Of a stretch of DNA of 64,000 bases, positions 1 through 64,000 are shown one piece after another; positions within the stretch are counted from its first letter, which is position 1; each line of letters opens with the position of its first letter. The translations under genes were made by a program, and so were the position numbers. The stretch comes from an uncultured Clostridia bacterium (GTDB lineage Bacteria; Bacillota; Clostridia; TANB77; CAG-508). The stretch is from positions 7,133 through 71,132 of the forward strand of contig CAJFRV010000012.1 of assembly GCA_904419495.1 (NCBI GenBank). Direction: 5' to 3'. Under the pieces are notes generated by a model. The model was not told the DNA's origin and made no database searches. It saw only the letters and a list, made by a program, of their open reading frames with translations.

Positions 1-668
1 ACCTCTCCCGCTATTATCATTCCAGCAACAGATGGTACATAAGATATACTCGCTGGTATTCTACTTTGTCCTTCATGTTTTATTAGCTCTTCCTTTGAAT
101 ATAAAACTTTTAAATTTTTTATTCCTCTCTTTTTTAATTCCTTTCTCATAACTTTTGCCAATGGACATACTGATGTTTTATAAATATCTTCTATTCTGAA
201 CTGTGTTGCATCTAATTTATTTCCTGTTCCCATACAAGAAATAATTGGTATATTTTGTTCTTTTGCTCTAATAATTAATTTCAACTTTGTTGTTACTGTA
301 TCTACTGCATCTATTACATAGTCAATTGTATTATTAATTAATGTTTCTTCTCCTCCTTCTATATCTTGAGGCATATATGTTTCTATTTTTACATTTGGAT
401 TAATTGATAATATTCTCTCCTTCATACAATCAATCTTTCGCTTTCCTATATTTTCAATTGTTGCATGTATTTGCCTATTTAAATTACTAGGAGATATAAC
501 ATCATTATCTACAAGTACTATATTTTCAATTCCTGCTCTTATTAATCCTTCTACTACAAAAGAACCTACACCTCCAATTCCATATACAATAATTTTTGCT
601 CTTAATAATTTTTCTAAGTTTTCCTTACCAAGTAATAATTCTGTTCTTGCATTCCATTTTTCTTTCAT
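1..668 (-). CDS. tcdA: ThiF/MoeB-type E1-like enzyme, most like tRNA threonylcarbamoyladenosine dehydratase (TcdA/CsdL); 3' end outside window
   Basis: Own translation of the minus strand from ATG at 668-666: MKEKWNARTELLLGKENLEKLLRAKIIVYGIGGVGSFVVEGLIRAGIENIVLVDNDVISPSNLNRQIHA... The GxGGxG Rossmann loop followed by NLNRQ is the TcdA/ThiF signature. It is absent from the ORF track because it runs off the window edge. Confidence 0.7.
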   Translation of the reverse strand, partial: MKEKWNARTELLLGKENLEKLLRAKIIVYGIGGVGSFVVEGLIRAGIENIVLVDNDVISPSNLNRQIHATIENIGKRKIDCMKERILSINPNVKIETYMPQDIEGGEETLINNTIDYVIDAVDTVTTKLKLIIRAKEQNIPIISCMGTGNKLDATQFRIEDIYKTSVCPLAKVMRKELKKRGIKNLKVLYSKEELIKHEGQSRIPASISYVPSVAGMIIAGE

Positions 669-686
669 TTTTCTCTTTCCTTTTCT

Positions 687-1514
687 TTACTCACTTACTG
701 TTATTTTCTTAAATATAATTTCTGCATTTTCTTTTTGTATATTCAATCCAAGATACATCTTTGGTATATATAAATTAAATTCATTTCCTTCATCAAACAT
801 TAATTTCAAATGATATCCTAATATTGTTTCTTTTGCTTTTTTTACAATTAATTTATTTATGTCAAAAATATATCCTCGTTCAATATATTTTTTGGTCTTT
901 TTAGATAATTCAAAAAAATAACTTTGTGTATCATCAAAGCACAACAAATAAGCTGGGCTTATAAATGTCTTTTCCCATAATATATGTTTCTTTTTTATTG
1001 GTTTTACCTTTACCACCAAATATTTCATATTTTGTATATGATTAATCTTGAAAAATTCTTGAACATTTTTACCATTAAACTTTTTGAATTCATAAGCTTT
1101 TGTCTTTTTTTCTTTATCAAAAAAACTTTTTCTTCCTATTGTTTTTGCTTTTACTTTTTCTATTATTTTTTTATTTATCAGATAACCAACAAATACGCCT
1201 ACTGTATAAGCACAAACTAACAATAAATTTATTCTTAAAATAAATATATAGCCCAATATATACACTATAATACTATTTCTCAAAAAATTTTTACTAAATT
1301 CCTTTTCTGTAAATTCTCCTATATATTTTTTCATAGTAGACATTGCTAAAATACTTCCTAATAATGGTGCTATAAAAATCAACATTAAAAGAAGAATTAA
1401 TGTACTACTATTAGCAGAAATGATATTGATTGCCAATACCATAAAGATTTCTATTGCTATGAATAATAGAATGGAATAAAGAATAAAAAATTTTCTTTGT
1501 GTCATATTTTTCAT
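687..1514 (-). CDS. Membrane protein of unknown function (about four N-terminal TM helices plus a soluble C-terminal domain)
   Basis: ORF track, 275 aa. Hydrophobic helices include FILYSILLFIAIEIFMVLAINII, LILLLMLIFIAPLLGSILA, IIVYILGYIFIL and LLVCAYTVGVFVGYLI. I recognise no motif in the C-terminal ~150 aa. It ends 19 nt upstream of the tcdA start on the same strand. Confidence 0.6.
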   Translation of the reverse strand: MKNMTQRKFFILYSILLFIAIEIFMVLAINIISANSSTLILLLMLIFIAPLLGSILAMSTMKKYIGEFTEKEFSKNFLRNSIIVYILGYIFILRINLLLVCAYTVGVFVGYLINKKIIEKVKAKTIGRKSFFDKEKKTKAYEFKKFNGKNVQEFFKINHIQNMKYLVVKVKPIKKKHILWEKTFISPAYLLCFDDTQSYFFELSKKTKKYIERGYIFDINKLIVKKAKETILGYHLKLMFDEGNEFNLYIPKMYLGLNIQKENAEIIFKKITVSE

Positions 1515-1649
1515 AATTTAGTCTCCTTTAACTATATTTTTATCATTTTACAGTATTATACAACTTTTGTGAATTTTTTTCTAGATTTCTTTGTGATTTA
1601 TTATTTGAAGGTCAATTTTTAAATTAAAAATACAGTTCCAATTTTTGCT

Positions 1650-1821
1650 GTTCTATTGCCTAAGGGGATATATATTATATTTTTAAGCGAGTTTCGTGGG
1701 GACCGACACACTACATATTCTTAATAAATCAGTGACAGCACCGTGGGAACTGATTTAGTTAGAATATGTAAAGTGTTGGGATAGCGTAAAATATAATATA
1801 TATCCCCTTAGGCAATAGAAC
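1650..1821. repeat. Foldback element, family 1, copy 1 (33-bp perfect outer stem, conserved asymmetric core)
   Basis: gttctattgcctaaggggatatatattatattt (1650-1682) is the exact reverse complement of aaatataatatatatccccttaggcaatagaac (1789-1821). The inner core GTTTCGTGGGGACCGACAC ... GTGTTGGGATAGCG is shared with the copy at 11315-11497. It lies between divergently transcribed genes. Confidence 0.9.
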
Positions 1822-1929
1822 ATTAAAATAGTAAAATTAAAAGCTTATATCTTTTGGATTGAAATTTAACTTGCTAAATGTTTATAAATGGTATACAATA
1901 CAATCACTTATTATTTTAAGGAGTTATAT

Positions 1930-3522
1930 ATGTTACGAATTCAAAATATAAAAATACGAAAAAATATTTCTGATGAGGCACTGATTCATTTCGTTTTAAA
2001 GACATATCATATTAGCCCTTCAGATGTTATTGATTGGCATATTGTAAAAAAGTCTATCGATGCTAGAAAAAAGACAGATGTTCACTTTCAATATACAATT
2101 GATATCCATGTAAAAGATGAAAATAAATACCCACATGTTCAAAAAACAAAAACTACAGATATTGAAAATACAATAAATCCTAATATGCTTGTTTCTTTAA
2201 AATCAGAACCTTCTCCCGTCATTATTGGAGCAGGTCCTGCTGGATTATTTTCGGCTTTAACCTTTATCCAAAATGGTATTTCTCCCATTATTATTGAACA
2301 AGGAAAAACAGTAGAAGATAGAAAAAAAGATGTTGATAATTTTTTACACCACAAAATTTTAAATTGTTCATCAAATGTGCAATTTGGTGAAGGTGGTGCT
2401 GGTACTTTCTCTGACGGCAAATTAACGACTGGAATTCACAATCCTTTATGTCAAAAAGTTTTAAAAGAATTTGTTCATTTTGGAGCTCCTGAAGAAATTT
2501 TATACCTATCAAAACCGCATATTGGAACAGATAAGTTAATTCATGTCATCCAAAACATGAGAAACTATATATTGTCAAAAGGTGGAACTTTTCATTTTAA
2601 TACAAAATTTATTAACTTTACGATTAAAGATAATAGGATACATTCGGTATTATTAAAAAACTTAGAGAACAACACCATTTTTGAGATACCAGCTACAAGA
2701 TTAATTTTAGCTATTGGTCATAGTTCAAGAGATACTTTTGAATTGTTATATCAAAATGGTATTCATATGGAAAAGAAAAATTTTTCTGTTGGTGTTAGAA
2801 TTGAACATCTACAAAAAGCAATTAATTCAGCACAATATGGTGAAATAACAAATTTAAAACTACCTCCTGCTGAATACAAATTGGCCTATCATTCTTCTTC
2901 TGGTCGTTCTTGCTATACGTTTTGTATGTGTCCGGGTGGAACAGTTATCGCCTCTTCCAGTGAAAAACATACGATTGTTACAAATGGTATGAGTAATTAT
3001 TTAAGAAATGGTACAAATGCAAATTCTGCCTTACTTGTAAATGTAACACCTGAAGACTTTATTGATACTTCTCCTTTAGCAGGTATCTATTTTCAAAAAA
3101 ATTTAGAAGAAAAAGCTTTTGTATTAGGAGGCTCAAACTATCATGCACCTGTTCAAAAAGTAGAAGATTTCTTAAAAAACAGAAAATCTTCTTGTATTGG
3201 TTCTATTATTCCTTCTTATCTACCCGGCTACACTTTGTCTAATTTAAATGATATTCTTCCAGAATTTGTTTCTACTACATTAAAGGAAGGTATTTTATAT
3301 TTTGACAAAAAATTAAAAGGATTTGCTAATCCAGATAGTATATTAACAGGTGTTGAAACAAGAAGCTCCTCTCCTGTCAAAATACCTAGAGATATAAATT
3401 GCATATCAAATGTAGATGGGATCTATCCTTGTGGTGAAGGTGCTGGATATGCAGGTGGTATCATGTCTGCTGCTGTAGATGGAATACATACAAGTTTATC
3501 AATTTTAAGGACTATTCACTAG
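1930..3522 (+). CDS. FAD-dependent oxidoreductase (COG2509-type uncharacterised FAD-dependent dehydrogenase)
   Basis: ORF track 1888..3522. I place the start at ATG 1930 (MLRIQNIKI...), which sits 6 nt after AAGGAG at 1918-1923. Dinucleotide-binding motif VIIGAGPAGLFSAL; C-terminal GIYPCGEGAGYAGGI typical of this family. Confidence 0.75.
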   Translation: MLRIQNIKIRKNISDEALIHFVLKTYHISPSDVIDWHIVKKSIDARKKTDVHFQYTIDIHVKDENKYPHVQKTKTTDIENTINPNMLVSLKSEPSPVIIGAGPAGLFSALTFIQNGISPIIIEQGKTVEDRKKDVDNFLHHKILNCSSNVQFGEGGAGTFSDGKLTTGIHNPLCQKVLKEFVHFGAPEEILYLSKPHIGTDKLIHVIQNMRNYILSKGGTFHFNTKFINFTIKDNRIHSVLLKNLENNTIFEIPATRLILAIGHSSRDTFELLYQNGIHMEKKNFSVGVRIEHLQKAINSAQYGEITNLKLPPAEYKLAYHSSSGRSCYTFCMCPGGTVIASSSEKHTIVTNGMSNYLRNGTNANSALLVNVTPEDFIDTSPLAGIYFQKNLEEKAFVLGGSNYHAPVQKVEDFLKNRKSSCIGSIIPSYLPGYTLSNLNDILPEFVSTTLKEGILYFDKKLKGFANPDSILTGVETRSSSPVKIPRDINCISNVDGIYPCGEGAGYAGGIMSAAVDGIHTSLSILRTIH

Positions 3523-4657
3523 TCCTTATTTCTTTTATAATTTCTGTTAAACTTTCCACCAGATAGTTTATATCTTCTTTTGTGTTATCTTCTCCTAATG
3601 TAACTCTTAATGTTCCTTCTGCATATTCACTTGGCAATCCAATTGCTGTTAATACATGTGATGGTGAACCACTTCCAGAGGAACATGCACTTCCTGCAGA
3701 AGCACATATTCCTCTTTCATCTAATTTCATTAATAATTCATTACCATTTACTCCTTTAAAAGATATGTTACTATTTCCCGGAAGTCTCTTTTCCATAGAT
3801 CCATTTATTTGAATATCCACTATTTCATCTTTTATTCTAGAAATATATTCATCTCTTAGCTCAGTTAGTTGCTTGATATGTTCTTCCATATTTTCTTTTG
3901 CAATCTTGCAAGCTTCCCCTAGTCCTATCATTCCGGGTACATTTTCTGTTCCAGCTCTCTTATCTCTTTCTTGATGTCCACCATCTATAAATTTTTTAAA
4001 TTCTATTGATTTATTAACATACAAAGCCCCAATGCCTTTTGGTGCACCTATCTTGTGTCCTGATAATGATAACATATCAATCTTCATCTTTTTTACATCA
4101 ATTTCTACATTTCCACATGCTTGAACTGCATCTGTATGAAAAATAATTCCTCTTTTATTAGCTATTTCTCCAATTCTTTCAATTGGCTGTATAGATCCAA
4201 TTTCATTATTTGCGAACATAATACTAAGTAATACTGTATCTTTTCTAATAGCATTATTTAATTCTTCTAGTTCTATAATTCCTTCTTTATTAACATTTAG
4301 ATATGTTATTTGATAGCCTTCTTCCTCTAATCTTTCACAAGTATGTAATATTGCAGGATGTTCTATTTTCGTGGTTATCATATGTTTTCCTTTATTCTTT
4401 TCTAGATGCATAATTCCTTTTAACGCTGTATTATCACTTTCTGTTCCTCCACTCGTAAAAATAATTTCATTTCTATCACAATTAATTAAATTTGCCACAT
4501 TTTTCCTTGCCTCTTCTACCCCCACCCTTGCAATTCTTCCTAGTTTGTACAATGATGATGGATTTCCATATTGCTCCACAAAATATGGAAACATTTTATC
4601 TAATACCTCTTTCTTTACCCTTGTTGTTGCTGCATGGTCAAAATATCTCATTTTCAT
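3512..4657 (-). CDS. nifS: Cysteine desulfurase, NifS/IscS class V aminotransferase
   Basis: 381 aa. Motifs YFDHAATT, PLP-lysine region SLSGHKIGAPKGIGALY, and the active-site Cys loop ASAGSACSSGS. Confidence 0.85.
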   Translation of the reverse strand: MKMRYFDHAATTRVKKEVLDKMFPYFVEQYGNPSSLYKLGRIARVGVEEARKNVANLINCDRNEIIFTSGGTESDNTALKGIMHLEKNKGKHMITTKIEHPAILHTCERLEEEGYQITYLNVNKEGIIELEELNNAIRKDTVLLSIMFANNEIGSIQPIERIGEIANKRGIIFHTDAVQACGNVEIDVKKMKIDMLSLSGHKIGAPKGIGALYVNKSIEFKKFIDGGHQERDKRAGTENVPGMIGLGEACKIAKENMEEHIKQLTELRDEYISRIKDEIVDIQINGSMEKRLPGNSNISFKGVNGNELLMKLDERGICASAGSACSSGSGSPSHVLTAIGLPSEYAEGTLRVTLGEDNTKEDINYLVESLTEIIKEIRTSE

Positions 4658-4697
4658 TTTCTTCTCTCCTCAAAAAATCTTCTTATCCAATTTTATG

Positions 4698-5552
4698 CTA
4701 TTTCTCATAGATTATTTCCTTAATTTTATCAATTTGATTAACTGTTTCTACATATCCATATTGATAACAACTATCTAATTTTTTTACATCTAGTAATCCC
4801 ATCCTATCTGTCCCAATAGTTAAAATATAATCGCTTTGTTTTAAATTTTCCTCTGATATTTTATTTCCCATTAAATCAATTGCTCTCATAGCAATATCCA
4901 TATAATTACTAGTGTCTTCTATATCATCTGCCTTAAAATTAACGGCCAATACTTTATCAATTCCTTGTTTCTTTACTTCTATTACTGGTATATTATTTAA
5001 TGCTCCTCCATCTAAAAATTTATGTTCTCCAAAATCACATGGGCAAAAAACAGCTGGAAAACTACTACTAGCTCTTAATGCTTTTCCTACGCTAATATCC
5101 ATTATATATTTTCCATAAACATTTTTTTCTTCTGGTATACGGTTTGTAAAAATATATTCTCTGCCATTTTTTATATCTACCGCTGGTATAGATATCGGTA
5201 TTTTATCTACCTGTGAAATTTTATATACTCCTTTTGCTTTTGCTAATGTATTAAAAATATCTTCTATTTTCTCTCCATTTCTTAATCCTGAACTTTCCTT
5301 ATTAAAAATATTGCGTACTTGATAAATAATTTGATTTAGACCCGTACCAACAATTTGTTTTGAATGTTTTTTAAATAACATATAGATATCATCTGGTGTA
5401 TATCCTAATACATATAATCCTGCAATAAGAGCTCCCGAACTTGTTCCTCCTATGGCATCTATTTTTATATGATTATCTTCTAACGCTTTTAATACACCAG
5501 CATGTGCAATTCCTCTAATTCCTCCACCTGACAAAGCTAATCCTAGTTTCAC
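4698..5552 (-). CDS. Patatin-like phospholipase
   Basis: 284 aa. Oxyanion motif GLALSGGGIRG, nucleophile elbow GTSSGA, and a DGG catalytic Asp motif (KFLDGGALNN). Confidence 0.85.
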   Translation of the reverse strand: MKLGLALSGGGIRGIAHAGVLKALEDNHIKIDAIGGTSSGALIAGLYVLGYTPDDIYMLFKKHSKQIVGTGLNQIIYQVRNIFNKESSGLRNGEKIEDIFNTLAKAKGVYKISQVDKIPISIPAVDIKNGREYIFTNRIPEEKNVYGKYIMDISVGKALRASSSFPAVFCPCDFGEHKFLDGGALNNIPVIEVKKQGIDKVLAVNFKADDIEDTSNYMDIAMRAIDLMGNKISEENLKQSDYILTIGTDRMGLLDVKKLDSCYQYGYVETVNQIDKIKEIIYEK

Positions 5553-5636
5553 CTTTTCACCTTTTCTCTTTTTATTTTTTATAGTATTTACAATTTGATA
5601 TATTTTTAATCATTTAAATATTTTGTTCTATACAAG

Positions 5637-5813
5637 GACAAATCTCGCTTCGTGAGAACTTTTTTCTACTTTTTTAATTTAACTATATATATTTAAGTTC
5701 TCGAAGAAGCGTAAAGATTTGTCGAGGCGAAAAATTGCTATACAATTTTTCTGTACAATGTTATTTTTTTATTGAATAGGAAAAATCGCTTTTTCCTATT
5801 CAATAAAAAAATA
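5637..5813. repeat. Composite intergenic repeat, family 2, copy A (hairpin module, conserved linker, bidirectional terminator hairpin)
   Basis: gacaaatctcgcttcgtgagaac...gttctcgaagaagcgtaaagatttgtc hairpin, then ...caatttttctgtacaa..., then ttattgaataggaaaaatcgctttttcctattcaataa. The same architecture occurs at 19228-19402, and the 3' half alone at 61311-61390. Confidence 0.85.
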
Positions 5814-5840
5814 GATTCAAATTGAATCTACTTTTTTGTT

Positions 5841-7574
5841 TTATTTTGTATAATAAAATTCTCCATATCCATATTCTACTTTATAATATTCTTTAATAAA
5901 TTCTGGCTCTGTTTTTACATTAAAAGTATAGGTTGGTTCTACTATAATTTCTCCTTTGCTATTAACAACACCCCATTTTCCATCTAGCTCAATTCCTGCA
6001 TATCCATAAGAATTTATATCTGTGGTTTTATCATAAATATAATCTATAACTACCTTTCCAGATTTATCAACAAATCCCCATTTTCCATCTTGAGATTTTG
6101 CATAAATTTGATTATCTGGCAATACCTCCGTATTTTGTTTTTCATTTCCTTGTAAATCAAAATATCTTGTTTCTGTATCATTATACACTTTTACATAATT
6201 TTCTTCTGTATTAATTATTCCATTTGTCATTTCACATAGTTGTTGTAAATCTTTATTGTAAATTTGTATTGAATTATTTTCTGATAATCTTGTTATTATA
6301 TAATCTGTATTATCTAATTTCTCAATAGAATCATATTTTGTATCTATAATTTTTTCTCCTTTATCATTAATAACCCCTACTTTTCCACCTGTTATAGAAA
6401 CAATAAAATAGTTATCATATAAGTAATCAATATACGTATAGTTTTCTGTAGTTAATTGATTTCCTTCTTTATCTATAATACTATATACTGATCCTTGTGA
6501 ATTATCTATTTTAATTTTATAATTCTCATTTTCTGTTTCTAATGTATAAATATTACTATCTATATCTACTTTTGTTCCATCTTTTTTATACACTTGTATA
6601 TTTCCACTTGCATCAGTTGCATATATATACATACCTGTACTATCTATTTGTGTAAATTCAATTGGTATAATAATATTTCCTTCAATTGTTGCTACACCAA
6701 ATTTTTTTGTTTTTTCTAATGTTACTGTTCCATTTTCGCTATTATAAGAAATAGATTGATATTCATTTTTTATAACCTGCTTCTCATTTTTATACATACC
6801 ATATTGTCCGTTTTGAGCAGCTATCAAATAAATATCATTACCTTTTATATCTATGATTCTAGATATCTCATTATATTCTGTTTGTAATATCATATTTCCT
6901 TTAACATCCACATATCCATATCGATATCCATTTTCTGTTGTATTAGATACAATATATCCAGCATCTTTATATCCATTTTCTTCTGTTGTATAATTATCCG
7001 GACTTATTTGATCATATTCTGCCTTTACTAATTCATTACCTTTATTATTGATAACACCATACTTTCCATCTATCTTTACTAATAATTCTCCCTCTTTATA
7101 TGGTAATCCTTCAATAGATTCATAAATCGGTTTTGCAATTATCTCTCCTTCTAAATTGATTAATCCTATTTTTCCATCTTGCTCATAAGTTAATACATTC
7201 TTCTCATACATTAAATCACTAGCAATATTTTTCAACTTTATCGGCTGTATATGACTATATTGTGCATATATTTGTTCTTGATTTTGATTCAATATTTTGG
7301 TCTCTTCTCCTGTATAGCAGATAAAAACTTCTTTTTCTGGGTTTGGTATTACGATATTTGTATATTCTGGATCGATTACAATATCTCCATTTTTATTGAT
7401 AACCCCATAATTTCCATTTTGTCTTAATATAAAATACTGATAATTGTCAACACTTAATTTCTCGATTTCATATTGTCTTCCATTTTCTTTAATTTGTTGA
7501 TACACAAACCATCCTACTATTCCTAATACAATTAGTAATATAATGATTAATATAACTATATATTTTTTCTTCAT
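5841..7574 (-). CDS. WG-repeat (KWG-type) protein with N-terminal membrane anchor
   Basis: ORF track 5841..7598. Likely start is ATG 7574 (MKKKYIVILIIILLIVLGIVGWF), after AAGGTAGGGA. It contains many units of the form G(K/Q)(W/Y)G(V/F)(I/V)(N/D)xxG. Confidence 0.8.
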   Translation of the reverse strand: MKKKYIVILIIILLIVLGIVGWFVYQQIKENGRQYEIEKLSVDNYQYFILRQNGNYGVINKNGDIVIDPEYTNIVIPNPEKEVFICYTGEETKILNQNQEQIYAQYSHIQPIKLKNIASDLMYEKNVLTYEQDGKIGLINLEGEIIAKPIYESIEGLPYKEGELLVKIDGKYGVINNKGNELVKAEYDQISPDNYTTEENGYKDAGYIVSNTTENGYRYGYVDVKGNMILQTEYNEISRIIDIKGNDIYLIAAQNGQYGMYKNEKQVIKNEYQSISYNSENGTVTLEKTKKFGVATIEGNIIIPIEFTQIDSTGMYIYATDASGNIQVYKKDGTKVDIDSNIYTLETENENYKIKIDNSQGSVYSIIDKEGNQLTTENYTYIDYLYDNYFIVSITGGKVGVINDKGEKIIDTKYDSIEKLDNTDYIITRLSENNSIQIYNKDLQQLCEMTNGIINTEENYVKVYNDTETRYFDLQGNEKQNTEVLPDNQIYAKSQDGKWGFVDKSGKVVIDYIYDKTTDINSYGYAGIELDGKWGVVNSKGEIIVEPTYTFNVKTEPEFIKEYYKVEYGYGEFYYTK

Positions 7575-7587
7575 ATAATTCCCTACC

Positions 7588-8916
7588 TTATTCTTCATTT
7601 TCTATTTCTTCTTCTGTCTCTATTATATTATTCTTACACGCTTTTACTTTTAATATTCTCTTATCTTCATATTCTTCTATTTTATAGGTTACTTTTTTTG
7701 TTTCTATTACTGGTTTTTCCTCATCTTCTGGGATTCTTCCTAATTCCTCTTGTAAAAAGCCTGATATGGTATCATAATCACCTTCTGGAATTCCTGCATC
7801 TAATAATTTATTGACATCATAAATCGGCAAACTTCCTGCTAGCATATAGGTATTTTCATCAATTTTTTCATATTCTTTTTCTTCTTTGTCATATTCATCA
7901 TATATGTCTCCAACAAGTTCTTCTAATATATCCTCCATAGTAACTAATCCTGCTGTTCCACCATACTCATCAACAATAATGGCAATTTGCATTTTGTTTT
8001 TTTGTAATTCTTTAAACACTTCATTAATTAAACGATTTTGTGATATAAAGTATGCTTCTTTTATGATATTCTTTACTTTGAAACTTTTCTTATTGATATT
8101 TTTCAATACATCTTTTACATATAAGATACCTTTTATTTCATCAATTGTTTCATCATATACCGGAATTCTACTATAACGATATTCTTCTTTAGATAACTCA
8201 TCCATTAATTCTTCATTACTAATGCCAATATCTACTGCAAATATATCTTTTCTATGTCTCATGATTTCAGATACGGTAATATCATTAAATTCAAAAACAT
8301 TATTGATTAATTCTTTTTCCTCTTCTTTAATCGTTCCTTTTTCTTCTCCTTGATTTACCATCATTTTGATTTCTTCTTCTGTAACGGTTTCTTCTTCATT
8401 TTCTCCAACACCAAACAATTTAGATATCGTATTGGTAACAACTGTTAGTAATTTCACAAACGGTGCTGTTACAATAGAGATTCCTCTAATCACTCCTATT
8501 GTTGCAAAAGATATCTTTTCATAATGTTTCATTGCTAATCGTTTTGGCACCAATTCTCCAAAAACCAAAGTAAAAAATGACAATATAATGGTTATGATAA
8601 TAATAGATATGCTTTTCCACACGCCTATACTAACAGCTGGTATCCAGCCATTTAATATTGGTGCTAACATATCAGCAAAAGTTTCTGATGCAAAAGCACT
8701 TGATAAAAATCCAGCAAGAGTAATTCCAATTTGTATAGTTGCTAAAAATTTGCTTGGCTCCTTTAACATTTTTTCAATTTGTTTTGCTTTTTTATTTCCT
8801 TCCTTTGCTTGTTTTTCTATTTTAGCATCATTTAATGATATAAATGCAATTTCACTCGCCGCAAAATATGCATTTAACAAAATCAGTATAACTAAGACGA
8901 TTAATTGTGAAAACAT
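7588..8916 (-). CDS. CNNM/HlyC-CorC family transporter (DUF21, CBS pair, CorC_HlyC)
   Basis: 442 aa. N-terminal TM DUF21 region (LNAYFAASEIAF), a CBS pair (VSEIMRHRKDIFAV ... GGTAGLVTMEDILEELVG), and a C-terminal CorC-type domain. Confidence 0.85.
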   Translation of the reverse strand: MFSQLIVLVILILLNAYFAASEIAFISLNDAKIEKQAKEGNKKAKQIEKMLKEPSKFLATIQIGITLAGFLSSAFASETFADMLAPILNGWIPAVSIGVWKSISIIIITIILSFFTLVFGELVPKRLAMKHYEKISFATIGVIRGISIVTAPFVKLLTVVTNTISKLFGVGENEEETVTEEEIKMMVNQGEEKGTIKEEEKELINNVFEFNDITVSEIMRHRKDIFAVDIGISNEELMDELSKEEYRYSRIPVYDETIDEIKGILYVKDVLKNINKKSFKVKNIIKEAYFISQNRLINEVFKELQKNKMQIAIIVDEYGGTAGLVTMEDILEELVGDIYDEYDKEEKEYEKIDENTYMLAGSLPIYDVNKLLDAGIPEGDYDTISGFLQEELGRIPEDEEKPVIETKKVTYKIEEYEDKRILKVKACKNNIIETEEEIENEE

Positions 8917-9148
8917 AAATATACGCTCCCTTTTATTTATTAATTTCTTTCATTATGTATTATATACTTTTCTTGTATATTCTACCAAAGTTTACTTTTT
9001 TATTCAATAGATTTAAATGTTTATCTACAGAAAATCTGAACATTGGAGACATGTCAAATCGTTTAGTACCAAATTTTTTAAGTAAAATATAGTATTACAT
9101 TAGCCAAACTGTATATATTCTCAAAGAGAAAAAAGATTTTTATATAGG

Positions 9149-9177
9149 AAAAAGAAGACTTTCATAGTCTTCTTTCT
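9149..9177 (-). terminator. Rho-independent terminator downstream of the adhesin gene
   Basis: On the minus strand: gaaagaagactatgaaagtcttctttttcc, a GC-containing stem followed by a T-run, 5 nt after the stop at 9182. Confidence 0.7.
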
Positions 9178-9181
9178 TATA

Positions 9182-10495
9182 TTACATACCAGTTACTGGT
9201 AATATTTTTTGATAGCTCATTTCTTTTTTATCTACTGTTTTTTCAATTTCAGGCTTTTCTTCTTTTTGATTATTTACAACTACTGTTATTTCTTCATTCA
9301 AATTCACATTTACTTCAATTAAATCCTCATATATCTCATATCCACTAACTGTTCTTGCCTCTTTTATATAATATGTACCCGGGATAATATTTTCTATTTT
9401 TATACGTCCATCACTACCTGTTTGTAAATTTGTATATAGTACATTTTTATTTTCATCTAATAACTGAAATTCTACACCTTGTAATTTTTGTTTTGTTTCT
9501 TTATCTTGTTTTTCTATGATAATTTTTGTCTCATTTCTACTATAATTATCTTTTATATTTCCTGTACCATCTTCGTAAGTATCAGCAGTTAACGCGTAAT
9601 CTTGCAAATTAGAATCTGGTGCTTTTCCATATAAAATAGGTTTTGTTTCTATTTTCGTTTCTATATGTATTTGTATTGTCTTATCTCCTGTCATGTTTTT
9701 TATAGGAATTAGTATTTTAAATATTTCATTTGCATTAAATTCTGCTTTTGTGTTATTATTCTCATCTGTTATTTTAATACCATCTATTATTTGACCATTT
9801 TCATCTGTTATTCGGACTTTATAATTATCTATCCTTGTATTTGCATTTACCTTATACTTTTTAGATACATAGTGCAATTCTACATTATCTTGCTCCCAAT
9901 ACTCTTGTAACCTTTGAATATCTACCTGATTGGAAATTTGTACTTCCTTAGAGTTATTAGCATCATTTATAATCTTATACATTGCATTTAATGTTCTTTG
10001 TCCTGCTTCTCCAATTGGTGTATAATCACTTAATTGATTTCCATGAATATAACTATAAATTGCATGTTTTGTAGCTGTAAAAGCTTCTTCTTTGCTAGCC
10101 ACCCCTAATTCCTCTATGGTTTTGTATGGATATCCATTTGTAATGATTTTCCAAAGTTTAACATCTTGTATTGCCTTATCAATTGAAACTGTATAACTTC
10201 CTTCTTCTGCTCCGGGTTTTGTTTTATCCATACAATAAGCAGGATATAATTTCCCATTATCTTCATATGCAATATATGTTGTTTTTACGATAATACCTTT
10301 ATATTTTAATAAACTTCCGCAATCTCCTATTGCTTGAACATTTGCTATATCTAAATTACTTGCAATAACAGAATTTGTAAAATTCAAAAAATTTAATACG
10401 ATAATAGCTAAAACAATAAATGTAACTTTTATATATTTTTTTATTTTATACAAATTATTTTCACATCCTTTTTCTATTATATAGGAAAAATCCAC
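9182..10495 (-). CDS. Secreted surface adhesin: thioester-domain-like N-terminal region plus a SpaA/CnaB-type fold, ending in LPVTG-M-stop
   Basis: 437 aa. Signal/anchor VTFIVLAIIVLNFLNFTNSVIA. The motif LYPAYCMDKTKPG resembles the Cys motif of Cys-Gln thioester adhesins. GVEFQLLDENKNVLYTNLQTGSDGRIKIENIIPGTYYIKEARTVSGYE is a typical SpaA/CnaB isopeptide-type domain. The C-terminus is ...QKILPVTGM*. Confidence 0.7.
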   Translation of the reverse strand: MDFSYIIEKGCENNLYKIKKYIKVTFIVLAIIVLNFLNFTNSVIASNLDIANVQAIGDCGSLLKYKGIIVKTTYIAYEDNGKLYPAYCMDKTKPGAEEGSYTVSIDKAIQDVKLWKIITNGYPYKTIEELGVASKEEAFTATKHAIYSYIHGNQLSDYTPIGEAGQRTLNAMYKIINDANNSKEVQISNQVDIQRLQEYWEQDNVELHYVSKKYKVNANTRIDNYKVRITDENGQIIDGIKITDENNNTKAEFNANEIFKILIPIKNMTGDKTIQIHIETKIETKPILYGKAPDSNLQDYALTADTYEDGTGNIKDNYSRNETKIIIEKQDKETKQKLQGVEFQLLDENKNVLYTNLQTGSDGRIKIENIIPGTYYIKEARTVSGYEIYEDLIEVNVNLNEEITVVVNNQKEEKPEIEKTVDKKEMSYQKILPVTGM

Positions 10496-10528
10496 TTTTT
10501 ATCTTACTTATATGTAGATTTTTTCGTT

Positions 10529-11128
10529 TTATTTTTCTACTCCTTGTATACATCTTCTGTATTCTGGTTCATTTTCAACACATGTAATTAATGTGATTTT
10601 GTTTTCTTTTGTATTTTCTAAATTACTCCAATCTGTATTTTGAATAATTTCATGTTTTGTAACAATATATGTTCTTTTTATATTTTTATATGTATATGTG
10701 ATTTCATCTCCTTCCTTTAATTCTTTTATTCTGCTAAAATAATTATTTTTATATCCTCTGTTATGTGCTGCTAAACATATATTTCCTCGTTCTTTAGGAG
10801 ATTCCTCAAAAAGTCCTACATAATCTTCTAGATTTTCTTTATTTGTTCCTTCTTGTATAGGAGCTTTTAACCCTATTTTTTCTATTTGGATATACCATTC
10901 ATTTTCATTATTTTGATTGATTTCTTCTTCATTATTTTTTTCTGAAATATGATTTGAATAAATTGAATTATTTTGATTTAAATTTTCTTCTGATATAAAA
11001 TTGGCTTTAAATTTCATTTTATTAATAGAATAGTCTATATAATTGATACAAAAATGCATACTTATACATACTATGATAGAAATAATAAAAGATACAATAT
11101 TAATAAATTTATTGGTATATATTAGAAT
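10529..11128 (-). CDS. Sortase (cysteine transpeptidase); start codon probably non-canonical
   Basis: The ORF track gives 176 aa from ATG 11059, carrying the sortase His (LAAHNRGY), the catalytic TLITC and a downstream Arg (EYRRC). The frame stays open upstream and encodes the expected membrane anchor ILIYTNKFINIVSFIISIIVCISMHFC. AAGGAGAG lies at 11143-11136. No ATG/GTG/TTG is available, so ATT at 11128-11126 (7 nt after the RBS) is the only plausible start. Confidence 0.7.
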   Translation of the reverse strand: MLIYTNKFINIVSFIISIIVCISMHFCINYIDYSINKMKFKANFISEENLNQNNSIYSNHISEKNNEEEINQNNENEWYIQIEKIGLKAPIQEGTNKENLEDYVGLFEESPKERGNICLAAHNRGYKNNYFSRIKELKEGDEITYTYKNIKRTYIVTKHEIIQNTDWSNLENTKENKITLITCVENEPEYRRCIQGVEK

Positions 11129-11314
11129 CTGTTTTCTCTCCTTAAAAATAATTTTTTATGCTTGTTTGGATTTTTTATTCGAATAAAATAATTGATTAAA
11201 TTTTTTAAATCTTGAACTAAAAAGTATAGTACTATATATACATAGTAATACATTTTTTCCCATTTGTAAAGAAGTTTTCATCGCAAAATTCGACATTCAT
11301 AATAGTTACAGTTC

Positions 11315-11497
11315 AACATTCTCACTAAGAGGGGCTATATATAAATTATATTTTAAGCGGGTTTCGTGGGGACCGACACGATACATATTGTTCATAAATC
11401 AGTGACTGCCTGCAGAAACTGATTTATCTACAATATGTAAAGTGTTGGGATAGCGAAAAATATAATTTATATATAGCCCCTCTTAGTGAGAAATGTT
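11315..11497. repeat. Foldback element, family 1, copy 2
   Basis: ctcactaagaggggctatatataaattatattt (11321-11353) is the exact reverse complement of aaatataatttatatatagcccctcttagtgag (11458-11490). The core GTTTCGTGGGGACCGACAC ... GTGTTGGGATAGCG is the same as in copy 1. Confidence 0.9.
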
Positions 11498-11501
11498 AAA
11501 C

Positions 11502-13007
11502 TTATATTTTCAAGTCTAATTCAAAATAGAATTCAACACCATTATCTTTATTAATCACACCATAATCATTTTTATAATTACTCATAATTGCCTTTACAAA
11601 TGATAAACCTATTCCTGTTCCTCCATCTGCTCTGTTTCTAGATTCATCAACTTTATAGAAACGATTCCAAATTCTTGTTAAATCTTCTTCTTTTATATTC
11701 ACACCTGTATTAAATACTTTTATTCTCACTTTATTTTTTTCTACATTTACCACATTTTCTATAATAATGCTTTTCTTCCCGTCTACTTCTTCAACATGTT
11801 TAATGGCATTTGTTAAGTAATTGGTAATAACTTGCTCAATATAGAAATCATCTGCAATAACACTAATTTCTTCAGGAGATTTTAATTCTACGTCTACTTG
11901 TTTTTCTTCTAACATAACTTTTGATTTTCTGATAACTTCTTTTTCTAACTCTACAATATTAAATTCTTTATCAGAAAACTCTCTTTTTCCATATTCAAGT
12001 TTCATTAGCTCTAATAGCTGTTTCACCAATTTATCCATTTTATTTGTTTCATCTAGAATAACTTCTGCATAAAATTTTCTACTTTCGTCGTCTGTATTGA
12101 CATTTTCTAATAACCCCTCACTATACCCTTGTATTAATGCTATTGGAGTTTTCAATTCATGTGATACATCTGATATAAAGCTTTTTCTCATCTCATCAAT
12201 TTTCGATTTTTCTTCTATATCTTTCTCTAATTCTATATTGGTTCTTCTTAATTGTTTAATTGTACTTTCCAACTTATCTGACATAAGATTAATGCTTTTT
12301 CCTAAGTTGTTAATTTCATCATCTGCCTCTGTTATTCGATATTTATGGCTAAAATCTAAATTTGCCATATTTTTTGCAATTGTATTTAATTCTAGTATCG
12401 GATCTGTAAATTTCCTACTTACAAAAGTTACAATAACAGCTGATATCAATATGGTAAATCCCGCAATTAAATATAAGAAATTATTAGAAATTTTAACACT
12501 TTCCTCTATAGAAGAAACTGGTATTCTAATATATAATAAATAACCATTATCTAGTTTAGCAGATAGTAAAATATAAGACACACCTGTTTTTTTATCTTTT
12601 AAACGCCTAATAATAAATTTATCATTTTCTTCTATTAATTCACCAGCATTTATCGCATTTGTCATGGCATTCATTTCTCCAAAAGTAGACAAAAAATCTT
12701 TATTTGATGTGAATACATTAATATTGTCATCATCTTTTATTAAAATATCAAAATTATTTTTTATTGCTAATTTTTCTAATTCAGAATTAATATCTATATC
12801 TGTTGGATTATTATAATAATTATTAATTACTTTATATACTTCTTTTAAATCGTTTGTTTTACTATATAAATAGAATTGACCAAATACAAAATTATTTACT
12901 AGAATTAAAAATAATATAATTAATAATATAACTAATGATAACATTAAAAATAGTTTCACTCTTACTGATTTTAATGCATTTTTTATTTTTCCCATTTTTA
13001 TTCCCAT
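11502..13007 (-). CDS. Sensor histidine kinase (2 TM, HAMP, HisKA, HATPase_c)
   Basis: 501 aa. H-box FISDVSHELKTPIA, N-box NYLTNAIKH, G-box GGTGIGLSFVKAI. The start may be the internal ATG at 12995 (MGKIKN...), which has better RBS spacing. Confidence 0.85.
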   Translation of the reverse strand: MGIKMGKIKNALKSVRVKLFLMLSLVILLIILFLILVNNFVFGQFYLYSKTNDLKEVYKVINNYYNNPTDIDINSELEKLAIKNNFDILIKDDDNINVFTSNKDFLSTFGEMNAMTNAINAGELIEENDKFIIRRLKDKKTGVSYILLSAKLDNGYLLYIRIPVSSIEESVKISNNFLYLIAGFTILISAVIVTFVSRKFTDPILELNTIAKNMANLDFSHKYRITEADDEINNLGKSINLMSDKLESTIKQLRRTNIELEKDIEEKSKIDEMRKSFISDVSHELKTPIALIQGYSEGLLENVNTDDESRKFYAEVILDETNKMDKLVKQLLELMKLEYGKREFSDKEFNIVELEKEVIRKSKVMLEEKQVDVELKSPEEISVIADDFYIEQVITNYLTNAIKHVEEVDGKKSIIIENVVNVEKNKVRIKVFNTGVNIKEEDLTRIWNRFYKVDESRNRADGGTGIGLSFVKAIMSNYKNDYGVINKDNGVEFYFELDLKI

Positions 13008-13018
13008 CCTTAGGTAAA

Positions 13019-13696
13019 TTATTTTACCTCAAATTTATATCCAACCCCTCTCATAGTTTGAATATATTTTCCTTTCTTACCTAATTTATGTCTGATTTTC
13101 TTAATATGACTATCAATTGTTCTAGAATCTCCATAATAGTCGTAGTTCCATACATTATTTAATATTTTATCTCTTGATAAAGCTATATTTTCATTATCCA
13201 CTAAATAAGTTAATAACTCATATTCTCTTAAACTTAATTCAATTGGTTTTCCATCTACTTTTACAGTTCTTCCTTCCTTGTCAATTTCAATTCCACCATA
13301 ATTCTTTACTTCTTTTTTATCTTGATTTGTTCTTTTTAATATAGCTTCTACACGTGCAACCAAGATTTTAGGACTAAACGGCTTAGAAATATATTCATCA
13401 ACACCTAATTCAAATCCAAATAATTCATCTTGTTCTTCTCCTCTTGCTGTTAGCATGATAATTGGTACTTTTGAGTCCTGTCTAATTTGTCTTAGAACAG
13501 ACCAACCGTCTAATTTTGGCATCATAACATCTAATAAAATAAGACTAATTTTATTTTTATTTTCTTCAAATACCTCTAATCCCTTTTCTCCATCCTCTGC
13601 TTCTAATATACTATATCCTTTTACTACTAAAAAATCTTTAATTAATTTTCTCATTCTTTGTTCATCATCTACTACTAAAATACAGTTATTTAGCAT
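13019..13696 (-). CDS. OmpR/PhoB-family response regulator
   Basis: ORF track 13019..13705 (GTG start). ATG 13696 (MLNNCILVVDDE) lies 9 nt after AGGAG. Receiver motifs DDE, LILLDVMMPKLDG and LTARGEE; winged-helix C-terminus (RTIDSHIKKIRHKL, MRGVGYKF). Confidence 0.9.
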   Translation of the reverse strand: MLNNCILVVDDEQRMRKLIKDFLVVKGYSILEAEDGEKGLEVFEENKNKISLILLDVMMPKLDGWSVLRQIRQDSKVPIIMLTARGEEQDELFGFELGVDEYISKPFSPKILVARVEAILKRTNQDKKEVKNYGGIEIDKEGRTVKVDGKPIELSLREYELLTYLVDNENIALSRDKILNNVWNYDYYGDSRTIDSHIKKIRHKLGKKGKYIQTMRGVGYKFEVK

Positions 13697-13890
13697 ATTT
13701 ATCACTCCTATTTTATCATTATTATATATTATACATAGGTTTTATGTCTATATTGTGAAAAAAATTTATTTATTTTAAAAAACCCCTGAGTCATTCCATC
13801 ATCTTTTTCAAAGTCTTTTTACCAATCACTTAAACGATAAACTTTGAAAAATACAGGAAATAATTCAGAGATTTTAAATATATTTTTATT

Positions 13891-14967
13891 TTAATTTTTT
13901 ACATATACTGTTTTCGTATCATATGCTAATTCAACATTTTCTTCTCTTAATATTTTCATTATTTTTATATTAATATCTTCTACTTCTTTCAAATAACTTG
14001 CATAGTCTACTGAATTTGTATACGTATAAATTAATACATTTATACCATTATCTGTTATTTGATCAAATCTTACAATAATTGAATCGTCAAAAACACTTTC
14101 TCTTTCTTGTAGCATTTTTTCAATTTTTGCTTTTAATAATTCTAATTTTTCTAAAGGTGTATCTAATTCTACACATAAATTTGTCTTATATCTTCTTTTT
14201 TCCATTTTGCTCCAATTTGTTACAGAAGCATCTGCAATAATTGCATTTGGGATATTGACTAATGCATTTTCAAATGTTCTAATTCTCGTTGTTCTAAATG
14301 TAATATCTTCAATTGTTCCTTCATAATTGTCCATTTCAATCCAGTCACCAACTACAAATGGTTTATCAATGAAAATAACTACTCCACCAAATAAGTTTTT
14401 AGCAGTATCTTGTGCAGCAAGTGTTACAATAACACCACCTAATCCCAAACCTGCAATTAGTCCTGTTAAATTAATTTCTAGGATTGCCAATACTAAAAAT
14501 ATAGCAACAATATAGATAAGCACTCTTGTAACTTTTAATACAAATTCAAATACAGTATCATCCATTTTTTGGCTTAAGCTTTTTCTTAATTTTCTTCCTA
14601 AAATCGTTTTTGAAGTAAAACTATTTGCTAACCCTACTGCAATTTCTATCACGCTAATAATTTTAAATACTTTTGTTACAATATCCATTACTTGTTCATT
14701 GATTTGCAAAGGTACTCTTAAAAATACAATGGCTAAATAAATCCCTAAAATAATGAAAAATATCTTTAGTGGTTTAAAAAATGCACTTTCTTTAATTTCT
14801 TTTGCTTTTTTACTTTTTATTTTAAATATTCTAATAATCATATAGGAAAATGTACCACTTAATATTCTAAAAAATATAATAATACCAATAGCTATGATAA
14901 CATCTACAATTTGTATAGATATTAGTCTATTCCAAAAATCAACTAACTGCTCCATAATTTCCTCCAA
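13891..14967 (-). CDS. Mechanosensitive ion channel, MscS family
   Basis: 358 aa. Several TM helices, then the conserved pore/beta-domain junction NLFGGVVIFIDKPFVVGDWIE. Confidence 0.8.
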   Translation of the reverse strand: MEEIMEQLVDFWNRLISIQIVDVIIAIGIIIFFRILSGTFSYMIIRIFKIKSKKAKEIKESAFFKPLKIFFIILGIYLAIVFLRVPLQINEQVMDIVTKVFKIISVIEIAVGLANSFTSKTILGRKLRKSLSQKMDDTVFEFVLKVTRVLIYIVAIFLVLAILEINLTGLIAGLGLGGVIVTLAAQDTAKNLFGGVVIFIDKPFVVGDWIEMDNYEGTIEDITFRTTRIRTFENALVNIPNAIIADASVTNWSKMEKRRYKTNLCVELDTPLEKLELLKAKIEKMLQERESVFDDSIIVRFDQITDNGINVLIYTYTNSVDYASYLKEVEDINIKIMKILREENVELAYDTKTVYVKN

Positions 14968-15147
14968 TATGAAAATGAATTATTTTTCAACTTGATTGGA
15001 AAAGAATTAAATTCCTTTCTCTTTAGTTTGGAAGAAAATTATTACTTGACTAGGCAACCAAATTTTAAATTTATGAGGTGTACTTTTGTACGTCGATTAA
15101 ATTTAAAATTCAGGTTAACAACGTCAAATGGCAATTATCTTTCAAAC

Positions 15148-16356
15148 TTATCCCATGTAATCTCTAAGCTTCTTACTCCTACTTGGATGTCTTAATTTTC
15201 TTAATGCCTTTGCTTCTATTTGTCTAATTCTTTCTCTTGTTACTTGAAATTCTCTTCCCACTTCTTCTAATGTTCTTGATTTTCCATCTTCTAGTCCAAA
15301 CCTTAATTTTAATACTTTTGCCTCCCTTGGTGTTAATGTATTCATTACCTCTTCTAATTGTTCTCTTAGCATTGTATAAGCTGCTGAATCTTGAGGGGCT
15401 GGTGAATCATCATCTTGTATAAAATCTCCTAAATGACTATCATCTTCTTCACCAATTGGTGTTTCTAGAGATACTGGATCTTGTGCAATTTTCTGAATTT
15501 CAATAACTTTTTCAACTGGTATTTCCATTTCAGCTGCAATTTCTTCTGGGGTTGGTTCTCTTCCTAATTGTTGTAATAAATGTCTAGAAGTTCTAATTAA
15601 TTTATTAATTGTTTCTACCATGTGTACGGGAATTCTAATTGTTCTTGCTTGGTCTGCAATTGCTCTTGTAATAGCTTGTCTAATCCACCATGTTGCATAT
15701 GTGCTAAATTTGAATCCCTTTGTATAATCAAATTTTTCAACTGCTTTAATTAATCCCATATTTCCTTCTTGTATTAAATCTAAAAATAGCATTCCTCTTC
15801 CAACATATTTTTTCGCAATACTTACTACTAATCTTAAATTTGATTCAGCTAATTTCTGTTTTGCTTCTTCATCACCTTTTAACACTTTTTTTGCTAAATC
15901 TAATTCTTCATCAAAAGTAAGTAATGGAATTCTTCCAATTTCTCTCAAGTACATTCTTACTGGATCATCTACGTTTATTCCTTCATAACTAGTATCTGTA
16001 ATTTCATCTAATTTTAATTCTTCTACTTCTTTTAAATCTTCTATGTCTGGTTCTTCATCCATATCGTCTTGTAATAAATCCACTCCTAGTTCTTCAAAAG
16101 CGTCAAATACTTTATCAATTTGGTCTGGATTTACATCATCTAATTCAGATGCTAAGTCTCCATATGTGATTTTTCCCTTTTCTTTTGCTTTTTTTAATAT
16201 ATTATTTACTTTTTCTTCTTTTAATTTTTTGGTTTCTTCTGTTTCTTCTGTTCTTTTTGAATCTTCTACTTTTTCTGCTTTTTCATGTGCTTTCTTTCTT
16301 ACTTTCTCAATTTTTTCTTTCATTTCTTCTTGTTTGTTCTCTTCTTTTTTTACCAT
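15148..16356 (-). CDS. rpoD: Primary RNA polymerase sigma factor RpoD/SigA
   Basis: 402 aa. Acidic N-terminus; region 2 [30 protein letters not shown]; region 4.2 [30 protein letters not shown]. It sits immediately downstream of dnaG, as in the classic operon. Confidence 0.95.
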
Positions 16357-16371
16357 TTTTTATTTTCACCC

Positions 16372-18159
16372 CTATCTAATTTTAGCTAATTTGATAATAA
16401 TATCACTTAGCTCTTTTTCTAATTCCTTTTTCATATTTTCTTCAGTTTGGTTTTCTAAAGTTTCTAATATTTGGAATTTTCTTTCATTTAACTTTTCTTT
16501 TTCATAACTTTGTATAACATCATCGATTGCTTTTTCCATATCGTCAATTCCATAATCTTCTGCCATTATCATAGTAATATGATTTTGTTCTTCTTCTGAT
16601 AAATTATCTATAATACCATTTATATTACTATTTCCATTATCAAACTCTTCATACAATTTTCTAGCTATTTTTTGATTAATAATATCTTTAAAATCTTCTA
16701 CTTGTATATTTTGTTTTATGATTTGATATACAGAAATATCTCCTGATAGTAAAATTGCCAAAACTGTATTTTCTCTTCTTTTTATTGCTTCAGAAACATT
16801 ATTTGTATTTATGTTTTCGGAATGCTTTATTACTGGTTTTGTTTTGTTTAATATTTTTTCATCACTAGTTTCTTTATATGTCAGTTTGTTTACTTCAGCA
16901 TAAATTGCTTCTTTTGAAACATCATATTCTTTTGCTATCTTTTCTATATACACTTCTCTTTCCATGCTGTTATCAATTTTAGAGATTAATTTTGCTATTT
17001 CATTTAAAAATTTTATTTTATCATTGGTATTTTCTAAATTCAAAGATTGTCTTAATATTTTGACTTTAAATTCAATAACAGAAATCGCTTTATCAACTAA
17101 ATTTTGAAATCTTGCATTTCCATATTGGATAACATATTCATCTGGATCCTTTGCACCTTCCATTTGTAAAACTCGAATATCACATCCCATATTTTGCAAT
17201 ATTTCCATTGCTCTTACCTTAGCAGTTTGTCCAGCTTCATCTGAATCATAACTTAAAATGATTTGCTCTGTATGATTTCTTAACAAATATCCTTGCTGTT
17301 GCGTTAGTGCTGTTCCTAAAGAGGCAACCACATTATGGATATCTCTTTGATGAAGAGATATCACATCCATATATCCTTCAACTATCAATAGTCTTTTTTT
17401 GATATCATATTTTTTAGCAACATTTAATCCATATAGATGTCTTCCTTTACTATATACAACATTTTCAGGAGAATTAATATATTTGGGTTTTGAATCATCT
17501 AAAACTCTTCCTCCAAATGCAATGACTCTCCCTCTTGCATCACATATAGGAAACATTAATCTGTTACGATATCGATCAATAAATTGTCCTCTTTCATTTT
17601 TATTTACTAAGCCAGACTCTAAAATTTCCCTATCTTCAAATCCCTGTTTTTTTAGTTCTCTATATAATTCATCAAATTTTCCTGAAAAACCAATTTGAAA
17701 AGATTTTAAAGTTTCATTTGACAATTTTCTTTTTTTTACATATTCTTGAGCAATTTTAGACTCTGGTTTATATAAGTTTTCATGATAATAGTTTGCCGTA
17801 AATTCATTTACTTTATACACTTTAGCTTTTAACGCTTCTTTTGCTGAATCCATATTGTTTTCTAAAGTTGGTAATTGAATATTCGCTCTTTCTGCTAAAA
17901 GTTGTACAGCTTCTACAAAATTAATTCCCTCAATTTTTGTTAAAAATGTAAAAACATTTCCTCCTACGCCACAACCAAAGCAATGAAATATTTGTTTTTC
18001 TGGAGATACTGAAAAAGATGGTGATTTTTCATTGTGAAAAGGACATAAACCAAAATAGTTTCTACCACTTCTTTTTAGTCTTACATATTGTGATATAACA
18101 TCTACAATATCATTGGATTGTCTTACATCATCAATGATTTCATCACTATATCTTGCCAT
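16372..18159 (-). CDS. dnaG: DNA primase DnaG
   Basis: ORF track 16372..18201. I prefer ATG 18159 (MARYSDEIIDD), which lies 7 nt after GGAGAGGAGG. CHC2 zinc finger CPFHNEKSPSFSVSPEKQIFHCFGCG; TOPRIM EGYMDVISL and SYDSDEAG. Confidence 0.95.
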   Translation of the reverse strand: MARYSDEIIDDVRQSNDIVDVISQYVRLKRSGRNYFGLCPFHNEKSPSFSVSPEKQIFHCFGCGVGGNVFTFLTKIEGINFVEAVQLLAERANIQLPTLENNMDSAKEALKAKVYKVNEFTANYYHENLYKPESKIAQEYVKKRKLSNETLKSFQIGFSGKFDELYRELKKQGFEDREILESGLVNKNERGQFIDRYRNRLMFPICDARGRVIAFGGRVLDDSKPKYINSPENVVYSKGRHLYGLNVAKKYDIKKRLLIVEGYMDVISLHQRDIHNVVASLGTALTQQQGYLLRNHTEQIILSYDSDEAGQTAKVRAMEILQNMGCDIRVLQMEGAKDPDEYVIQYGNARFQNLVDKAISVIEFKVKILRQSLNLENTNDKIKFLNEIAKLISKIDNSMEREVYIEKIAKEYDVSKEAIYAEVNKLTYKETSDEKILNKTKPVIKHSENINTNNVSEAIKRRENTVLAILLSGDISVYQIIKQNIQVEDFKDIINQKIARKLYEEFDNGNSNINGIIDNLSEEEQNHITMIMAEDYGIDDMEKAIDDVIQSYEKEKLNERKFQILETLENQTEENMKKELEKELSDIIIKLAKIR

Positions 18160-18261
18160 TGTATTACCTCCTCTCCTAAAATATTTCATATAACTATACA
18201 TAATTATATTATTCGACGTATTTTACATAAATCCTTCTACTTGTCAAAAAAAATGTCTGAT

Positions 18262-18428
18262 TGATGATTTTGGGTGTCAAGAGGCAGAGCGATGATTTTG
18301 GGGACGGAGCAAAAAATCATCATTTATTCTATAAAAAATTTTATAAAAGAATCTTTATAGAAATGATGATTTTTTGCTCCGTCCCTCCCCAAAATCATCG
18401 CTCTGCCTCTTGACACCCAAAATCATTA
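18262..18428. repeat. Foldback element, family 3 (arms of ~65 nt, near perfect)
   Basis: The left arm gatgattttgggtgtcaagaggcagagcgatgattttggggacggagcaaaaaatcatcattt pairs with aaatgatgattttttgctccgtccctccccaaaatcatcgctctgcctcttgacacccaaaatcat. There is one small bulge (ccct). Confidence 0.9.
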
Positions 18429-18436
18429 ATTGGATA

Positions 18437-19102
18437 CTAAGAATCATTCATTAGCATAATTTTATTATCTAATTTATTAACAATCTTAGCATAATTCACC
18501 AATTCTTTTGATTTCTTCTTATCAACTTTTTTATCTGTTTTATATTTCATTTTATGTTCTAAACTAGCCCAGAAATCCATAGCCATTGTACGTATTTGAA
18601 TTTCTACTTTGACATATATAATTTGCTTTGATAATGTAACTGGTACATTTACTATCATGTGATAACTAGAATACCCGCTTTCTTTTGGATGATTGACATA
18701 ATTTTTCTCTTTTTCAATATCAACTCCGGGTATTTTTTCTATTAGATTTCTTATTTTAAATATATCATCTTTTAATTGACATACTATCCTAACTCCAGCT
18801 ATATCATTTATATTTTCAATCATCTCTTTATATGTAAGTTTGCAACCCTTTTTAGTCATTTTGTTGATAATGCTTGCGGGACTTTTTATTCTAGTATTGA
18901 TATGATCAATCAAATCATAATTATAAAATACTTTAAATTCTTTTTGTAGGATATTCATTTTTGTTTCTAATTCACTTATCGCCATTTCATAAATTGTCAT
19001 AAGTTTTTCAAATGTATTTGTTTTCTCTTCTATTTTTTCATCATAACTTAAAAAGTTCTTCATTTCCACAATTCCCAATTCTTTGCTCTTATTTTTTTTC
19101 AT
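18437..19102 (-). CDS. relQ: Small alarmone synthetase (GTP pyrophosphokinase, RelQ/RelP type)
   Basis: ORF track 18437..19114 (TTG start); ATG 19102 (MKKNKSKE) is more likely. RelA_SpoT synthetase motifs RIKSPASIINKM, DIAGVRIVC, GYSSYHMIV and EIQIRTMAMDFWASLEHKMKYK. Confidence 0.85.
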   Translation of the reverse strand: MKKNKSKELGIVEMKNFLSYDEKIEEKTNTFEKLMTIYEMAISELETKMNILQKEFKVFYNYDLIDHINTRIKSPASIINKMTKKGCKLTYKEMIENINDIAGVRIVCQLKDDIFKIRNLIEKIPGVDIEKEKNYVNHPKESGYSSYHMIVNVPVTLSKQIIYVKVEIQIRTMAMDFWASLEHKMKYKTDKKVDKKKSKELVNYAKIVNKLDNKIMLMNDS

Positions 19103-19227
19103 ATCACATCTCAACTCCTTATATGATATTTCTTTTTCTTCCTCTTTAGTATATGCATATACTATCTGATTATTGTTTCTAAAACATATTTAAATTGTGT
19201 TTTTTTGATGAACTTATAAGAAGCACT

Positions 19228-19402
19228 GACAAATCTCGCTTATCGAGAACTTTTCTCGTCTTTTCTAATTTAACTATATGTATTTAAGTTCTCGATGAAG
19301 CGTAAAGATTTGTCGACGCAAAAAAATGCATAGCAATTTTTCTGTGCAACATTATTTTTTATTGAATAGAAAAAATTTATTTTCCTTTTCAATAAAAAAA
19401 TA
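19228..19402. repeat. Composite intergenic repeat, family 2, copy B
   Basis: gacaaatctcgcttatcgagaac...gttctcgatgaagcgtaaagatttgtc, then caatttttctgtgcaac, then ttattgaatagaaaaaatttattttccttttcaataa. Collinear with 5637-5813. Confidence 0.85.
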
Positions 19403-19418
19403 AAAGCCAAATCGGCTT

Positions 19419-20798
19419 TTACCTAGGGTCATCTCCCCATTCTGCTTTTTTGACTTTTGGTGTATCTTCTACTTTTACTATTTTTGACTTTTCTGCCATT
19501 TCTACTATTTTTCTTGTCCTTTGTTCTAACGAATGATTGATAGTCCCCAACAATTTTTTTCTCATAGTAGATGGAACTTTTCCTAGATTTTTTATAAATC
19601 CAGATTCTATACAATCTCTAATAGCTTTTATTTCTTCTGTTCCTAATGTTGATAAATCAAATCTTTCCTTTTGTTTTGTTTCCTGTTTTTCTATAACTTT
19701 ATTTTCTTTTATACTCTCAGAATTTGCTTTCTTTGGTTCAACCTCTAAATTTCTACTATCCTCTTGGTTTACTTTTAAACTAGGGATATATTCTTGACTT
19801 TCTTCTATTTCTCCTTTAGCAATTCTCATTATATTTTCTACTTCTCTAGTCTCTATGCCTAAATTTGTAAATTCATTTTCTAGATAACTTGCTTCTTGGT
19901 CTGTTAGTTGACCCAAGTTTTTCATGAAAACATTAACACTTCTATTTTCTTTTTTGGCATCTCCCACTACTTTTTTTGCCATTCGAGTTAGAAAAAATTT
20001 CTTAACTGCTATTACATTAATTGGTTTCTTTTTTCCATTGCTTAATTTTCTTTTTTCTTTAGTTTTCGATTTTACAATTCGTTTATCTTGATATTCTTCT
20101 GCTACACGCTGTGGAATTTTTTCTCTTATCATTTCATCAATTGGTACAATTGCCTCCATCGGAGATATTCTGATAGAACCATCAAATTCACAATACTGGA
20201 TTGCAAAAGCTCTTGCTATTGTTTTATATAATTCCTCCTTAATTCTACTTGTTCTTTCTATATCTACTTTTTCTAAACAATCTTGTAATTTCTGTACGAT
20301 ATCTTGTTGTGATTGGAAGTCCTTTAATGATTTATATAATTCTTCTAATTCCTTGCAAATTGCATCCTCTTTTTTTTCCTCATCTTCTAATGAATTAATA
20401 GCCTCCATTCTAATTGCTCTAGAAGATATTCCTTCATTTTGTAAAATATCTATAGTTGTATCATCAGATGCTTGCTTTACTAACGTTCCTGTTACGTTAT
20501 CAGGAACATCAGAACTTTCTGCTGCTATTTGAGCAGATGTATCAATTACAGCTTGTGAAATTTCATCAGACTTCACAGCCTCTTGCACAAGTGCCTGTTG
20601 CATTTCTGGATTTTTTTGTAATGCATTTACAAGATTTTCTGCCTGTTTTTCTCTGATTTCTTCTTCTGATAATTGTTGGTCTTCTGTTGGTTGAATAACT
20701 TGATCTTTAATTATTTCTGCTAGTGTGTTTTCTTTATTTTCATCTGCTAGTCCTCGTAATTTTCCTTGAACTTTTTCACCTATATTTTTTAACTTCAT
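19419..20798 (-). CDS. Hypothetical protein, highly charged (E/K/Q-rich), no recognisable domain
   Basis: 459 aa, no TM or signal sequence and no motif I recognise. It starts 6 nt after the adhE stop on the same strand. A hairpin terminator (aaaagccgatttggctttt) follows directly after its stop. Confidence 0.5.
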   Translation of the reverse strand: MKLKNIGEKVQGKLRGLADENKENTLAEIIKDQVIQPTEDQQLSEEEIREKQAENLVNALQKNPEMQQALVQEAVKSDEISQAVIDTSAQIAAESSDVPDNVTGTLVKQASDDTTIDILQNEGISSRAIRMEAINSLEDEEKKEDAICKELEELYKSLKDFQSQQDIVQKLQDCLEKVDIERTSRIKEELYKTIARAFAIQYCEFDGSIRISPMEAIVPIDEMIREKIPQRVAEEYQDKRIVKSKTKEKRKLSNGKKKPINVIAVKKFFLTRMAKKVVGDAKKENRSVNVFMKNLGQLTDQEASYLENEFTNLGIETREVENIMRIAKGEIEESQEYIPSLKVNQEDSRNLEVEPKKANSESIKENKVIEKQETKQKERFDLSTLGTEEIKAIRDCIESGFIKNLGKVPSTMRKKLLGTINHSLEQRTRKIVEMAEKSKIVKVEDTPKVKKAEWGDDPR

Positions 20799-20804
20799 TT
20801 TTTA

Positions 20805-23417
20805 TTACTTTACATCCTTTCCATAATAACTATCTAATAAGATTTGTTTTATTTCTGATACTAATGGTACTCTTGGGTTAGCTGTTGTGCATTGATCTTC
20901 AAATGCTCTATCTGCTAACATATCTACTTTTGATAAGAATTCTTGTTCATCAATTCCTGCATCTTTAAATGATTTTGGAATATTCATGTGTTCATTCATT
21001 TCTTTTATTTTTTCAATTAAGCTACTAATTCCCTCTTCCACTGTTTTTGCTTTTAATCCTACTTTTTTAGCCATTTCATAATATTTTTGGTCAGCTATAA
21101 AGTATTCATATTTAGGGAATGAAACAAATTTTGTTGGTTTTGTGCTATTGTATCTTACAACATATGGTAATAATATTGCGTTAATTCTTCCATGTGGTAA
21201 ATGGAATTCTGCACCAATTTTATGTGCGATTGAGTGGTTAACTCCTAAAAAGGCATTTGTGAAAGCCATACCTGCAATCGTACTTGCATTATGCATTTTT
21301 TCACGAGCTAATTTATTGGTTCCATCATCATATGCCTGCTCTAAATACTGGAATACTAATTCTACTGCCTTTTCAGCTAGTCCATCTGTATAATCTGATG
21401 CCATATTTGAAACATATGCTTCTAATGCATGTGTTAACACATCCATACCTGTGTCTGCTGTGACAGATTTTGGTAAACTCATAACTAAGTCTGGATCTAC
21501 AATTGCTACATCTGGTGTCAATTCATAATCTGCTAATGGATATTTTTTATTTTTCTCTTTATCTGTAATAACAGCAAATGATGTTACTTCTGAGCCTGTA
21601 CCTGATGTTGTTGGTATTGCTACCATTTGACATTTTTCTCCTAATTTAGGGAATTTATAGGTACGTTTTCTTATATCCATAAATTTCAATTTTAACCCTT
21701 CTGGATCTGCTTCTGGATGTTCATAGAATAACCACATTCCTTTTGCTGCATCAATTGGACTTCCTCCACCTAATGCAATAATCACATCTGGTTTGAAGTT
21801 TTTCATGGCTTCAACACCTTTCATGATTGTATCAAATGATGGGTCTGATTCTACTTCACTAAAAATTTCTGAATGCACATAATGTTGTCTATTTCTTAAG
21901 TGATACAAGATTTTATCTACATATCCTAATTTTACCATTCCTCGGTCTGTTACAATAAATGCTCTTTCGATATTGGGCATTTTCTCTAAATAAGCAATTG
22001 AACCTGCTTCAAAATATATTTTTTCTGGAACTTTAAACCATTGCATATTAACCCTCCTATTGGCAACTCTTTTTATATTAATCAAGTTTACTGATGATAC
22101 ATTGGCTGTTGTTGAATTTCCACCAAATGAACCACAACCTAATGTTAATGATGGCATATTGGTATTATATATATCACCAATTGCTCCATGTGTTGATGGA
22201 GAGTTTACAATGATTCTTCCTGCCTTCATGGTTTCTGAAAATTTTAAAACAGTATCTTTATTTTCAGAGTGAATAACAGCTGAGTGTCCTAGTCCACCAA
22301 ATTCTAGTAATCTTTCTGCTAGTGGTATTCCTTCGTTTTCGTCTTCTACCACATAATATGTTAATACAGGACTTAATTTTTCTTTTGAAAATGGATAATC
22401 TTTTCCAACACCTGTTTCTGGAACTACTAATACTTTTGTATCTTCTGGAACTTCAAATCCAGCTTCTTTTGCAATCGTATGAGGATATTGTCCCGGTACA
22501 TGTGATTTTAATTTGTAATCTCCATTTTCTAGCTTCTCAAACATGCCATTTACTAATTTTTCTTTTTCCTCTTTATTGACAAAATAACATCCTGCTTTTT
22601 TCATTAATTCTTCAAATCTTTTTTGAATTTCTTTGTCAATAATAACTGCTTGTTCTGATGCACAAATCATTCCATTGTCAAATGATTTTGACATCACCAA
22701 ATCATTTACTGATGTTTCTAATTTTGCTGTTTTATCTATATAGCATGGTACATTTCCGGGTCCTACACCTAATGCTGGTTTTCCACAAGAATAAGCAGAT
22801 TTTACCATGCCTGTCCCACCTGTTGCTAAAATCAAGTTGACATCTGGGTGGTTCATTAATAATCTTGTTGCTGTAATACTTGGTTTTTCAATCCATAAAA
22901 TACAATTTTCTGGAGCACCTGCTTTAACAGCTGCTTCTCTTAAAATTTTCGCTGCTTCTACACTACATTTTTGTGCAGATGGATGGAATCCAAATATGAT
23001 AACATTTCTCGTTTTTGCTGATATGATAGATTTAAACATGGTTGTTGATGTTGGATTTGTAACAGGTGTAACACCAGCTATAATTCCAATTGGTTCTGCA
23101 ATTTCTACATAATCATCTTCCACATTTTCATCTATAATACCAACTGTTTTTTCATATTTAATACTATGATAAATATATTCTGTTGCAAACATATTCTTTG
23201 TAATCTTGTCTTCATAAATACCTCTTCCTGTTTCTTCTACTGCCATTTTTGCTAATTTCATATGATTTTCAAGACCCGCCATTGCCATTGCTTTTGTTAT
23301 ATTATTTACTGTTTCTTGATCTAATTCTAGATATTCCTGAGAAGCTTTTTTTGCTTTTTCTACTAAGTCATTAATCATTTGCTCAATTTCTTTTTCTTCA
23401 TTATTGTTTTCGCTCAT
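20805..23417 (-). CDS. adhE: Bifunctional acetaldehyde-CoA / alcohol dehydrogenase AdhE
   Basis: ORF track 20805..23453. ATG 23417 (MSENNNEEKE) follows GAGGAGG. N-terminal ALDH domain (catalytic Cys in DNGMICASEQ), C-terminal Fe-ADH domain (GGGSPIDAAK; HSIAHKIGAEFHLPHG). Confidence 0.95.
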   Translation of the reverse strand: MSENNNEEKEIEQMINDLVEKAKKASQEYLELDQETVNNITKAMAMAGLENHMKLAKMAVEETGRGIYEDKITKNMFATEYIYHSIKYEKTVGIIDENVEDDYVEIAEPIGIIAGVTPVTNPTSTTMFKSIISAKTRNVIIFGFHPSAQKCSVEAAKILREAAVKAGAPENCILWIEKPSITATRLLMNHPDVNLILATGGTGMVKSAYSCGKPALGVGPGNVPCYIDKTAKLETSVNDLVMSKSFDNGMICASEQAVIIDKEIQKRFEELMKKAGCYFVNKEEKEKLVNGMFEKLENGDYKLKSHVPGQYPHTIAKEAGFEVPEDTKVLVVPETGVGKDYPFSKEKLSPVLTYYVVEDENEGIPLAERLLEFGGLGHSAVIHSENKDTVLKFSETMKAGRIIVNSPSTHGAIGDIYNTNMPSLTLGCGSFGGNSTTANVSSVNLINIKRVANRRVNMQWFKVPEKIYFEAGSIAYLEKMPNIERAFIVTDRGMVKLGYVDKILYHLRNRQHYVHSEIFSEVESDPSFDTIMKGVEAMKNFKPDVIIALGGGSPIDAAKGMWLFYEHPEADPEGLKLKFMDIRKRTYKFPKLGEKCQMVAIPTTSGTGSEVTSFAVITDKEKNKKYPLADYELTPDVAIVDPDLVMSLPKSVTADTGMDVLTHALEAYVSNMASDYTDGLAEKAVELVFQYLEQAYDDGTNKLAREKMHNASTIAGMAFTNAFLGVNHSIAHKIGAEFHLPHGRINAILLPYVVRYNSTKPTKFVSFPKYEYFIADQKYYEMAKKVGLKAKTVEEGISSLIEKIKEMNEHMNIPKSFKDAGIDEQEFLSKVDMLADRAFEDQCTTANPRVPLVSEIKQILLDSYYGKDVK

Positions 23418-23599
23418 AAATAACCTCCTCTTGAGCAATACATATTTGCTCACGTTTTTTTAAACCTTTTATTACTCTATACTATAAAAGATTTCAGCAA
23501 GTCCATTATATATGATTGGAATGAAATGTCAATAATATCCAAAAGATATTTTTCAGTTTTTTTGACAAAAAAAATACAAGCACTTTTTATGCTTGTATC

Positions 23600-24607
23600 T
23601 TATTCTTTATATAAATAGTCTTGTGGATCAACATGCTCACCATTAACTCTGATTTCTAAATGTAAGTGTGGACCAGTTGAATTTCCTGTTGAACCAACTG
23701 CTGCTATGACATCTCCTGCTTTTACAGTATCTCCCTTTTTCACATACATTTTACTTGTATGAGCATACCAAGTTTCAACACCATTTCCATGATCAATTTT
23801 TACTAAATTTCCATAAGATCCATTATAACTTGCACTAATAACTGTACCATCTGCTACTACTTTTATATCAGTACCAGTTATTGCTGAAATATCCAATCCT
23901 GTATGTGTTGATTTTCTAATTCGACTACTTACTCCATATCTTGAAGTAATCCTACCTTCAATTGGTGTAACTGCCAATTTAATTCCATTAATACTTGGTA
24001 AAGCATTCCATCTTTCTTGTTCTTCTTTTTGCTGTTCAATTTCCTCTATTGCATTCTCTACCGTTTCTTGAATATTTAGTTTTGCTACTTCTAACTCTGA
24101 TGTATTTACCTCTTCTTCATTTTGTGTGTATTTTTCTGCAATACTTAAATCAATTTCGTCACTATTGCTCTCTTTTTTTATTTCATTTACTAATTCTTCT
24201 GCCTCTTCACTTGTGTCTACTTTTTCGACTACAGTTTCTTGCACTGCTATTTCATAATATTTATAAGTAATTGTCATTTCTTCTTCTAATTCATCAACTA
24301 ATTTTTTTTCCTCTGTATTTTCTGCTCTACTTACTAATTTTAACTCATATTCTGGTTCATCTTTTAAGCTAACATCTTCTACTGTCTTATCTGTATTCTC
24401 TGTAATTTCTTCTTTTAAAGTCTCTTCTAATGCTTGTTTATTTTCTACATAGCCAATTTCCTCACCAGAAATACTTACTTTATACATTGGTTTATATTTT
24501 ATTAATATAATCGCGATTATAAACCCTAAAGCTATTATTGTAATGTTAAAAAATTTTAGAAACTCTTTTGTATAAAATTTCAGTTTCTTTTTTAAAATAA
24601 ACTCCAC
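23600..24607 (-). CDS. M23 family metallopeptidase with N-terminal membrane anchor and acidic linker
   Basis: 335 aa. TM IIALGFIIAIILI. M23 motifs HTGLDI, and GNSTGPHLHLEIRVNGEHVDP near the C-terminus. Confidence 0.85.
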   Translation of the reverse strand: MEFILKKKLKFYTKEFLKFFNITIIALGFIIAIILIKYKPMYKVSISGEEIGYVENKQALEETLKEEITENTDKTVEDVSLKDEPEYELKLVSRAENTEEKKLVDELEEEMTITYKYYEIAVQETVVEKVDTSEEAEELVNEIKKESNSDEIDLSIAEKYTQNEEEVNTSELEVAKLNIQETVENAIEEIEQQKEEQERWNALPSINGIKLAVTPIEGRITSRYGVSSRIRKSTHTGLDISAITGTDIKVVADGTVISASYNGSYGNLVKIDHGNGVETWYAHTSKMYVKKGDTVKAGDVIAAVGSTGNSTGPHLHLEIRVNGEHVDPQDYLYKE

Positions 24608-24939
24608 TCTCCTTTATGTTTTTTTACGCGACTAATCTATATTATACTATATATTTTGCCTTTTTTCAAACTTTGTATACATAATCTTAGATAAAAAATT
24701 TAAATTATCTTTAATTTTTATTCATCATTTTTCCATATTATAACTTTTTCTTTCATAATCTCTTTTTTGCTCATTTTTTCTTGATTTTACATATATTTCT
24801 AACAATGAATCATATTTTTAGCTTTTAAGTAGGAAATTCTTGACATTTTAGCTTTATTATTATATAGTATTCTCATAGACTATATAGTAAACATATACTC
24901 TATATTTGTTTTGTAATAAAATTTAGGAAGGTGATATAT

Positions 24940-25266
24940 ATGGCATTAGATTATACAATTATTGGTCAAAGAATCAAACAAGCAAGGCTTGCTAAAAACT
25001 ATACGCAAGAAGAACTATCTGAAAAAATAGATGTTTCTGTTGCATTTTTAAGTAGAGTAGAAAGAGGAAATTCTCATATCAATTTGAAAAGACTAACACA
25101 ACTTTGTAACTTATTAGATGTTTCAGAAGGCTATATTTTAAGTGGTACTTCTAGTGATTCAGAAAATTATTTGTCAAAAGAATTTTCTGACTTATTAAGT
25201 AGTTGCCCTGCACACAAACAAAGATTAATTTATAAAATTGCAAAAATCATTGCAGAATCTGAATAA
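24940..25266 (+). CDS. XRE-family helix-turn-helix transcriptional regulator
   Basis: ORF track 24931..25266 (GTG). ATG 24940 (MALDYTIIGQRIKQARLAKNYTQEELSEKIDVSVAFLSRVERG) follows AGGAAGGTGA. Classic HTH_3 pattern. Confidence 0.85.
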   Translation: MALDYTIIGQRIKQARLAKNYTQEELSEKIDVSVAFLSRVERGNSHINLKRLTQLCNLLDVSEGYILSGTSSDSENYLSKEFSDLLSSCPAHKQRLIYKIAKIIAESE

Positions 25267-25274
25267 AATCCTAT

Positions 25275-25307
25275 GAAAAAACCAATATAAAAAATATTGG
25301 TTTTTTG
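25275..25307 (+). terminator. Rho-independent terminator after the XRE gene
   Basis: aaaaaaccaatataaaaaatattggttttttg: perfect stem ccaatat/atattgg flanked by A- and T-runs. Confidence 0.75.
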
Positions 25308-25582
25308 TTGCATTTACAACAGCTTTTTTTATTTTTTATGAATATGATAAGTTTACAATTAATATTACTAAAGATCTTATTTATTAAAAACAAAGGATAA
25401 TTTTGTCATTTTAAGAAAATTATTGTCATTTTTGATTGATTATATTTTATGAATATGGTATTATATTATGTGGTCAAAATGATAATAATAATGTAAAAGA
25501 GAAAAAAATTAAATAAATTTATCTTTAACCATTATTAATTGTATTTAATTTTATTTCTTAATTAAGGAGGTTTTTTAATATT

Positions 25583-27820
25583 ATGAAATTTGAGCAATGG
25601 AATGGATTTGAAAAAGGTGATTGGCAAAGTGAAATTAATGTAAGAGATTTCATTCAAAGAAACTATACACCTTATGAAGGAGATTCAACATTTTTGGCTG
25701 GACCTACAGAAAAAACAAAAAAATTATGGGATGAAGTATTAGAACTTTATAAAAAAGAAAAAGCTTCTAAAGGTGGTGTACTTGATATAGATACAAAAAC
25801 AGTTTCTAATGTTAATGCTTATGAAGCTGGATATATTGATAAAGATTTAGAAGAAATTGTAGGACTTCAAACAGATGCTCCTTTAAAAAGAGCCATTATG
25901 CCTTATGGTGGAATTCGTATTGTAGAAAAAGCCTGTGAAGCTTATGACAGAAAAGTAGATGATGAAGTAGAAGAAATTTTCCACAAATATAGAAAAACAC
26001 ACAATGATGGTGTATTTAGTGTTTATACACCAGATATTAGAGCTGCTAGAAGTTCTCACTTACTTACTGGATTACCAGATGGATATGGTAGAGGAAGAAT
26101 TATTGGTGATTACAGAAGAGTTGCACTTTATGGTGTTGATGTATTAATCGAAGAAAAGAAAAAAGATTTAGACATATTAAACGTAGATTGTTTAACTGAA
26201 GAAGTTATTCGTGAGAGAGAAGAAATTAGTGAACAAATCAAAGCTTTAAATGAATTAAAAGCAATGGCTTCAAGATATGGATTTGATATTTCTAAACCTG
26301 CCAATAACAGTAAAGAAGCTGTTCAATGGTTATACTTTGGATATTTAGGTGCTGTAAAATCTCAAGATGGTGCAGCTATGAGTCTTGGTAGAACTTCTAC
26401 TTTCTTAGATATCTATTTTGAAAGAGATTTAGAAAATGGATCAATTACAGAAGAAGAAGTTCAAGAAATTATGGATCATTTTGTTATGAAATTAAGATTA
26501 GTTCGTTTCTTAAGAACACCTGAATACAACGAATTATTCAGTGGTGACCCAGTATGGGTAACAGAAAGTATTGGTGGTATGGGAATTGATGGAAGAACTT
26601 TAGTTACAAAAAACTCTTTTAGAATTCTTCATACACTAGAAAATTTAGGACCAGCTCCAGAACCAAACCTAACTGTTTTATGGTCTGTAAATTTACCAGA
26701 TGGATTTAAAAGATATACAACAGACTTATCTATCAGAACATCTTCTATTCAATATGAAAGTGATGATTTAATGAGAATCACATTAGGAGATGATTATGGA
26801 ATTGCTTGCTGTGTTTCTCCAATGAAAATTGGTAAACAAATGCAATTCTTTGGTGCAAGAGCAAACTTAGCAAAAACTTTATTATATGCTATCAATGGTG
26901 GTAGAGACGAAATGTCTGGAAAACAAGTTACTCCAAAATTTGCTCCAATTACTTCTGAATATTTAGATTATGATGAAGTTATGGAAAAATTCAATCAAAT
27001 GATGGATTATGTAGCTAAAATCTATATTAAAGCATTAAATGCTATCCACTATATGCATGACAAATATTGTTATGAAGCAATTGAAATGGCTCTTCATGAT
27101 AAAGATATCATAAGAACAATGGCTTGTGGTATTGCTGGTTTATCTGTTGTTGCTGATTCACTTTCTGCAATCAAATATGCAAAAGTAAAAGTTATCAGAG
27201 ATGAAACTGGACTAGCTACCGACTATGAAATAGAAGGAGATTTCCCTAAATTTGGTAATGATGACGAAAGAGTAGATAGTATTGCAGTTGATATTGTTAA
27301 AACATTTATGAATAAATTAAGAAGATATCCAACTTATAGAAATTCTAAACATACATTATCTATTCTTACTATCACATCAAATGTCGTTTATGGAAAAGCT
27401 ACAGGAAATACTCCTGATGGAAGAAGAATGGGAGCTCCATTCGGACCTGGTGCAAACCCATTACACGGAAGAGATACCAATGGTGCTTTAGCTGTTATGA
27501 ATTCTATAGCAAAACTACCATTTGATTCTGCAGAAGATGGAATTTCATATACATTCTCAATCACACCTAAAACATTAGGAAAAGATGAAGATACAAGAGT
27601 AACAAACTTAGTCAATATGCTAGATGGATATTTCAGACAAACAGGACATCATATTAATGTTAATGTTTTTGATAGAAGTCTATTAGAAGATGCTATGGAA
27701 CATCCAGAAAATTATCCTCAATTAACTATTAGGGTATCTGGATATGCCGTAAACTTCACAAAATTAACAAGAGAACAACAATTAGATGTTATTAATAGAA
27801 CAATTCATGAAAGAATTTAA
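25583..27820 (+). CDS. pflB: Formate C-acetyltransferase (pyruvate formate-lyase)
   Basis: 745 aa. RBS AAGGAGG. Active-site Cys pair in GIACCVSPM; glycyl-radical motif [11 protein letters not shown] near the C-terminus. Confidence 0.95.
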
Positions 27821-27896
27821 TTATTTAAGGGATTGAAGGACACTCCTTTAATCCCTATTTTTCTGATGATTAAATCTATTATTTTAAGGAGCTATT

Positions 27897-28652
27897 ATGG
27901 AAAACGATAAAAATATACAAGATAATGAAAAAGATTTAAGATATTATGCCAAAGTACATTCTATAGAAACTTTTGGAGCTGTTGATGGACCGGGAATTCG
28001 TTTTGTTTTATTTCTTCAAGGTTGCCATCTACAATGTAAATATTGTCACAATCGTGATACTTGGGATATGAAAGAAGGAAAATATCAATCTGTTGATGAT
28101 ATCTATAAGATGATTTTAAAATATAAAAATTATATTACTCCAAATGGAGGTGTCACCATTTCTGGCGGAGAACCTTTATTGCAAGTAAAATTCTTAATTG
28201 AATTATTTACCAAATTGAAAAAGAAAAAAATTCATACTTGTATCGATACTTCTGGAATGGTAGCATTAACTGATGATATTAAGTATTTGTTAACATTAAC
28301 CGACTTAGTTCTTTTAGATATTAAACATATTGATAGTGAAAAATGTAAGGATTTAGTTGGTTTTGATAATAAACTAGAATTAGCATTTGCAAAATATTTA
28401 AGTGATAATCATATACCAATATGGATCAGACAAGTATTGGTTCCGGGGTTTACAGATGATGAAAACGACTTACGAAAACTTAAAGATTTTATTTCTTCTT
28501 TAAATACTGTTGAAAAGGTAGAAATTTTACCTTACCATAGTATTGGTAAATACAAATGGACTAAACTAGGACTTAAATATGATTTAGAAAATATTAAAGA
28601 TGCAACTAGTGATGATGTGAAACGAGCAAAAGCCATTTTAGGAATCAGCTAA
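27897..28652 (+). CDS. pflA: Pyruvate formate-lyase activating enzyme (radical SAM)
   Basis: 251 aa. Radical-SAM cluster CHLQCKYCHN, and GGVTISGGEPLLQ. Directly downstream of pflB. Confidence 0.95.
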   Translation: MENDKNIQDNEKDLRYYAKVHSIETFGAVDGPGIRFVLFLQGCHLQCKYCHNRDTWDMKEGKYQSVDDIYKMILKYKNYITPNGGVTISGGEPLLQVKFLIELFTKLKKKKIHTCIDTSGMVALTDDIKYLLTLTDLVLLDIKHIDSEKCKDLVGFDNKLELAFAKYLSDNHIPIWIRQVLVPGFTDDENDLRKLKDFISSLNTVEKVEILPYHSIGKYKWTKLGLKYDLENIKDATSDDVKRAKAILGIS

Positions 28653-28946
28653 TGTCCAATTGGGGACGTTTCTATTTGGGACATTTTTATGTAAAGTTTC
28701 ATCTATAAAAATACTATATAATAAAAATTTATTACATTCCTCGGCTAACATTACATCATAAAGAAAAATTAAAGGTATCTAATAGGCACCTCTCAAAATC
28801 AAGTTTTGAGATTCTCCTATTAGATACCTTAATTTTTTCTAATATGATTTCATTCACATTCGTCATTTCATAAATTTTTATTATATAGTATTTTTATGCT
28901 AAATTATATTTTAAATGTCCCAAACAGAAACGTCCCCAATTGGACA
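28653..28946. mobile_element. MITE-like foldback element, family 4, long copy (conserved inverted termini TGTCCAATTGGGGACGTTTCT...)
   Basis: Left end tgtccaattggggacgtttctatttgggacattt; right end aaatgtcccaaacagaaacgtccccaattggaca. It carries nested internal palindromes (aaggtatctaatagg...cctattagatacctt). It fills the whole gap between the convergent stops of pflA (28652) and ORF 28950. Confidence 0.8.
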
Positions 28947-28949
28947 ACA

Positions 28950-29885
28950 TTACATTCCTAATAATTTTAATTCTATATTTTCCATTTTGTATTTTCCATC
29001 AACTAATTTGAATTCTACTAGTGTATCTTCTAAAGTTTCTTTATTTTGTCTTAAATCTGTTGTAAAGTATAATTTAATTTGAGAAATTTCTAATTGATTT
29101 GCTACTATTTCTTTAAATGTTTCAGCCATATGTTTTTCATCTTCACAAATTAGAATTAATTGTGGCATACCACTAAATCCGGAATCTCCCGGAACATAAT
29201 TTTCATAAAATTCCTTATATAGTCTCATTCTTTCAACTAATTTCTTTTTCCAATCTGGTTCTCTTCTAATAACTTCAAACACAAATTGAATTGATTTTCC
29301 GTTTTTTGTAAGTTTAACTGCTCCACCACTTGCCTTAAATAACTTTCCTGAAACTTTTGCAGTTATCGCTGGTTTTACAATATAACTGTCAAATGCTTTT
29401 ACTTTTCTTAAATAAGCAATTAAAGTTTGATTTCCAGCCAATCTTTTTTTAATCATTGGTACTGGTTTTGTATTATCTGATGGTTGCCATTTACAATCAA
29501 TTTCTTTAGAATTCAATAAATATTTTCCCATTTTTTCTAAACAGTAAATTCTATAAATTCCTTTTCCTTCATCAGAAGTAAAATAATATCTTGTTAAAAT
29601 TTTAGACTTTACTAGTTGATCTAATTTATTATTCAATTTATCTTGTGATTTTGGATCAATTCCTTTTATTTCAAGCATTTGATACAATTGTCTTGATGTA
29701 ATAAATTCAAATTCATTTACTAAGTCTAAAATTGCAAAATGGATTTCATTAATATGTCCAATATTAATCTTATGTACGATTTGATTCATTGACACATACC
29801 CATCTTTTCCATCAAAAGTTTTTATTTCACCTTCTCTTATGGCAAATGGAGATACTTGTGCCTTGATTTCATTATCTTCTACCAT
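28950..29885 (-). CDS. Hypothetical protein, possibly replication-relaxation (Replic_Relax)-like with a winged-helix N-terminal region
   Basis: 311 aa. RBS GGGGGA. The pattern HFAILDLVNEFEFITSRQLYQMLE...LDQLVKSKILTRYYF...GIYRIYCLEKMGKYLL resembles the wHTH-plus-'YxL..G' pattern of plasmid Replic_Relax proteins. This is recalled from memory only. Confidence 0.35.
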   Translation of the reverse strand: MVEDNEIKAQVSPFAIREGEIKTFDGKDGYVSMNQIVHKINIGHINEIHFAILDLVNEFEFITSRQLYQMLEIKGIDPKSQDKLNNKLDQLVKSKILTRYYFTSDEGKGIYRIYCLEKMGKYLLNSKEIDCKWQPSDNTKPVPMIKKRLAGNQTLIAYLRKVKAFDSYIVKPAITAKVSGKLFKASGGAVKLTKNGKSIQFVFEVIRREPDWKKKLVERMRLYKEFYENYVPGDSGFSGMPQLILICEDEKHMAETFKEIVANQLEISQIKLYFTTDLRQNKETLEDTLVEFKLVDGKYKMENIELKLLGM

Positions 29886-29947
29886 TTTTGTTTCCCCCTT
29901 ATAAATTTAGAATTATCTATATTTTTAAATTATAAACTAAAATTTAT

Positions 29948-30745
29948 TTATTTTTCTATCAAGAGTTTTACTTTCTTTTTTTCATTATCTATTCTTTTAA
30001 TAAATACATTTACTCTTTGTCCATATGAATAGCCCTCAGAATATTCTGCCATTCCTACTAAATTGGGAGTCAATTCTATAAAAATTCCATTTTTATTTTT
30101 TTCAGTTTCTCGTATAATTCCCTCCACTTTCATACCTGAAACAAATTTTTTAGCATTTTCTTCCCATGTTCCCAAGGTTTCCTTATACGATAAATTGACT
30201 TTTCCTGTGTATCTATCTATAGATTTTACCACAACATTGACCTTTTGTCCAATTTTTAGCCTCTCATATGGTGTTTTTATTCTTGCAACAGACAAATCTT
30301 CTATATGTGCCAGCCCAACAATGCCTCCTCCAATTTCAATAAAAGCCCCATATGGCCTAATGTTTTTTACAATACCTGTTACATGCTCTCCAACTTGCAT
30401 ATTATTTTTTATATATTTCAAAGCTTCCTGTTGAACACTTTTACGAGATAATAACACTCTATTGTCATTTTCAATATTTTCTATTTTAAATTGTACATAT
30501 TTATGTACTTTTCCCGTACATAGCCTTTCATCCGGTATACCTTCTTTAATATCTTCTACTTCACATCTTGGAATAATTCCCTCTATATCATTTCCCAATT
30601 GAATATGTAAATCATATTTCTCATCACAACTTTGTACAATCCCTTGTACTGTCTTATTTTCTTGCTGATATTCCTGTATTTTTTGTATATCTAATTTTTC
30701 TATTTCTTCATTCCAACCTTCTGGTACAAATCGAAATGTATTCAT
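29948..30745 (-). CDS. S1 RNA-binding domain protein (three S1-like repeats)
   Basis: 265 aa. Central canonical S1 motif GEHVTGIVKNIRPYGAFIEIGGGIVGLAHIEDLS, flanked by degenerate S1 repeats. Confidence 0.8.
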   Translation of the reverse strand: MNTFRFVPEGWNEEIEKLDIQKIQEYQQENKTVQGIVQSCDEKYDLHIQLGNDIEGIIPRCEVEDIKEGIPDERLCTGKVHKYVQFKIENIENDNRVLLSRKSVQQEALKYIKNNMQVGEHVTGIVKNIRPYGAFIEIGGGIVGLAHIEDLSVARIKTPYERLKIGQKVNVVVKSIDRYTGKVNLSYKETLGTWEENAKKFVSGMKVEGIIRETEKNKNGIFIELTPNLVGMAEYSEGYSYGQRVNVFIKRIDNEKKKVKLLIEK

Positions 30746-30822
30746 TTGTTTTCTCCTTCATCTTATGTGTTTTAGCTTATTATATAGTTTATTAAAAATT
30801 TTTTCAATGCTTTTTTATATTT

Positions 30823-31320
30823 TTAATCAAAATAACTACTAATTTCTTCTAACCCCTCAAAGTTCTTTTGTCTACAAATATCATACACAACAATAGAAAC
30901 AGAATTTGATAAGTTTAGTGAACGCAAAGTTGGTCTCATTGGAATTCGAATTGTTTTATCTATATATTTTTGTAAAATATCTTCTGGTAACCCTTTTGTT
31001 TCTTTTCCAAACAATACAAAAATTTCTTCCATATTTTTAAAATTCGGCTCTGAATAGACATGTTTTCCTTTTGTTGTTACAAAAAACATATTATTTTCTT
31101 CTGGCTTATATGTATTTAAAAATTCTTTAAATGATATATGTTCTTCTATATCTAACTTATCCCAATAATCTAAACCTGCTCTTTTTACAGCTTTTTCCGA
31201 AATACTAAATCCTAAAGGATGTACCAAATGTAATTTAGCTCCAATTGCAGCACAAGTTCTTGCAATATTTCCCGTGTTTTGAGGTATTTCTGGTTCTACT
31301 AATACAACATGTAATTTCAT
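30823..31320 (-). CDS. trmL: tRNA (cytidine/uridine-2'-O)-methyltransferase TrmL (SpoU family)
   Basis: 165 aa. N-terminus MKLHVVLVEPEIPQNTGNIARTCAAIGAKLHLVHPLGF and C-terminal SLNLSNSVSIVVY, both characteristic of TrmL. Confidence 0.85.
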   Translation of the reverse strand: MKLHVVLVEPEIPQNTGNIARTCAAIGAKLHLVHPLGFSISEKAVKRAGLDYWDKLDIEEHISFKEFLNTYKPEENNMFFVTTKGKHVYSEPNFKNMEEIFVLFGKETKGLPEDILQKYIDKTIRIPMRPTLRSLNLSNSVSIVVYDICRQKNFEGLEEISSYFD

Positions 31321-31391
31321 TTCTAGATCTCCTTTTCTTTAAATTTGTCCATTTTGTTTCATTTTGCTTTTTAGCAATATGCCTATTTTTT

Positions 31392-32672
31392 CTAATTTTT
31401 CAATGCTGTAATTGGCAACACATAAATTCCATCTGGCCTTTTTACTACTGCATCATATAGTCCACAAATGATACACATAAATTTGGGTTTCACTTCTACT
31501 GCACCATAAAATTTTTTCAAATTTCTAGCAGCCTCTTCTTCTTGATTTGAACCTAATTTTATTTCTATTGCTCCATATTCCCCATCTGCAATTTCAACTA
31601 TAGCATCCACTTCAAGTCCGCTGATATTTTCTCTATAATGGTATAGTTTTGCATCTAAACTTTCTGCATATATTCTTAAATCTCTTTCACATAATGCTTC
31701 AAAATAAAATCCAAAAGTTTCTAAATCATTCATTAACTTATCTGGCGTTATATTCAGAATTGCACATCCTAAAGACTGATCAATAAAATGTCTTTTGGCT
31801 AATTTTCCTACATTAGCTCTTGAACGTATTTTATACATATATGAATTTTGATTTTCTATCAAATGTAATTTATTTAATATATCTAGATAATCTGCAACGG
31901 TATTTCTACTAACATTTAATTCTTCTTCAGTCACATTATCCCCAATATCTTTTACTAAAACACTATTTGTTGAAATTGTACTTTCATTTCTGGCAAGTGA
32001 CCTTAAAAGCATTTCCATTTTATTTTTATCTCTTTTTACTCCATCTATTTCTGAAATATCCTTATCTAATACTGCCTCTAAATAACTTCTTGTTATTCTT
32101 CTTGCTCCTTCTATACTTGAATCTATGGTTTCTGGCCATCCACCTCTTACAATTAGATTTGCAAGTGTTTTTAGTTCTGTCTTTTTTACTAATGTATTTT
32201 GTACTTTTCCTTCAAATAAATCCTTTAAAGATACTTCCCCTGTCGAATCTCCTGATTCATATAAAGACATCGTATACATTTTCATCTTGCAAATCCTACC
32301 AGCCCCTGAATGGTGAATTTGTGTTGTTACAGGTGTTGCAGAACCTGTTAATATATATTTTCCCTTTTCTTTATCTTGGTCACACTGAAATCTTATAGCA
32401 TCCCATACAGCTGGAACTTCTTGCCATTCATCTATTAGTTCTGGCTTTTCTTTATTTAGAATTAAATTTACATCCATCTCGGCTAGATGTTTTTCTCTAA
32501 AATTATCTGCCGTATTGTTTAAATGTACTACACTATTTGCGTGATTTAATGCTGTTCAAGTTTTTCCACACCATTTTAGACCTTCAATACTAATTACTCT
32601 AAATATTTTTAGATTTTCTTCTATCGTTTTATCTATCAATCTTTCACGATATCCTTTTTTGGTTAAATTCAT
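31392..32672 (-). pseudogene. AAA ATPase with DUF4143-type C-terminal domain, interrupted by one in-frame TGA right after the Walker A motif
   Basis: Own translation from ATG 32672 (RBS GAGGT): MNLTKKGYRERLIDKTIEENLKIFRVISIEGLKWCGKT-TGA-TALNHANSVVHLNNTADNFREKHLAEMDVNL... It runs in the same frame into ORF 31392..32477. The stop codon lies at 32558-32556. Confidence 0.7.
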
Positions 32673-32848
32673 ATGATTACCTCACATTTATATTTTATCA
32701 TAAATGTTTATTTTTACCAATCTTATTGTGCATTTTTTAAATGTTTTGTTGTGCATTTTTTTGTAATTTTATTATGCAAATTTATTTAGTTTCATTATGT
32801 AATTTTTGCAATCTCATGATATTTTTTTATTTAGATGGAACTATTTAA

Positions 32849-32892
32849 AACGTTCTCAATGTCATTAATTTTAGTTATAACATTGAGAACGT
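32849..32892 (-). terminator. Hairpin terminator downstream of the TrmH-family gene
   Basis: aacgttctcaatgt ... acattgagaacgt: a 13-bp stem directly after the stop at 32895. Confidence 0.6.
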
Positions 32893-32894
32893 CC

Positions 32895-33704
32895 TTATGA
32901 TTTCATTTTTTGTCTAACATATTCATATAATATGATACCTGTTGCAACAGAAGCATTTAAACTTTCTGTTTTTCCAAGCATTGGGATTTTTATTTTTTTA
33001 TCTGCTAGTTTTTGTATCTTTTCTTCTACTCCATTTGCTTCATTTCCAATGACAATGACCTTTTTCTTATAATCTATATCATAGATGCTATTTTCCGTTT
33101 GCAATGATGTGACAACAATTTCAAATTTGTGCTTCTGAATTTCTTTTAATGTCTTTTCTAAGTCTTCGCATTCTATGATTTTTACTCTAAATATAGCTCC
33201 CATCGTTGAACGTACTACTTTGGGATTATAACTGTCTGCTGTTCCCTTTGATACTAAAATTTGATTAATTCCTATACTATCTACTGTTCTTAAAATCGTT
33301 CCTAAGTTTCCCGGATCTTGAATGTCATCTAAGGCTATTATGATATCTTGGTTATAATCAATTTCTTCACTACCAGCAACTGCTGACTTCATTGCGTTTT
33401 TTTCTACAATGGCTAATATTCCTTGTGGATTTGTGACATCTGTCAAACTTTCGAATAATTTGCTTGTAACATAGACACATTCTTGTTTTGCTATCTCATA
33501 CATTAAGTCTTTAGGAATATTCGATGTTTTTTCACAATCATCACAAATAACGACCTGTTTAATTTTTGCTTTCTCATTAATGGCTTCTTCTATAATTTTA
33601 ATACCTTCAATGATATATTCATTGTTCAATTCTCTATATTTTTTATCTTTTAATTTTTTGATGTGTTTGATAAATTCATTATCTTTACTTGATATTACTT
33701 GCAT
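32895..33704 (-). CDS. TrmH/SpoU-family RNA 2'-O-methyltransferase (group 3, with N-terminal substrate-binding domain)
   Basis: 269 aa. SpoU motifs DPGNLGTILRT, VIVIGNEANGV and SLNASVATGIILYE. Confidence 0.85.
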   Translation of the reverse strand: MQVISSKDNEFIKHIKKLKDKKYRELNNEYIIEGIKIIEEAINEKAKIKQVVICDDCEKTSNIPKDLMYEIAKQECVYVTSKLFESLTDVTNPQGILAIVEKNAMKSAVAGSEEIDYNQDIIIALDDIQDPGNLGTILRTVDSIGINQILVSKGTADSYNPKVVRSTMGAIFRVKIIECEDLEKTLKEIQKHKFEIVVTSLQTENSIYDIDYKKKVIVIGNEANGVEEKIQKLADKKIKIPMLGKTESLNASVATGIILYEYVRQKMKS

Positions 33705-33812
33705 AAATGCCTCCAGTCTTATAACACACCCTATACTGTGAAATCAAGGAAATGTGTTTTTTATTGCTCTTTAATAAATATAATTTCCATTTTTATAAAT
33801 TTTATGATATTT

Positions 33813-34931
33813 CTATTTCATTTCAATCAATTCGTATTCAGAACTTCCTAAACCAATTTTTTCTCCATGTTCAATTTGACTTTCCCAATTGGTATCTGGA
33901 TGATTGATATGGAAATGGTCATGTCCTTCTACTTTTTTCTTAATGTTTTCACCTAATGCACTATTTTGAAATACTTCTTGTTTGTTTACTAAATCTGCAC
34001 AAGCTTTATCTAATGCGACCATATCAAATGAAGCTAACATTCCAATATTTGGAACAATTGGTGCATCATTTTCTGCATGACAATCACAGTTTGGTGAAAC
34101 ATCACAAATTAAACTAATATGAAATTGTGGTCTATCTTTTACAACTGCTAATGCATATTCTGCCATCTTTTTGTTTAAGATATCTGCTGCTTCATCATTT
34201 GGTGATTTAATCGCATCAAAATTACAAATCCCAATACATCTACCACATCCAACACATTTATTATGGTCAATCACTGCTTTTCCTTCTTCGTTATATGAAA
34301 TGGCATCATGTGCACAAATTTTGATACATTGTTTACATTTTTTACATTTTTCTAAAAGAACTTCTGGTTTACCACTACTATGCATTTCCATTTTTCCAGC
34401 TCTTGAACCACATCCCATTCCAATATTTTTAATAGCTCCTCCAAAACCTGTTCCTTCATGTCCTTTAAAATGGTTTAAAGATATGACAATATCTGCATCC
34501 ATAATGGCTCTTCCAATTTTTGCAGTTTTAACATATTCTCCATCAATATCTACATATGCCTCATCTGTTCCTTTTAGTCCATCTGCAATAATCACATGAC
34601 AACCTGTTGAAAATGGACTAAATCCATTGACATATGCTGCATCTAAATGATCAATAGCATTTTTTCTTCCTCCAACATATAAGGTATTGCAATCTGTTAG
34701 AAATGGTTTTCCTCCTAGTTTTTTTACGAGATCTGCAACGACTTTAGCATAGTTTGGTCTTAAATATGCTAGGTTTCCCGGTTCGCCAAAGTGAATTTTG
34801 ATAGCTACATATTTATTTTGAAAATCAATATTTTCAATTCCCGCTTTTTTCATTAATTTTTCTAATTTTTGTAATAAGTTATATCCCGGTCTTGCTCTAA
34901 AATCTGTAAAATATACTTTTGATTTTTCCAT
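33813..34931 (-). CDS. DUF362 domain protein with inserted 2x[4Fe-4S] ferredoxin domain
   Basis: 372 aa. N-terminus KVYFTDFRARPGYNLLQKL typical of DUF362. Two CxxCxxCxxxC clusters: CKKCKQCIKIC and CVGCGRCIGIC. Confidence 0.75.
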   Translation of the reverse strand: MEKSKVYFTDFRARPGYNLLQKLEKLMKKAGIENIDFQNKYVAIKIHFGEPGNLAYLRPNYAKVVADLVKKLGGKPFLTDCNTLYVGGRKNAIDHLDAAYVNGFSPFSTGCHVIIADGLKGTDEAYVDIDGEYVKTAKIGRAIMDADIVISLNHFKGHEGTGFGGAIKNIGMGCGSRAGKMEMHSSGKPEVLLEKCKKCKQCIKICAHDAISYNEEGKAVIDHNKCVGCGRCIGICNFDAIKSPNDEAADILNKKMAEYALAVVKDRPQFHISLICDVSPNCDCHAENDAPIVPNIGMLASFDMVALDKACADLVNKQEVFQNSALGENIKKKVEGHDHFHINHPDTNWESQIEHGEKIGLGSSEYELIEMK

Positions 34932-35393
34932 AATATTCCCTCTTTCTTTATTTTATTATATTGATATTTTAGATAAAGTTATTCTTATTTTTATTTTCAG
35001 CTCTGCCATTACTCTGTCATAACTCTGCCAATTTATATTTCTTATAATAAACAAATTGGCACATCCTTAACGTTTATAAATATGGTCACATATAGTACAT
35101 ATGCATAAAAAACAACCATACTTTAGCTTTGTATGATTGTATTTTATAACTTTTTTTGAAATTTAGCAATATCTTTCTTGTAATGATATGAGATTGAATC
35201 ATAAATAATTGTTGACTTTATTCTAATTTGTATAACTAAATTGTCAAATGTATTAATTATTTATAACATGTTTAAACTTAACTTGTTTAACCACTTACAT
35301 TCAAATCAAGAGCTTCTTACGAAGCTTCTCTCAGTTTGAATATTAACACGTTATTTACATAACGTGTTCTCTTGTTTCTAATTTTTTACAAAA

Positions 35394-36482
35394 TTAGAAA
35401 GTCGTGCTCAGTCGAACAGAGTGGCTGCTATTCACAAGGGTGTTTCCGAAAAAACCATCATCGAAGCCCGCGATATCCGCGCTGTTCGTATCGACCTGTG
35501 AAGAAGACCAGTAACAAATGCTAAGACCATAGCTTGAATAATAGCTGGTTATTCCTAATTCTTCCGCAAAAGCTGACCATTCTCCTCCAGATGGGACAAA
35601 CCATCCACTTGCTACTTCAGTTTGTATCAATCCCCACATGTCATTGTCATTTTGTTCTCCATATCCTCCATCACTACCATTATTCCATTTTGTAATCATT
35701 GCTTCAGTATTTGCTTTCCCTGTTCCAAAATCTTCAGATGTCGTTGTATCATAATCATTCATCATATTTCCATAAGCGCTATAATACCAATAATGTGTAT
35801 TTGCATCAATATCTGATAATGCCATTACATAAAATCTAGGCTCTCCACTTCCTGTTGGTGATAGCACATCTTTTATTCCGAAATCTCCTTCATAATCTGT
35901 CTTACTTATATAATAATCTTTTAGTCCACTTTCTACTTTTGGAATATCATAATCTGTCCATTGTCCATCTCCTGTATTTCCTACTGCTAAATCTGCATAG
36001 ATAATTCCATCTACTGTTCCATCTCCCTCAAGGTCTGCATAATATCCTACATATGATTCTGTTTTAGAAATAACTTCTTGTGTTTCTCCTAAATTTCCAT
36101 TATATATTTCTGATACTGCTATTTCATGATTTCCATATTCATCTTTTGTTGTAAATACATCATCTATGGTAAAATCTTCTGACACATCATCAAAATATTT
36201 ATCTAATACAGTTTTTAATTCTCCTTTTGTGATATTTCCATCTTTCTTGTCTGCCTGTATTCCTAATATGTCTGTTTGTGCTTGTTCTATTACATTTGCT
36301 TTTTCTGTCCTTTCTGCTGCATCACTTGCTCTTGTTAATATTCCATTTTCTCCTGTTAATGTGGCAATGGTTACACCGGCTAATATTAACAAGACTATGA
36401 TAGTTATAACTAACGCAATCAATGTAATACCATTATTCTTTTTGATTATCTTTTTCATCTCAAATGTTTGTTTTTTCTTCAT
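35394..36482 (-). CDS. Prepilin-type N-terminal methylation-motif protein with a DUF1566/FISUMP-like C-terminal domain
   Basis: 362 aa. NNGITLIALVITIIVLLILAGVTIATLTGENGILTRA is the type IV pilin-like class III signal plus hydrophobic helix. The C-terminus GWFVPSGGEWSAF...YWSSSQ...SVRLSTTF resembles the GW(H/R)xPSxxEW...YWSS...VRC pattern. Confidence 0.65.
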   Translation of the reverse strand: MKKKQTFEMKKIIKKNNGITLIALVITIIVLLILAGVTIATLTGENGILTRASDAAERTEKANVIEQAQTDILGIQADKKDGNITKGELKTVLDKYFDDVSEDFTIDDVFTTKDEYGNHEIAVSEIYNGNLGETQEVISKTESYVGYYADLEGDGTVDGIIYADLAVGNTGDGQWTDYDIPKVESGLKDYYISKTDYEGDFGIKDVLSPTGSGEPRFYVMALSDIDANTHYWYYSAYGNMMNDYDTTTSEDFGTGKANTEAMITKWNNGSDGGYGEQNDNDMWGLIQTEVASGWFVPSGGEWSAFAEELGITSYYSSYGLSICYWSSSQVDTNSADIAGFDDGFFGNTLVNSSHSVRLSTTF

Positions 36483-36688
36483 TTGCTTTTCTCCCTTTCC
36501 TTTCTATATTTTCTTTTGCAATTAATCATTACTTTTTACTTTTAGCATATATCTTTTTTTTACTATAAGCTATTATTCTCTTTCAAGTATTTTTCACAAT
36601 TTATTTTATCATTTATTATTTATTTGTCAACTCTTTTGAGTTAATCTTTTTCTTCTTTATTTGCTATACTTTTTTTGGTGATTATTTT

Positions 36689-36931
36689 ATGTATTTAAGT
36701 ATGGCTGTAAGAAAAAGAATTTATGAACTTTGTGATGAAAGAAATATAACCATTAATAGACTTTGTACAATTTCTGGTATTACACAATCTACTCTTGCCA
36801 ATATCAATTCTAGGCAAAATGCAAATTTGAACATCTTGACTATTATGAGAATATGTAGAGGACTTAATATTACTTTACAAGATTTTTTTAATTCGTCTAT
36901 CTTTAATATTGATAGTTTAGAAGATGACTAA
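36689..36931 (+). CDS. XRE-family HTH regulator (small)
   Basis: 80 aa: RKRIYELCDERNITINRLCTISGITQSTLANINS. Typical HTH_3/HTH_26 pattern. Confidence 0.75.
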   Translation: MYLSMAVRKRIYELCDERNITINRLCTISGITQSTLANINSRQNANLNILTIMRICRGLNITLQDFFNSSIFNIDSLEDD

Positions 36932-37040
36932 ATCTTCTTTTTTCTATTCTTTTTATTTCTTAATACTATTATTTACTTATTTTATATTTAAAATTTGTTT
37001 TATGCTTTCTAAAAATTTTTCAATTTTTTTTACTAATTCT

Positions 37041-37465
37041 TCATAATCTTCCCTTCGAATTGTGTATATTTGCTTCTTTTGCATATACATTATTTTCACA
37101 TTCATTACAATTTGTATTTCTTCTTGTTTCTGATATGCTTTCTCCTTCTAATTCCAATATTACATCATAACTTTTATCTTTAAATTTATACCTTCCATCT
37201 TCAATTTCATCATAAACTATTATTCCCAAATTTTTCTCTTTTACTCTATTTTTTATTTTTTCTAAATTTTCTTTAAAGTGTGTACTGAAACACCTACTTT
37301 ACATACTCCTTTTGCAAAACATGTTCTTTTTAATCCTAATATATGTTCTAATATTATGGCATCTCGACCAACACTATTAAAAAATGCCCCTGTTTTTATC
37401 ATAATCATTTTATCTGGATTTAGTTTTCGTAAATTTTCAATAAATTCATAAAATTTCATTTGCAT
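37041..37465 (-). pseudogene. MutS-domain-I-like small ORF, split by a frameshift near 37262-37275
   Basis: ORF 37262..37465 (MQMKFYEFIENLRKLNPDKMIMIKTGAFFNSVGRDAIILEHILGLKRTCFAKGVCKVGVSVHTLKKI*) follows the MutS N-terminal pattern (Y..iK...pD.i.f.r.GdFYe.f..DA......L.i.lT....GvP.h.l). The frame two nucleotides downstream (+2 offset) continues ENLEKIKNRVKEKNLGIIVYDEIED... into ORF 37041..37229. Confidence 0.45.
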
Positions 37466-37516
37466 TTTTTCTTCTACACCATTTGTTTCATTTCCAATGA
37501 CAATTACTTTTTTCTT
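37466..37516 (-). repeat. ~51-nt relic copy of the TrmH-family gene segment at 33018-33068
   Basis: ttttcttctacaccatttgtttcatttccaatgacaattacttttttctt versus ttttcttctactccatttgcttcatttccaatgacaatgacctttttctt: only a handful of mismatches. It encodes KKKVIVIGNETNGVEEK in frame with the downstream MutS-I-like ORF. Confidence 0.75.
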
Positions 37517-37617
37517 GTTTTTTCAAAATAATCTCTTTATATTTTTCAGAAAATATACGAACTTTTGTTTACTTTTATTGTAAAATGTGATACACTTTAA
37601 AAACGAGGTGATAGTAT

Positions 37618-38103
37618 ATGAATAACGAAATTCACAACAATATTAAAGAATCTGAAAAAATTTTACAAAATATTAATACTACTGATACTCTTGAATTTTC
37701 AAAATGGACCAAAGAAAAAGTTAATTTAAGATACAATGCTGAATTACCTATTTTTCCAATATATAATAATTTTATTTATTGGTGTAATTTGGGAATAAAT
37801 ATCGGAAGTGAACAAAATAAATTAAGACCTGTTCTGATACTAAGAAGTTCAAAGAATTCAACAATTTGTACTATTCTTCCTTTAACTTCTAAAAGATTAA
37901 ATGATAATTTTTGGTTTCATATTGATTTAGAAAAAATCAACTCTACAATTTTAGTAGAACAACTAAAAGTTATTAGCAAATTAAGACTCACCAATCCTTA
38001 TAGAAAAAATGGAAATTTAGTTACTATTTCACAAAACGATTGGAGGAATATAAATTCCCAACTTGAAACCTTATATAGATTACGACCATTAAAAAATGAA
38101 TAA
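37618..38103 (+). CDS. PemK/MazF-family toxin-like endoribonuclease with a ~50-aa N-terminal extension; no adjacent antitoxin ORF
   Basis: 161 aa. RBS GAGGTGA. FIYWCNLGINIGSEQNKLRPVLILRSSKNSTICTILPLTSK matches the MazF/PemK core (GdIyw.dfg...GsEq.g.RPvlVvs......s..vivaPlTs). Confidence 0.7.
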   Translation: MNNEIHNNIKESEKILQNINTTDTLEFSKWTKEKVNLRYNAELPIFPIYNNFIYWCNLGINIGSEQNKLRPVLILRSSKNSTICTILPLTSKRLNDNFWFHIDLEKINSTILVEQLKVISKLRLTNPYRKNGNLVTISQNDWRNINSQLETLYRLRPLKNE

Positions 38104-38154
38104 GTTTTTAAAAAATTCTTGACTTTTTTCTAATTAACAGTTAAAATGAATTTA

Positions 38155-38228
38155 ATAAAACATTAGTGTCCGTTCTGAAAGGAACGTAATCATTATTAAT
38201 CCGATAGTCAAAAGGCTATCGTTTTTTT
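38155..38228 (+). ncRNA. Candidate small RNA 1 (own promoter and intrinsic terminator)
   Basis: TTGACT (38119-38124), 17 nt, TAAAAT (38142-38147). The transcript would contain ACATTAGTGTCC, the hairpin cgttc-tgaaag-gaacg, GTAATCATTATTAATC, and the terminator cgatag-tcaaaagg-ctatcg followed by TTTTTTT. Confidence 0.45.
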
Positions 38229-38264
38229 ATTGCATATATTCTTAACTTCATCATATACTATAAT

Positions 38265-38350
38265 TACATTAGTGTCCATAGTTTTATACTATGTAAGTCA
38301 TTAATATCAACTAAAAGGCATATCTAAGTATAGGTACGCCTTTTAGTTAT
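38265..38350 (+). ncRNA. Candidate small RNA 2, a paralogue of candidate 1
   Basis: TATAAT at 38259-38264. It then has the same 5' motif ACATTAGTGTCC, a different but self-complementary hairpin catagt-tttat-actatg, the related linker GTAAGTCATTAATATC, and the hairpin aactaaaaggc...gccttttagtt. That last hairpin would also serve mfd on the other strand. Confidence 0.35.
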
Positions 38351-38366
38351 GAAAATTTTTGTGTTT

Positions 38367-41300
38367 TTATTCACTTTTATATTTCCCCAAAGTCTTCAAA
38401 AATTCAGTCACATCATTTAAAATTTTCACTTCATTATCTGTACCAATCTCTAGTGTAATCATTGGTTTAATACCTGCTGAAAATTTCAATCTGTTTCCAT
38501 ATTCCTTTACAAGTTTTGCGACATCATAAGGAATTTCAGATTCTTCAAATGTAAATACAACAGCTGTTTTCTTACTTGCAATTTTGGATATGTTTAATGC
38601 TTTTGCTAAATATTTTATTCTTGCAATATCAATTAAGTTTTCTAATTCTGCTGGCATATTACCAAATCTATCAATAATTTCATCAATGATATTTTGGATA
38701 TCTTCTTCATCTTTACACAAAGCAATATCTTGATAAATCTCAATTTTTTGATTGGCATCTGAGATATAGTCATCTGGAATATAGCTGGTGACATTTAAGT
38801 CTATTTGGATATCTACTTCTGGTTTTATTTCAATTCCTTTCATTTCTTTGATAACTTCATCTAACAAGTTACAATACGTATCATATCCTACTTGTTCTAA
38901 ATGTCCTGATTGAATTTCTCCAAGCAGACTTCCTGCACCTCTGATTTCTAAATCACGCATCGCAATTTTAAATCCTGATCCAAATTCTGTAAATTCTTTT
39001 ATAGCTTTTAATCTCTTATCTGCTACTTCTGATAACAATTTATCTCGCTTATATGTGATATATGCATAGGCTTGCCTATCACTTCTTCCTACTCTTCCTC
39101 GTATTTGATATAATTGTGCTAATCCCATTCTATCTGCATTTTCAACAATAATCGTATTGGCATTTGGTATATCAATTCCAGATTCCAAGATGGTTGTACA
39201 AACTAACACATTGGATTTCTTTTGAATAAAATCATTCATAATTTCTTCAATCTGATTTCCTGACATTTGTCCATGCGCATAAGAAACTTCTGCCTCTGGT
39301 ACCAATCTTGATATTTCATCTGCTTTTCTTTGAATATTTTCTACATTATTAAAGATGTAAAATACCTGTCCATCTCTTTCTAATTCTTTTGTAATTGCCT
39401 CTTTTATAACTTCTCTGTCATATTCCAATACATAAGTTTGCACTGGTCTTCTGTTATGTGGTGGCTCATAAATAACAGACATATCCCTTACTCCCACAAT
39501 AGACATGTGTAAGGTTCTTGGAATTGGTGTTGCTGTCATGGTTAACACATCCACATTTGTTTTGTATTGTTTGATTTTTTCTTTATCCTTTACACCAAAT
39601 CGATGCTCTTCATCGATAATTAGTAGTCCTAAATCTTTAAATTCAACATCTTTACTAAGAATTCTATGGGTTCCCACAACAACATCTACTTCGCCTAATT
39701 TTAATTTTCTTATTACCTCTTTTTGATATTTTGCAGATTTAAATCTGTTCAATATTTCTACTTTTATTGGATAATCTTTCATTCTTTCTTTAAATTCTTG
39801 ATATTGTTGTTCTGCTAAAACTGTTGTTGGTGCTAAATATGCCACTTGTTTTTGATCCATAACTGCTTTAAACGCTGCTCTTATCGCTACCTCTGTTTTA
39901 CCATATCCGACATCACCACATAGTAATCTATCCATTGGCTTTGAATTTTCCATATCTTTTTTAACTTCTTCAATGCAGCGTAATTGGTCATCTGTTTCTT
40001 GATATGGAAATTTGGCTTCAAACTCATTTTGCCAAGGGGTATCTTTACTAAAACTAAATCCTTGTGATTTTTCTCTTTTGGCATATAGCTCAATTAACTC
40101 TGTTGCAACCTCTCTTAAGTTTTTCTTTACCCTTGTTTTTGTATTTTCCCATTCTTTGCTTCCTAATCGATTGATTTTAGGATTAATTTTATCTCCACCA
40201 ACATATTTTCGAATCATATCCATTTGGTTTGTTGGTACATACAAGATATCGTCATTTTTATATTTAATTTTAATATAGTCTTTAATCGTCCCGTCTGCCT
40301 TAATGGTATTAACACCAATATAGATACCGATTCCATAGGTTTTATGAACCACATAATCTCCTATTTTTAAATCAGCAAATACAACCTTTTCTCCCTCTGT
40401 ATAGGCAGAATGAGCTACTTTTCTTTTTCTTCTTTCTCCACTAATCAATTCATCTGCAGAAATGACTAATTGATTGATTTCATAGTTTTCAAATCCTGCT
40501 GATATTTTTCCAATTCCAATGGTAACAACTTTTTCTACTGTTTTTACCACAATCGTCTTATCTAATTTTTCTTCAATCTTACAAATAACTTCTTCTTTTT
40601 CTAGTATTTCTTTTAATTTTTTTGCCTTTTCTTTATTCTCGACTAAAACATAAATACTCTTTTTTTGTTTTAATGCTTCTTTCAATTCTTGGAATAAGTT
40701 TTCAATCTCACTTTTATAGAAATTGACTTCTCTATATTCAAAAACATATTTTTCTGCTTGTTTATTAGTTATACTGTCTTGTTTCTCCAAATAGATTAGA
40801 TTTCTGTTTCCATTTTCTAAAATATCTTCTATTTCTTCATATTCAATTGTATTTTCTAAACTTTGTGGAATGATTTTTTCTTTTTCTACTAAAGCATTGA
40901 TTAGATTCTTTCTATCTTGTTTAATATTTTCTGTTCTTTGCTCTATTTTTCTTTCTTCATCTAATGCAATAATATATTTGTCTGATAAGTAGTCTAATAA
41001 TGTAGAGGAATGTGTATAAAAACAATCAAAATATTTGTCAATTTTGCTAATATAGTTTCCACCAATAATTTGCTCTATATCTTCTTCTACAATTTCTTTT
41101 TGTGCTTCAGTTACACTTACATTTCTAATATTTTTACATACTTGTTCTATAGATTGTTCTAATATGTATTCATGTGCTGGATAAATCTCTACTTTTTCTA
41201 AAGTATTAATTGACCTTTGGCTAACAATGGCAAAATTCCTAATAGAGTCTACTTCATCTCCCCAAAATTCAATTCTTACACCTATTTTGTCAGAAACAGA

Positions 41301-41843
41301 AATATCTAAAATACCACCTCTAATACTAAATTGACCTCTACCTTCTATTAAGTCACATCTTACATATCCTAGATTTACTAATGCTTTCTTTATATCTTCT
41401 AATGAATAGACATCTCCTACTTTGAAATGTAGTAAGTTTTTAAATAACACATCTTTTGGTGGTAATTTTTGCATCAAAGCTTCTATGGTTGTCACAATAA
41501 TTGGATTTCTTTTTTCTTTAATTTTACTTAATACTTCTATTCTTTCATAAGGTAAGTCTTTACTTTCCGCAATATAGTCATAAGTTACAATTTCTTTTTT
41601 GGGAAAGATATCTCCCTTATCCATAAATGCTTTTATATTTTCTGATATTTGTTTTGCTTGAATTTCATTGTATGTAACAATTAAGATTGGTCTTTTTGCA
41701 TACTCATTGATACTAGCTAATAGTTCTACCATTCCCACGCCAGTTAAGCCCGATAACATGATCGGACTTTTTTCTTTTTCGATTTGATTTACCAATGTTA
41801 CAAACTTTTGAGATTTTCCAAGCTCTCCTAATATAGTATTCAT
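38367..41843 (-). CDS. mfd: Transcription-repair coupling factor Mfd
   Basis: 1158 aa. RNAP-interaction domain (GDYVVHKTYGIGIYIG), superfamily-2 helicase motifs (LLCGDVGYGKTEVA, DEEHRFGV, TATPIPRTL) and the TRG motif region. Confidence 0.95.
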   Translation of the reverse strand: MNTILGELGKSQKFVTLVNQIEKEKSPIMLSGLTGVGMVELLASINEYAKRPILIVTYNEIQAKQISENIKAFMDKGDIFPKKEIVTYDYIAESKDLPYERIEVLSKIKEKRNPIIVTTIEALMQKLPPKDVLFKNLLHFKVGDVYSLEDIKKALVNLGYVRCDLIEGRGQFSIRGGILDISVSDKIGVRIEFWGDEVDSIRNFAIVSQRSINTLEKVEIYPAHEYILEQSIEQVCKNIRNVSVTEAQKEIVEEDIEQIIGGNYISKIDKYFDCFYTHSSTLLDYLSDKYIIALDEERKIEQRTENIKQDRKNLINALVEKEKIIPQSLENTIEYEEIEDILENGNRNLIYLEKQDSITNKQAEKYVFEYREVNFYKSEIENLFQELKEALKQKKSIYVLVENKEKAKKLKEILEKEEVICKIEEKLDKTIVVKTVEKVVTIGIGKISAGFENYEINQLVISADELISGERRKRKVAHSAYTEGEKVVFADLKIGDYVVHKTYGIGIYIGVNTIKADGTIKDYIKIKYKNDDILYVPTNQMDMIRKYVGGDKINPKINRLGSKEWENTKTRVKKNLREVATELIELYAKREKSQGFSFSKDTPWQNEFEAKFPYQETDDQLRCIEEVKKDMENSKPMDRLLCGDVGYGKTEVAIRAAFKAVMDQKQVAYLAPTTVLAEQQYQEFKERMKDYPIKVEILNRFKSAKYQKEVIRKLKLGEVDVVVGTHRILSKDVEFKDLGLLIIDEEHRFGVKDKEKIKQYKTNVDVLTMTATPIPRTLHMSIVGVRDMSVIYEPPHNRRPVQTYVLEYDREVIKEAITKELERDGQVFYIFNNVENIQRKADEISRLVPEAEVSYAHGQMSGNQIEEIMNDFIQKKSNVLVCTTILESGIDIPNANTIIVENADRMGLAQLYQIRGRVGRSDRQAYAYITYKRDKLLSEVADKRLKAIKEFTEFGSGFKIAMRDLEIRGAGSLLGEIQSGHLEQVGYDTYCNLLDEVIKEMKGIEIKPEVDIQIDLNVTSYIPDDYISDANQKIEIYQDIALCKDEEDIQNIIDEIIDRFGNMPAELENLIDIARIKYLAKALNISKIASKKTAVVFTFEESEIPYDVAKLVKEYGNRLKFSAGIKPMITLEIGTDNEVKILNDVTEFLKTLGKYKSE

Positions 41844-42126
41844 TTTCTTCTCCTTGTTTGTTTGATTTCTATATTATACTACATTTTTTAATAAATAGAA
41901 ATAGTTATATAAAAATTTTACTTCTTTAATTTTTTCAATAATTAATTAAATTAGATAAAGTATCAGAATTTATATAAATATGCTTAAAACTTGGTTATAT
42001 TTCTTTTAGCTTAACTTAAGCCCTATTCATTGAATTTCTAAGCATTTTGTGATATAATTAATATGTTACATTATTTTAATCACTAAAGAGGGAATTTTTC
42101 CCTCAAGAAAAAAGGAGGAAATTTTA

Positions 42127-42861
42127 ATGTTACGGTCATTGCTAAACACAGGAATCAGTGCAAATCTTACACACCGACAGTATGCTGAATATGCAAACGA
42201 GTTAGCTGTTTTGCAAAGTATATGGGAACGCGACATAAGCATTTTGTCAGAGGCCCACTTTACTTTATTACTTTTAACAAATGGGATTGACGCAAGGTTT
42301 ATTCCTGAGCCGGTCTGCCAGTATGATTATGATCGAGTTATCTATCATTCTTCAGACCCCAAATTAGGAATTGGTGAGTGTCGGCGTTTAAGCACGGAGG
42401 AACCATATCCTATTGGATTAAAATCCATAGCCGATGGCGGTACTGTGCCGTGTTCTATGCTATCTATCTTGAAATATTTTCAAGTAGATGCTTCTTTGTT
42501 AGAAGTCGGTAATTTTCTTGTCAAACATGGCTATCGTTCCAAAAGGCATGGTACACGATGGATTGCTATTGACAAGATACTAGAGATTAATTATGGTATT
42601 GAAACCACCATTATAACCTCAGTACTTGAGCTTGCCCGTTCGCTATCCCTTGGTCAACCTGTACTTTCAATGGTAAATTCCACGTGGTTGCATAATTCAC
42701 CAAACAAAAATGGTAATGAGTGCATTATAATATGGAAATTACAGGGCAGTAAAGCAATTATTACAACAACAACCTCTCTCGAGAAGCAGCTGCTCAAAGT
42801 AGATTTACAAGATTTGCTTAAACACATTCTCAGAGCATGGTCTTGCAGGAAAATAAGATAA
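42127..42861 (+). CDS. Hypothetical protein on a visibly G+C-richer segment; possibly a papain-fold (C39-like) cysteine peptidase
   Basis: 244 aa. RBS AAGGAGGA. GGTVPCSMLSILKYFQVD resembles the nucleophile region of C39-like peptidases, but I cannot place a clear His/Asp partner. Composition (many C/G-ending codons) differs from its neighbours. Confidence 0.3.
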   Translation: MLRSLLNTGISANLTHRQYAEYANELAVLQSIWERDISILSEAHFTLLLLTNGIDARFIPEPVCQYDYDRVIYHSSDPKLGIGECRRLSTEEPYPIGLKSIADGGTVPCSMLSILKYFQVDASLLEVGNFLVKHGYRSKRHGTRWIAIDKILEINYGIETTIITSVLELARSLSLGQPVLSMVNSTWLHNSPNKNGNECIIIWKLQGSKAIITTTTSLEKQLLKVDLQDLLKHILRAWSCRKIR

Positions 42862-42908
42862 CCTCTAACACTAATGCCCCTATTCGTACGAGTAGGGGTA
42901 TTCTTTTC

Positions 42909-42975
42909 TTACATCTTCATTACTAATTTATTAAATTTACTGTTGAATATAATTTTCTAGTTTTTTATAAATTTT
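42909..42975. repeat. Degenerate duplicate of the 3' end of topB (direct repeat of 44198-44265)
   Basis: ttacatcttcattactaatttattaaatttactgttgaatataattttctag versus ttacatcttcactactaatttattaaatttactattgatataattttctag. There are a few substitutions and one 1-nt indel, and the copy no longer encodes the TopB C-terminus. Confidence 0.85.
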
Positions 42976-43124
42976 ACTCTTATTACAATTGCACAATGTC
43001 CGCATCTTTTATCTTTCCTTCTATATTCTCTTCTTTTTCTTTGACTTTCATATCTTTTTCAGTATCGTAGCATAATAACAAAAATATCGCATATACTAAA
43101 CATTGTATAAAGGAGAGATTTATT

Positions 43125-44024
43125 ATGAATGATTACCCATTTATTCCCTACTACAATTTTGAAACGGTTTGTAAACAACAACCAATTACATTCCCCCCTC
43201 AGCATCAATCAATACAACCCGGCATAGAAAACGAGATGACCCCCCTTCCAATTTTTGATAATCAAAATTATAACCCTAGTGGAAAATTACAAGGAAAGGT
43301 CGCAATCATCTCTGGTGGTGATAGTGGAATTGGTAGAGCTGTATCTGTTTTATTTGCTAAAGAAGGTGCAGATATTGTGATTTGTTACTTATCTGAGCAT
43401 GAAGATGCTAACTATACCAAAAAAGTTATTGAATACTATGGGAGAAAATGTTTATTAATTTCTTGTGATTTGCGAAAGGAAGAATCATCAACTCAAGTTA
43501 TCAACGAAACTTTAAAAACATTTGGAAAAGTAGATATCTTAGTTAACAACTGTGGCGTTCAATTTCCTCAAAATAGTATATTAGATATTTCAGCAGAACA
43601 GTTAAGAAACACATTTGAAACCAATATTTTCTCTTTTTTCTATTTAACCAAAGCTGTACTTCCATATTTAGAAGCTAATTCTAGTATTATTAATACTTCA
43701 TCTATTACTGCTTTTGATGGAAAGAAAAATTTAATTGATTATTCTGCTACAAAAGGAGCCATTACTGTCTTCACAAAATCTCTAGCTTTATCCTTGGCAG
43801 ATAATTTAATAAGAGTAAACGCTGTTGCTCCCGGGCCTATTTGGACGCCTCTCATTCCTGCTTCTTTTACCGCAGAAGAAGTTTCTATTTTTGGTACAGA
43901 AACACCGCTAAAAAGAGCTGGTCAACCTTTTGAACTTGCACCTGCTTATTTATATTTAGCTTCTGATGATTCTCGATATGTAACTGGTCAAATCCTTCAT
44001 GTAAATGGTGGTACTATTGTTTAA
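43125..44024 (+). CDS. SDR-family oxidoreductase (YhdF/general-stress-protein-39-like)
   Basis: 299 aa. Cofactor motif ISGGDSGIGRA, NNCG, and the catalytic S...YSATKGA triad. The N-terminal ~50 aa extension is typical of this subgroup. Confidence 0.85.
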   Translation: MNDYPFIPYYNFETVCKQQPITFPPQHQSIQPGIENEMTPLPIFDNQNYNPSGKLQGKVAIISGGDSGIGRAVSVLFAKEGADIVICYLSEHEDANYTKKVIEYYGRKCLLISCDLRKEESSTQVINETLKTFGKVDILVNNCGVQFPQNSILDISAEQLRNTFETNIFSFFYLTKAVLPYLEANSSIINTSSITAFDGKKNLIDYSATKGAITVFTKSLALSLADNLIRVNAVAPGPIWTPLIPASFTAEEVSIFGTETPLKRAGQPFELAPAYLYLASDDSRYVTGQILHVNGGTIV

Positions 44025-44053
44025 CTAATATTAAATATTTATCTGTTAATTCA

Positions 44054-44191
44054 AAAAGCAGTCAACTGTATCTTATTTTTATATCTCGTGTTTACAATTC
44101 AAGAACAAAGTTATTGCTGATTACTTAATGCTCTTTTAATTAATCATGTAATCCTAAAAAATAAGATAGCCCTTTTAAGTTGACTGCTTTT
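44054..44191. repeat. Foldback element, family 6 (long-range inverted repeat)
   Basis: aaaagcagtcaactgtatcttatttt ... aaaataagatagcccttttaagttgactgctttt. It lies between the convergent SDR and topB stops. Confidence 0.7.
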
Positions 44192-44197
44192 AACTAT

Positions 44198-46201
44198 TTA
44201 CATCTTCACTACTAATTTATTAAATTTACTATTGATATAATTTTCTAGTTTCGTCATAAATTCATTTGGTTTGATTTCTTTTTTAGCTACCATATCTAAC
44301 CCTTTTTCCCAACTAGCTGTTAATTTCGGATTTAACATATCTGGCATAGATTGCATAACAATGTCATAGATATATTCTCCTTTTTGGCTAGGAGTAATAA
44401 TTTGTGTTTTGTTATTAATTTCTATGTAATTTATTTTTTCTAGTTTTTTTATAATTTCTCCTCTTGTAGCACTTGTTCCAATTCCAGCCCCTTTTATTTG
44501 TTCTCTTAATTCCTCTTCTTCGATTAGCTTTCCTGCGTTTTCCATCGCTAGAATAATGGAACCTGAATTATATCTGTTTGGTGGTGAGGTTTCTGCTTCT
44601 TTAATTTCAAAATTCTTAATCAATACTTCTTGTCCTTTTTTTAGTTTCTTTAATATTTCTAAATCTGCTGATTTATTTTCACCATTTTTGTTTTCTTCCT
44701 CTTTGTTTTCCACATCTTGCTCACCATTTGTGGATTTTTTCTTTTTATTTTCTTTATCTACTGGTTTTAAAATTTCTAAAAATCCTTGATTAATACAAAC
44801 TCTTCCACTTGTTGTGAAGGTTTCTTTTTTGTCTTTATCCATTTCTACTTCAATCGTTAATTGAATCTTATTATATTCTGCTGGTGGATAAAAAATGGCT
44901 AAGAAACGTTTTACAATCACCAAATAAATATCTTTTTGTAATTGTGGTAAACTATTAAAATTTTCATACCCTTGTCCTGTTGGAATAATGGCATAGTGGT
45001 CTGTGATTTTACTATCATTTACATACTTTGTTTTTGCTAAATTCGTAGAATATTTTTCTTCTACCATTTTTTTGATATATCCTTGTATCTCTTCATCCTT
45101 ACAACCTTTTGCAATTCCATTTAAATTTTTATTAATTTCCTTGCTAACTGCTGTTGATAATACCCTTGCATCTGTTCTAGGATAGGTAACCAATTTCTTT
45201 TCATATAGATTTTGAATAATCTCCAATGTTTCATCTGGTTTAATTTTAAATCGTTTGGTACATTCATTTTGAATTTCTGCTAAATTAAATAACAATGGTG
45301 CATTTTCTTTCTGTTTCGATTTTTTAAGTTCTGTTATCACTGCCTTTTTATTACTCAAACTGACAATAAATTCTTTCGCATCTTTTTCTTTTTTAAATCC
45401 TGTTTCATTATATAATTTAGGAGATTCCCATACAGTAGATTTCTCTGTTGCCTTCCAATCTGCTTTAAAAGAAGCTTCCTCCTCTCCAAATTCTCCCATA
45501 ATTTTATAATACTTTGTTTTGACAAAATTTCGAATTTCTCTTTCACGAGATACAACCATTCCTAATACACAAGTCATAACTCTTCCCACAGAAATAGAAG
45601 CTCTATCTTCATGAATATTTTGTGCCAATCTTCTTCCAAATATGATAGATAATAGTCTAGAAAAATTAATTCCAATTAAATAATCTTCCTTTGCTCTTAA
45701 ATAAGCACTATCTGACAAGCTATCATATTCTGACATATCTTTTGCTTCACGAATGCCTCTTAGAATTTCTTCTTCTGTTTGAGAATCTATCCAAACTCTT
45801 TTCATTTTCGCCTTTGGATTTGGCTTTGCCATCATAAACACAAGCCTTTGTATATATTCTCCTTCTCTTCCAGAGTCTCCTGCATTATATATTTCTTCTA
45901 TATCTTCTCTTTGTAGCAATTGTTGCACAATGTTAAATTGATTTTGCACCTGTGGTATAATTTCATATTTCCATTCTTCTGGAATAAATGGTAGAGTATC
46001 TAGTCTCCAAAATTTTAATTTTTCATCGTATTTTTCTGGATAACTCATGGTTACTAAATGACCTACACACCAAGTGATAATCCAATCATTAGATTCTAAA
46101 TACCCATTTTTTCTACTCGTTGTGATTTTTAATGCTTTTGCAAATTCCATTGCCACAGATGGCTTTTCTGTTATGATTAATTTTTTGCTCAATGTGATCA
46201 T
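44198..46201 (-). CDS. topB: DNA topoisomerase III (type IA)
   Basis: 667 aa. TOPRIM LIITEKPSVA and NAGDSGREGEYI; active-site Tyr in LVTYPRTDARVLS. Confidence 0.9.
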   Translation of the reverse strand: MITLSKKLIITEKPSVAMEFAKALKITTSRKNGYLESNDWIITWCVGHLVTMSYPEKYDEKLKFWRLDTLPFIPEEWKYEIIPQVQNQFNIVQQLLQREDIEEIYNAGDSGREGEYIQRLVFMMAKPNPKAKMKRVWIDSQTEEEILRGIREAKDMSEYDSLSDSAYLRAKEDYLIGINFSRLLSIIFGRRLAQNIHEDRASISVGRVMTCVLGMVVSREREIRNFVKTKYYKIMGEFGEEEASFKADWKATEKSTVWESPKLYNETGFKKEKDAKEFIVSLSNKKAVITELKKSKQKENAPLLFNLAEIQNECTKRFKIKPDETLEIIQNLYEKKLVTYPRTDARVLSTAVSKEINKNLNGIAKGCKDEEIQGYIKKMVEEKYSTNLAKTKYVNDSKITDHYAIIPTGQGYENFNSLPQLQKDIYLVIVKRFLAIFYPPAEYNKIQLTIEVEMDKDKKETFTTSGRVCINQGFLEILKPVDKENKKKKSTNGEQDVENKEEENKNGENKSADLEILKKLKKGQEVLIKNFEIKEAETSPPNRYNSGSIILAMENAGKLIEEEELREQIKGAGIGTSATRGEIIKKLEKINYIEINNKTQIITPSQKGEYIYDIVMQSMPDMLNPKLTASWEKGLDMVAKKEIKPNEFMTKLENYINSKFNKLVVKM

Positions 46202-46971
46202 CCTTTTATTTTTTCTTCTACATATTGATTTAAAAATTTTTGTATTTGTTGCATTTTATGTTTGGTTTCTTCATTTTCAAAGTGAAATCTTTGAAATATT
46301 CTATTGATATATTTTTGTTTATATATAATCTCAAAAGAAGCCGAATAATTCATATCAAATAGGAATGCCAACATAACTAATACTTCTATTAATTTTCCTC
46401 TTTCTGTAAGTTCATTTCTATTAATTGTTTTCTTTTCATAAATTTTAGATAGAATTTTATTATTAACTATTGACTTGTTAATTTCCTCTATTTCTTTTTC
46501 TTTATAAAAAATATCTATTGCTTCATAGAAAATATCTAACTTATCTGCATCTCTTATAATTTTACAAAACATTTCTTGTTTTGGATTTAGACCTTCTTCT
46601 ATTTTATATTTATTATGATTTTTTATTGCTACATAAATGATATCTTTGTATTTCTCATCCTCTATATATGTTTTTATATAATCATCTTTTTTTAAAATTT
46701 TTACTCCTAAATCCCCATGGTCAATACTTTCTCTATCTCTAAATGTACCATATTGAGTAAATTGTTCAAATCTGGCTATATCATGTAGTAAACCTATTAA
46801 AGTTGCTATTTGTATTTCTTCATCACTTAGCTTCATTTTTTGAGCTATTTGGCTAGACAAATCTCTAACTCTTAAAGAATGTAATTGTTTTCTTTTTAAA
46901 TGACTATCTTCCAAGTTAAATTTTTCAGAATATTTTATAAATTCCTTTTCTGCTTTATCTAAATCTATCAT
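46198..46971 (-). CDS. HD-domain metal-dependent phosphohydrolase (paralogue 1)
   Basis: 257 aa. H...HD...D motifs: KQLHSLRV, LIGLLHDIARFEQ, DHGDLG and IIRDADKLD. Its stop overlaps the topB start (ATGA). Confidence 0.75.
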   Translation of the reverse strand: MIDLDKAEKEFIKYSEKFNLEDSHLKRKQLHSLRVRDLSSQIAQKMKLSDEEIQIATLIGLLHDIARFEQFTQYGTFRDRESIDHGDLGVKILKKDDYIKTYIEDEKYKDIIYVAIKNHNKYKIEEGLNPKQEMFCKIIRDADKLDIFYEAIDIFYKEKEIEEINKSIVNNKILSKIYEKKTINRNELTERGKLIEVLVMLAFLFDMNYSASFEIIYKQKYINRIFQRFHFENEETKHKMQQIQKFLNQYVEEKIKG

Positions 46972-46991
46972 TTTGACTAATTCATCCTCTC

Positions 46992-47783
46992 TTATATATT
47001 TCCTTGATCACCTAGTGTTTTCATATATTTTACAACTTTATCATATATTTTTTTATATTGCTCCATAGTTTTTTGATTATGAAATTCAAATCGATTATAT
47101 ATTCTTTCCATATAATTTTGCTCTTTTATGTATTGAATACTATCTGGAAAATTAAAATCAAAAATATACGCAAAATGTCCAACTAATGTATCTACACTTG
47201 ATTTTTTCTTTCCATAGTCTATTCTTCCTTTTTCCATGAAATCTTTATATATTTCATCTGTAATGATGTCATCTGATAAATCTGCTTTTTCCCAAGCAGT
47301 TTCCTTTTTTTCATAAGTTAATATATATAATATATCTATCTTATCACTATCTCCAATAATTTTTATATGTAATAATTCTCGTGTTGTTAAATCATCTGGT
47401 ATATCTGATCCATTTTTATTATGATTTAAAATTGCTTTTTTAATAATCTCATCATATTGTGTATCTTTTACAAAATTTCTAATAATTCCATCTTTTTGAT
47501 TAAATAAAATATGTACACCAAATTCTCCATGATTAACACTTTTTTTGTCATTAAATGTATTATATCTTTTAATTTGTTCAAATCTTCCTATATCATGAAG
47601 TAATCCAATCAATTCTGCTAATGCCACATCTTCTTTATTTAATTCTAACTTTGTTGCCAACTTCTTTGCAATTTGTGATACTCTTTCTATATGCTCCACT
47701 TTTAATTTTATTTTATCATTTTGTATATCATAACTTTTTACATAATCTGCAAATGCTTTTTTAGCCATTAGCATATCAATCAT
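46992..47783 (-). CDS. HD-domain metal-dependent phosphohydrolase (paralogue 2)
   Basis: ORF track 46992..47804. ATG 47783 (MIDMLMAKKAF) follows GAGGTGA. Motifs HIERVSQIA, LIGLLHDIGRFEQ, NHGEFG and IIGDSDKID. Confidence 0.75.
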   Translation of the reverse strand: MIDMLMAKKAFADYVKSYDIQNDKIKLKVEHIERVSQIAKKLATKLELNKEDVALAELIGLLHDIGRFEQIKRYNTFNDKKSVNHGEFGVHILFNQKDGIIRNFVKDTQYDEIIKKAILNHNKNGSDIPDDLTTRELLHIKIIGDSDKIDILYILTYEKKETAWEKADLSDDIITDEIYKDFMEKGRIDYGKKKSSVDTLVGHFAYIFDFNFPDSIQYIKEQNYMERIYNRFEFHNQKTMEQYKKIYDKVVKYMKTLGDQGNI

Positions 47784-47963
47784 GTTTTTCACCTCGCTTT
47801 GCATTCTATCATTTTTTATTTTTTATTTCAAGTGAAAATCCCCTTGCTATAAATTGGCTAAATATCTAGCAAATCTTTATGAATTCGTAATTTTCTCTTG
47901 AATCTCGTGCCTTTTTGTTATATAATACGGCTTATATAACATTTGAAAGGACTGATTAGAAGC

Positions 47964-50205
47964 ATGAGTTATAACTTTAAAGAAATTGAAAAAAAATGGC
48001 AAGATAAATGGTATGCTGAAGGAACATTTAATGCAAAAGATGACTTCACAATGAAAAAATGGTTTGGATTAATCGAATTTCCATATCCATCAGGTCAAGG
48101 ACTTCACGTAGGACACCCTAGAAGTTATACTGCATTAGATATCATTGCAAGAAAGAGAAGAATGCAAGGATATAATGTATTATTCCCTATTGGATTTGAT
48201 GCCTTTGGATTACCAGCTGAAAATTATGCCATTAAAAATCATATTCATCCAAAAATCACTACTGAAAAAAATGTTAATCATTTTAGAGAACAATTGAAGT
48301 CAATTGGTTTTTCTTTTGATTGGTCAAGAGAAATTAATACAACTGACCCAGAATATTATAAATGGACACAATGGATTTTTATTCAATTATACAAACATGG
48401 ATTGGCATATAAAGCAACAATGCCTATTAAATGATGTAGATTATTTAGATAAAATTAAAGCTCAACAAAAAAATTGGATTGGTCGTTCTGAAGGTGCAGA
48501 AGTTACCTTTAAAATTGCTGGTTCTGATGAAACTTTAACAGTTTATACAACAAGACCAGATACCTTATTTGGTGCTACCTATATGGTTGTTGCTCCTGAA
48601 CATCACATAATTGACAAACTTTCTGATAGAATTACCAATATGGATGAAATTGAAGATTATAAACATCAAGCTTCTTTAAAATCTGATTTTGAAAGATCAG
48701 AACTAAATAAAGAAAAAACGGGTTGTGAAATAAAAGGAATTAAAGCCATTAATCCATTAACAAATGAAGAAATTCCTATCTGGATTTCTGATTATGTTTT
48801 AATTAGTTATGGTACTGGTAGCATTATGGCTGTACCCGGACATGATACACGTGATCATGAATTTGCAAAAAAATTCCATTTACCAATTGTTCAAGTTATT
48901 AAACCTGTTGATGAAACAATTAAATGTGATATTGATAAAGAAGCTTTTACAGATGTCGAAACTGGTATCTTAATCAATTCAGGATTTTTAAATGGTTTAC
49001 CTGTTGTAGATGCTAAGAAAAAAGTAATTGAATTTTTGGAAAGTAATCACATTGGTAAAGAACAAGTAAATTATAAATTACGTGATTGGGTATTTTCTAG
49101 ACAACGTTATTGGGGTGAACCAATCCCTATGGTTTATTGTGAAAAATGTGGTTGGGTTCCTGAAGTTGAAGATTATGAACCAAGTGAAAATGGTGAATCA
49201 CCTCTTGCAAGACATACAGAATGGGTAAATACCACTTGTCCTCATTGTGGTGGAAAAGCCAAAAGAGAAACAGATACAATGCCTCAATGGGCTGGTTCTT
49301 CTTGGTATTATCTAAGATATATGGATGCACACAATGATAAAGCTTTAGCCTCAAAAGAAGCATTAGAATACTGGTCACCTGTTGATTGGTATAATGGTGG
49401 TATGGAGCATACAACACTTCACTTACTATATTCAAGATTTTGGCATAAATTCTTATATGATATTGGTATCGTTCCAACAAAAGAGCCTTATCAAAAACGT
49501 ACCTCTCATGGAATGATTCTTGGAAGCAATGGAGAAAAAATGTCCAAATCTAAGGGTAATGTTGTTAATCCAGATGATATTGTTAATGAATTTGGTGCAG
49601 ATGCCTTTAGAGTTTATGAAATGTTTATGGGACCTTTTGATCAAACAGCTCCATGGTCTATGGAAAGTATTAGAGGTTGTGCAAAATTCTTAGATAGAGT
49701 TTGGAATCTTCAGACTTTATTAGTAGATGGCGAAGAATATTCTCCAAAATTTGAGAAAGAAATGCATAGAGCTATTAAAAAAGTATCTTCTGATATTGAA
49801 GAAATGAAATTTAATACATCTGTTTCAACCTTTATGACTCTAGTAAACGATTTTTACAAAGAAAAAACAATTAATAAAGCAGAATTTAAAACCTTTTTAC
49901 AACTGTTAAATCCTTTTGCACCACATATGACAGAAGAACTTTGGCAAACTGTATTAGGTGGCACAGAAATGCTAGCATATATGGAATGGCCTAAATATGA
50001 TGAAGAAAAGACCATTGCAGATGAAATTACTTTACCAATTCAATTTAATGGTAAATTAAAAGCAACGATTACGATTTCTTTAGATGAAGCTGAAGAAAGT
50101 GTTAAAGAAAAAGTGCATAAAGCTGTTAGTGATAAATTAGAGGATAAAACGATTGTAAAAGAAATTTATGTTAAAAATAAAATTTATAATATTGTTGTGA
50201 AATAA
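47964..50205 (+). pseudogene. leuS: Leucyl-tRNA synthetase, reading frame broken at 48429-48434 and apparently lacking the segment between the PxNW and NWIGRS motifs
   Basis: ORF 47943..48434 carries the N-terminus with the HIGH motif ([13 protein letters not shown]) and ends ...[13 protein letters not shown] 48304..50205, in the +1 frame, continues ...[27 protein letters not shown], then the CP1 editing domain ([12 protein letters not shown]), KMSKS (EKMSKSKGN) and the C-terminal domain. Confidence 0.8.
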
Positions 50206-50214
50206 TTAATTTAT

Positions 50215-50253
50215 AAAAGCCTATTAGTTATAAAAGCACACTAATAGGCTTTT
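50215..50253. terminator. Bidirectional hairpin terminator between leuS and the repeat-protein gene
   Basis: aaaagcctattagt-tataaaagcac-actaataggctttt. Confidence 0.7.
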
Positions 50254-50692
50254 ATGTATTTTGAATTTTTGAATTTAAAATATAAATTTGATGATCATGT
50301 TTTTCTAACATTTTTTCACATTTTGTAAGTCTTTTATTTTGTTCTTCAATTTTTTCTGTATTTACTTTAAATGCATCAAACAAAACTGCTAATTTTTCAC
50401 CATGTTCAACTTCGATTCTAGCAACAGATCCACTAATATTACGCAATTCCTGTTTGATTTCTGGTATTTCTTCCAACTGTTTTTTGATTTCTGGTATTTC
50501 TTCCAACTGTTTTTTGATTTTTGGTATCTCTTCCAATTGTTTTTTGATTTTTGGTATCTCTTCCAACTGTTTTTTGATTTTTGGTATCTCTTCCAATTGT
50601 TTTTTCATTTCCGGTATGTCTTTCACTTTGTCTTTTGTTTCTTGTAATTCTTTATATATTTTTAAAAGTAAATCTCGATTTGTGTTACTCAT
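50252..50692 (-). CDS. Coiled-coil protein with a tandem 10-aa repeat (EIP[KE]IKKQLE, about 5.5 units), unknown function
   Basis: 146 aa: ...DIPEMKKQLEEIPKIKKQLEEIPKIKKQLEEIPKIKKQLEEIPEIKKQLEEIPEIKQELRN... followed by ARIEVEHGEKLAVLFDAFKVNTEKIEE. Confidence 0.6.
   Translation of the reverse strand: MSNTNRDLLLKIYKELQETKDKVKDIPEMKKQLEEIPKIKKQLEEIPKIKKQLEEIPKIKKQLEEIPEIKKQLEEIPEIKQELRNISGSVARIEVEHGEKLAVLFDAFKVNTEKIEEQNKRLTKCEKMLEKHDHQIYILNSKIQNT
50458..50625. repeat. Tandem 30-nt coding repeat (about 5.5 units) inside ORF 50252..50692
   Basis: The unit tttctggtatttcttccaactgttttttga recurs head to tail at 50458, 50488, 50518, 50548 and 50578, with a few substitutions. Confidence 0.95.
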
Positions 50693-50927
50693 TCTTTCCC
50701 TCCTTTCTTTTTTTGATATTATATATTCTAAAATCCATCATGTCAACAAAAACATTTCGACAAAATTCTACATTTATATTATCCTTATTTTACGTTTCTC
50801 AGTTTTATTCCATTTATCATCAACATTTGTCATTAAACTGTAAAAAAGATTTAATCATATTGAAATATTCTTCATCTTTTCTTATAGTATAATATGGTTA
50901 GATAATTATATACTAAGGAGAATTAGA

Positions 50928-52031
50928 ATGAGTATTAAATCTGATTTAAAAAAGGATGGAATTGAAGTAATACAAAAACTTGATACTTTAAAAATAAATT
51001 CTATTGCTAAAAATATTGCTTCAAAGCTATGTCAAACATTTCCTTCATATGGATTAAATGAAAATGAGTTATTTATAAAATTATCTAGATTGGATATGTA
51101 TAGAGCTAAGATGCCTGAAGGAATGGCAGAAGCCAATTACTATTACAAAAATACGTCCATTTATTTTAATGAACACATTCCTGAAGAGGATATGGAAGAA
51201 TTTGCTATCCATGAATGTATCCATTATCTTCAAGAAATAAAAGATAAAAGAAACTACTTACTAAAAATGGGATTATGTGATTATACAGAATTTAAAATCT
51301 ATGGATTAGGTTTGAACGAAGCAGCTGTCCAATTAATGTCTTCAAAAGTCATTGGTATTCCTAAAGACTATGTAAAATACTTTGGAATTAGTTTCGAAAC
51401 AACAAGTCCTTCTTATTATCCTTTAGAATGTTGTTTAGTAAATCAGTTAGCTTTCATTACAGGTGAAGATGTTTTATTTAAGAGTACATTAAATAGTGAT
51501 GACAATTTTAAAATAAAATTCTCTCAATTAACTTCACCAAAAGCCTTTATGTCTATTCAAAACGCAATTGATGATATTCTTTTTGCAGAGGAAGATATTA
51601 TTAAATTAAACAATAAAATTGCCTTAGTTGAAGACAGAAATAAAAAAGTCGATGATATGGTTAAGAAAATTGATGATTTAAAAGAAAAAATAAAATTAAC
51701 GTTTTTAAGAACTCAAAATCTAATTATCTCTAGTTATTTTGATAAAGCTTTTATAAATATAACCAACTTAGAAGAGTTGGAAAATTATAGAAAAAAATTG
51801 TATGATATAAAATCTTATTTAGGATTCTCTGAAGGATATACTTTTTTTAATGATTATTATGTTGAGAAAATGTCCCAATTAGAACACAAATATAATATAC
51901 TAGAAAATGGTGGTATAGAAACTGCTATTAATATTCAGACCAAAACAGAAAGTAAATTTATAACTTTATTCAAAACCATTAAAAAATTCCTTTTAGGAAA
52001 ATCTTCGGAATCTCAAAAAAACGATATATAA
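50928..52031 (+). CDS. Hypothetical protein with an HExxH motif (putative zinc metallopeptidase)
   Basis: 367 aa. RBS AAGGAGA. FAIHECIHYLQE contains HECIH, and the C-terminal half looks helical/coiled. I recognise no other family signature. Confidence 0.4.
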   Translation: MSIKSDLKKDGIEVIQKLDTLKINSIAKNIASKLCQTFPSYGLNENELFIKLSRLDMYRAKMPEGMAEANYYYKNTSIYFNEHIPEEDMEEFAIHECIHYLQEIKDKRNYLLKMGLCDYTEFKIYGLGLNEAAVQLMSSKVIGIPKDYVKYFGISFETTSPSYYPLECCLVNQLAFITGEDVLFKSTLNSDDNFKIKFSQLTSPKAFMSIQNAIDDILFAEEDIIKLNNKIALVEDRNKKVDDMVKKIDDLKEKIKLTFLRTQNLIISSYFDKAFINITNLEELENYRKKLYDIKSYLGFSEGYTFFNDYYVEKMSQLEHKYNILENGGIETAINIQTKTESKFITLFKTIKKFLLGKSSESQKNDI

Positions 52032-52102
52032 AAATGAAGATACAATCTTTCTGATTTAGAGAATAATATGTGCGAATGAAAGAACATTATAAATTGTTGC
52101 AT

Positions 52103-52151
52103 AAAAAAGTAGGAGAATCTCAAACTTGCTTTGAGATTCTCCTACTTTTTT
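52103..52151. terminator. Bidirectional hairpin terminator
   Basis: aaaaaagtaggagaatctcaaa-cttgc-tttgagattctcctactttttt, between convergent genes 50928..52031 and 52217..53476. Confidence 0.8.
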
Positions 52152-52216
52152 ATGTTAGAATTTATTTGGACTGTAATGTTAGCCATATTATTCTCTAAAT
52201 CAGAAAGATTATATCT

Positions 52217-53476
52217 TCATTTTGCTATATTTTTTATCATACATTTTGCTGCTTCTCTTCCCGAATTTGCAGCCCATGCAACAGTTCCTTTTATTCCTGC
52301 CAAGTCCCCTCCAGAATAAATTTTAGGATTAGAAGTTCTATATTCTTCATCTATCTGTATGTTTCCCCATTTATTTAATTCCAATCCTAAATCTTTTACA
52401 TACTGTTGTGGTTTTGATCCTAATGCCATAACAATATAGTCTACATCTACTTGATAATTACTATTTTCAATATTGACAGGAGACAACCTGCTTTCTCCTT
52501 CTTTTTGAACTAACTTTGTTTTAATTAATTCTACACTTTCTACTTTTTTATCTCCTAATATCCTAACAATATTATTTTGAAAAGCAAATTTCACCCCTTC
52601 TGCTTTGGCATCTGCTATTTCCTTTTTTTCTGCTGGCATTTGTTCCTCTGCTCTTCTATAAACTACTGTTACCGTTTCTGCTCCTAATTTATTAATTGTT
52701 CTAGCACAATCCATTGCCACATTTCCTCCACCTGTAACAATTACTTTCTTGCCCTTATAATTAGGATGTAAATTATATTCTAATAATTCATTTCCTCCAT
52801 AAACACCTTCTAAGTTTTCTCCTTCAACTCCCATTTTAGAAGAACAATTTGCACCAATACTTAAAAATATTGCATCATATTCATTTTCTATGTCTTTCAA
52901 TGTAAAATCTTTTCCAAGTTCTTGACAATATTTTACTTCTATTCCTAAATCCAAAATATCTCTTACTGTATTTTCTACAATTTCTTTTGGTAGTCTAAAA
53001 TCTGGTATCCCGAACATTAGCAATCCACCTAAATAATCATATTTTTCATATATGGTTACTTTGATACCTTCTTTAGCTAAAAAAGCTGCACAAGTTAGTC
53101 CTGCTGGTCCTCCTCCGATTACTGATACTTTTTTATGTATCTTTTCTTCCTTTTGATAACAATCTGATAAATGATATCCTAATTCATGTGCTTTATCAAA
53201 TGCATATGCTTCTAATTCTCCTATTGAAACAGCTTCTCCTTTTATACCTCTTACGCATGAACCTTGACATTGCTTTTCATGAGGACAAATTCTTCCACAT
53301 ACTCCCGGTAAAACTGTTGTTTCTGATAAAATTTTGTAAGCAGAAAAATATTCTTCTTTTTTTAAAGCTTGAATAAAATCTGGTATTTGGTTATTCAACG
53401 GGCATCCTTTTAGAGAACATGGTTTTACTTTACAGTTCAAACAATAATTTACTTTTTCTTCTACTTCTTTTATCAC
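52217..53476 (-). CDS. GltD/NfnB-like NAD(P)H-dependent oxidoreductase (glutamate synthase small-subunit family, 2x[4Fe-4S] plus FAD/NAD)
   Basis: 419 aa. N-terminal Cys clusters CLNCKVKPC...GCP and CGRICPHEKQCQGSC. Dinucleotide folds VIGGGPAGLTCA and VTGGGNVAMDCA. Confidence 0.8.
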   Translation of the reverse strand: MIKEVEEKVNYCLNCKVKPCSLKGCPLNNQIPDFIQALKKEEYFSAYKILSETTVLPGVCGRICPHEKQCQGSCVRGIKGEAVSIGELEAYAFDKAHELGYHLSDCYQKEEKIHKKVSVIGGGPAGLTCAAFLAKEGIKVTIYEKYDYLGGLLMFGIPDFRLPKEIVENTVRDILDLGIEVKYCQELGKDFTLKDIENEYDAIFLSIGANCSSKMGVEGENLEGVYGGNELLEYNLHPNYKGKKVIVTGGGNVAMDCARTINKLGAETVTVVYRRAEEQMPAEKKEIADAKAEGVKFAFQNNIVRILGDKKVESVELIKTKLVQKEGESRLSPVNIENSNYQVDVDYIVMALGSKPQQYVKDLGLELNKWGNIQIDEEYRTSNPKIYSGGDLAGIKGTVAWAANSGREAAKCMIKNIAK

Positions 53477-53659
53477 TTTAAAAACCTCTTTTCACTTTTA
53501 TTAGTTTTCACTTATTTCCAGTTTAATTGAAATTTTTCAAACTGAACAATAACTATTTTTACAACGTTTATCATTTCTTTTTAAATTCTATAAAATATTT
53601 TACATTGTTTCTTTATTCTAGTCAATAAAACCGACTGACTATATATAAGAATTATACAT

Positions 53660-53910
53660 AACATATGTCACAGTTTAAACTAAATACTTGGGGACAAATA
53701 TATAATATAAATAAATGAAATAAATTTGCGTATCTAAATTTGAAGTTAGAAAGAACCAATAAAAATGTGAGGAATGTTCATTTTTAATGAAAGAGTCTCA
53801 CATTTTTATTGTGTTATTTCTACGAAAATTTAGCTTATACAAATTTGTGAATGATTTTATATTATATATTTGTCCCCAAGTATTTAGTCTGAACTGTAAC
53901 TAACATATTG
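53660..53910. repeat. Foldback element, family 5 (arms of ~110 nt)
   Basis: The left arm cacagtttaaactaaatacttggggacaaatatataatataaa... pairs with ...tttatattatatatttgtccccaagtatttagtctgaactgta. The outer ~40 nt are essentially perfect and the inner part is imperfect. The apical mini-hairpin is ttcatttttaatgaa. Confidence 0.9.
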
Positions 53911-53917
53911 TTAGCGT

Positions 53918-54469
53918 TTAGTATTTCATTTCTTCTACCACTTTTTGTAAGTCCTTTATAAAATCAATTTTTTTAGTCTCATCTCTTAATAATGCTGCTG
54001 GATGCCAAGTCGGCATATATTTGATCCCCTTTTTTTCTACCCATTTTCCTCTAGAAGCTGTAATACCATATTCTTTTCCTAAAATATTTTTTAGCGCAAC
54101 ACTTCCCAACAAAACAATAAATTCAGGTTGCACAAGAATTACTTGATTTCTTAAATAATCTAAACAAGCTGTTGCTTCATCTTCTTCTGGATTTCTATTT
54201 GCAGGAGGTCTACACTTTACAACATTTGCAATATATACTTCTTTTCTATCAATTCCCAATGTTTCAAATGCTAAATTCATCAATTTTCCTGCTCTTCCAA
54301 CAAAAGGTTCTCCTAATCTATCCTCATCTGCTCCCGGTCCTTCTCCAATAAACATTAGCTTCGCATCTTTTTTTCCTGTTCCAAATACAATGTGTTGTCT
54401 TGTTTTACACAATTTACATTTATTACAATTTTTAATAGATTCTTCTAATTCTTCCCATGTTTTAAACAT
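53918..54469 (-). CDS. Uracil-DNA glycosylase, family 4
   Basis: 183 aa. An N-terminal Cys pair (CNKCKLC) with further Cys downstream (KCRPP, ACLDY), as in family-4 Fe-S UDGs, then FIGEGPGADEDRLGEPFVGRAG and the HPAALLR motif. Confidence 0.85.
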   Translation of the reverse strand: MFKTWEELEESIKNCNKCKLCKTRQHIVFGTGKKDAKLMFIGEGPGADEDRLGEPFVGRAGKLMNLAFETLGIDRKEVYIANVVKCRPPANRNPEEDEATACLDYLRNQVILVQPEFIVLLGSVALKNILGKEYGITASRGKWVEKKGIKYMPTWHPAALLRDETKKIDFIKDLQKVVEEMKY

Positions 54470-54490
54470 TTTTACTTACATCCTTTTTAC

Positions 54491-55378
54491 TTAAATTAAT
54501 TCAATTATTGCAGTTTCTGTATTATAATTTTTCTTTTCAATTCGATAAGAGTGTATGATATCTGAATGGCAAACACTACAAATTCCCGAATCTATAATAT
54601 TTTCTGGTTTTAAGCCCTCTTTTTGAAGAAGGATTTTATTGATCAAAACAGTATCAATATTCCATTTTGTATTTTCTGTCTTTTCTTCTATAAAATCTGT
54701 TAGGTGAATTATTTTCTCACTACTTTCTTCTATATCTATAAATTTAGTATTTTCTAAATCGCTAAATTCATTTTGAAACATGTCTTTTACATCTTTTCCT
54801 ACTTCAAAATGGCATTTTCTTATACTTGGACATATACAACATATAATATCTTGTGGACAACTACCAAATTCATTAACCATTCTTTGAACTGTTTTTACAG
54901 AAATTCTTTGCAACGTTCCTCTCCATCCAGAATGTGTATTTGCAATTATGTGTTTTACTGGATCAAAAAATAATAGTAAGATACAATCTGCATTGGTTGT
55001 TGCTAATGCAAAATTCTTTTTATCTGTAATTAATCCATCCTCTATTCCCTCTTCTGCCAAACTAAAATCTGGTTCATTTATATTTACTTTTTTATAAACA
55101 TTTTTAATAATATCTGTATGATTTTGATTGGCTTGCACAATATGTGTATCATTACTTCCCATACTACTACATAATTTTTTATAAGATTTTTTTGCTAACT
55201 GCATTCTTTCTGGTGATGCTAATTTATGGTCTGGCGTTGTCGTTTTAAATCCTATATCTAAACCTAATGCATACGCATGACGAATTACCTCTTCATACTC
55301 TAATAATTTTCTAAATTGTAAATATTCTATATCCTTATCTTTTATATGAATCACATTTTTATTTGATAAATCTTTCAT
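54491..55378 (-). CDS. pgeF: Peptidoglycan editing factor PgeF / YfiH (laccase-domain, DUF152) protein
   Basis: 295 aa. Motifs TNADCILLLFFDP, HSGWRGT and CSVCHSDIIHSYR. Somewhat longer than I expect for the family. Confidence 0.75.
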   Translation of the reverse strand: MKDLSNKNVIHIKDKDIEYLQFRKLLEYEEVIRHAYALGLDIGFKTTTPDHKLASPERMQLAKKSYKKLCSSMGSNDTHIVQANQNHTDIIKNVYKKVNINEPDFSLAEEGIEDGLITDKKNFALATTNADCILLLFFDPVKHIIANTHSGWRGTLQRISVKTVQRMVNEFGSCPQDIICCICPSIRKCHFEVGKDVKDMFQNEFSDLENTKFIDIEESSEKIIHLTDFIEEKTENTKWNIDTVLINKILLQKEGLKPENIIDSGICSVCHSDIIHSYRIEKKNYNTETAIIELI

Positions 55379-55498
55379 AAATCCTTACATAAGATATTCT
55401 TTTTTCTAAATATCTTTTTCCCTCCTTTGGACTAACATAGATAAGTATTGTTTATATAAATAAAATCTTATTTTATAATCATATTCTCTTACAAATAT

Positions 55499-56797
55499 TT
55501 ATTTTACTTCATTTAATTCATCATATTTTCTTTCTTCATTAGAATATTCCTCTGGTTTTAAACCTACTCTTGTTTTCATATATTTTTGCATTAATATATA
55601 TATAATTGTAAATGCAGTACCTACCACAATCATACAATATACAGTTGCCATTTTATCTAATAAGAATGATGCTAATAATCCTGCTAACATCCTAAATACA
55701 CTTCTAAATAAATTATATGCTGCAAATATTTTTGTATCAATCTTTTCATTAGAAAAATTTCTAAGATATTTATCAATGATCGTATAAAACATTCCTAATC
55801 CAAAATTATATATAAAGAATGATAATATTACAAATATTAATAAAACGATATATGTTTTTGCAGATATCCCAAATATACCAGCCATAATTGTGCTTACTGA
55901 AAGTATCATACAAATTGTAAATAAGGACTGATTCCTAAATCTATTATGGAATTGTGCTTGTCTTTTAGAAGCAAAAGCACTTGCTAAACCACCTATTGCT
56001 GCAATGATTCCTATGATAAAAGAAGATAGCCCTATATCCTCTTGTAAACTAACATGATATGTTTGTAATATGGATAATAAAGCATATATCAATGAAGCAC
56101 ATAGTATTAAAGCTTTCAATCTTTCTGATTTTAAAATAAACGCAAATCCTTCTTTTACATTTCGCATTTCTACTTTATACATTAACATAGCATTACCCTT
56201 TTTCTTTTTCTTAATTGGCTCTATAAAACCAATAGATAAAATTGTAACAATAATTAATACAGCTAATGATAATATAACTGGTAAATATCCATTAATCGTA
56301 AATAAAGCACCTGCAATTACCTTCGAAATGGAATTAAATATATAATATCCTGATGCTCCTTTTGCACTAATTTTAGAATATATTTGACTTTTATATCTTG
56401 ATGGTGGAATTGATTCATTTAATAAACTTGGTTCTGCTACATTTTTTATGGAAAATGACATACTACTAAAAAATTCTGCAACAATTAAATCAAACAAACT
56501 TCCACTCATCATGATGATTACCATATAAAGACAACTTAAAATATTTCCTAATATAATACTATTTTTTCTTCCTAGGAATTCTACAATAATATTTGCAGGA
56601 ATTTGTAAAACAATACTAAAAAATGCATAAAATGTACTTTTTAGCATAACATCTGCCGCACTAATTCCTTTTATTTGTGTTAAAAATAGAAAATCAATTG
56701 TATAGAAAAATAAATAATCCCATGCCAATTTTTTATATGTTGGAAATATTCTCATATTGGTCTTTCTCATCATTCGAGTCTCTTCCTTTGTTCCCAT
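55499..56797 (-). CDS. MFS transporter
   Basis: 432 aa, about 12 hydrophobic segments, with a charged loop (KKKKKGN) in the middle. Confidence 0.7.
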   Translation of the reverse strand: MGTKEETRMMRKTNMRIFPTYKKLAWDYLFFYTIDFLFLTQIKGISAADVMLKSTFYAFFSIVLQIPANIIVEFLGRKNSIILGNILSCLYMVIIMMSGSLFDLIVAEFFSSMSFSIKNVAEPSLLNESIPPSRYKSQIYSKISAKGASGYYIFNSISKVIAGALFTINGYLPVILSLAVLIIVTILSIGFIEPIKKKKKGNAMLMYKVEMRNVKEGFAFILKSERLKALILCASLIYALLSILQTYHVSLQEDIGLSSFIIGIIAAIGGLASAFASKRQAQFHNRFRNQSLFTICMILSVSTIMAGIFGISAKTYIVLLIFVILSFFIYNFGLGMFYTIIDKYLRNFSNEKIDTKIFAAYNLFRSVFRMLAGLLASFLLDKMATVYCMIVVGTAFTIIYILMQKYMKTRVGLKPEEYSNEERKYDELNEVK

Positions 56798-56829
56798 CTA
56801 AAACCTCCTTTTTCTTTTGTGTCCTTTCT

Positions 56830-59800
56830 TTATCCTTTTATTTTTCTTTTCATTTTTATCATTATATCATCTTTTGTCAATTTGTGAATATATTGATATG
56901 TATTTTCTTTTCTTCTTGGGTCAAACGTACATATTGATTTATATTCACAATATTCACATGGTGTTTTTCCTTCTTTATAATATGGTTTCAAATCAATGTT
57001 TCCATCAAAAATTTCTTTTCCAATTTCTTTTATTGTTTGATAAATATATTTTTGTAATATACTAAACTCTTCTTGTTTTACACCATTTGTCCATTTTTCA
57101 ATTACTTCTCCTGATTTGCTAATTGCTGCTGGAACCATTTTAGAAGTTCCTGTTGTTAGAGAATTATCATTCATTTTAATGATTTTCACATCAGCTACAA
57201 TTAATCCTTTCATTTTGAAGTTTTTTCTAATTAATTCTTCTATTTCTTCATCTGATATTTTTTTATCTGCTTTTATCATTTGCTCTAATAGTGAGAAATA
57301 GAATATTCCTGCAGGAATCAAATCTTCTTCTTTGCATACAGCATCTGCATAAGTTAATAATTGTATTTGCAAACCTGCATACACTTCATTTAAATCTACA
57401 TTTTTGCTTGAAGATTTATAATCAATAATTCTTAAATAATTTCCATCTTCTTCTTTTGCAATATCAATTCTATCAATTTTACCAGTAATTTCAATTCTTT
57501 TTCCATCTTCTAATTCTAATTGGATTGGTTTATATTCTCCTTTTTTATCAAATTCCACTTCTGTTCCTTTAATGGTAAAATCACTATAAATTAATGTTTG
57601 AATAATATATTTTAATGCTTTACTGACAATCTTTTTTAATCTTCTTACTAAGATTTTATATTTTACGGTTGCCTTAAAGATGTGGTTTTTTGATAACTCT
57701 AAATCTTCATCAATGATTTTAGATACAATTTTTTGAATATCTATTTCTTCTAATTCGGCTAAATTTAAGTCATTTCCATGCACATACTTAAAAAATTCGT
57801 CAATAGTTTCATGCATAAATGAACCTGTATTAAAACTTTGAATTTTTAGTTCGTCTTTTGGTTTTACTTTTAACCCATATTGTAAATAATATGAAAATGG
57901 ACATTTTCTATATTGTTCTAATCTAGATACACTTGTATGTAAAGTATTTCCATATAATTTATCCATATTCTCTTTTTTTAATTTTTTAGGTACATTTGTA
58001 TATGTTAACCCTTCCATGTCTTGTTCTAATCTTGTATTCCATTTTGGATTTTGTTTATACCAATCATATACTGCATACCATAAATTTGCTATATCTTCTT
58101 TATTTTTTAATTGATATAGTTTCTCTAGCAATTCTTCATAGGTAATATCCTGATTTACAATTTCATATTTTTTATGAATGACATCACTTTGCTCTTCTAA
58201 TTTTGGAAAAATCTTTTTTATTTTATGAATTAAGATAGATGGTCTTAAAGCTTTTCCATCTCCATCTGATGAAGCATAAGACAAATACATCTCTTGTTCA
58301 GCAGTTGTTAATACTTTATAAATATTAAAGTTTTCTTCATATAAATTTTCTAATGTTCCATTTGCCAACTCCATACCATCGTTTTTTAATCGTTCTCTAT
58401 CTGCATCATTTAAAAATCCCTCGTCTTTATTGACACTTGGAAAAACACCATCATTTAGCCCAATAACAAATACAACATCTACTTTATGGCTTCTTGTTCT
58501 ATCCACATCTCCTAAAGTCACTTGGTCTTGTGTTGCTGGAATTTTACCTAATTCACTATTTTTTAATCCTATTTTTAAAATTTGGCTGTAGGTGTCAATC
58601 GTTACCTTATCTTCTTGAAATACCAAAACAATTTCATCTAACACTTCTAAAATAATGTTATAGCTTTCTACATATTCATTGGCTAAATCAATTAACCCAT
58701 TCTCTTCTAACCATTTTACTTTTTGAGAAATTTTTTCCTCTATATGTTGTTCTTGTAAAAAGGTATAGATTTGTTTTGTAATATTTATTGCTGTCTTTTC
58801 TTTATCTATCTTCTTTCTTAAACTCATTAGTGGTTCTATAATTTGTTTTCTAATCTCATTTAGTCTTTCAATTTCTTGTTTTTTAGACTCATCATCCATT
58901 TCATATTTGAAATCTTCTTTCCATTTATTTCGTTTGATTCCCCATTTGGTACAATAATTTTCTAATCTGAAGATTTCATCATCTTCTATATCCAAAAAGC
59001 CTAATTTAATATAGTTAAACATTGCTTCATTTGTATAATTATTTGTAAAAATTTCAAATATAGAAAGCGCATATTGTACAATAATATTTTGATTCAAGTC
59101 CCTTTTTTCATCTATAAATACAGGTATATCATATTTTGCAAAAATACTTCTTACTAACGAAGAATACATATCTATATTTTTTGTAATGATTGCCATATCT
59201 TTGTATCTCAAGTTTTTTTCTCTTATCATTTTACAAATTGTTTTTGCTACATTTTCAATCTCTGAATATCTATTCTTTGCTAAAAATAGATGTATGTTTT
59301 CCACATTTTTTTCATATTTTGTGGATTTTGTGCTTAATAAATTTTGGCTTAAGGCTTGTAATTCTTGATTTTTTAATCGATATTGTTTTTCTAAATTCAC
59401 AGGTTCTTCTAGTTTAAAATGATTTTCATCAATGATTCTAATTAGCTTCTTTAGTGTTTGTTTATTTGAATAAAATACATCAGTATCTGGATTTGTCTCC
59501 ATTTCTAAATTATCAATACACATGGTAATATTGACTTGTTTTGCATATTTTATAAATTGTTTAATTATCTCATATTCTTGTGCTGTAAATCCAGAAAATT
59601 CATCAATATAAATAATACCATTTTTTATCCAATCCAAATTTTCTATATTTTTTGCTAAATAATCTAATAAATCTGTTTCTTCAATGTAGTTCTGCGAAAT
59701 TTGTTCTTCATAATTTTGATAAATCAATCTGATATCTTCTAATTTTGTTTTTAAATATTTATCTTCTAGATTTTGAATTTCTTTATCTAATATATCTAAT

Positions 59801-60189
59801 GTAATTCCATGTTTCTTTAATTCTGTAATACTTTGAATTCCAATTTCTATGTTCTCATCACTTTTCCCTAAAAATTGAAAATTATTTTGATTTTTAGACA
59901 ATATAGAATAAATTAGCATTGCTTTTCCACATTTTGATAAACTAGTTTTATTTCTTCCCCCAATTTCATTTAATGCTCTATTTGCCATTCTACTAAAAGT
60001 AATTACCTCTGCATTCATAACTGCCTTTTCTTTTAAAAATTCCATTAAATTCTTCTCTGCTGTAAATGAAAATTGTTCTGGAGTAATGTAATATATGTTT
60101 TCTTCTTTTTCTATTAAATTTGCTATTTCTGAAAAACACAAACTACTTTTTCCTGTTCCTGTTTTTCCATAAATAATTCTCAAGCTCAT
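56830..60189 (-). CDS. addB: Helicase-exonuclease AddAB, subunit AddB
   Basis: 1119 aa. N-terminal Walker A IIYGKTGTGKSS. C-terminal RecB-type nuclease with Fe-S cysteines (KCPFSYYLQYG ... CEYCEYKSIC). Confidence 0.9.
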   Translation of the reverse strand: MSLRIIYGKTGTGKSSLCFSEIANLIEKEENIYYITPEQFSFTAEKNLMEFLKEKAVMNAEVITFSRMANRALNEIGGRNKTSLSKCGKAMLIYSILSKNQNNFQFLGKSDENIEIGIQSITELKKHGITLDILDKEIQNLEDKYLKTKLEDIRLIYQNYEEQISQNYIEETDLLDYLAKNIENLDWIKNGIIYIDEFSGFTAQEYEIIKQFIKYAKQVNITMCIDNLEMETNPDTDVFYSNKQTLKKLIRIIDENHFKLEEPVNLEKQYRLKNQELQALSQNLLSTKSTKYEKNVENIHLFLAKNRYSEIENVAKTICKMIREKNLRYKDMAIITKNIDMYSSLVRSIFAKYDIPVFIDEKRDLNQNIIVQYALSIFEIFTNNYTNEAMFNYIKLGFLDIEDDEIFRLENYCTKWGIKRNKWKEDFKYEMDDESKKQEIERLNEIRKQIIEPLMSLRKKIDKEKTAINITKQIYTFLQEQHIEEKISQKVKWLEENGLIDLANEYVESYNIILEVLDEIVLVFQEDKVTIDTYSQILKIGLKNSELGKIPATQDQVTLGDVDRTRSHKVDVVFVIGLNDGVFPSVNKDEGFLNDADRERLKNDGMELANGTLENLYEENFNIYKVLTTAEQEMYLSYASSDGDGKALRPSILIHKIKKIFPKLEEQSDVIHKKYEIVNQDITYEELLEKLYQLKNKEDIANLWYAVYDWYKQNPKWNTRLEQDMEGLTYTNVPKKLKKENMDKLYGNTLHTSVSRLEQYRKCPFSYYLQYGLKVKPKDELKIQSFNTGSFMHETIDEFFKYVHGNDLNLAELEEIDIQKIVSKIIDEDLELSKNHIFKATVKYKILVRRLKKIVSKALKYIIQTLIYSDFTIKGTEVEFDKKGEYKPIQLELEDGKRIEITGKIDRIDIAKEEDGNYLRIIDYKSSSKNVDLNEVYAGLQIQLLTYADAVCKEEDLIPAGIFYFSLLEQMIKADKKISDEEIEELIRKNFKMKGLIVADVKIIKMNDNSLTTGTSKMVPAAISKSGEVIEKWTNGVKQEEFSILQKYIYQTIKEIGKEIFDGNIDLKPYYKEGKTPCEYCEYKSICTFDPRRKENTYQYIHKLTKDDIMIKMKRKIKG

Positions 60190-60205
60190 AAATTTTCTCC
60201 TTTAC

Positions 60206-60364
60206 TGTCCAATTGGGGACGTTTCTTTTTGAGACATTTTTATGTAAAGTAAACTTTAATAAACTGTCTCTTAAGTAAATACTAAAAATTTAATTAATTA
60301 TTTTTATAAACATGAGAACACTTTACATAAAAATGTCTCAAAAAGAAACGTCCCCAATTGGACA
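60206..60364. mobile_element. MITE-like foldback element, family 4, short copy
   Basis: tgtccaattggggacgtttctttttgagacatttttatgtaaagt ... actttacataaaaatgtctcaaaaagaaacgtccccaattggaca. It abuts the ogg stop (60365) and lies 16 nt upstream of the addB start. Confidence 0.85.
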
Positions 60365-61234
60365 CTATGCTTCTCTCCTCCAATAGAATAAATATTGTTG
60401 TGCTAATCCTGCTAAGTTTCCAAATTTTTCTTGTGCTAATGCCTCTATTTGTTTTTTATTTACTTTTGTTTCATCCTTATTTTGAATATATAAATCATTC
60501 ATCACTCTTCTTACCCATACGTCTATTGGAAATACTTCCAGACGTTTTAAATCAGAAAATAGTAATATGCAATCTGCAACTTTTGGTCCTACTCCTGAAA
60601 GTGTCAATAATTTATTTCTTACCTCTATTGTGTTTTGATTTTTTTCTAAATCCTGTAAATTCACTTTTCCTTCTAATATCATTTTTGTCGTTTCATACAT
60701 TCTAATATCTCTAAATCCTAAACCTAATTCTCGATATTCTTTTACTGTAACATCTTTTAGTTCTTCTGGTGTTGGGAATGTATAATATATTTTTCCGTTC
60801 CATTCTATCTTTTTTCCATATGTTTTTGATAATCTTTCAATAATTCCCTTTATTCTTGGTATATTGTTATTAGCAGATATGATAAAAGAAATAATGGTTT
60901 CCCATAGATCTTGATTTAAAATTCTAATTCCTTTACCATATTGAATACTATCTTTCATGTAATTATCAATTTTAGATAAACTTTGTTTTATTTCCTCATA
61001 ATTCCTATCTAAATCAAAGTATTTCTGTATTTTCTCTTCTAAATTTCCATTTTTACATATACCAGAAAATATATAATCTTGTCCTTCTTTTTTTACATTA
61101 ACTACATTTTCTTGCCATACACCTGTATAACTTCCGTCTTCTTGTTCATTCCATCGGAAGCATTGTCCACATTCAAATATATCTCTTAAGTCAAAAGTTT
61201 GTGGTTTTTTTAATATATATTGCTGTTCTTTCAT
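60365..61234 (-). CDS. ogg: 8-oxoguanine DNA glycosylase / AP lyase (clostridial Ogg type, HhH-GPD)
   Basis: 289 aa. HhH-GPD region LTLSGVGPKVADCILLF with the catalytic Lys, and a downstream Asp (FPIDVWV). Confidence 0.8.
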   Translation of the reverse strand: MKEQQYILKKPQTFDLRDIFECGQCFRWNEQEDGSYTGVWQENVVNVKKEGQDYIFSGICKNGNLEEKIQKYFDLDRNYEEIKQSLSKIDNYMKDSIQYGKGIRILNQDLWETIISFIISANNNIPRIKGIIERLSKTYGKKIEWNGKIYYTFPTPEELKDVTVKEYRELGLGFRDIRMYETTKMILEGKVNLQDLEKNQNTIEVRNKLLTLSGVGPKVADCILLFSDLKRLEVFPIDVWVRRVMNDLYIQNKDETKVNKKQIEALAQEKFGNLAGLAQQYLFYWRREA

Positions 61235-61310
61235 TTTCTCACTCCTAATTTTGTTAAATTATATCATAGAACAAATCAGAAAGCCATATAATTATACCAA
61301 TTTTATATTC

Positions 61311-61390
61311 GTAAAATTGTGCAGCAATTTTTCTGTGCAACATCGTTTTTTATTGAATAGGAAAAATTGATTTTTCCTATTTTAAAAAAA
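61311..61390. repeat. Family 2 repeat, copy C (3' module only)
   Basis: gtaaaattgtgcagcaatttttctgtgcaacatcgttttttattgaataggaaaaattgatttttcctatttt aligns with the 3' halves of 5637-5813 and 19228-19402. Confidence 0.8.
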
Positions 61391-61430
61391 TTACTCTACA
61401 CTTTCGTATAAAGTAATTTTATCATTTTAA

Positions 61431-62534
61431 TTAATCTATCATAAATTCTGTTTTGTAATTACTTTTATTTACTTGATTAATAATTGCTCCCTGCATACCA
61501 ATTACTAAATCCTTATTGCCATCTAATGTATTATATTTTAATATTGTATAATCTGAATATAAATATTCTATACTACCTCCATCACTATAATATGCTTTTT
61601 TACAAAATCCATATTTCTCATCTTGTTTTGCTTGTTCTAAGATATCTTGAACTGTAATTGCCTTACAATTTAAAGCCTCTTTTAAAGAATACACCATATC
61701 ACCTTCTATTGTAATAGAAACATCTCCCGCAATTGTATAGACTCCAAAATCTAAATTATCAAATTGGTTATTTTCTGCAATTCTTTTTACCCCCATATCT
61801 TTTCTACCTATATATGTCAATTCAAATTTCTTTTCATAATTTGAACTCTCTAACGTATACTCACAAATAACAGGTATTTCAGTTACTTCTAGTAAATATG
61901 ATTCCATAATAACTTGTACTTTGTTATCTTTTATTCTTCTTTTCATATTCCAGTGTAAACTATCATATCTTCCGGTTTCTTTATCATTTACCATTATTTT
62001 GTAATATCCATATATTTCTTGATATTCTTCTGAAGTTGCGTTTGCACTTGGTATTTGCTTATTCATTGTATTTGTTTCTTCAGACATTGTTTGTTTGTCA
62101 TATTTCCCCTGTACAAATTCTATTTTCATATGTTCTTCTTTTTCATCTTCAATTATAGTTATTTGCAAATTACTTGCATTATGATTACTTGCACTATCTA
62201 TAAATTCATCAATTTTATTTTCATTTTGTACAATTCCATTTTCAATGATAACCTCATCTTGATTTTTATTTTGTTCTTCAATACATTGTACCATTTCTGC
62301 TATTGTTTTACCAAACAGTTCCATATGTATTTCTTCAATAGTATCTGTATCTTCATAATATCTTACTTCAACTGTATATCCTAGTCCTTTATAACATTTA
62401 TCATCAGAATACTTGGCAAAAACAGGCAATTTTCCATTTACAACCTTATAATAGTCTATATATACAATTGTTCCATATCCTAAAATTAATAGAATAATAA
62501 CGATACAAATAGCAATGATTAGTTTCTTTTTCAT
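61431..62534 (-). CDS. Membrane-anchored hypothetical protein
   Basis: 367 aa. One N-terminal TM (LIIAICIVIILLILGYGTIVYI); the rest is predicted extracytoplasmic and has no motif I recognise. It starts 21 nt after the sigma-fusion gene stop. Confidence 0.5.
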   Translation of the reverse strand: MKKKLIIAICIVIILLILGYGTIVYIDYYKVVNGKLPVFAKYSDDKCYKGLGYTVEVRYYEDTDTIEEIHMELFGKTIAEMVQCIEEQNKNQDEVIIENGIVQNENKIDEFIDSASNHNASNLQITIIEDEKEEHMKIEFVQGKYDKQTMSEETNTMNKQIPSANATSEEYQEIYGYYKIMVNDKETGRYDSLHWNMKRRIKDNKVQVIMESYLLEVTEIPVICEYTLESSNYEKKFELTYIGRKDMGVKRIAENNQFDNLDFGVYTIAGDVSITIEGDMVYSLKEALNCKAITVQDILEQAKQDEKYGFCKKAYYSDGGSIEYLYSDYTILKYNTLDGNKDLVIGMQGAIINQVNKSNYKTEFMID

Positions 62535-62555
62535 GATACCACCTTTTCCCTTCTA

Positions 62556-63572
62556 CTATTTAGACAATTTCTTTTTCCTTTTTAGTTGGTATTTTATGAA
62601 AAAAATTATACTTATGATAAAAAATATAATTGAGATACATATCATTCCTATCCCTGTATATAATATTTGATTTTCGTTTGTTTCTTGATCTACAATTGTT
62701 TCTTGCTTGATTTCGTCTTCTGGCAATATTGTATTTGTTGATGTTTCATTATTTGTTTCTTCTACTATATTGGTTGTACTATTTTGTTCTGTTCTATTTT
62801 CTGACTCACCTTTTGTTGTATTTTCTTCTTGTATAATATCTTGTATTTCTTTATTCTGATCTATATCCTGAACTTCTTCATTATTCATATTATCATCTTC
62901 TTGCTGAATTGTATTTTGTATTTCCTCTTTGTTTTCATCAATGGTATCTTCTGTTTGTATCATTTCCTGTTTTTCTTTATACTTTTTTGTATCTATCAAA
63001 ATCATTTTCATACCAATTATAAAAGTGATGACAAACATTGCCAAACTTCCTAAGAATCCTTTTATTGATTTCAAACTTTTATAATATCTCCATTTAATCG
63101 TCCCTATTGGTTCATTTAGTAATTCACTAATTTCTTGAAATGAAAAATCAGATAAAATTTTCAAAGAAACAATTTCCTGTTCCTTTGGATTTAATTTATG
63201 AATTAATTTATTGAATTGTATTATATCTTCTATTTTTTTTATTTCATCATTTTTATTTTCTATTTCATGCATGTTGTCTAATGAAATATTTTTTCTTTTT
63301 TTCTTTAGAAAATTAAAGGTTTCATTCTTCGTAAGAGTATACATCCATGTCATTGCTTTATCAGATGGCAACTTGCTTTTTTCCATCTGTTGTATCTTAG
63401 TAAAAACAATTTGCATAATGTCTTCTGCATCATCTCTATTTTTTACTATAGAAAATGCAATTCCATAAACTTTCTTATGGTATATCTTATATAGCTCTTC
63501 CAATCCATTTACATTATCTTTTTTTATTTCTTTAAATATAGAGTTTATTTCTTCACCATTTATTTTTTCCAT
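62556..63572 (-). CDS. ECF-type sigma-70 family factor fused to a TM segment, an acidic low-complexity region and a second C-terminal TM
   Basis: 338 aa. Region 2 (YHKKVYGIAFSIVKNRDDAEDIMQIVF) and region 4 (FSFQEISELLNEPIGTIKWRYYKSLKSI). Then LGSLAMFVITFIIGMKMILI, a long E/N/Q/T-rich stretch, then GIGMICISIIFFIISIIFFI followed by KYQLKRKKKLSK. Confidence 0.7.
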   Translation of the reverse strand: MEKINGEEINSIFKEIKKDNVNGLEELYKIYHKKVYGIAFSIVKNRDDAEDIMQIVFTKIQQMEKSKLPSDKAMTWMYTLTKNETFNFLKKKRKNISLDNMHEIENKNDEIKKIEDIIQFNKLIHKLNPKEQEIVSLKILSDFSFQEISELLNEPIGTIKWRYYKSLKSIKGFLGSLAMFVITFIIGMKMILIDTKKYKEKQEMIQTEDTIDENKEEIQNTIQQEDDNMNNEEVQDIDQNKEIQDIIQEENTTKGESENRTEQNSTTNIVEETNNETSTNTILPEDEIKQETIVDQETNENQILYTGIGMICISIIFFIISIIFFIKYQLKRKKKLSK

Positions 63573-63781
63573 AATTTTTTCCCTCTTATTTTTATATCAT
63601 ATTACCATGTACTTATTTAATTAGCAAGTTATGATTTTACTTTAGTAAAATTTGTGTGTATTCTGAAAGCAAAACAACGTTCTTAAATAAGAAAAAGTAC
63701 AAAAGTCTATATGAAACTTCTGTACTTTATTAAGTATATTTTTATTTTCTGTTTATCTTGAAATTTTCCTTTGCATTCCGA

Positions 63782-64000
63782 TTATTTTATATCTTTATAT
63801 TTTTTATTTTTTACATATAATGCGATAACACATGCAATCGTTACGATTAATATAACCATTGTTACTATTGAACTTCCTGCCTTTGGTAATGGTTTAGTTG
63901 CTATTGTATTATCTTTATTTGTTGTATTTCCATTACCAACTGTATTTCCATTTGGATCTTCTTGTCCTCCTAAATAATTAAATACATCTAAGTTGACACC
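63782..64000 (-). CDS. C-terminal end of a cell-wall-anchored surface protein (LPKAG sorting signal); 5' part outside window
   Basis: Own translation of the minus strand: ...GNGNTTNKDNTIATKPLPKAGSSIVTMVILIVTIACVIALYVKNKKYKDIK*. This is an LPxxG motif, a hydrophobic helix and a basic tail, with the stop at 63784-63782. Confidence 0.65.
   Translation of the reverse strand, partial: GVNLDVFNYLGGQEDPNGNTVGNGNTTNKDNTIATKPLPKAGSSIVTMVILIVTIACVIALYVKNKKYKDIK

Follow-up and report, generated by a model that had tools for sequence, protein, structure and literature searches.

The window, that is, the whole stretch of 64,000 nt that was analysed, is chromosomal DNA of low GC content (~27%) from an uncultured Clostridia bacterium. 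Pfam searches with the ORFs of its + strand returned metabolic genes, and a scan of the window for tRNA and tmRNA genes was negative. Two copies of a foldback element, referred to here as family-1, are present on the + strand. Copy 1 lies between the divergent genes at 687-1514 (-) and 1888-3522 (+), a placement already recognized in an initial annotation of the window, and sits between the best promoter-like sites of these two neighbours. The whole element including its degenerate tips covers ~1630..1838; these boundaries are approximate, and both tips (left ATACAGTTCC, right ...AATAGTAAAA) resemble the family tip GTTAC(A/T)(G/A)TTCA. The left outer arm of 35 nt (1649..1683) is the perfect complement of the right outer arm (1788..1822), and the arms lengthen to 41 nt at 95% complementarity (1643-1683 / 1788-1828). 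A conserved AT-rich inner inverted repeat, TATATATTATATTTT (1669..1683, partner 1788-1802), forms the inner end of the arms and borders an asymmetric conserved core of 104 nt (1684..1787). The core comprises a 5′ junction motif, the 19-mer GTTTCGTGGGGACCGACAC (1691..1709), the 5′ half of an inner stem with conserved bulges (1703..1733), an apical loop region that varies between subfamilies (1734..1748), the 3′ half of the inner stem (1749..1779) and a 3′ junction motif, the 17-mer AAAGTGTTGGGATAGCG (1770..1786); pairing of the two stem halves was obtained by folding, and the stem covaries. The 17-mer is near-invariant across all copies, though it was absent from the first search query. The junction between outer arms and inner stem is asymmetric, with ~19 unpaired nt on the 5′ side versus ~9 on the 3′ side; an asymmetry of this kind had been described before.

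Copy 2 extends over 11305..11507 (+). Its left tip reads GTTACAGTTCAAC, and its right tip is degenerate and overlaps the stop codon of the ORF at 11502-13007. Two perfect outer arms, the left one of 36 nt (11319..11354) paired with the right one at 11457..11492, enclose a core of 102 nt (11355..11456), in which the junction motifs lie at 11361-11379 and 11439-11455 and the inner stem is formed by 11373-11409 and 11412-11448. Both cores are in + orientation and ~90% identical over 104/102 nt, which bears out the near-identical inner parts noted initially. The outer arms of the two copies are related, yet clearly diverged, as was confirmed by sequence comparison of both arms. Within each copy, a 33-nt arm had been reported to be the exact reverse complement of its partner; these strings were verified, and the perfect arms are actually 35 and 36 nt long. 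The reported C-G to G-C swap between the copies (acatattCtt/aaGaatatgt versus acatattGtt/aaCaatatgt) was found as well. The elements first delimited at 1650-1821 and 11315-11497 are thus real, but these intervals were too short, the tips reaching ~1630-1838 and ~11305-11507. The 19-mer and the 17-mer core motifs have exactly two matches each in the window, compared to 0.00 and 0.08 expected, and the folding energy corresponds to z-scores of -14.6 (RNA, copy 1) and -15.4 (DNA, copy 2). A related foldback at 53667..53900 (no strand assigned) has the tip GTTACAGTTCAGAC as in family-1, a G-rich block and an AT-rich inner repeat, while its interior is different. Nested palindromes are also present in the window.

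In total, ~85 further copies were gathered from ~20 related Clostridia MAGs and from metagenomes. A scan for exact matches to the 19-mer GTTTCGTGGGGACCGACAC with one genome per species yielded 62 loci, of which 59 are real copies, in ~19 uncultured Clostridia MAGs. A metagenome scan with a 19-mer from the opposite side of the core added 26 loci, mostly of a second, young subfamily of one sample, and look-ups of flanking proteins gave ~40 more loci at the strain level. A profile search of all fetched DNA revealed a single extra copy without the exact 19-mer. A single MAG contained up to 9 or more copies and one metagenome sample at least 16; viral contigs contained no copy. The copies are ~185-235 bp in size, no ORF spans any of them, and all are intergenic. 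Their neighbours are co-directional genes in 38 of 51 cases, divergent genes in 7 and convergent genes in 6, and co-directional copies are typically located 0-35 nt past the upstream stop codon. The adjoining genes are housekeeping and sporulation genes. The hosts of family-1 are a clade of uncultured, low-GC, spore-forming gut Clostridia. A full-text literature search for the core motifs returned nothing relevant, and family-1 is a real MITE family that had not been described before.

Family-1 is a non-autonomous foldback transposon (MITE). The general anatomy consists of tips of the form GTTAC(A/T)(G/A)TTCA...GTAAC (TGAA..GTAAC at the right), arms of ~45-65 nt and an asymmetric core of 103 nt, and each arm is composed of the tip, a stretch without sequence constraint and a conserved AT-rich inner repeat of 17-20 nt. 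Of 25 scorable copies, 11 have an 8-bp direct repeat outside the tips with a match of at least 7/8 (0.5% by chance), and the young subfamily shows the 8-bp target duplication in 10 of 13 cases. The 8-mers used as targets are diverse. One clean empty site was identified as well. In the intergenic region between RseP and glgP, locus L127 is empty, reads AGAATATTTTGA followed directly by AAAAACATTTGAC and contains no palindrome, while L038 and its relatives carry at this site an entire foldback with arms plus a duplicated ATTTTTTG. The element therefore brings its own arms. Similarly, L062 is without an element where L019 has one, and copies of the young subfamily have the same arms at different loci. 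The bona fide MITE status evident from the 8-bp target duplication, the placement just after stop codons and the core inversion described below had been missed in the initial annotation. No transposase or recombinase ORF was recurrently linked to the element in the 62 loci (8 kb each) or the window, and clustering of the ORFs from these loci and the window recovered housekeeping paralogues only (ABC transporter, Asp-tRNA ligase, response regulator). At every locus, both halves of the core lie within ~100 nt of one another.

The same data bear on the idea that the core alone is mobile and enters the apex of palindromes already in place (terminator hairpins or other foldbacks, for example), with arms derived from the target. 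Such an origin is suggested by an 81-nt coreless palindrome with the same tip in L018, at the site where L001 has a full copy, by cores in L014 and L056 that lie inside the 88-100-nt arms of another (GGGGACG) foldback family, by the resemblance of several arms to an A-tract, a GC stem and a T-tract, and by the nested palindromes of the window. However, the 8-bp duplications border the outer tips rather than the core, the empty site in L127 is without a palindrome, and young copies at separate loci have common arms. Moreover, arms change in situ, a single insertion having acquired three mirrored mid-arms in three lineages, and even arms that appear different retain the landmarks TTCA..GT....GAAGGT and an equal length. 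Insertion into pre-existing palindromes was rejected as a general rule on the basis of the position of the target duplication and the empty site, and mobility of the core alone is judged to be very improbable.

The outer arms are nearly perfectly complementary within each copy. In 58 measurable copies with arms mostly of 28-48 nt, complementarity amounted to 98.4% with 36 mismatches in 2298 positions (1.6%), a scarcity of mismatches that is predicted by selection and by arm copying alike. The stretch from the tip to the inner repeat is nevertheless often unrecognisably different from copy to copy. According to the initial annotation, the termini of ordinary MITEs are conserved between copies and decay independently within a copy, and the two window copies follow the opposite pattern; this still holds with ~85 copies. 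As proposed at that time, further copies were compared, and arm mismatches within copies proved to be rarer than differences between copies in general, with the exception of one young subfamily with asymmetric arms. None of the outcomes named in the initial annotation as refuting was seen.

Comparison of orthologous sites (11 independent pairs) allowed the changes to be followed after insertion. Of 46 fixed arm differences, 35 are mirrored in the other arm and 11 affect a single arm. Indels are mirrored as well, as seen between L037 and L038 and for an AA/TT insertion of window copy 2. The arms of window copy 2 occur as two strain haplotypes separated by mirrored changes, and two contigs have mixed, mismatched arms. 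One insertion at the RseP site is shared by three lineages with three distinct mirrored mid-arms; arms therefore change in situ. In old copies, the target duplications have decayed to matches of 2-5/8 and the arms are still perfect, so that arm perfection is not due to youth. With the core + strand as reference, the arm mismatches comprise 19 of the A:C type versus 11 of the G:T type, and G:T accounts for 0.5% of positions. The mirrored changes comprise 24 transitions and 11 transversions, compared to 1029 and 718 in the flanks (p=0.30). Arm perfection is equal in divergent, convergent and co-directional gene contexts. As judged from these sequence comparisons, the evidence from the outer arms points to the DNA level and not to RNA. 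Arm-to-arm copying, one of two alternatives raised in the initial annotation, is supported for the outer arms by their complementarity, the mirrored changes, the lack of wobble bias, the background-like ratio of transitions to transversions and the core flips reported below. Structural selection could contribute in the outer arms too.

In most copies of the young subfamily, the mid-arms, designated S and H, are non-complementary. Since these arms persist in an actively spreading subfamily, transposition does not depend on pairing of the mid-arms, and homogenisation is not obligatory and proceeds slowly compared to a transposition burst. This observation also concerns the proposal that the element transposes as a single-stranded hairpin of the REPIN or IS200/IS605 type, in which only perfect arms transpose and perfect copies are accordingly recent. 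REPINs are a known case of hairpin-forming mobile DNA with compensatory changes (PMC3116915), and the conserved bulged junctions of family-1 resemble strand-specific recognition features. Against this proposal, mid-arms are unpaired in the spreading subfamily, orthologous sites show mirrored changes that appeared in situ once the element had inserted, and perfect arms occur in old copies with decayed duplications. The 8-bp target duplication is indicative of staggered double-strand cuts, and target duplications are made by neither IS200/IS605 nor RAYT systems. Hairpin transposition is accordingly the account to which the lowest credence is given, and it is regarded as highly improbable.

Divergence rates at orthologous sites separated the element into two parts. 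The outer arm diverged by 16.5%, compared to 25.2% at four-fold degenerate sites, 19.0% at third codon positions and 12.2% in non-coding flanks. The outer arm therefore drifts at an approximately neutral rate. Hypermutation of the arms was rejected, as their divergence is below the 25% of four-fold sites and the SNP density of the element among strains is only ~2x the locus mean. The core diverged by 4.2% and the 17-nt inner repeat by 2.7%, while codon positions 1 and 2 diverged by 6.1% and 3.9%; the constraint on both parts is like that on non-synonymous sites of protein-coding genes. In a few cases (for example L006, L030 and L037) the core is nearer to paralogues of the same genome than to orthologues, and some conversion between copies therefore occurs. 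Conversion between copies alone cannot slow the divergence family-wide. The inner repeat is conserved in sequence beyond complementarity, a possible sign that a recombinase, a transposase or another sequence-specific factor is involved, and the core is probably a cis-acting site needed for propagation of the element.

Within the core, classical covariation was detected. The inner stem has double changes at 20 of 50 pairs with 98.2% of cells paired, a result reached by 0 of 500 shuffles, and its covariation score is 0.181 versus 0.063 in shuffles and at most 0.035 with slid partners; a covariation signal of this kind is expected alike from RNA, from ssDNA folding and from arm copying. The stem retains conserved bulges and internal loops in addition to a covarying 2-bp helix flanked by mismatches. 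A G:T (G:U) pair is invariant at columns 40:114, and U:G pairs at 59:95 and 62:94 are formed only on the + strand, which folds better than the - strand (-88.4 vs -78.2 kcal/mol). Because indiscriminate copying would erase the conserved bulges, the G:T pair and the 2-bp helix, selection on structure acts on the inner stem. The second alternative of the initial annotation, structural selection, is thus supported for this part of the element by covariation around conserved bulges. From the aligned copies, selection in the core appears to act on a folded single strand, either ssDNA or RNA, with a slight preference for the + strand.

These features raise the question of whether the element is a structured RNA, for example a small RNA gene, a 3′-UTR stabiliser or a terminator hairpin, with all stems maintained by compensatory substitutions under selection on the transcript. 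The strong covariation of the inner stem, the invariant G:U pair, the U:G pairs specific to the + strand, the stronger + strand fold and the location of 38 of 51 copies between co-directional genes, usually 0-35 nt after the stop codon, are all in accordance with such a transcript. The outer arms, however, show no wobble tolerance, with G:T being rarer than A:C, and the share of transversions among the mirrored changes is in line with the background spectrum. Beside the same neighbouring genes the core occurs in both orientations, and copies in divergent contexts, among them copy 1 with promoter-like sites on either side, are equally perfect. The element, the core included, contains no conserved promoter or terminator consensus. 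The comparison with Rfam suggested initially gave no match at the gathering score for the whole window, and at E<10 the element produced only generic hairpin (miRNA-precursor) matches and no fitting family. A GUUUC-GUG-GGGAC mini-hairpin was considered as a conserved RNA feature and rejected, as it is lost in the second subfamily, where GGGTCGGGGGGAC replaces the hairpin. Selection on an RNA would account for the inner stem, but a structured RNA as explanation of the whole element is consequently rather unlikely.

The orientation of the core differs between orthologous copies. In 12 of 27 orthologous pairs the core is flipped, corresponding to at least 6 events across 13 groups. In flipped pairs, the flanks can be aligned only with one locus reverse-complemented, whereas 95-103 of the 103 core positions agree without this step. 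The flanks of the flipped pair L038/L061 are 99.5-100% identical. Some flips were deduced from short-read assemblies with arms of 41-49 nt, near k=55, so that a few could be mis-orientations. The flipped pair L041/L062 has arms of only 28-30 nt and was assembled with long k-mers, and this flip is therefore not due to assembler ambiguity. Both orientations occur among strains whose RseP is identical (L114, L116 and L118 versus L115, L117 and L119). In the young S/H subfamily, the arrangement S-core-H is present in at least 8 copies and H-core-S in two (L105 and L108), which means that an inversion across the 20-bp inner repeat has turned the core around with respect to its own arms. The 20 strain contigs of the two window loci (10 + 10) all have the window orientation, and no flip was found among them.

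Flipping of this kind could be ascribed to an inverton carried on a MITE, in which a trans-acting site-specific recombinase flips the core together with the AT-rich inner repeats at many loci and thereby alters the expression of neighbouring genes. The inversions between orthologues and between strains with an identical flanking protein, their occurrence even where only the 20-bp inner repeat is complementary (S/H subfamily) and the conserved sequence of the inner repeat, unlike that of the outer arms, would fit this description. It is weakened by the single orientation in the 20 strain contigs of the window loci, by the lack of a promoter or terminator consensus in the core and by the finding that no recombinase gene is recurrently linked in the 62 loci or the window, although an enzyme could act in trans. 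In addition, a crossover at the inner repeat leaves the mirrored changes of the outer arms unexplained. An inverton is hence considered distinctly unlikely. An invertible promoter switch was rejected, as no promoter consensus is present in the core.

The explanation that we favour, and that we hold to be probable although far from certain, is a DNA-level process of arm-to-arm copying within the element that mirrors changes and flips the core, combined with a constraint on core and inner repeat as a folded strand. The element inserts, arms included, with an 8-bp target duplication. After insertion, the unconstrained part of the arms drifts at an approximately neutral rate, with changes nearly always mirrored in the other arm. 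A single DNA-level process may lie behind both mirroring and flipping, and it could be either a replicative template switch from arm to arm or recombination over short tracts between the terminal inverted repeats (TIR-TIR) with heteroduplex repair. Template switching is known to correct imperfect inverted repeats and to invert loops (PMC5941160, PMC8794818), and inversion of IS elements by TIR-TIR recombination is documented (PMC3004938). If synthesis switched template in one arm, ran across the centre and returned to the original template in the other arm, a segment of one arm would be rewritten as the complement of its partner; such a double switch would either erase or mirror a new mutation and would invert the core. 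Core and inner repeat would be held by a separate force, namely purifying constraint on the folded single strand, reinforced by some conversion between copies. The unusual evolution of arms and core is best explained by known palindrome-correcting processes.

A more far-reaching variant is that core and inner repeat form an active cis module recruiting a dedicated enzyme (a site- or structure-specific recombinase, a nickase or the element's own transposase) that resolves and re-copies the hairpin, so that arm perfection and core inversion are programmed as in a parvovirus-like flip-flop or a mobile multi-locus inverton. We consider this unlikely; if true, family-1 would represent a new class of self-maintaining palindromic selfish DNA.

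Whether perfect inverted repeats in bacteria are kept by selection on structure or by template-switch correction is an old question, for which the usual evidence comes from short repeats or reporter constructs. Family-1 offers dozens of orthologous, datable copies, and both forces are separable within one element: the outer arms combine approximately neutral drift with mirrored changes of background spectrum and no wobble bias, and the bulged inner stem displays classical covariation. The orientation of the core serves as a record of copying events. The conservation of the core in any orientation and gene context points to a protein or a single-strand function that is worth finding. For genome analysis, family-1 is relevant as a source of breaks and mis-joins in short-read assemblies of these gut Clostridia, and its copies may mediate rearrangements between one another.

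Compared to known systems, family-1 is similar to bacterial MITEs and foldback repeats such as Correia/NEMIS, ERIC/IRU and RUP, which are likewise ~200 bp, non-coding, dispersed and multi-copy elements with TIRs and a target duplication, occupy intergenic and often gene-downstream sites and fold into long hairpins. It differs from them in its inverted conservation, with the centre and the sub-terminal repeat conserved and most of the arm free but mirrored, in arms whose length and perfection go far beyond what would be expected for copies of this age, and in that no parent IS was found in the 62 loci of 8 kb and the window. With template-switch correction, also described as quasipalindrome mutagenesis (PMC5941160, PMC8794818), family-1 shares imperfect repeats that are made perfect without wobble bias, multi-base and indel changes that are mirrored in one step, and invertible loops. 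The known cases mostly concern short repeats or rRNA and miRNA stems with loops of a few nt, whereas family-1 would involve recurrent action on arms of 35-50 nt over a 103-nt spacer in dozens of copies. In the TIR-TIR inversions of Wolbachia ISWpi1 (PMC3004938), the interior is also inverted relative to the flanks via the element's own terminal inverted repeats; there, a full-length IS is affected at 9% of loci, while family-1 is a 200-bp MITE in which about half of the orthologous groups contain a flip and the arms are homogenised as well.

REPINs, the RAYT-mobilised REP doublets, are also hairpin-forming miniature mobile DNA with compensatory changes in their less conserved part. They have conserved ends (GTAG or CGTC tag), a variable centre, no target duplication and a link to RAYT genes, in contrast to the conserved centre, the variable arms and the 8-bp duplication of family-1. 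Membership in the REPIN/REP-RAYT group was rejected on account of the 8-bp target duplication and of conservation that is central rather than terminal. Invertons resemble family-1 in comprising a short segment with conserved inverted repeats of 17-20 bp that occurs in both orientations, apparently even within a species; family-1 differs in that no internal promoter and no invertase were found and in that the same segment is present at every locus, on a MITE. The terminal hairpins of parvoviruses (AAV) have a perfect outer stem and an asymmetric interior that adopts two configurations, flip and flop, via re-copying of the strand. AAV hairpins are telomeres of a linear viral genome and depend on the Rep nickase; the analogy to family-1 is one of outcome only, with no sign of such an enzyme.

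Palindrome-associated elements derived from IS200/IS605 (PATEs) have no TIRs or target duplication, insert 3′ of a fixed tetra- or pentanucleotide and carry sub-terminal hairpins, and assignment of family-1 to them was rejected, as family-1 has TIRs, an 8-bp target duplication and diverse target 8-mers. Integron attC sites occur in cassette arrays with R and L boxes (GTTRRRY) beside intI; family-1 copies are solitary and located between housekeeping genes, their tips do not fit GTTRRRY, and this candidate was rejected too. Set beside all these systems, family-1 is most likely a very clear natural case of known palindrome-repair processes rather than a new kind of system.

At positions 53667-53900 of the window, a foldback element was identified whose ends are of the Family-1 type, with the tip GTTACAGTTCAGAC, a G-rich block and the AT-rich inner repeat found in Family-1, and whose quasi-palindromic interior is unrelated to the Family-1 centre. 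The combination of Family-1 ends with an unrelated interior indicates that different centres are carried by the same ends. Additional foldback families are located at 18260-18430, 28638-28961, 52019-52235 and 60203-60367. The motif GGGGACG(G/T) is present in several of these, two of the loci show triple nesting (a palindrome within a palindrome within a palindrome), and TGTCCAATT is common to the Family-1 arms and the window elements at 60203 and 28650.

Among the loci from related Clostridia (L-numbers), a coreless palindrome and a half element were found at sites that are occupied by full Family-1 copies elsewhere. In L018 (7552-7633) the site of a full copy in L001 holds a coreless palindrome of 81 nt with the family tip, the arms of which, in contrast to those of core-bearing copies, differ by about 5 mismatches. 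The half element in L004 (6997-7050), which consists of one arm and AGCGAAAAATATAAT at a site with full copies in L046 and L059, is a product of deletion decay. Moreover, tandem duplications within the core were detected in L016 (52 nt) and L019 (20 nt), each with short repeats at its boundaries, and are consistent with slippage in a quasi-palindrome.

Downstream of the RseP gene, the copy in L114 and L116 comprises the left arm of the RseP-locus copy, the shared core, and the right arm and flank of another copy, namely the L043-type copy on the side of the ROK gene. This hybrid was found in two independent assemblies and represents either a real inter-copy rearrangement or a repeat-induced assembly chimera. 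Insertions of the young subfamily often adjoin fragments resembling the family's own tips or its S-type arm (flanks of L090, L088, L095, L096 and L105; for example GTTACTAGATAATG and GGTTACTATTCATCA), which suggests clustered or nested insertion.

A second dispersed repeat, distinct from Family-1, is present at window positions 5637-5769, 19228-19360 (86% identity between these two copies) and 61313-61393, and is followed by a terminator-like palindrome. It also occurs in L010 (1-110), where it adjoins a truncated Family-1 copy, and it is found at the orthologue of the site where L023 has its Family-1 copy. Such post-gene spacers have the appearance of insertion hot spots. The six 30-nt tandem units at 50414-50653, which are 68-100% identical to the reference copy, overlap one ORF on the minus strand (50252-50692) and another on the plus strand (50454-50843), and are probably a coding repeat.

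Many short metagenome contigs terminate within the Family-1 element (L079, L080, L082, L112, L113 and L119-L125); short-read assemblies of its host organisms are broken up by the family.

Follow-up and report, generated by a model that had tools for sequence, protein, structure and literature searches.

A TGGGGAC hairpin repeat in uncultured gut Clostridia and its probable relation to a REPtron/TIRtron-type Y1 transposase locus

The known systems closest to the repeats described here include the TIRtrons and their transposases, the TIRYTs. Di Nocera et al. 2013 (PMC3733652) describe a GGGGWSAS motif in the terminal inverted repeats (TIRs) of TIRtrons and, in some cases, dispersed TIR families. 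TIRYTs are taken to correspond to TnpAY1 subclass 2.1 (Quentin et al. 2018, PMC6006769) and to RAYT Group 1 (Bertels et al. 2017, PMC5581495), whose proteins carry C-terminal HTH domains and occur in Clostridia (PMC6006769, PMC5581495). Quentin et al. did not find REP-like sequences in the neighborhood of subclass 2.1 genes (PMC6006769), and ~ 12 occurrences of flanking 16-mers were reported for Group 1 (PMC5581495).

Here, we analyze a 64-kb stretch of DNA from an uncultured Clostridia bacterium (“the window”, meaning all 64,000 nucleotides), in which the initial annotation had linked four families of intergenic foldbacks through the heptamer TGGGGAC. Comparison with related genomes indicates that a hairpin repeat containing TGGGGAC has spread through a group of uncultured gut Clostridia. 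With a probability of roughly two in three, we read TGGGGAC as the core of a REP-like unit that is the TIR of a REPtron/TIRtron-type Y1 locus, with families 4 and 3 as doublets or variants of this unit and the other families as mosaics. Repeat and Y1 gene together add a further case to a type of system that is already known and do not establish a new one.

Recurrence of the heptamer in intergenic foldbacks

Counting both strands, TGGGGAC has 10 matches in the window, whereas 100 dinucleotide-preserving shuffles of the window gave an expectation of 1.18 (sd 1.10, maximum 5), in line with the earlier rough estimate of about one occurrence by chance against at least nine seen. Nine of the 10 matches lie inside six intergenic foldbacks that total 1218 nt, or 1.9% of the window. 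The nine coordinates originally listed for TGGGGAC or its complement GTCCCCA are all exact. One further match had been missed, on the minus strand at 19543-19549; it falls inside ORF 19419-20798(-), where it reads ..LLGTINH.., so the heptamer is not “always” inside hairpin arms, as had been claimed. This coding occurrence is a background match of the sort that chance predicts. TGGGGAC is among the top three enriched 7-mers of the window, and the other two, TCCGGGT and TCCCGGT, are coding Pro-Gly contexts and not repeats.

Arms and copies have their sequence in common, so the nine foldback matches are not independent, and we treat them as four family-level events. This smaller number is the one point in favor of a compositional or chance effect, which is nonetheless hardly conceivable: none of the 100 shuffles reached 10 matches, and in related genomes the motif is carried by hundreds of hairpin modules while coding matches stay at about the chance level.

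Hairpin units and the elements of families 4 and 3

TGGGGAC itself is only the most frequent version of a longer motif, TT[G/A]GGGACG[T/G], placed in the loop of a ~ 31-nt hairpin unit with the prototype TGTCC-AATTGGGGACGTTTCTGTTTG-GGACA. Unit stems are AT-rich and 5–9 bp long, and the invariant sequence occupies a 14–21-nt loop. Stems of at least 7 bp surround 37% of heptamers versus 4% of random positions, and the local hairpins fold as single-stranded DNA with -3 to -9.5 kcal/mol (z -1.7 to -3.4). Stems vary in a compensatory manner while the loop is unchanged (TGTCC/GGACA, ATGTCG/CGACAT, ATGTCTC/GAGACAT, TGTCCAGG/CCTGGACA, a flipped GGGACA/TGTCCC, and GTGCA/TGCAC at the L182 transposase locus), and the same loop motif is also found on other hairpin modules. 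A minority of units, among them the upstream one at P0007, are stemless (GGGACAATT...TTTGGACA), so the hairpin is not obligatory.

Family 4b (60206-60364) consists of two hairpin units in inverted orientation, separated by a 97-nt spacer, and thus forms a REPIN/MITE-like doublet; it lies in the gap that separates the stop codon of OGG from the ribosome-binding site of AddB. Its plus-strand unit, TGTCC-AATTGGGGACGTTTCTTTTTGA-GACA (60206-60236), has the heptamer at 60214-60220 and an inverted partner at 60334-60364. The termini of the element read TGTCC...GGACA with no target duplication at its ends, and it is also found in contig L001, which is 100% identical. Family 4a (28653-28946) sits precisely between the stop codons of two convergent genes, with inverted units at 28653-28683 and 28916-28946 around a nested palindromic core (28705-28897); its interior is 95–96% identical to the interiors of elements in L042 and L037. 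Exact copies of the 19-nt family-4 terminus occur at no fewer than 110 loci in at least 33 Clostridia MAG assemblies, with several assemblies holding at least 12–15 arms and the highest value being at least 15. The 39 complete elements (64–501 nt) all end sharply in TGTCC...GGACA, and the shortest consist of nothing but two units and a spacer. For heptamer-bearing elements, no clean pair of empty and filled sites was obtained.

Perfect TIRs, sharp TGT...ACA-type ends, and varied interiors would also fit ordinary MITEs that arose by deletion from a parent DDE insertion sequence (IS) with TGGGGAC-containing TIRs (TGTCCAATTGGGGAC...) and are moved by its transposase through cut-and-paste, and an IS30-type transposase does lie just beyond the window in the identical contig L001. 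We consider this origin very unlikely, as a target-site duplication is found in none of the 39 complete copies, the ends of the IS30 element lack the motif, and solo units are common. Furthermore, there is no transposase ORF between or beside the arms among the ~ 110 loci listed and no multi-copy ORF was found; the sole unit-bracketed gene found is of the Y1/HUH type and occupies a fixed place in the chromosome.

The family-3 foldback (18260-18430) contains the unit GATGATTT-TGGGGACGGAGCAAA-AAATCATC at 18291-18321, and its single-stranded DNA hairpin folds with -5.6 kcal/mol (z -2.2). The bulged gtccctcccca noted earlier in its second arm is real: the partner arm at 18365-18399 has a 4-nt insertion (GGGGAGGGAC). 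Relatives of family 3 in L044, L110, and L079 carry TTAGGGACGGAG at the heptamer position, and partner arms of family 4 that were not selected for the heptamer show TTAGGGACG, TTGGAGACG, and the like; the conserved determinant is not the heptamer in its exact form.

The position of these elements relative to genes invites another explanation. Among solo type-1 units, 13 of 14 lie 0–12 nt 3' of a same-strand stop codon, are followed by a T-run, and end in CCCTTTTT, and the family-4 elements of the window lie between stop codons or between a stop codon and the next ribosome-binding site. The motif could therefore act mainly in RNA, as a loop on terminator or 3'-end hairpins that is bound by a protein or used for processing and is selected at gene ends, with the Y1 link incidental; that REPs act as RNA elements is reported by Di Nocera et al. 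(PMC3733652). As a main explanation we think this unlikely. The 19-nt terminus is identical across the assemblies that carry it while the flanks are unrelated, which argues for copying and not for convergent selection. Paired units are symmetric, so that half of them would be antisense to any transcript, and in six species the Y1 gene has kept units at both flanks, their stems co-varying. An RNA-level role is compatible with the REP-like reading as a secondary function.

Mosaic foldbacks and the heptamer in families 1 and 5

Family 1a (1643-1828) has an asymmetric core at 1681-1791 (heptamer 1697-1703) and GTTAC-type outer arms. Family 1b (11305-11501) has the same core at 11351-11460 (heptamer 11367-11373), and its GTTAC-type arms (GTTACAGTTCAACATTCTCACTAAGAGGGGC...) differ from those of 1a and are perfectly self-complementary. 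In family 5 (53667-53900), GTTAC-type arms at 53667-53695 and 53872-53900, ending in TTGGGGAC / GTCCCCAA, enclose a conserved ~ 176-nt core (53696-53871). Families 1b and 5 are fixed in all sampled strains. The initial annotation saw a “modular superfamily” in the likeness between family-1 outer stems and family-5 arms, and this likeness is real, with the terminus GTTACAGTTCA common to both. Its description of the four families as otherwise unrelated does not hold: the family-5 core has its homologs in the interiors of family-4 composites from other MAGs (L023, L049, L070, L120, L062, L079), and the family-4a interior contains the central hairpin of a heptamer-less foldback at 52019-52235. The “families” are mosaics with common arms and cores, not unrelated elements. 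The foldback at 52019-52235, which is present or absent among strains, sits inside the loop of a terminator hairpin, with the empty site in L131 and L134 reading AAGATACAATC-ggaaa-GATTGTATCTT; this insertion shows how nested foldbacks originate.

In neither family 1 nor family 5 is the exact heptamer conserved, so these two families may depend on something else. At its position, 16 of 22 independent family-1 cores have GGGGGGAC, in which the G-run forms a 5-nt loop on a GTCGG/CCGAC stem, a different context; the local mini-hairpin of the family-1a version in the window is unstable. The family-5 heptamer lies in a variable arm segment, where homologous GTTAC-type arms read AAGGT, AATAC, or TGTGA for GGGGAC. 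These observations count against the proposal that one factor recognizes the same heptamer in all four families, as do the arm ends of families 1 and 5 (GTTAC...GTAAC versus TGTCC...GGACA), which are not seen beside the Y1 gene. Arguing for it, T precedes 10 of 11 GGGGAC occurrences in this genome, the heptamer is present in both family-1 copies and both family-5 arms, and a G/C-rich 7-mer is very unlikely to turn up in four elements by chance. On balance, recognition by a single factor appears plausible where families 4 and 3 are concerned and doubtful in the case of 1 and 5, and one factor acting across all four seems quite unlikely.

A Y1 transposase locus in relatives and its known counterparts

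The window encodes no Y1/RAYT-type enzyme, as had been stated. In six related species, however, inverted units bracket a single-copy Y1/HUH transposase gene (L060, L101, L167, L175, L180, L182), an arrangement seen down to 53% Y1 protein identity; the bracketing units are of the family-4 type and carry TTGGGGACG. This layout is that of a REPtron/TIRtron, and the earlier guess of a REP/BIME-RAYT parallel is therefore supported for families 4 and 3, but not as stated for families 1 and 5. The link between Y1 gene and repeat comes from these relatives, through flanking association.

The Y1 proteins (~ 256–262 aa) match Pfam Y1_Tnp with E-values of 1e-15 to 1e-17, contain the motifs NHVHL and YIHQNPvKAG, and have a C-terminal extension ending in an HTH-like segment. 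Their best NCBIfam match is REP-associated tyrosine transposase, at 69–74 bits (below the RAYT equivalog cut-off of 80 bits) versus 20–25 bits for IS200, and their sole PDB sequence match is TnpAREP (4ER8). radA is directly downstream of the gene in six of six cases. A small ORF precedes it in four of the six (P0007, P0036, P0077, P0115), three of which have a radical-SAM gene upstream; mreB and disA are also nearby at P0007 and P0036. The L180 flank, CTGGGGACAC, is an exact GGGGWSAS match, of which the window has none.

In the reading that we favor, the unit would be, in genomes related to this one within a single uncultured lineage of low-GC Clostridia, the TIR of a locus of the REPtron/TIRtron type, where a Y1 (HUH) gene of the RAYT/TIRYT kind is present in one copy, fixed beside radA with inverted units on either side. 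Two inverted units and a short spacer would make the REPIN/MITE-like doublets of family 4, and the same loop on different stems would make unit variants such as family 3 and the terminator-like solo units elsewhere. By analogy with E. coli TnpAREP and IS200/IS605 TnpA, the enzyme may bind the folded single-stranded unit, cleave it, and rejoin it, which would copy units and doublets to new intergenic sites, mostly just past stop codons, without target duplication. Other palindromic cores would then invade the centers of palindromic doublets and ordinary terminator hairpins, giving mosaics that were read as separate families (family 5, family 4a, and probably family 1). Counting against this reading are the absence of the enzyme and of an exact GGGGWSAS from the window, protein scores under the equivalog cut-off, the missing GT[AG]G foot of classical REPs, the stemless minority of units, the lack of a clean empty and filled pair for heptamer-bearing elements, and the poor conservation of the heptamer in families 1 and 5.

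With MITEs of DDE-type IS (such as Correia/NEMIS and RUP), the elements share terminal inverted repeats, a size of 60–500 nt, variable interiors, intergenic location, and effects on 3' ends. In contrast to these MITEs, they have neither target-site duplications nor a parent IS with such ends; their solo ends look functional, and the associated gene is an HUH Y1 gene at a fixed locus. With IS200/IS605 elements and their PATE derivatives, the points in common are the enzyme superfamily (Y1 HUH), ends that are recognized as folded single strands, and insertion that leaves no duplication. However, IS200/IS605 has asymmetric ends, which carry their two hairpins on one strand and form no terminal inverted repeats, whereas the ends here are inverted; the IS200/IS605 gene is multi-copy and mobile, whereas the Y1 gene here is syntenic and single-copy and scores poorly with the IS200 model.

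REP/BIME/REPIN repeats, such as those of E. coli and Pseudomonas fluorescens, are likewise short imperfect-palindrome units, single or in inverted doublets that form long hairpins, intergenic and often just past stop codons, mosaic, and without target duplication. As in REPtrons with a RAYT (TnpAREP), the Y1 gene is present once and has its own repeats on either side, and the best database matches are RAYT/TnpAREP. Unlike classical REPs, the units have no GT[AG]G tetranucleotide at the 5' foot, keep their invariant sequence in the loop, and have short, AT-rich stems; unlike RAYTs, the protein scores under the equivalog cut-off and has an additional C-terminal domain. With TIRtrons, the locus shares a single-copy, RAYT-like Y1/HUH gene of similar kind with an HTH-like C-terminal end (a candidate for subclass 2.1), flanking inverted repeats that are long and GGGG(A)(C)-rich, repeat copies scattered both as monomers and as dimers, and the exact GGGGWSAS of the L180 flank. 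It differs in that the dispersed repeat, GGGGACG(T/G), matches only the first six of eight positions of GGGGWSAS, in the placement of the motif in a hairpin loop whose stem co-varies, and in a dispersal wider than the ~ 12 flanking-16-mer occurrences of Group 1, reaching at least 33 assemblies and at least 12–15 arms in several of them.

The heptamer and its hairpin unit

The recurrence of TGGGGAC is confirmed: the heptamer has 10 matches on the two strands of the window, against 1.18 expected from dinucleotide-preserving shuffles (0 of 100 shuffles reach 10), a figure close to the single chance copy reckoned in the initial annotation. Nine of the matches, all at exactly the coordinates first reported, lie inside six intergenic foldbacks that make up 1218 nt, or 1.9% of the window. 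The tenth (19543-19549, minus strand) is in frame within the ORF at 19419-20798 and is a chance-level background copy; the earlier statement of at least nine copies, always in hairpin arms, thus stands for the number but not for "always". Because arms and copies repeat one sequence, the nine foldback matches reduce to four family-level events.

In an unbiased k-mer scan, TGGGGAC was among the top three enriched 7-mers of the window. Two other top 7-mers, TCCGGGT and TCCCGGT, each ~13-fold above second-order Markov expectation, were ruled out as repeats, as every copy is coding and falls in a Pro-Gly codon context (window positions 2931, 3932, 10211, 18725, 22755, 22491, 34776, 34884, 53303, 54332 and others). 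Scans of the window against Rfam (gathering thresholds) and for tRNA/tmRNA gave no matches. A small repeat family that does not carry the heptamer is formed by three near-identical copies of a terminator-like palindrome (5762-5813, 19355-19399 and 61347-61390; TTTTTTATTGAATAGGAAAAA / TTTTTCCTATTCAATAAAAAAA). The window is ~27% G+C with most genes on the minus strand, and amid these a Cro/C1-type HTH protein (36689-36931) and a PemK/MazF-type toxin (37618-38103) lie on the plus strand. The leucyl-tRNA synthetase frame is apparently split into overlapping plus-strand ORFs of 163 and 633 aa (47943-48434 and 48304-50205), which could reflect a frameshift, a sequencing error or a programmed event.

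Modules that contain the heptamer have a common build, in which a short local stem of variable sequence surrounds a 14-21-nt loop starting (T)TGGGGACG(G/T). Examples are TGTCC-AATTGGGGACGTTTCTGTTTG-GGACA, which is the family-4 end, AGGGA-TTTTGGGGACGGACTCATTTT-TCCCT, TGTCAA-TGGGGACGGAGATT-TTGACA, GGAACG-TTGGGGACGTGCCAAAT-CGTTCC, and GATGATTT-TGGGGACGGAGCAAA-AAATCATC, which is the unit of family 3 (18260-18430) in the window. Folded as single-stranded DNA, the units reach -3 to -9.5 kcal/mol (z -1.7 to -3.4), and stemless units are a minority. Compensated stem variants leave the loop unchanged (ATGTCG/CGACAT, ATGTCTC/GAGACAT, TGTCCAGG/CCTGGACA and the flipped GGGACA/TGTCCC). What stays constant is not the exact heptamer: family-4 partner arms outside the search selection read TTAGGGACG, TTGGAGACG or TTGAGGACG, and family-3 relatives read TTAGGGACGGAG at its position. 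The conserved core of the unit is [G/A]GGGACG. Units start with (A)TGTCC and place their invariant part, TTGGGGACG, in the loop, which may be the recognition determinant.

To follow the unit beyond the window, we scanned a single genome of each species for the 19-nt terminus of family 4 (TCCAATTGGGGACGTTTCT) and recovered at least 110 loci in at least 33 assemblies. Among the matches listed, all loci come from MAGs labelled uncultured Clostridia, Clostridium sp., Eubacteriales or Bacillota, with ~28% G+C. The maximum per assembly is at least 15 exact 19-mer arms, and five assemblies have at least 12-15. The window itself is 100% identical to a metagenome contig (ERZ28573849 scaffold_292), and sister species were recovered at ~87% and ~79% identity. 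The 825 kb of family-4-terminus loci hold 243 heptamers, ~175 in family-4 arms (which the search pattern selects for), ~45 in further small modules between genes and about a dozen in coding sequence. As for the comparison of copies inside and outside hairpins that the initial annotation had proposed, the coding copies are at about chance level, and local stems of at least 7 bp occur at 37% of heptamers versus 4% of random positions.

Family-4 elements and mosaic foldbacks

The 39 complete family-4 elements range from 64 to 501 nt, have sharp TGTCC...GGACA termini and often directly abut a stop codon; none of the 39 has a target-site duplication. The shortest (64-104 nt) consist of two inverted units and a short AT spacer and are therefore REPIN-like doublets, and the longer ones hold nested palindromic cores. 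In the window, family-4 elements (4a, 28653-28946; 4b, 60206-60364) occupy the space between convergent stop codons or from a stop codon to the next ribosome-binding site, and 13 of 14 solo type-1 units lie 0-12 nt past a same-strand stop codon and are followed by CCCTTTTT. Given these positions, the elements likely have a secondary function as terminators or at 3' ends, as has been suggested for REPs.

We found no transposase between or beside the family-4 arms at the at least 110 loci, and clustering of 1016 ORFs (~0.9 Mb) yielded no multi-copy transposase or other multi-copy gene. Three candidate sources were rejected. At L087, a relative's locus with arms 2.1 kb apart, the supposed autonomous element encloses infC and a membrane protein and resolves into two separate elements. 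At the OGG-AddB site (window 60190-60364), a two-gene cassette, encoding a 348-aa protein that has internal repeats and a 149-aa one, replaces family 4b in two strains (L002 4472-6239, and L003); it has no terminal repeats and is an alternative allele, neither a parent nor a clean empty site, and Pfam gave no match for either protein. An IS30-type transposase (429 aa, HTH_38) lies just past window position 64000 (737-2026 of L001, the identical contig); its own inverted ends (AACTTTACTTGGGTA) do not contain GGGGAC, and it was dismissed as a source. A marginal match to Replic_Relax (replication-relaxation), 27.5 bits for a cut-off of 25.3, hints that the ORF abutting family 4a (28950-29885, minus strand) is what is left of an old mobile element. 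The unit architecture with its compensated stems and the spread across MAGs are shown directly, as is the lack of target duplications in the 39 complete elements and of a parent IS at the at least 110 loci.

The initial annotation treated the four foldback families as otherwise unrelated and linked by one heptamer-reading factor. Its observation that the outer stems of family 1 (1643-1828 and 11305-11501) resemble the arm of family 5 (53667-53900) proved apt: they are one arm type, with termini GTTAC(A/T)(G/A)TTCA. In six other MAGs, composite family-4 elements have an interior homologous to the family-5 core, which is flanked there by type-1 units and family-4 ends, and a central hairpin is common to the family-4a interior and to a foldback at 52019-52235 that has no heptamer. 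Since cores and arms are common to several families, the "families" are mosaics of these parts, not otherwise unrelated elements.

A single reader of the heptamer for all four families fares no better. When metagenomes were searched with the family-1 block minus its heptamer, 16 of the 22 cores recovered had ...GGGGGGACCGAC where the heptamer would lie, and the other six had GTTTCGTGGGGACCGAC. There a GTCGG/CCGAC stem carries the G-run as its 5-nt loop, and the window's family-1 version has no stable fold. In family 5, the position of TTGGGGAC is occupied by AAGGT, AATAC or TGTGA in homologous arms. A family-1 core with the heptamer also appears in a viral-collection contig (L141 2221-2239, IMGVR_UViG_3300032231_000131).

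GTTAC-type arms (window 1643-1828 and 11305-11501; relatives' loci L146, L151, L156 and L162) have conserved termini but diverge strongly among copies in their middle ~20 nt, and both arms within each copy are 90-98% complementary, a pattern suggestive of arms that evolve in concert or of a stem under selection. In a sister species (L163 and L166 versus L144, L147, L149 and L152-L154) the arms of the family-1 element are of two types, A and B, and the asymmetric core is found in both orientations with respect to them, which suggests that the core inverts or inserts independently.

One hairpin-loop insertion can be seen directly. The foldback at 52019-52235 is absent from two strains (L131 and L134, 4740-4800), where a plain terminator hairpin, AAGATACAATC-ggaaa-GATTGTATCTT, with a T-run makes up the empty site; the filled site carries a 154-nt palindrome precisely within the loop of that hairpin. 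Insertion at hairpin tips explains why outer stems vary among copies yet stay self-complementary, and repeated entry of palindromic cores into such tips would produce nested foldbacks. Families 1b (11305-11501) and 5 yielded no empty sites, as the strains with identical flanking proteins all carry the element, and the family-3 site in the sister species at L146 has unalignable sequence.

A Y1 transposase gene bracketed by the units

The initial annotation had drawn a parallel with REP elements and their RAYT enzymes, while noting that the window encodes no such enzyme. That absence was borne out: among the ten unclear ORFs of the window, Pfam detected no HUH protein, transposase or TnpB-type protein. 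A low-stringency tblastn search of the window and the relatives' loci with three Y1 transposase queries matched ORFs in two relatives, L060 and L101. Their proteins are 259-262 aa long, carry the motifs NHVHL (HUH) and YIHQNPvKAG (catalytic Tyr) and match Pfam Y1_Tnp at E 1e-15 to 1e-17. The C-terminal extension of ~120 aa ends in a weakly HTH-like segment, with weak matches only to HTH_3/HTH_26 (E 0.003-0.1) and none to Bac_DnaA_C, HTH_23 or HTH_28. The only PDB sequence match is 4ER8 (E. coli TnpAREP), and public sources hold no names for these proteins. At E <= 1e-10 the protein family counts 642 members, many of them on ~1-kb contigs, which fits a gene lying between assembly-breaking repeats.

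Inverted family-4-type units bracket the Y1 gene in six of six species (L060, L101, and the loci of proteins P0007, P0036, P0077 and P0115, that is, L167, L175, L180 and L182). At L182 the flanking stems are GTGCA/TGCAC instead of TGTCC/GGACA, and the loop, TTGGGGACGTTTC, is the same. In all six, at protein identities down to 53%, radA lies immediately downstream of the Y1 gene; a small ORF precedes the Y1 gene in four, three of which have a radical-SAM gene upstream, and mreB and disA are also present at the P0007 and P0036 loci. This conserved radA-adjoining context argues that the gene would be a single, vertically inherited locus, with a fixed chromosomal context unlike that of an insertion sequence. 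Assemblies with a detected Y1 locus have at least 1-3 exact 19-mer arms among the matches listed. At L101, a foldback (3420-3620) lies between the Y1 gene and the upstream unit, with family-1-like inner arms (ATATATTTTTAAGC...) and a different core.

The search for a Y1/HUH gene suggested at the outset, run on relatives, thus found a RAYT-like one in a conserved, unit-bracketed locus, and with REP-associated tyrosine transposase as its best NCBIfam match the REP/RAYT analogy was right. The claim of one heptamer-reading factor for four unrelated families is not borne out, which leaves the original interpretation partly supported. The window's own genome may carry the gene as well. By analogy with TnpAREP and IS200/IS605 TnpA, the enzyme may mobilise the units through binding, cleavage and rejoining of the single-stranded repeat.

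Relation to known systems

The most far-reaching interpretation, to which we give a probability of only about 0.3, is that a TIRYT-type (RAYT Group 1-like) Y1 enzyme of gut Clostridia actively spreads REPIN-like doublets, recognising the loop TTGGGGACG on a freely co-varying stem, and that these hairpins and ordinary terminators serve as landing pads, with unrelated palindromic cores inserting precisely at their tips to build a hierarchical nested-foldback mosaic. In characterised RAYT-REP pairs, the GTAG foot is read. If true, no active TIRYT-repeat system would have been described from Firmicutes before this one, and its recognition logic would be different. The repeat and the Y1 gene occur in gut Clostridia of a widespread, uncultured group, and co-varying stems, an invariant loop and one chromosomal locus kept over deep divergence offer defined substrates for recognition tests. 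In practice, the units break metagenome assemblies and mark gene 3' ends, and nested palindromes could pass for several unrelated repeat families.

What RAYT Group 1 or TIRYT proteins do is unsettled (PMC6006769, PMC5581495), and the units described here are a clear repeat family linked to such a gene. Di Nocera et al. (PMC3733652) gave the names TIRYTs and TIRtrons to RAYT-like genes flanked by terminal inverted repeats, and reported that many TIRs have a GGGGWSAS motif in common and that certain species contain dispersed TIR families of moderate abundance. For Quentin et al. (PMC6006769), TIRYTs are the same as TnpAY1 subclass 2.1 (C-terminal HTH domains) and as Bertels' RAYT Group 1; their large survey found no REP-like sequences near subclass 2.1 genes. 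Bertels et al. (PMC5581495) place Group 1 in Clostridia too, with flanking 16-mers of modest abundance (~12 occurrences). The Y1 proteins described here probably belong to subclass 2.1. The motif strings of our units, searched in the full-text literature, matched only unrelated primers.

The system can be set against several known kinds of element. MITEs of DDE transposases are set apart by the lack of target-site duplications in the 39 complete family-4 copies and of a full-length parent IS with these termini among at least 110 loci. IS200/IS605 PATEs have asymmetric ends, with both subterminal hairpins on one strand and no TIRs, whereas the ends here are perfect inverted repeats. The Y1 proteins of L060 and L101 are closer to RAYT/TnpAREP than to IS200 transposases (69.4 and 74.4 bits with the NCBIfam model REP_Tyr_transpos, versus 20-25 bits with the IS200 model), although both fall under the 80-bit equivalog cut-off. 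Classical REPs carry a 5' tetranucleotide foot, GT[AG]G, which the units here lack, having instead the invariant TTGGGGACG in the loop. The TIRtron motif GGGGWSAS has no exact match in the window, where units GGGGACGT/GGGGACGG agree at 6 of 8 positions; exact matches are confined to the second module of some Y1 loci, as in the L180 flank (CTGGGGACAC; other Y1 loci read TGGGACAC), and to some dispersed variants (TTGGGGACACATCT). As in REPtrons and TIRtrons, the Y1 gene is bracketed by inverted copies of a dispersed repeat. The system belongs to this known kind, as a new member from uncultured gut Clostridia.
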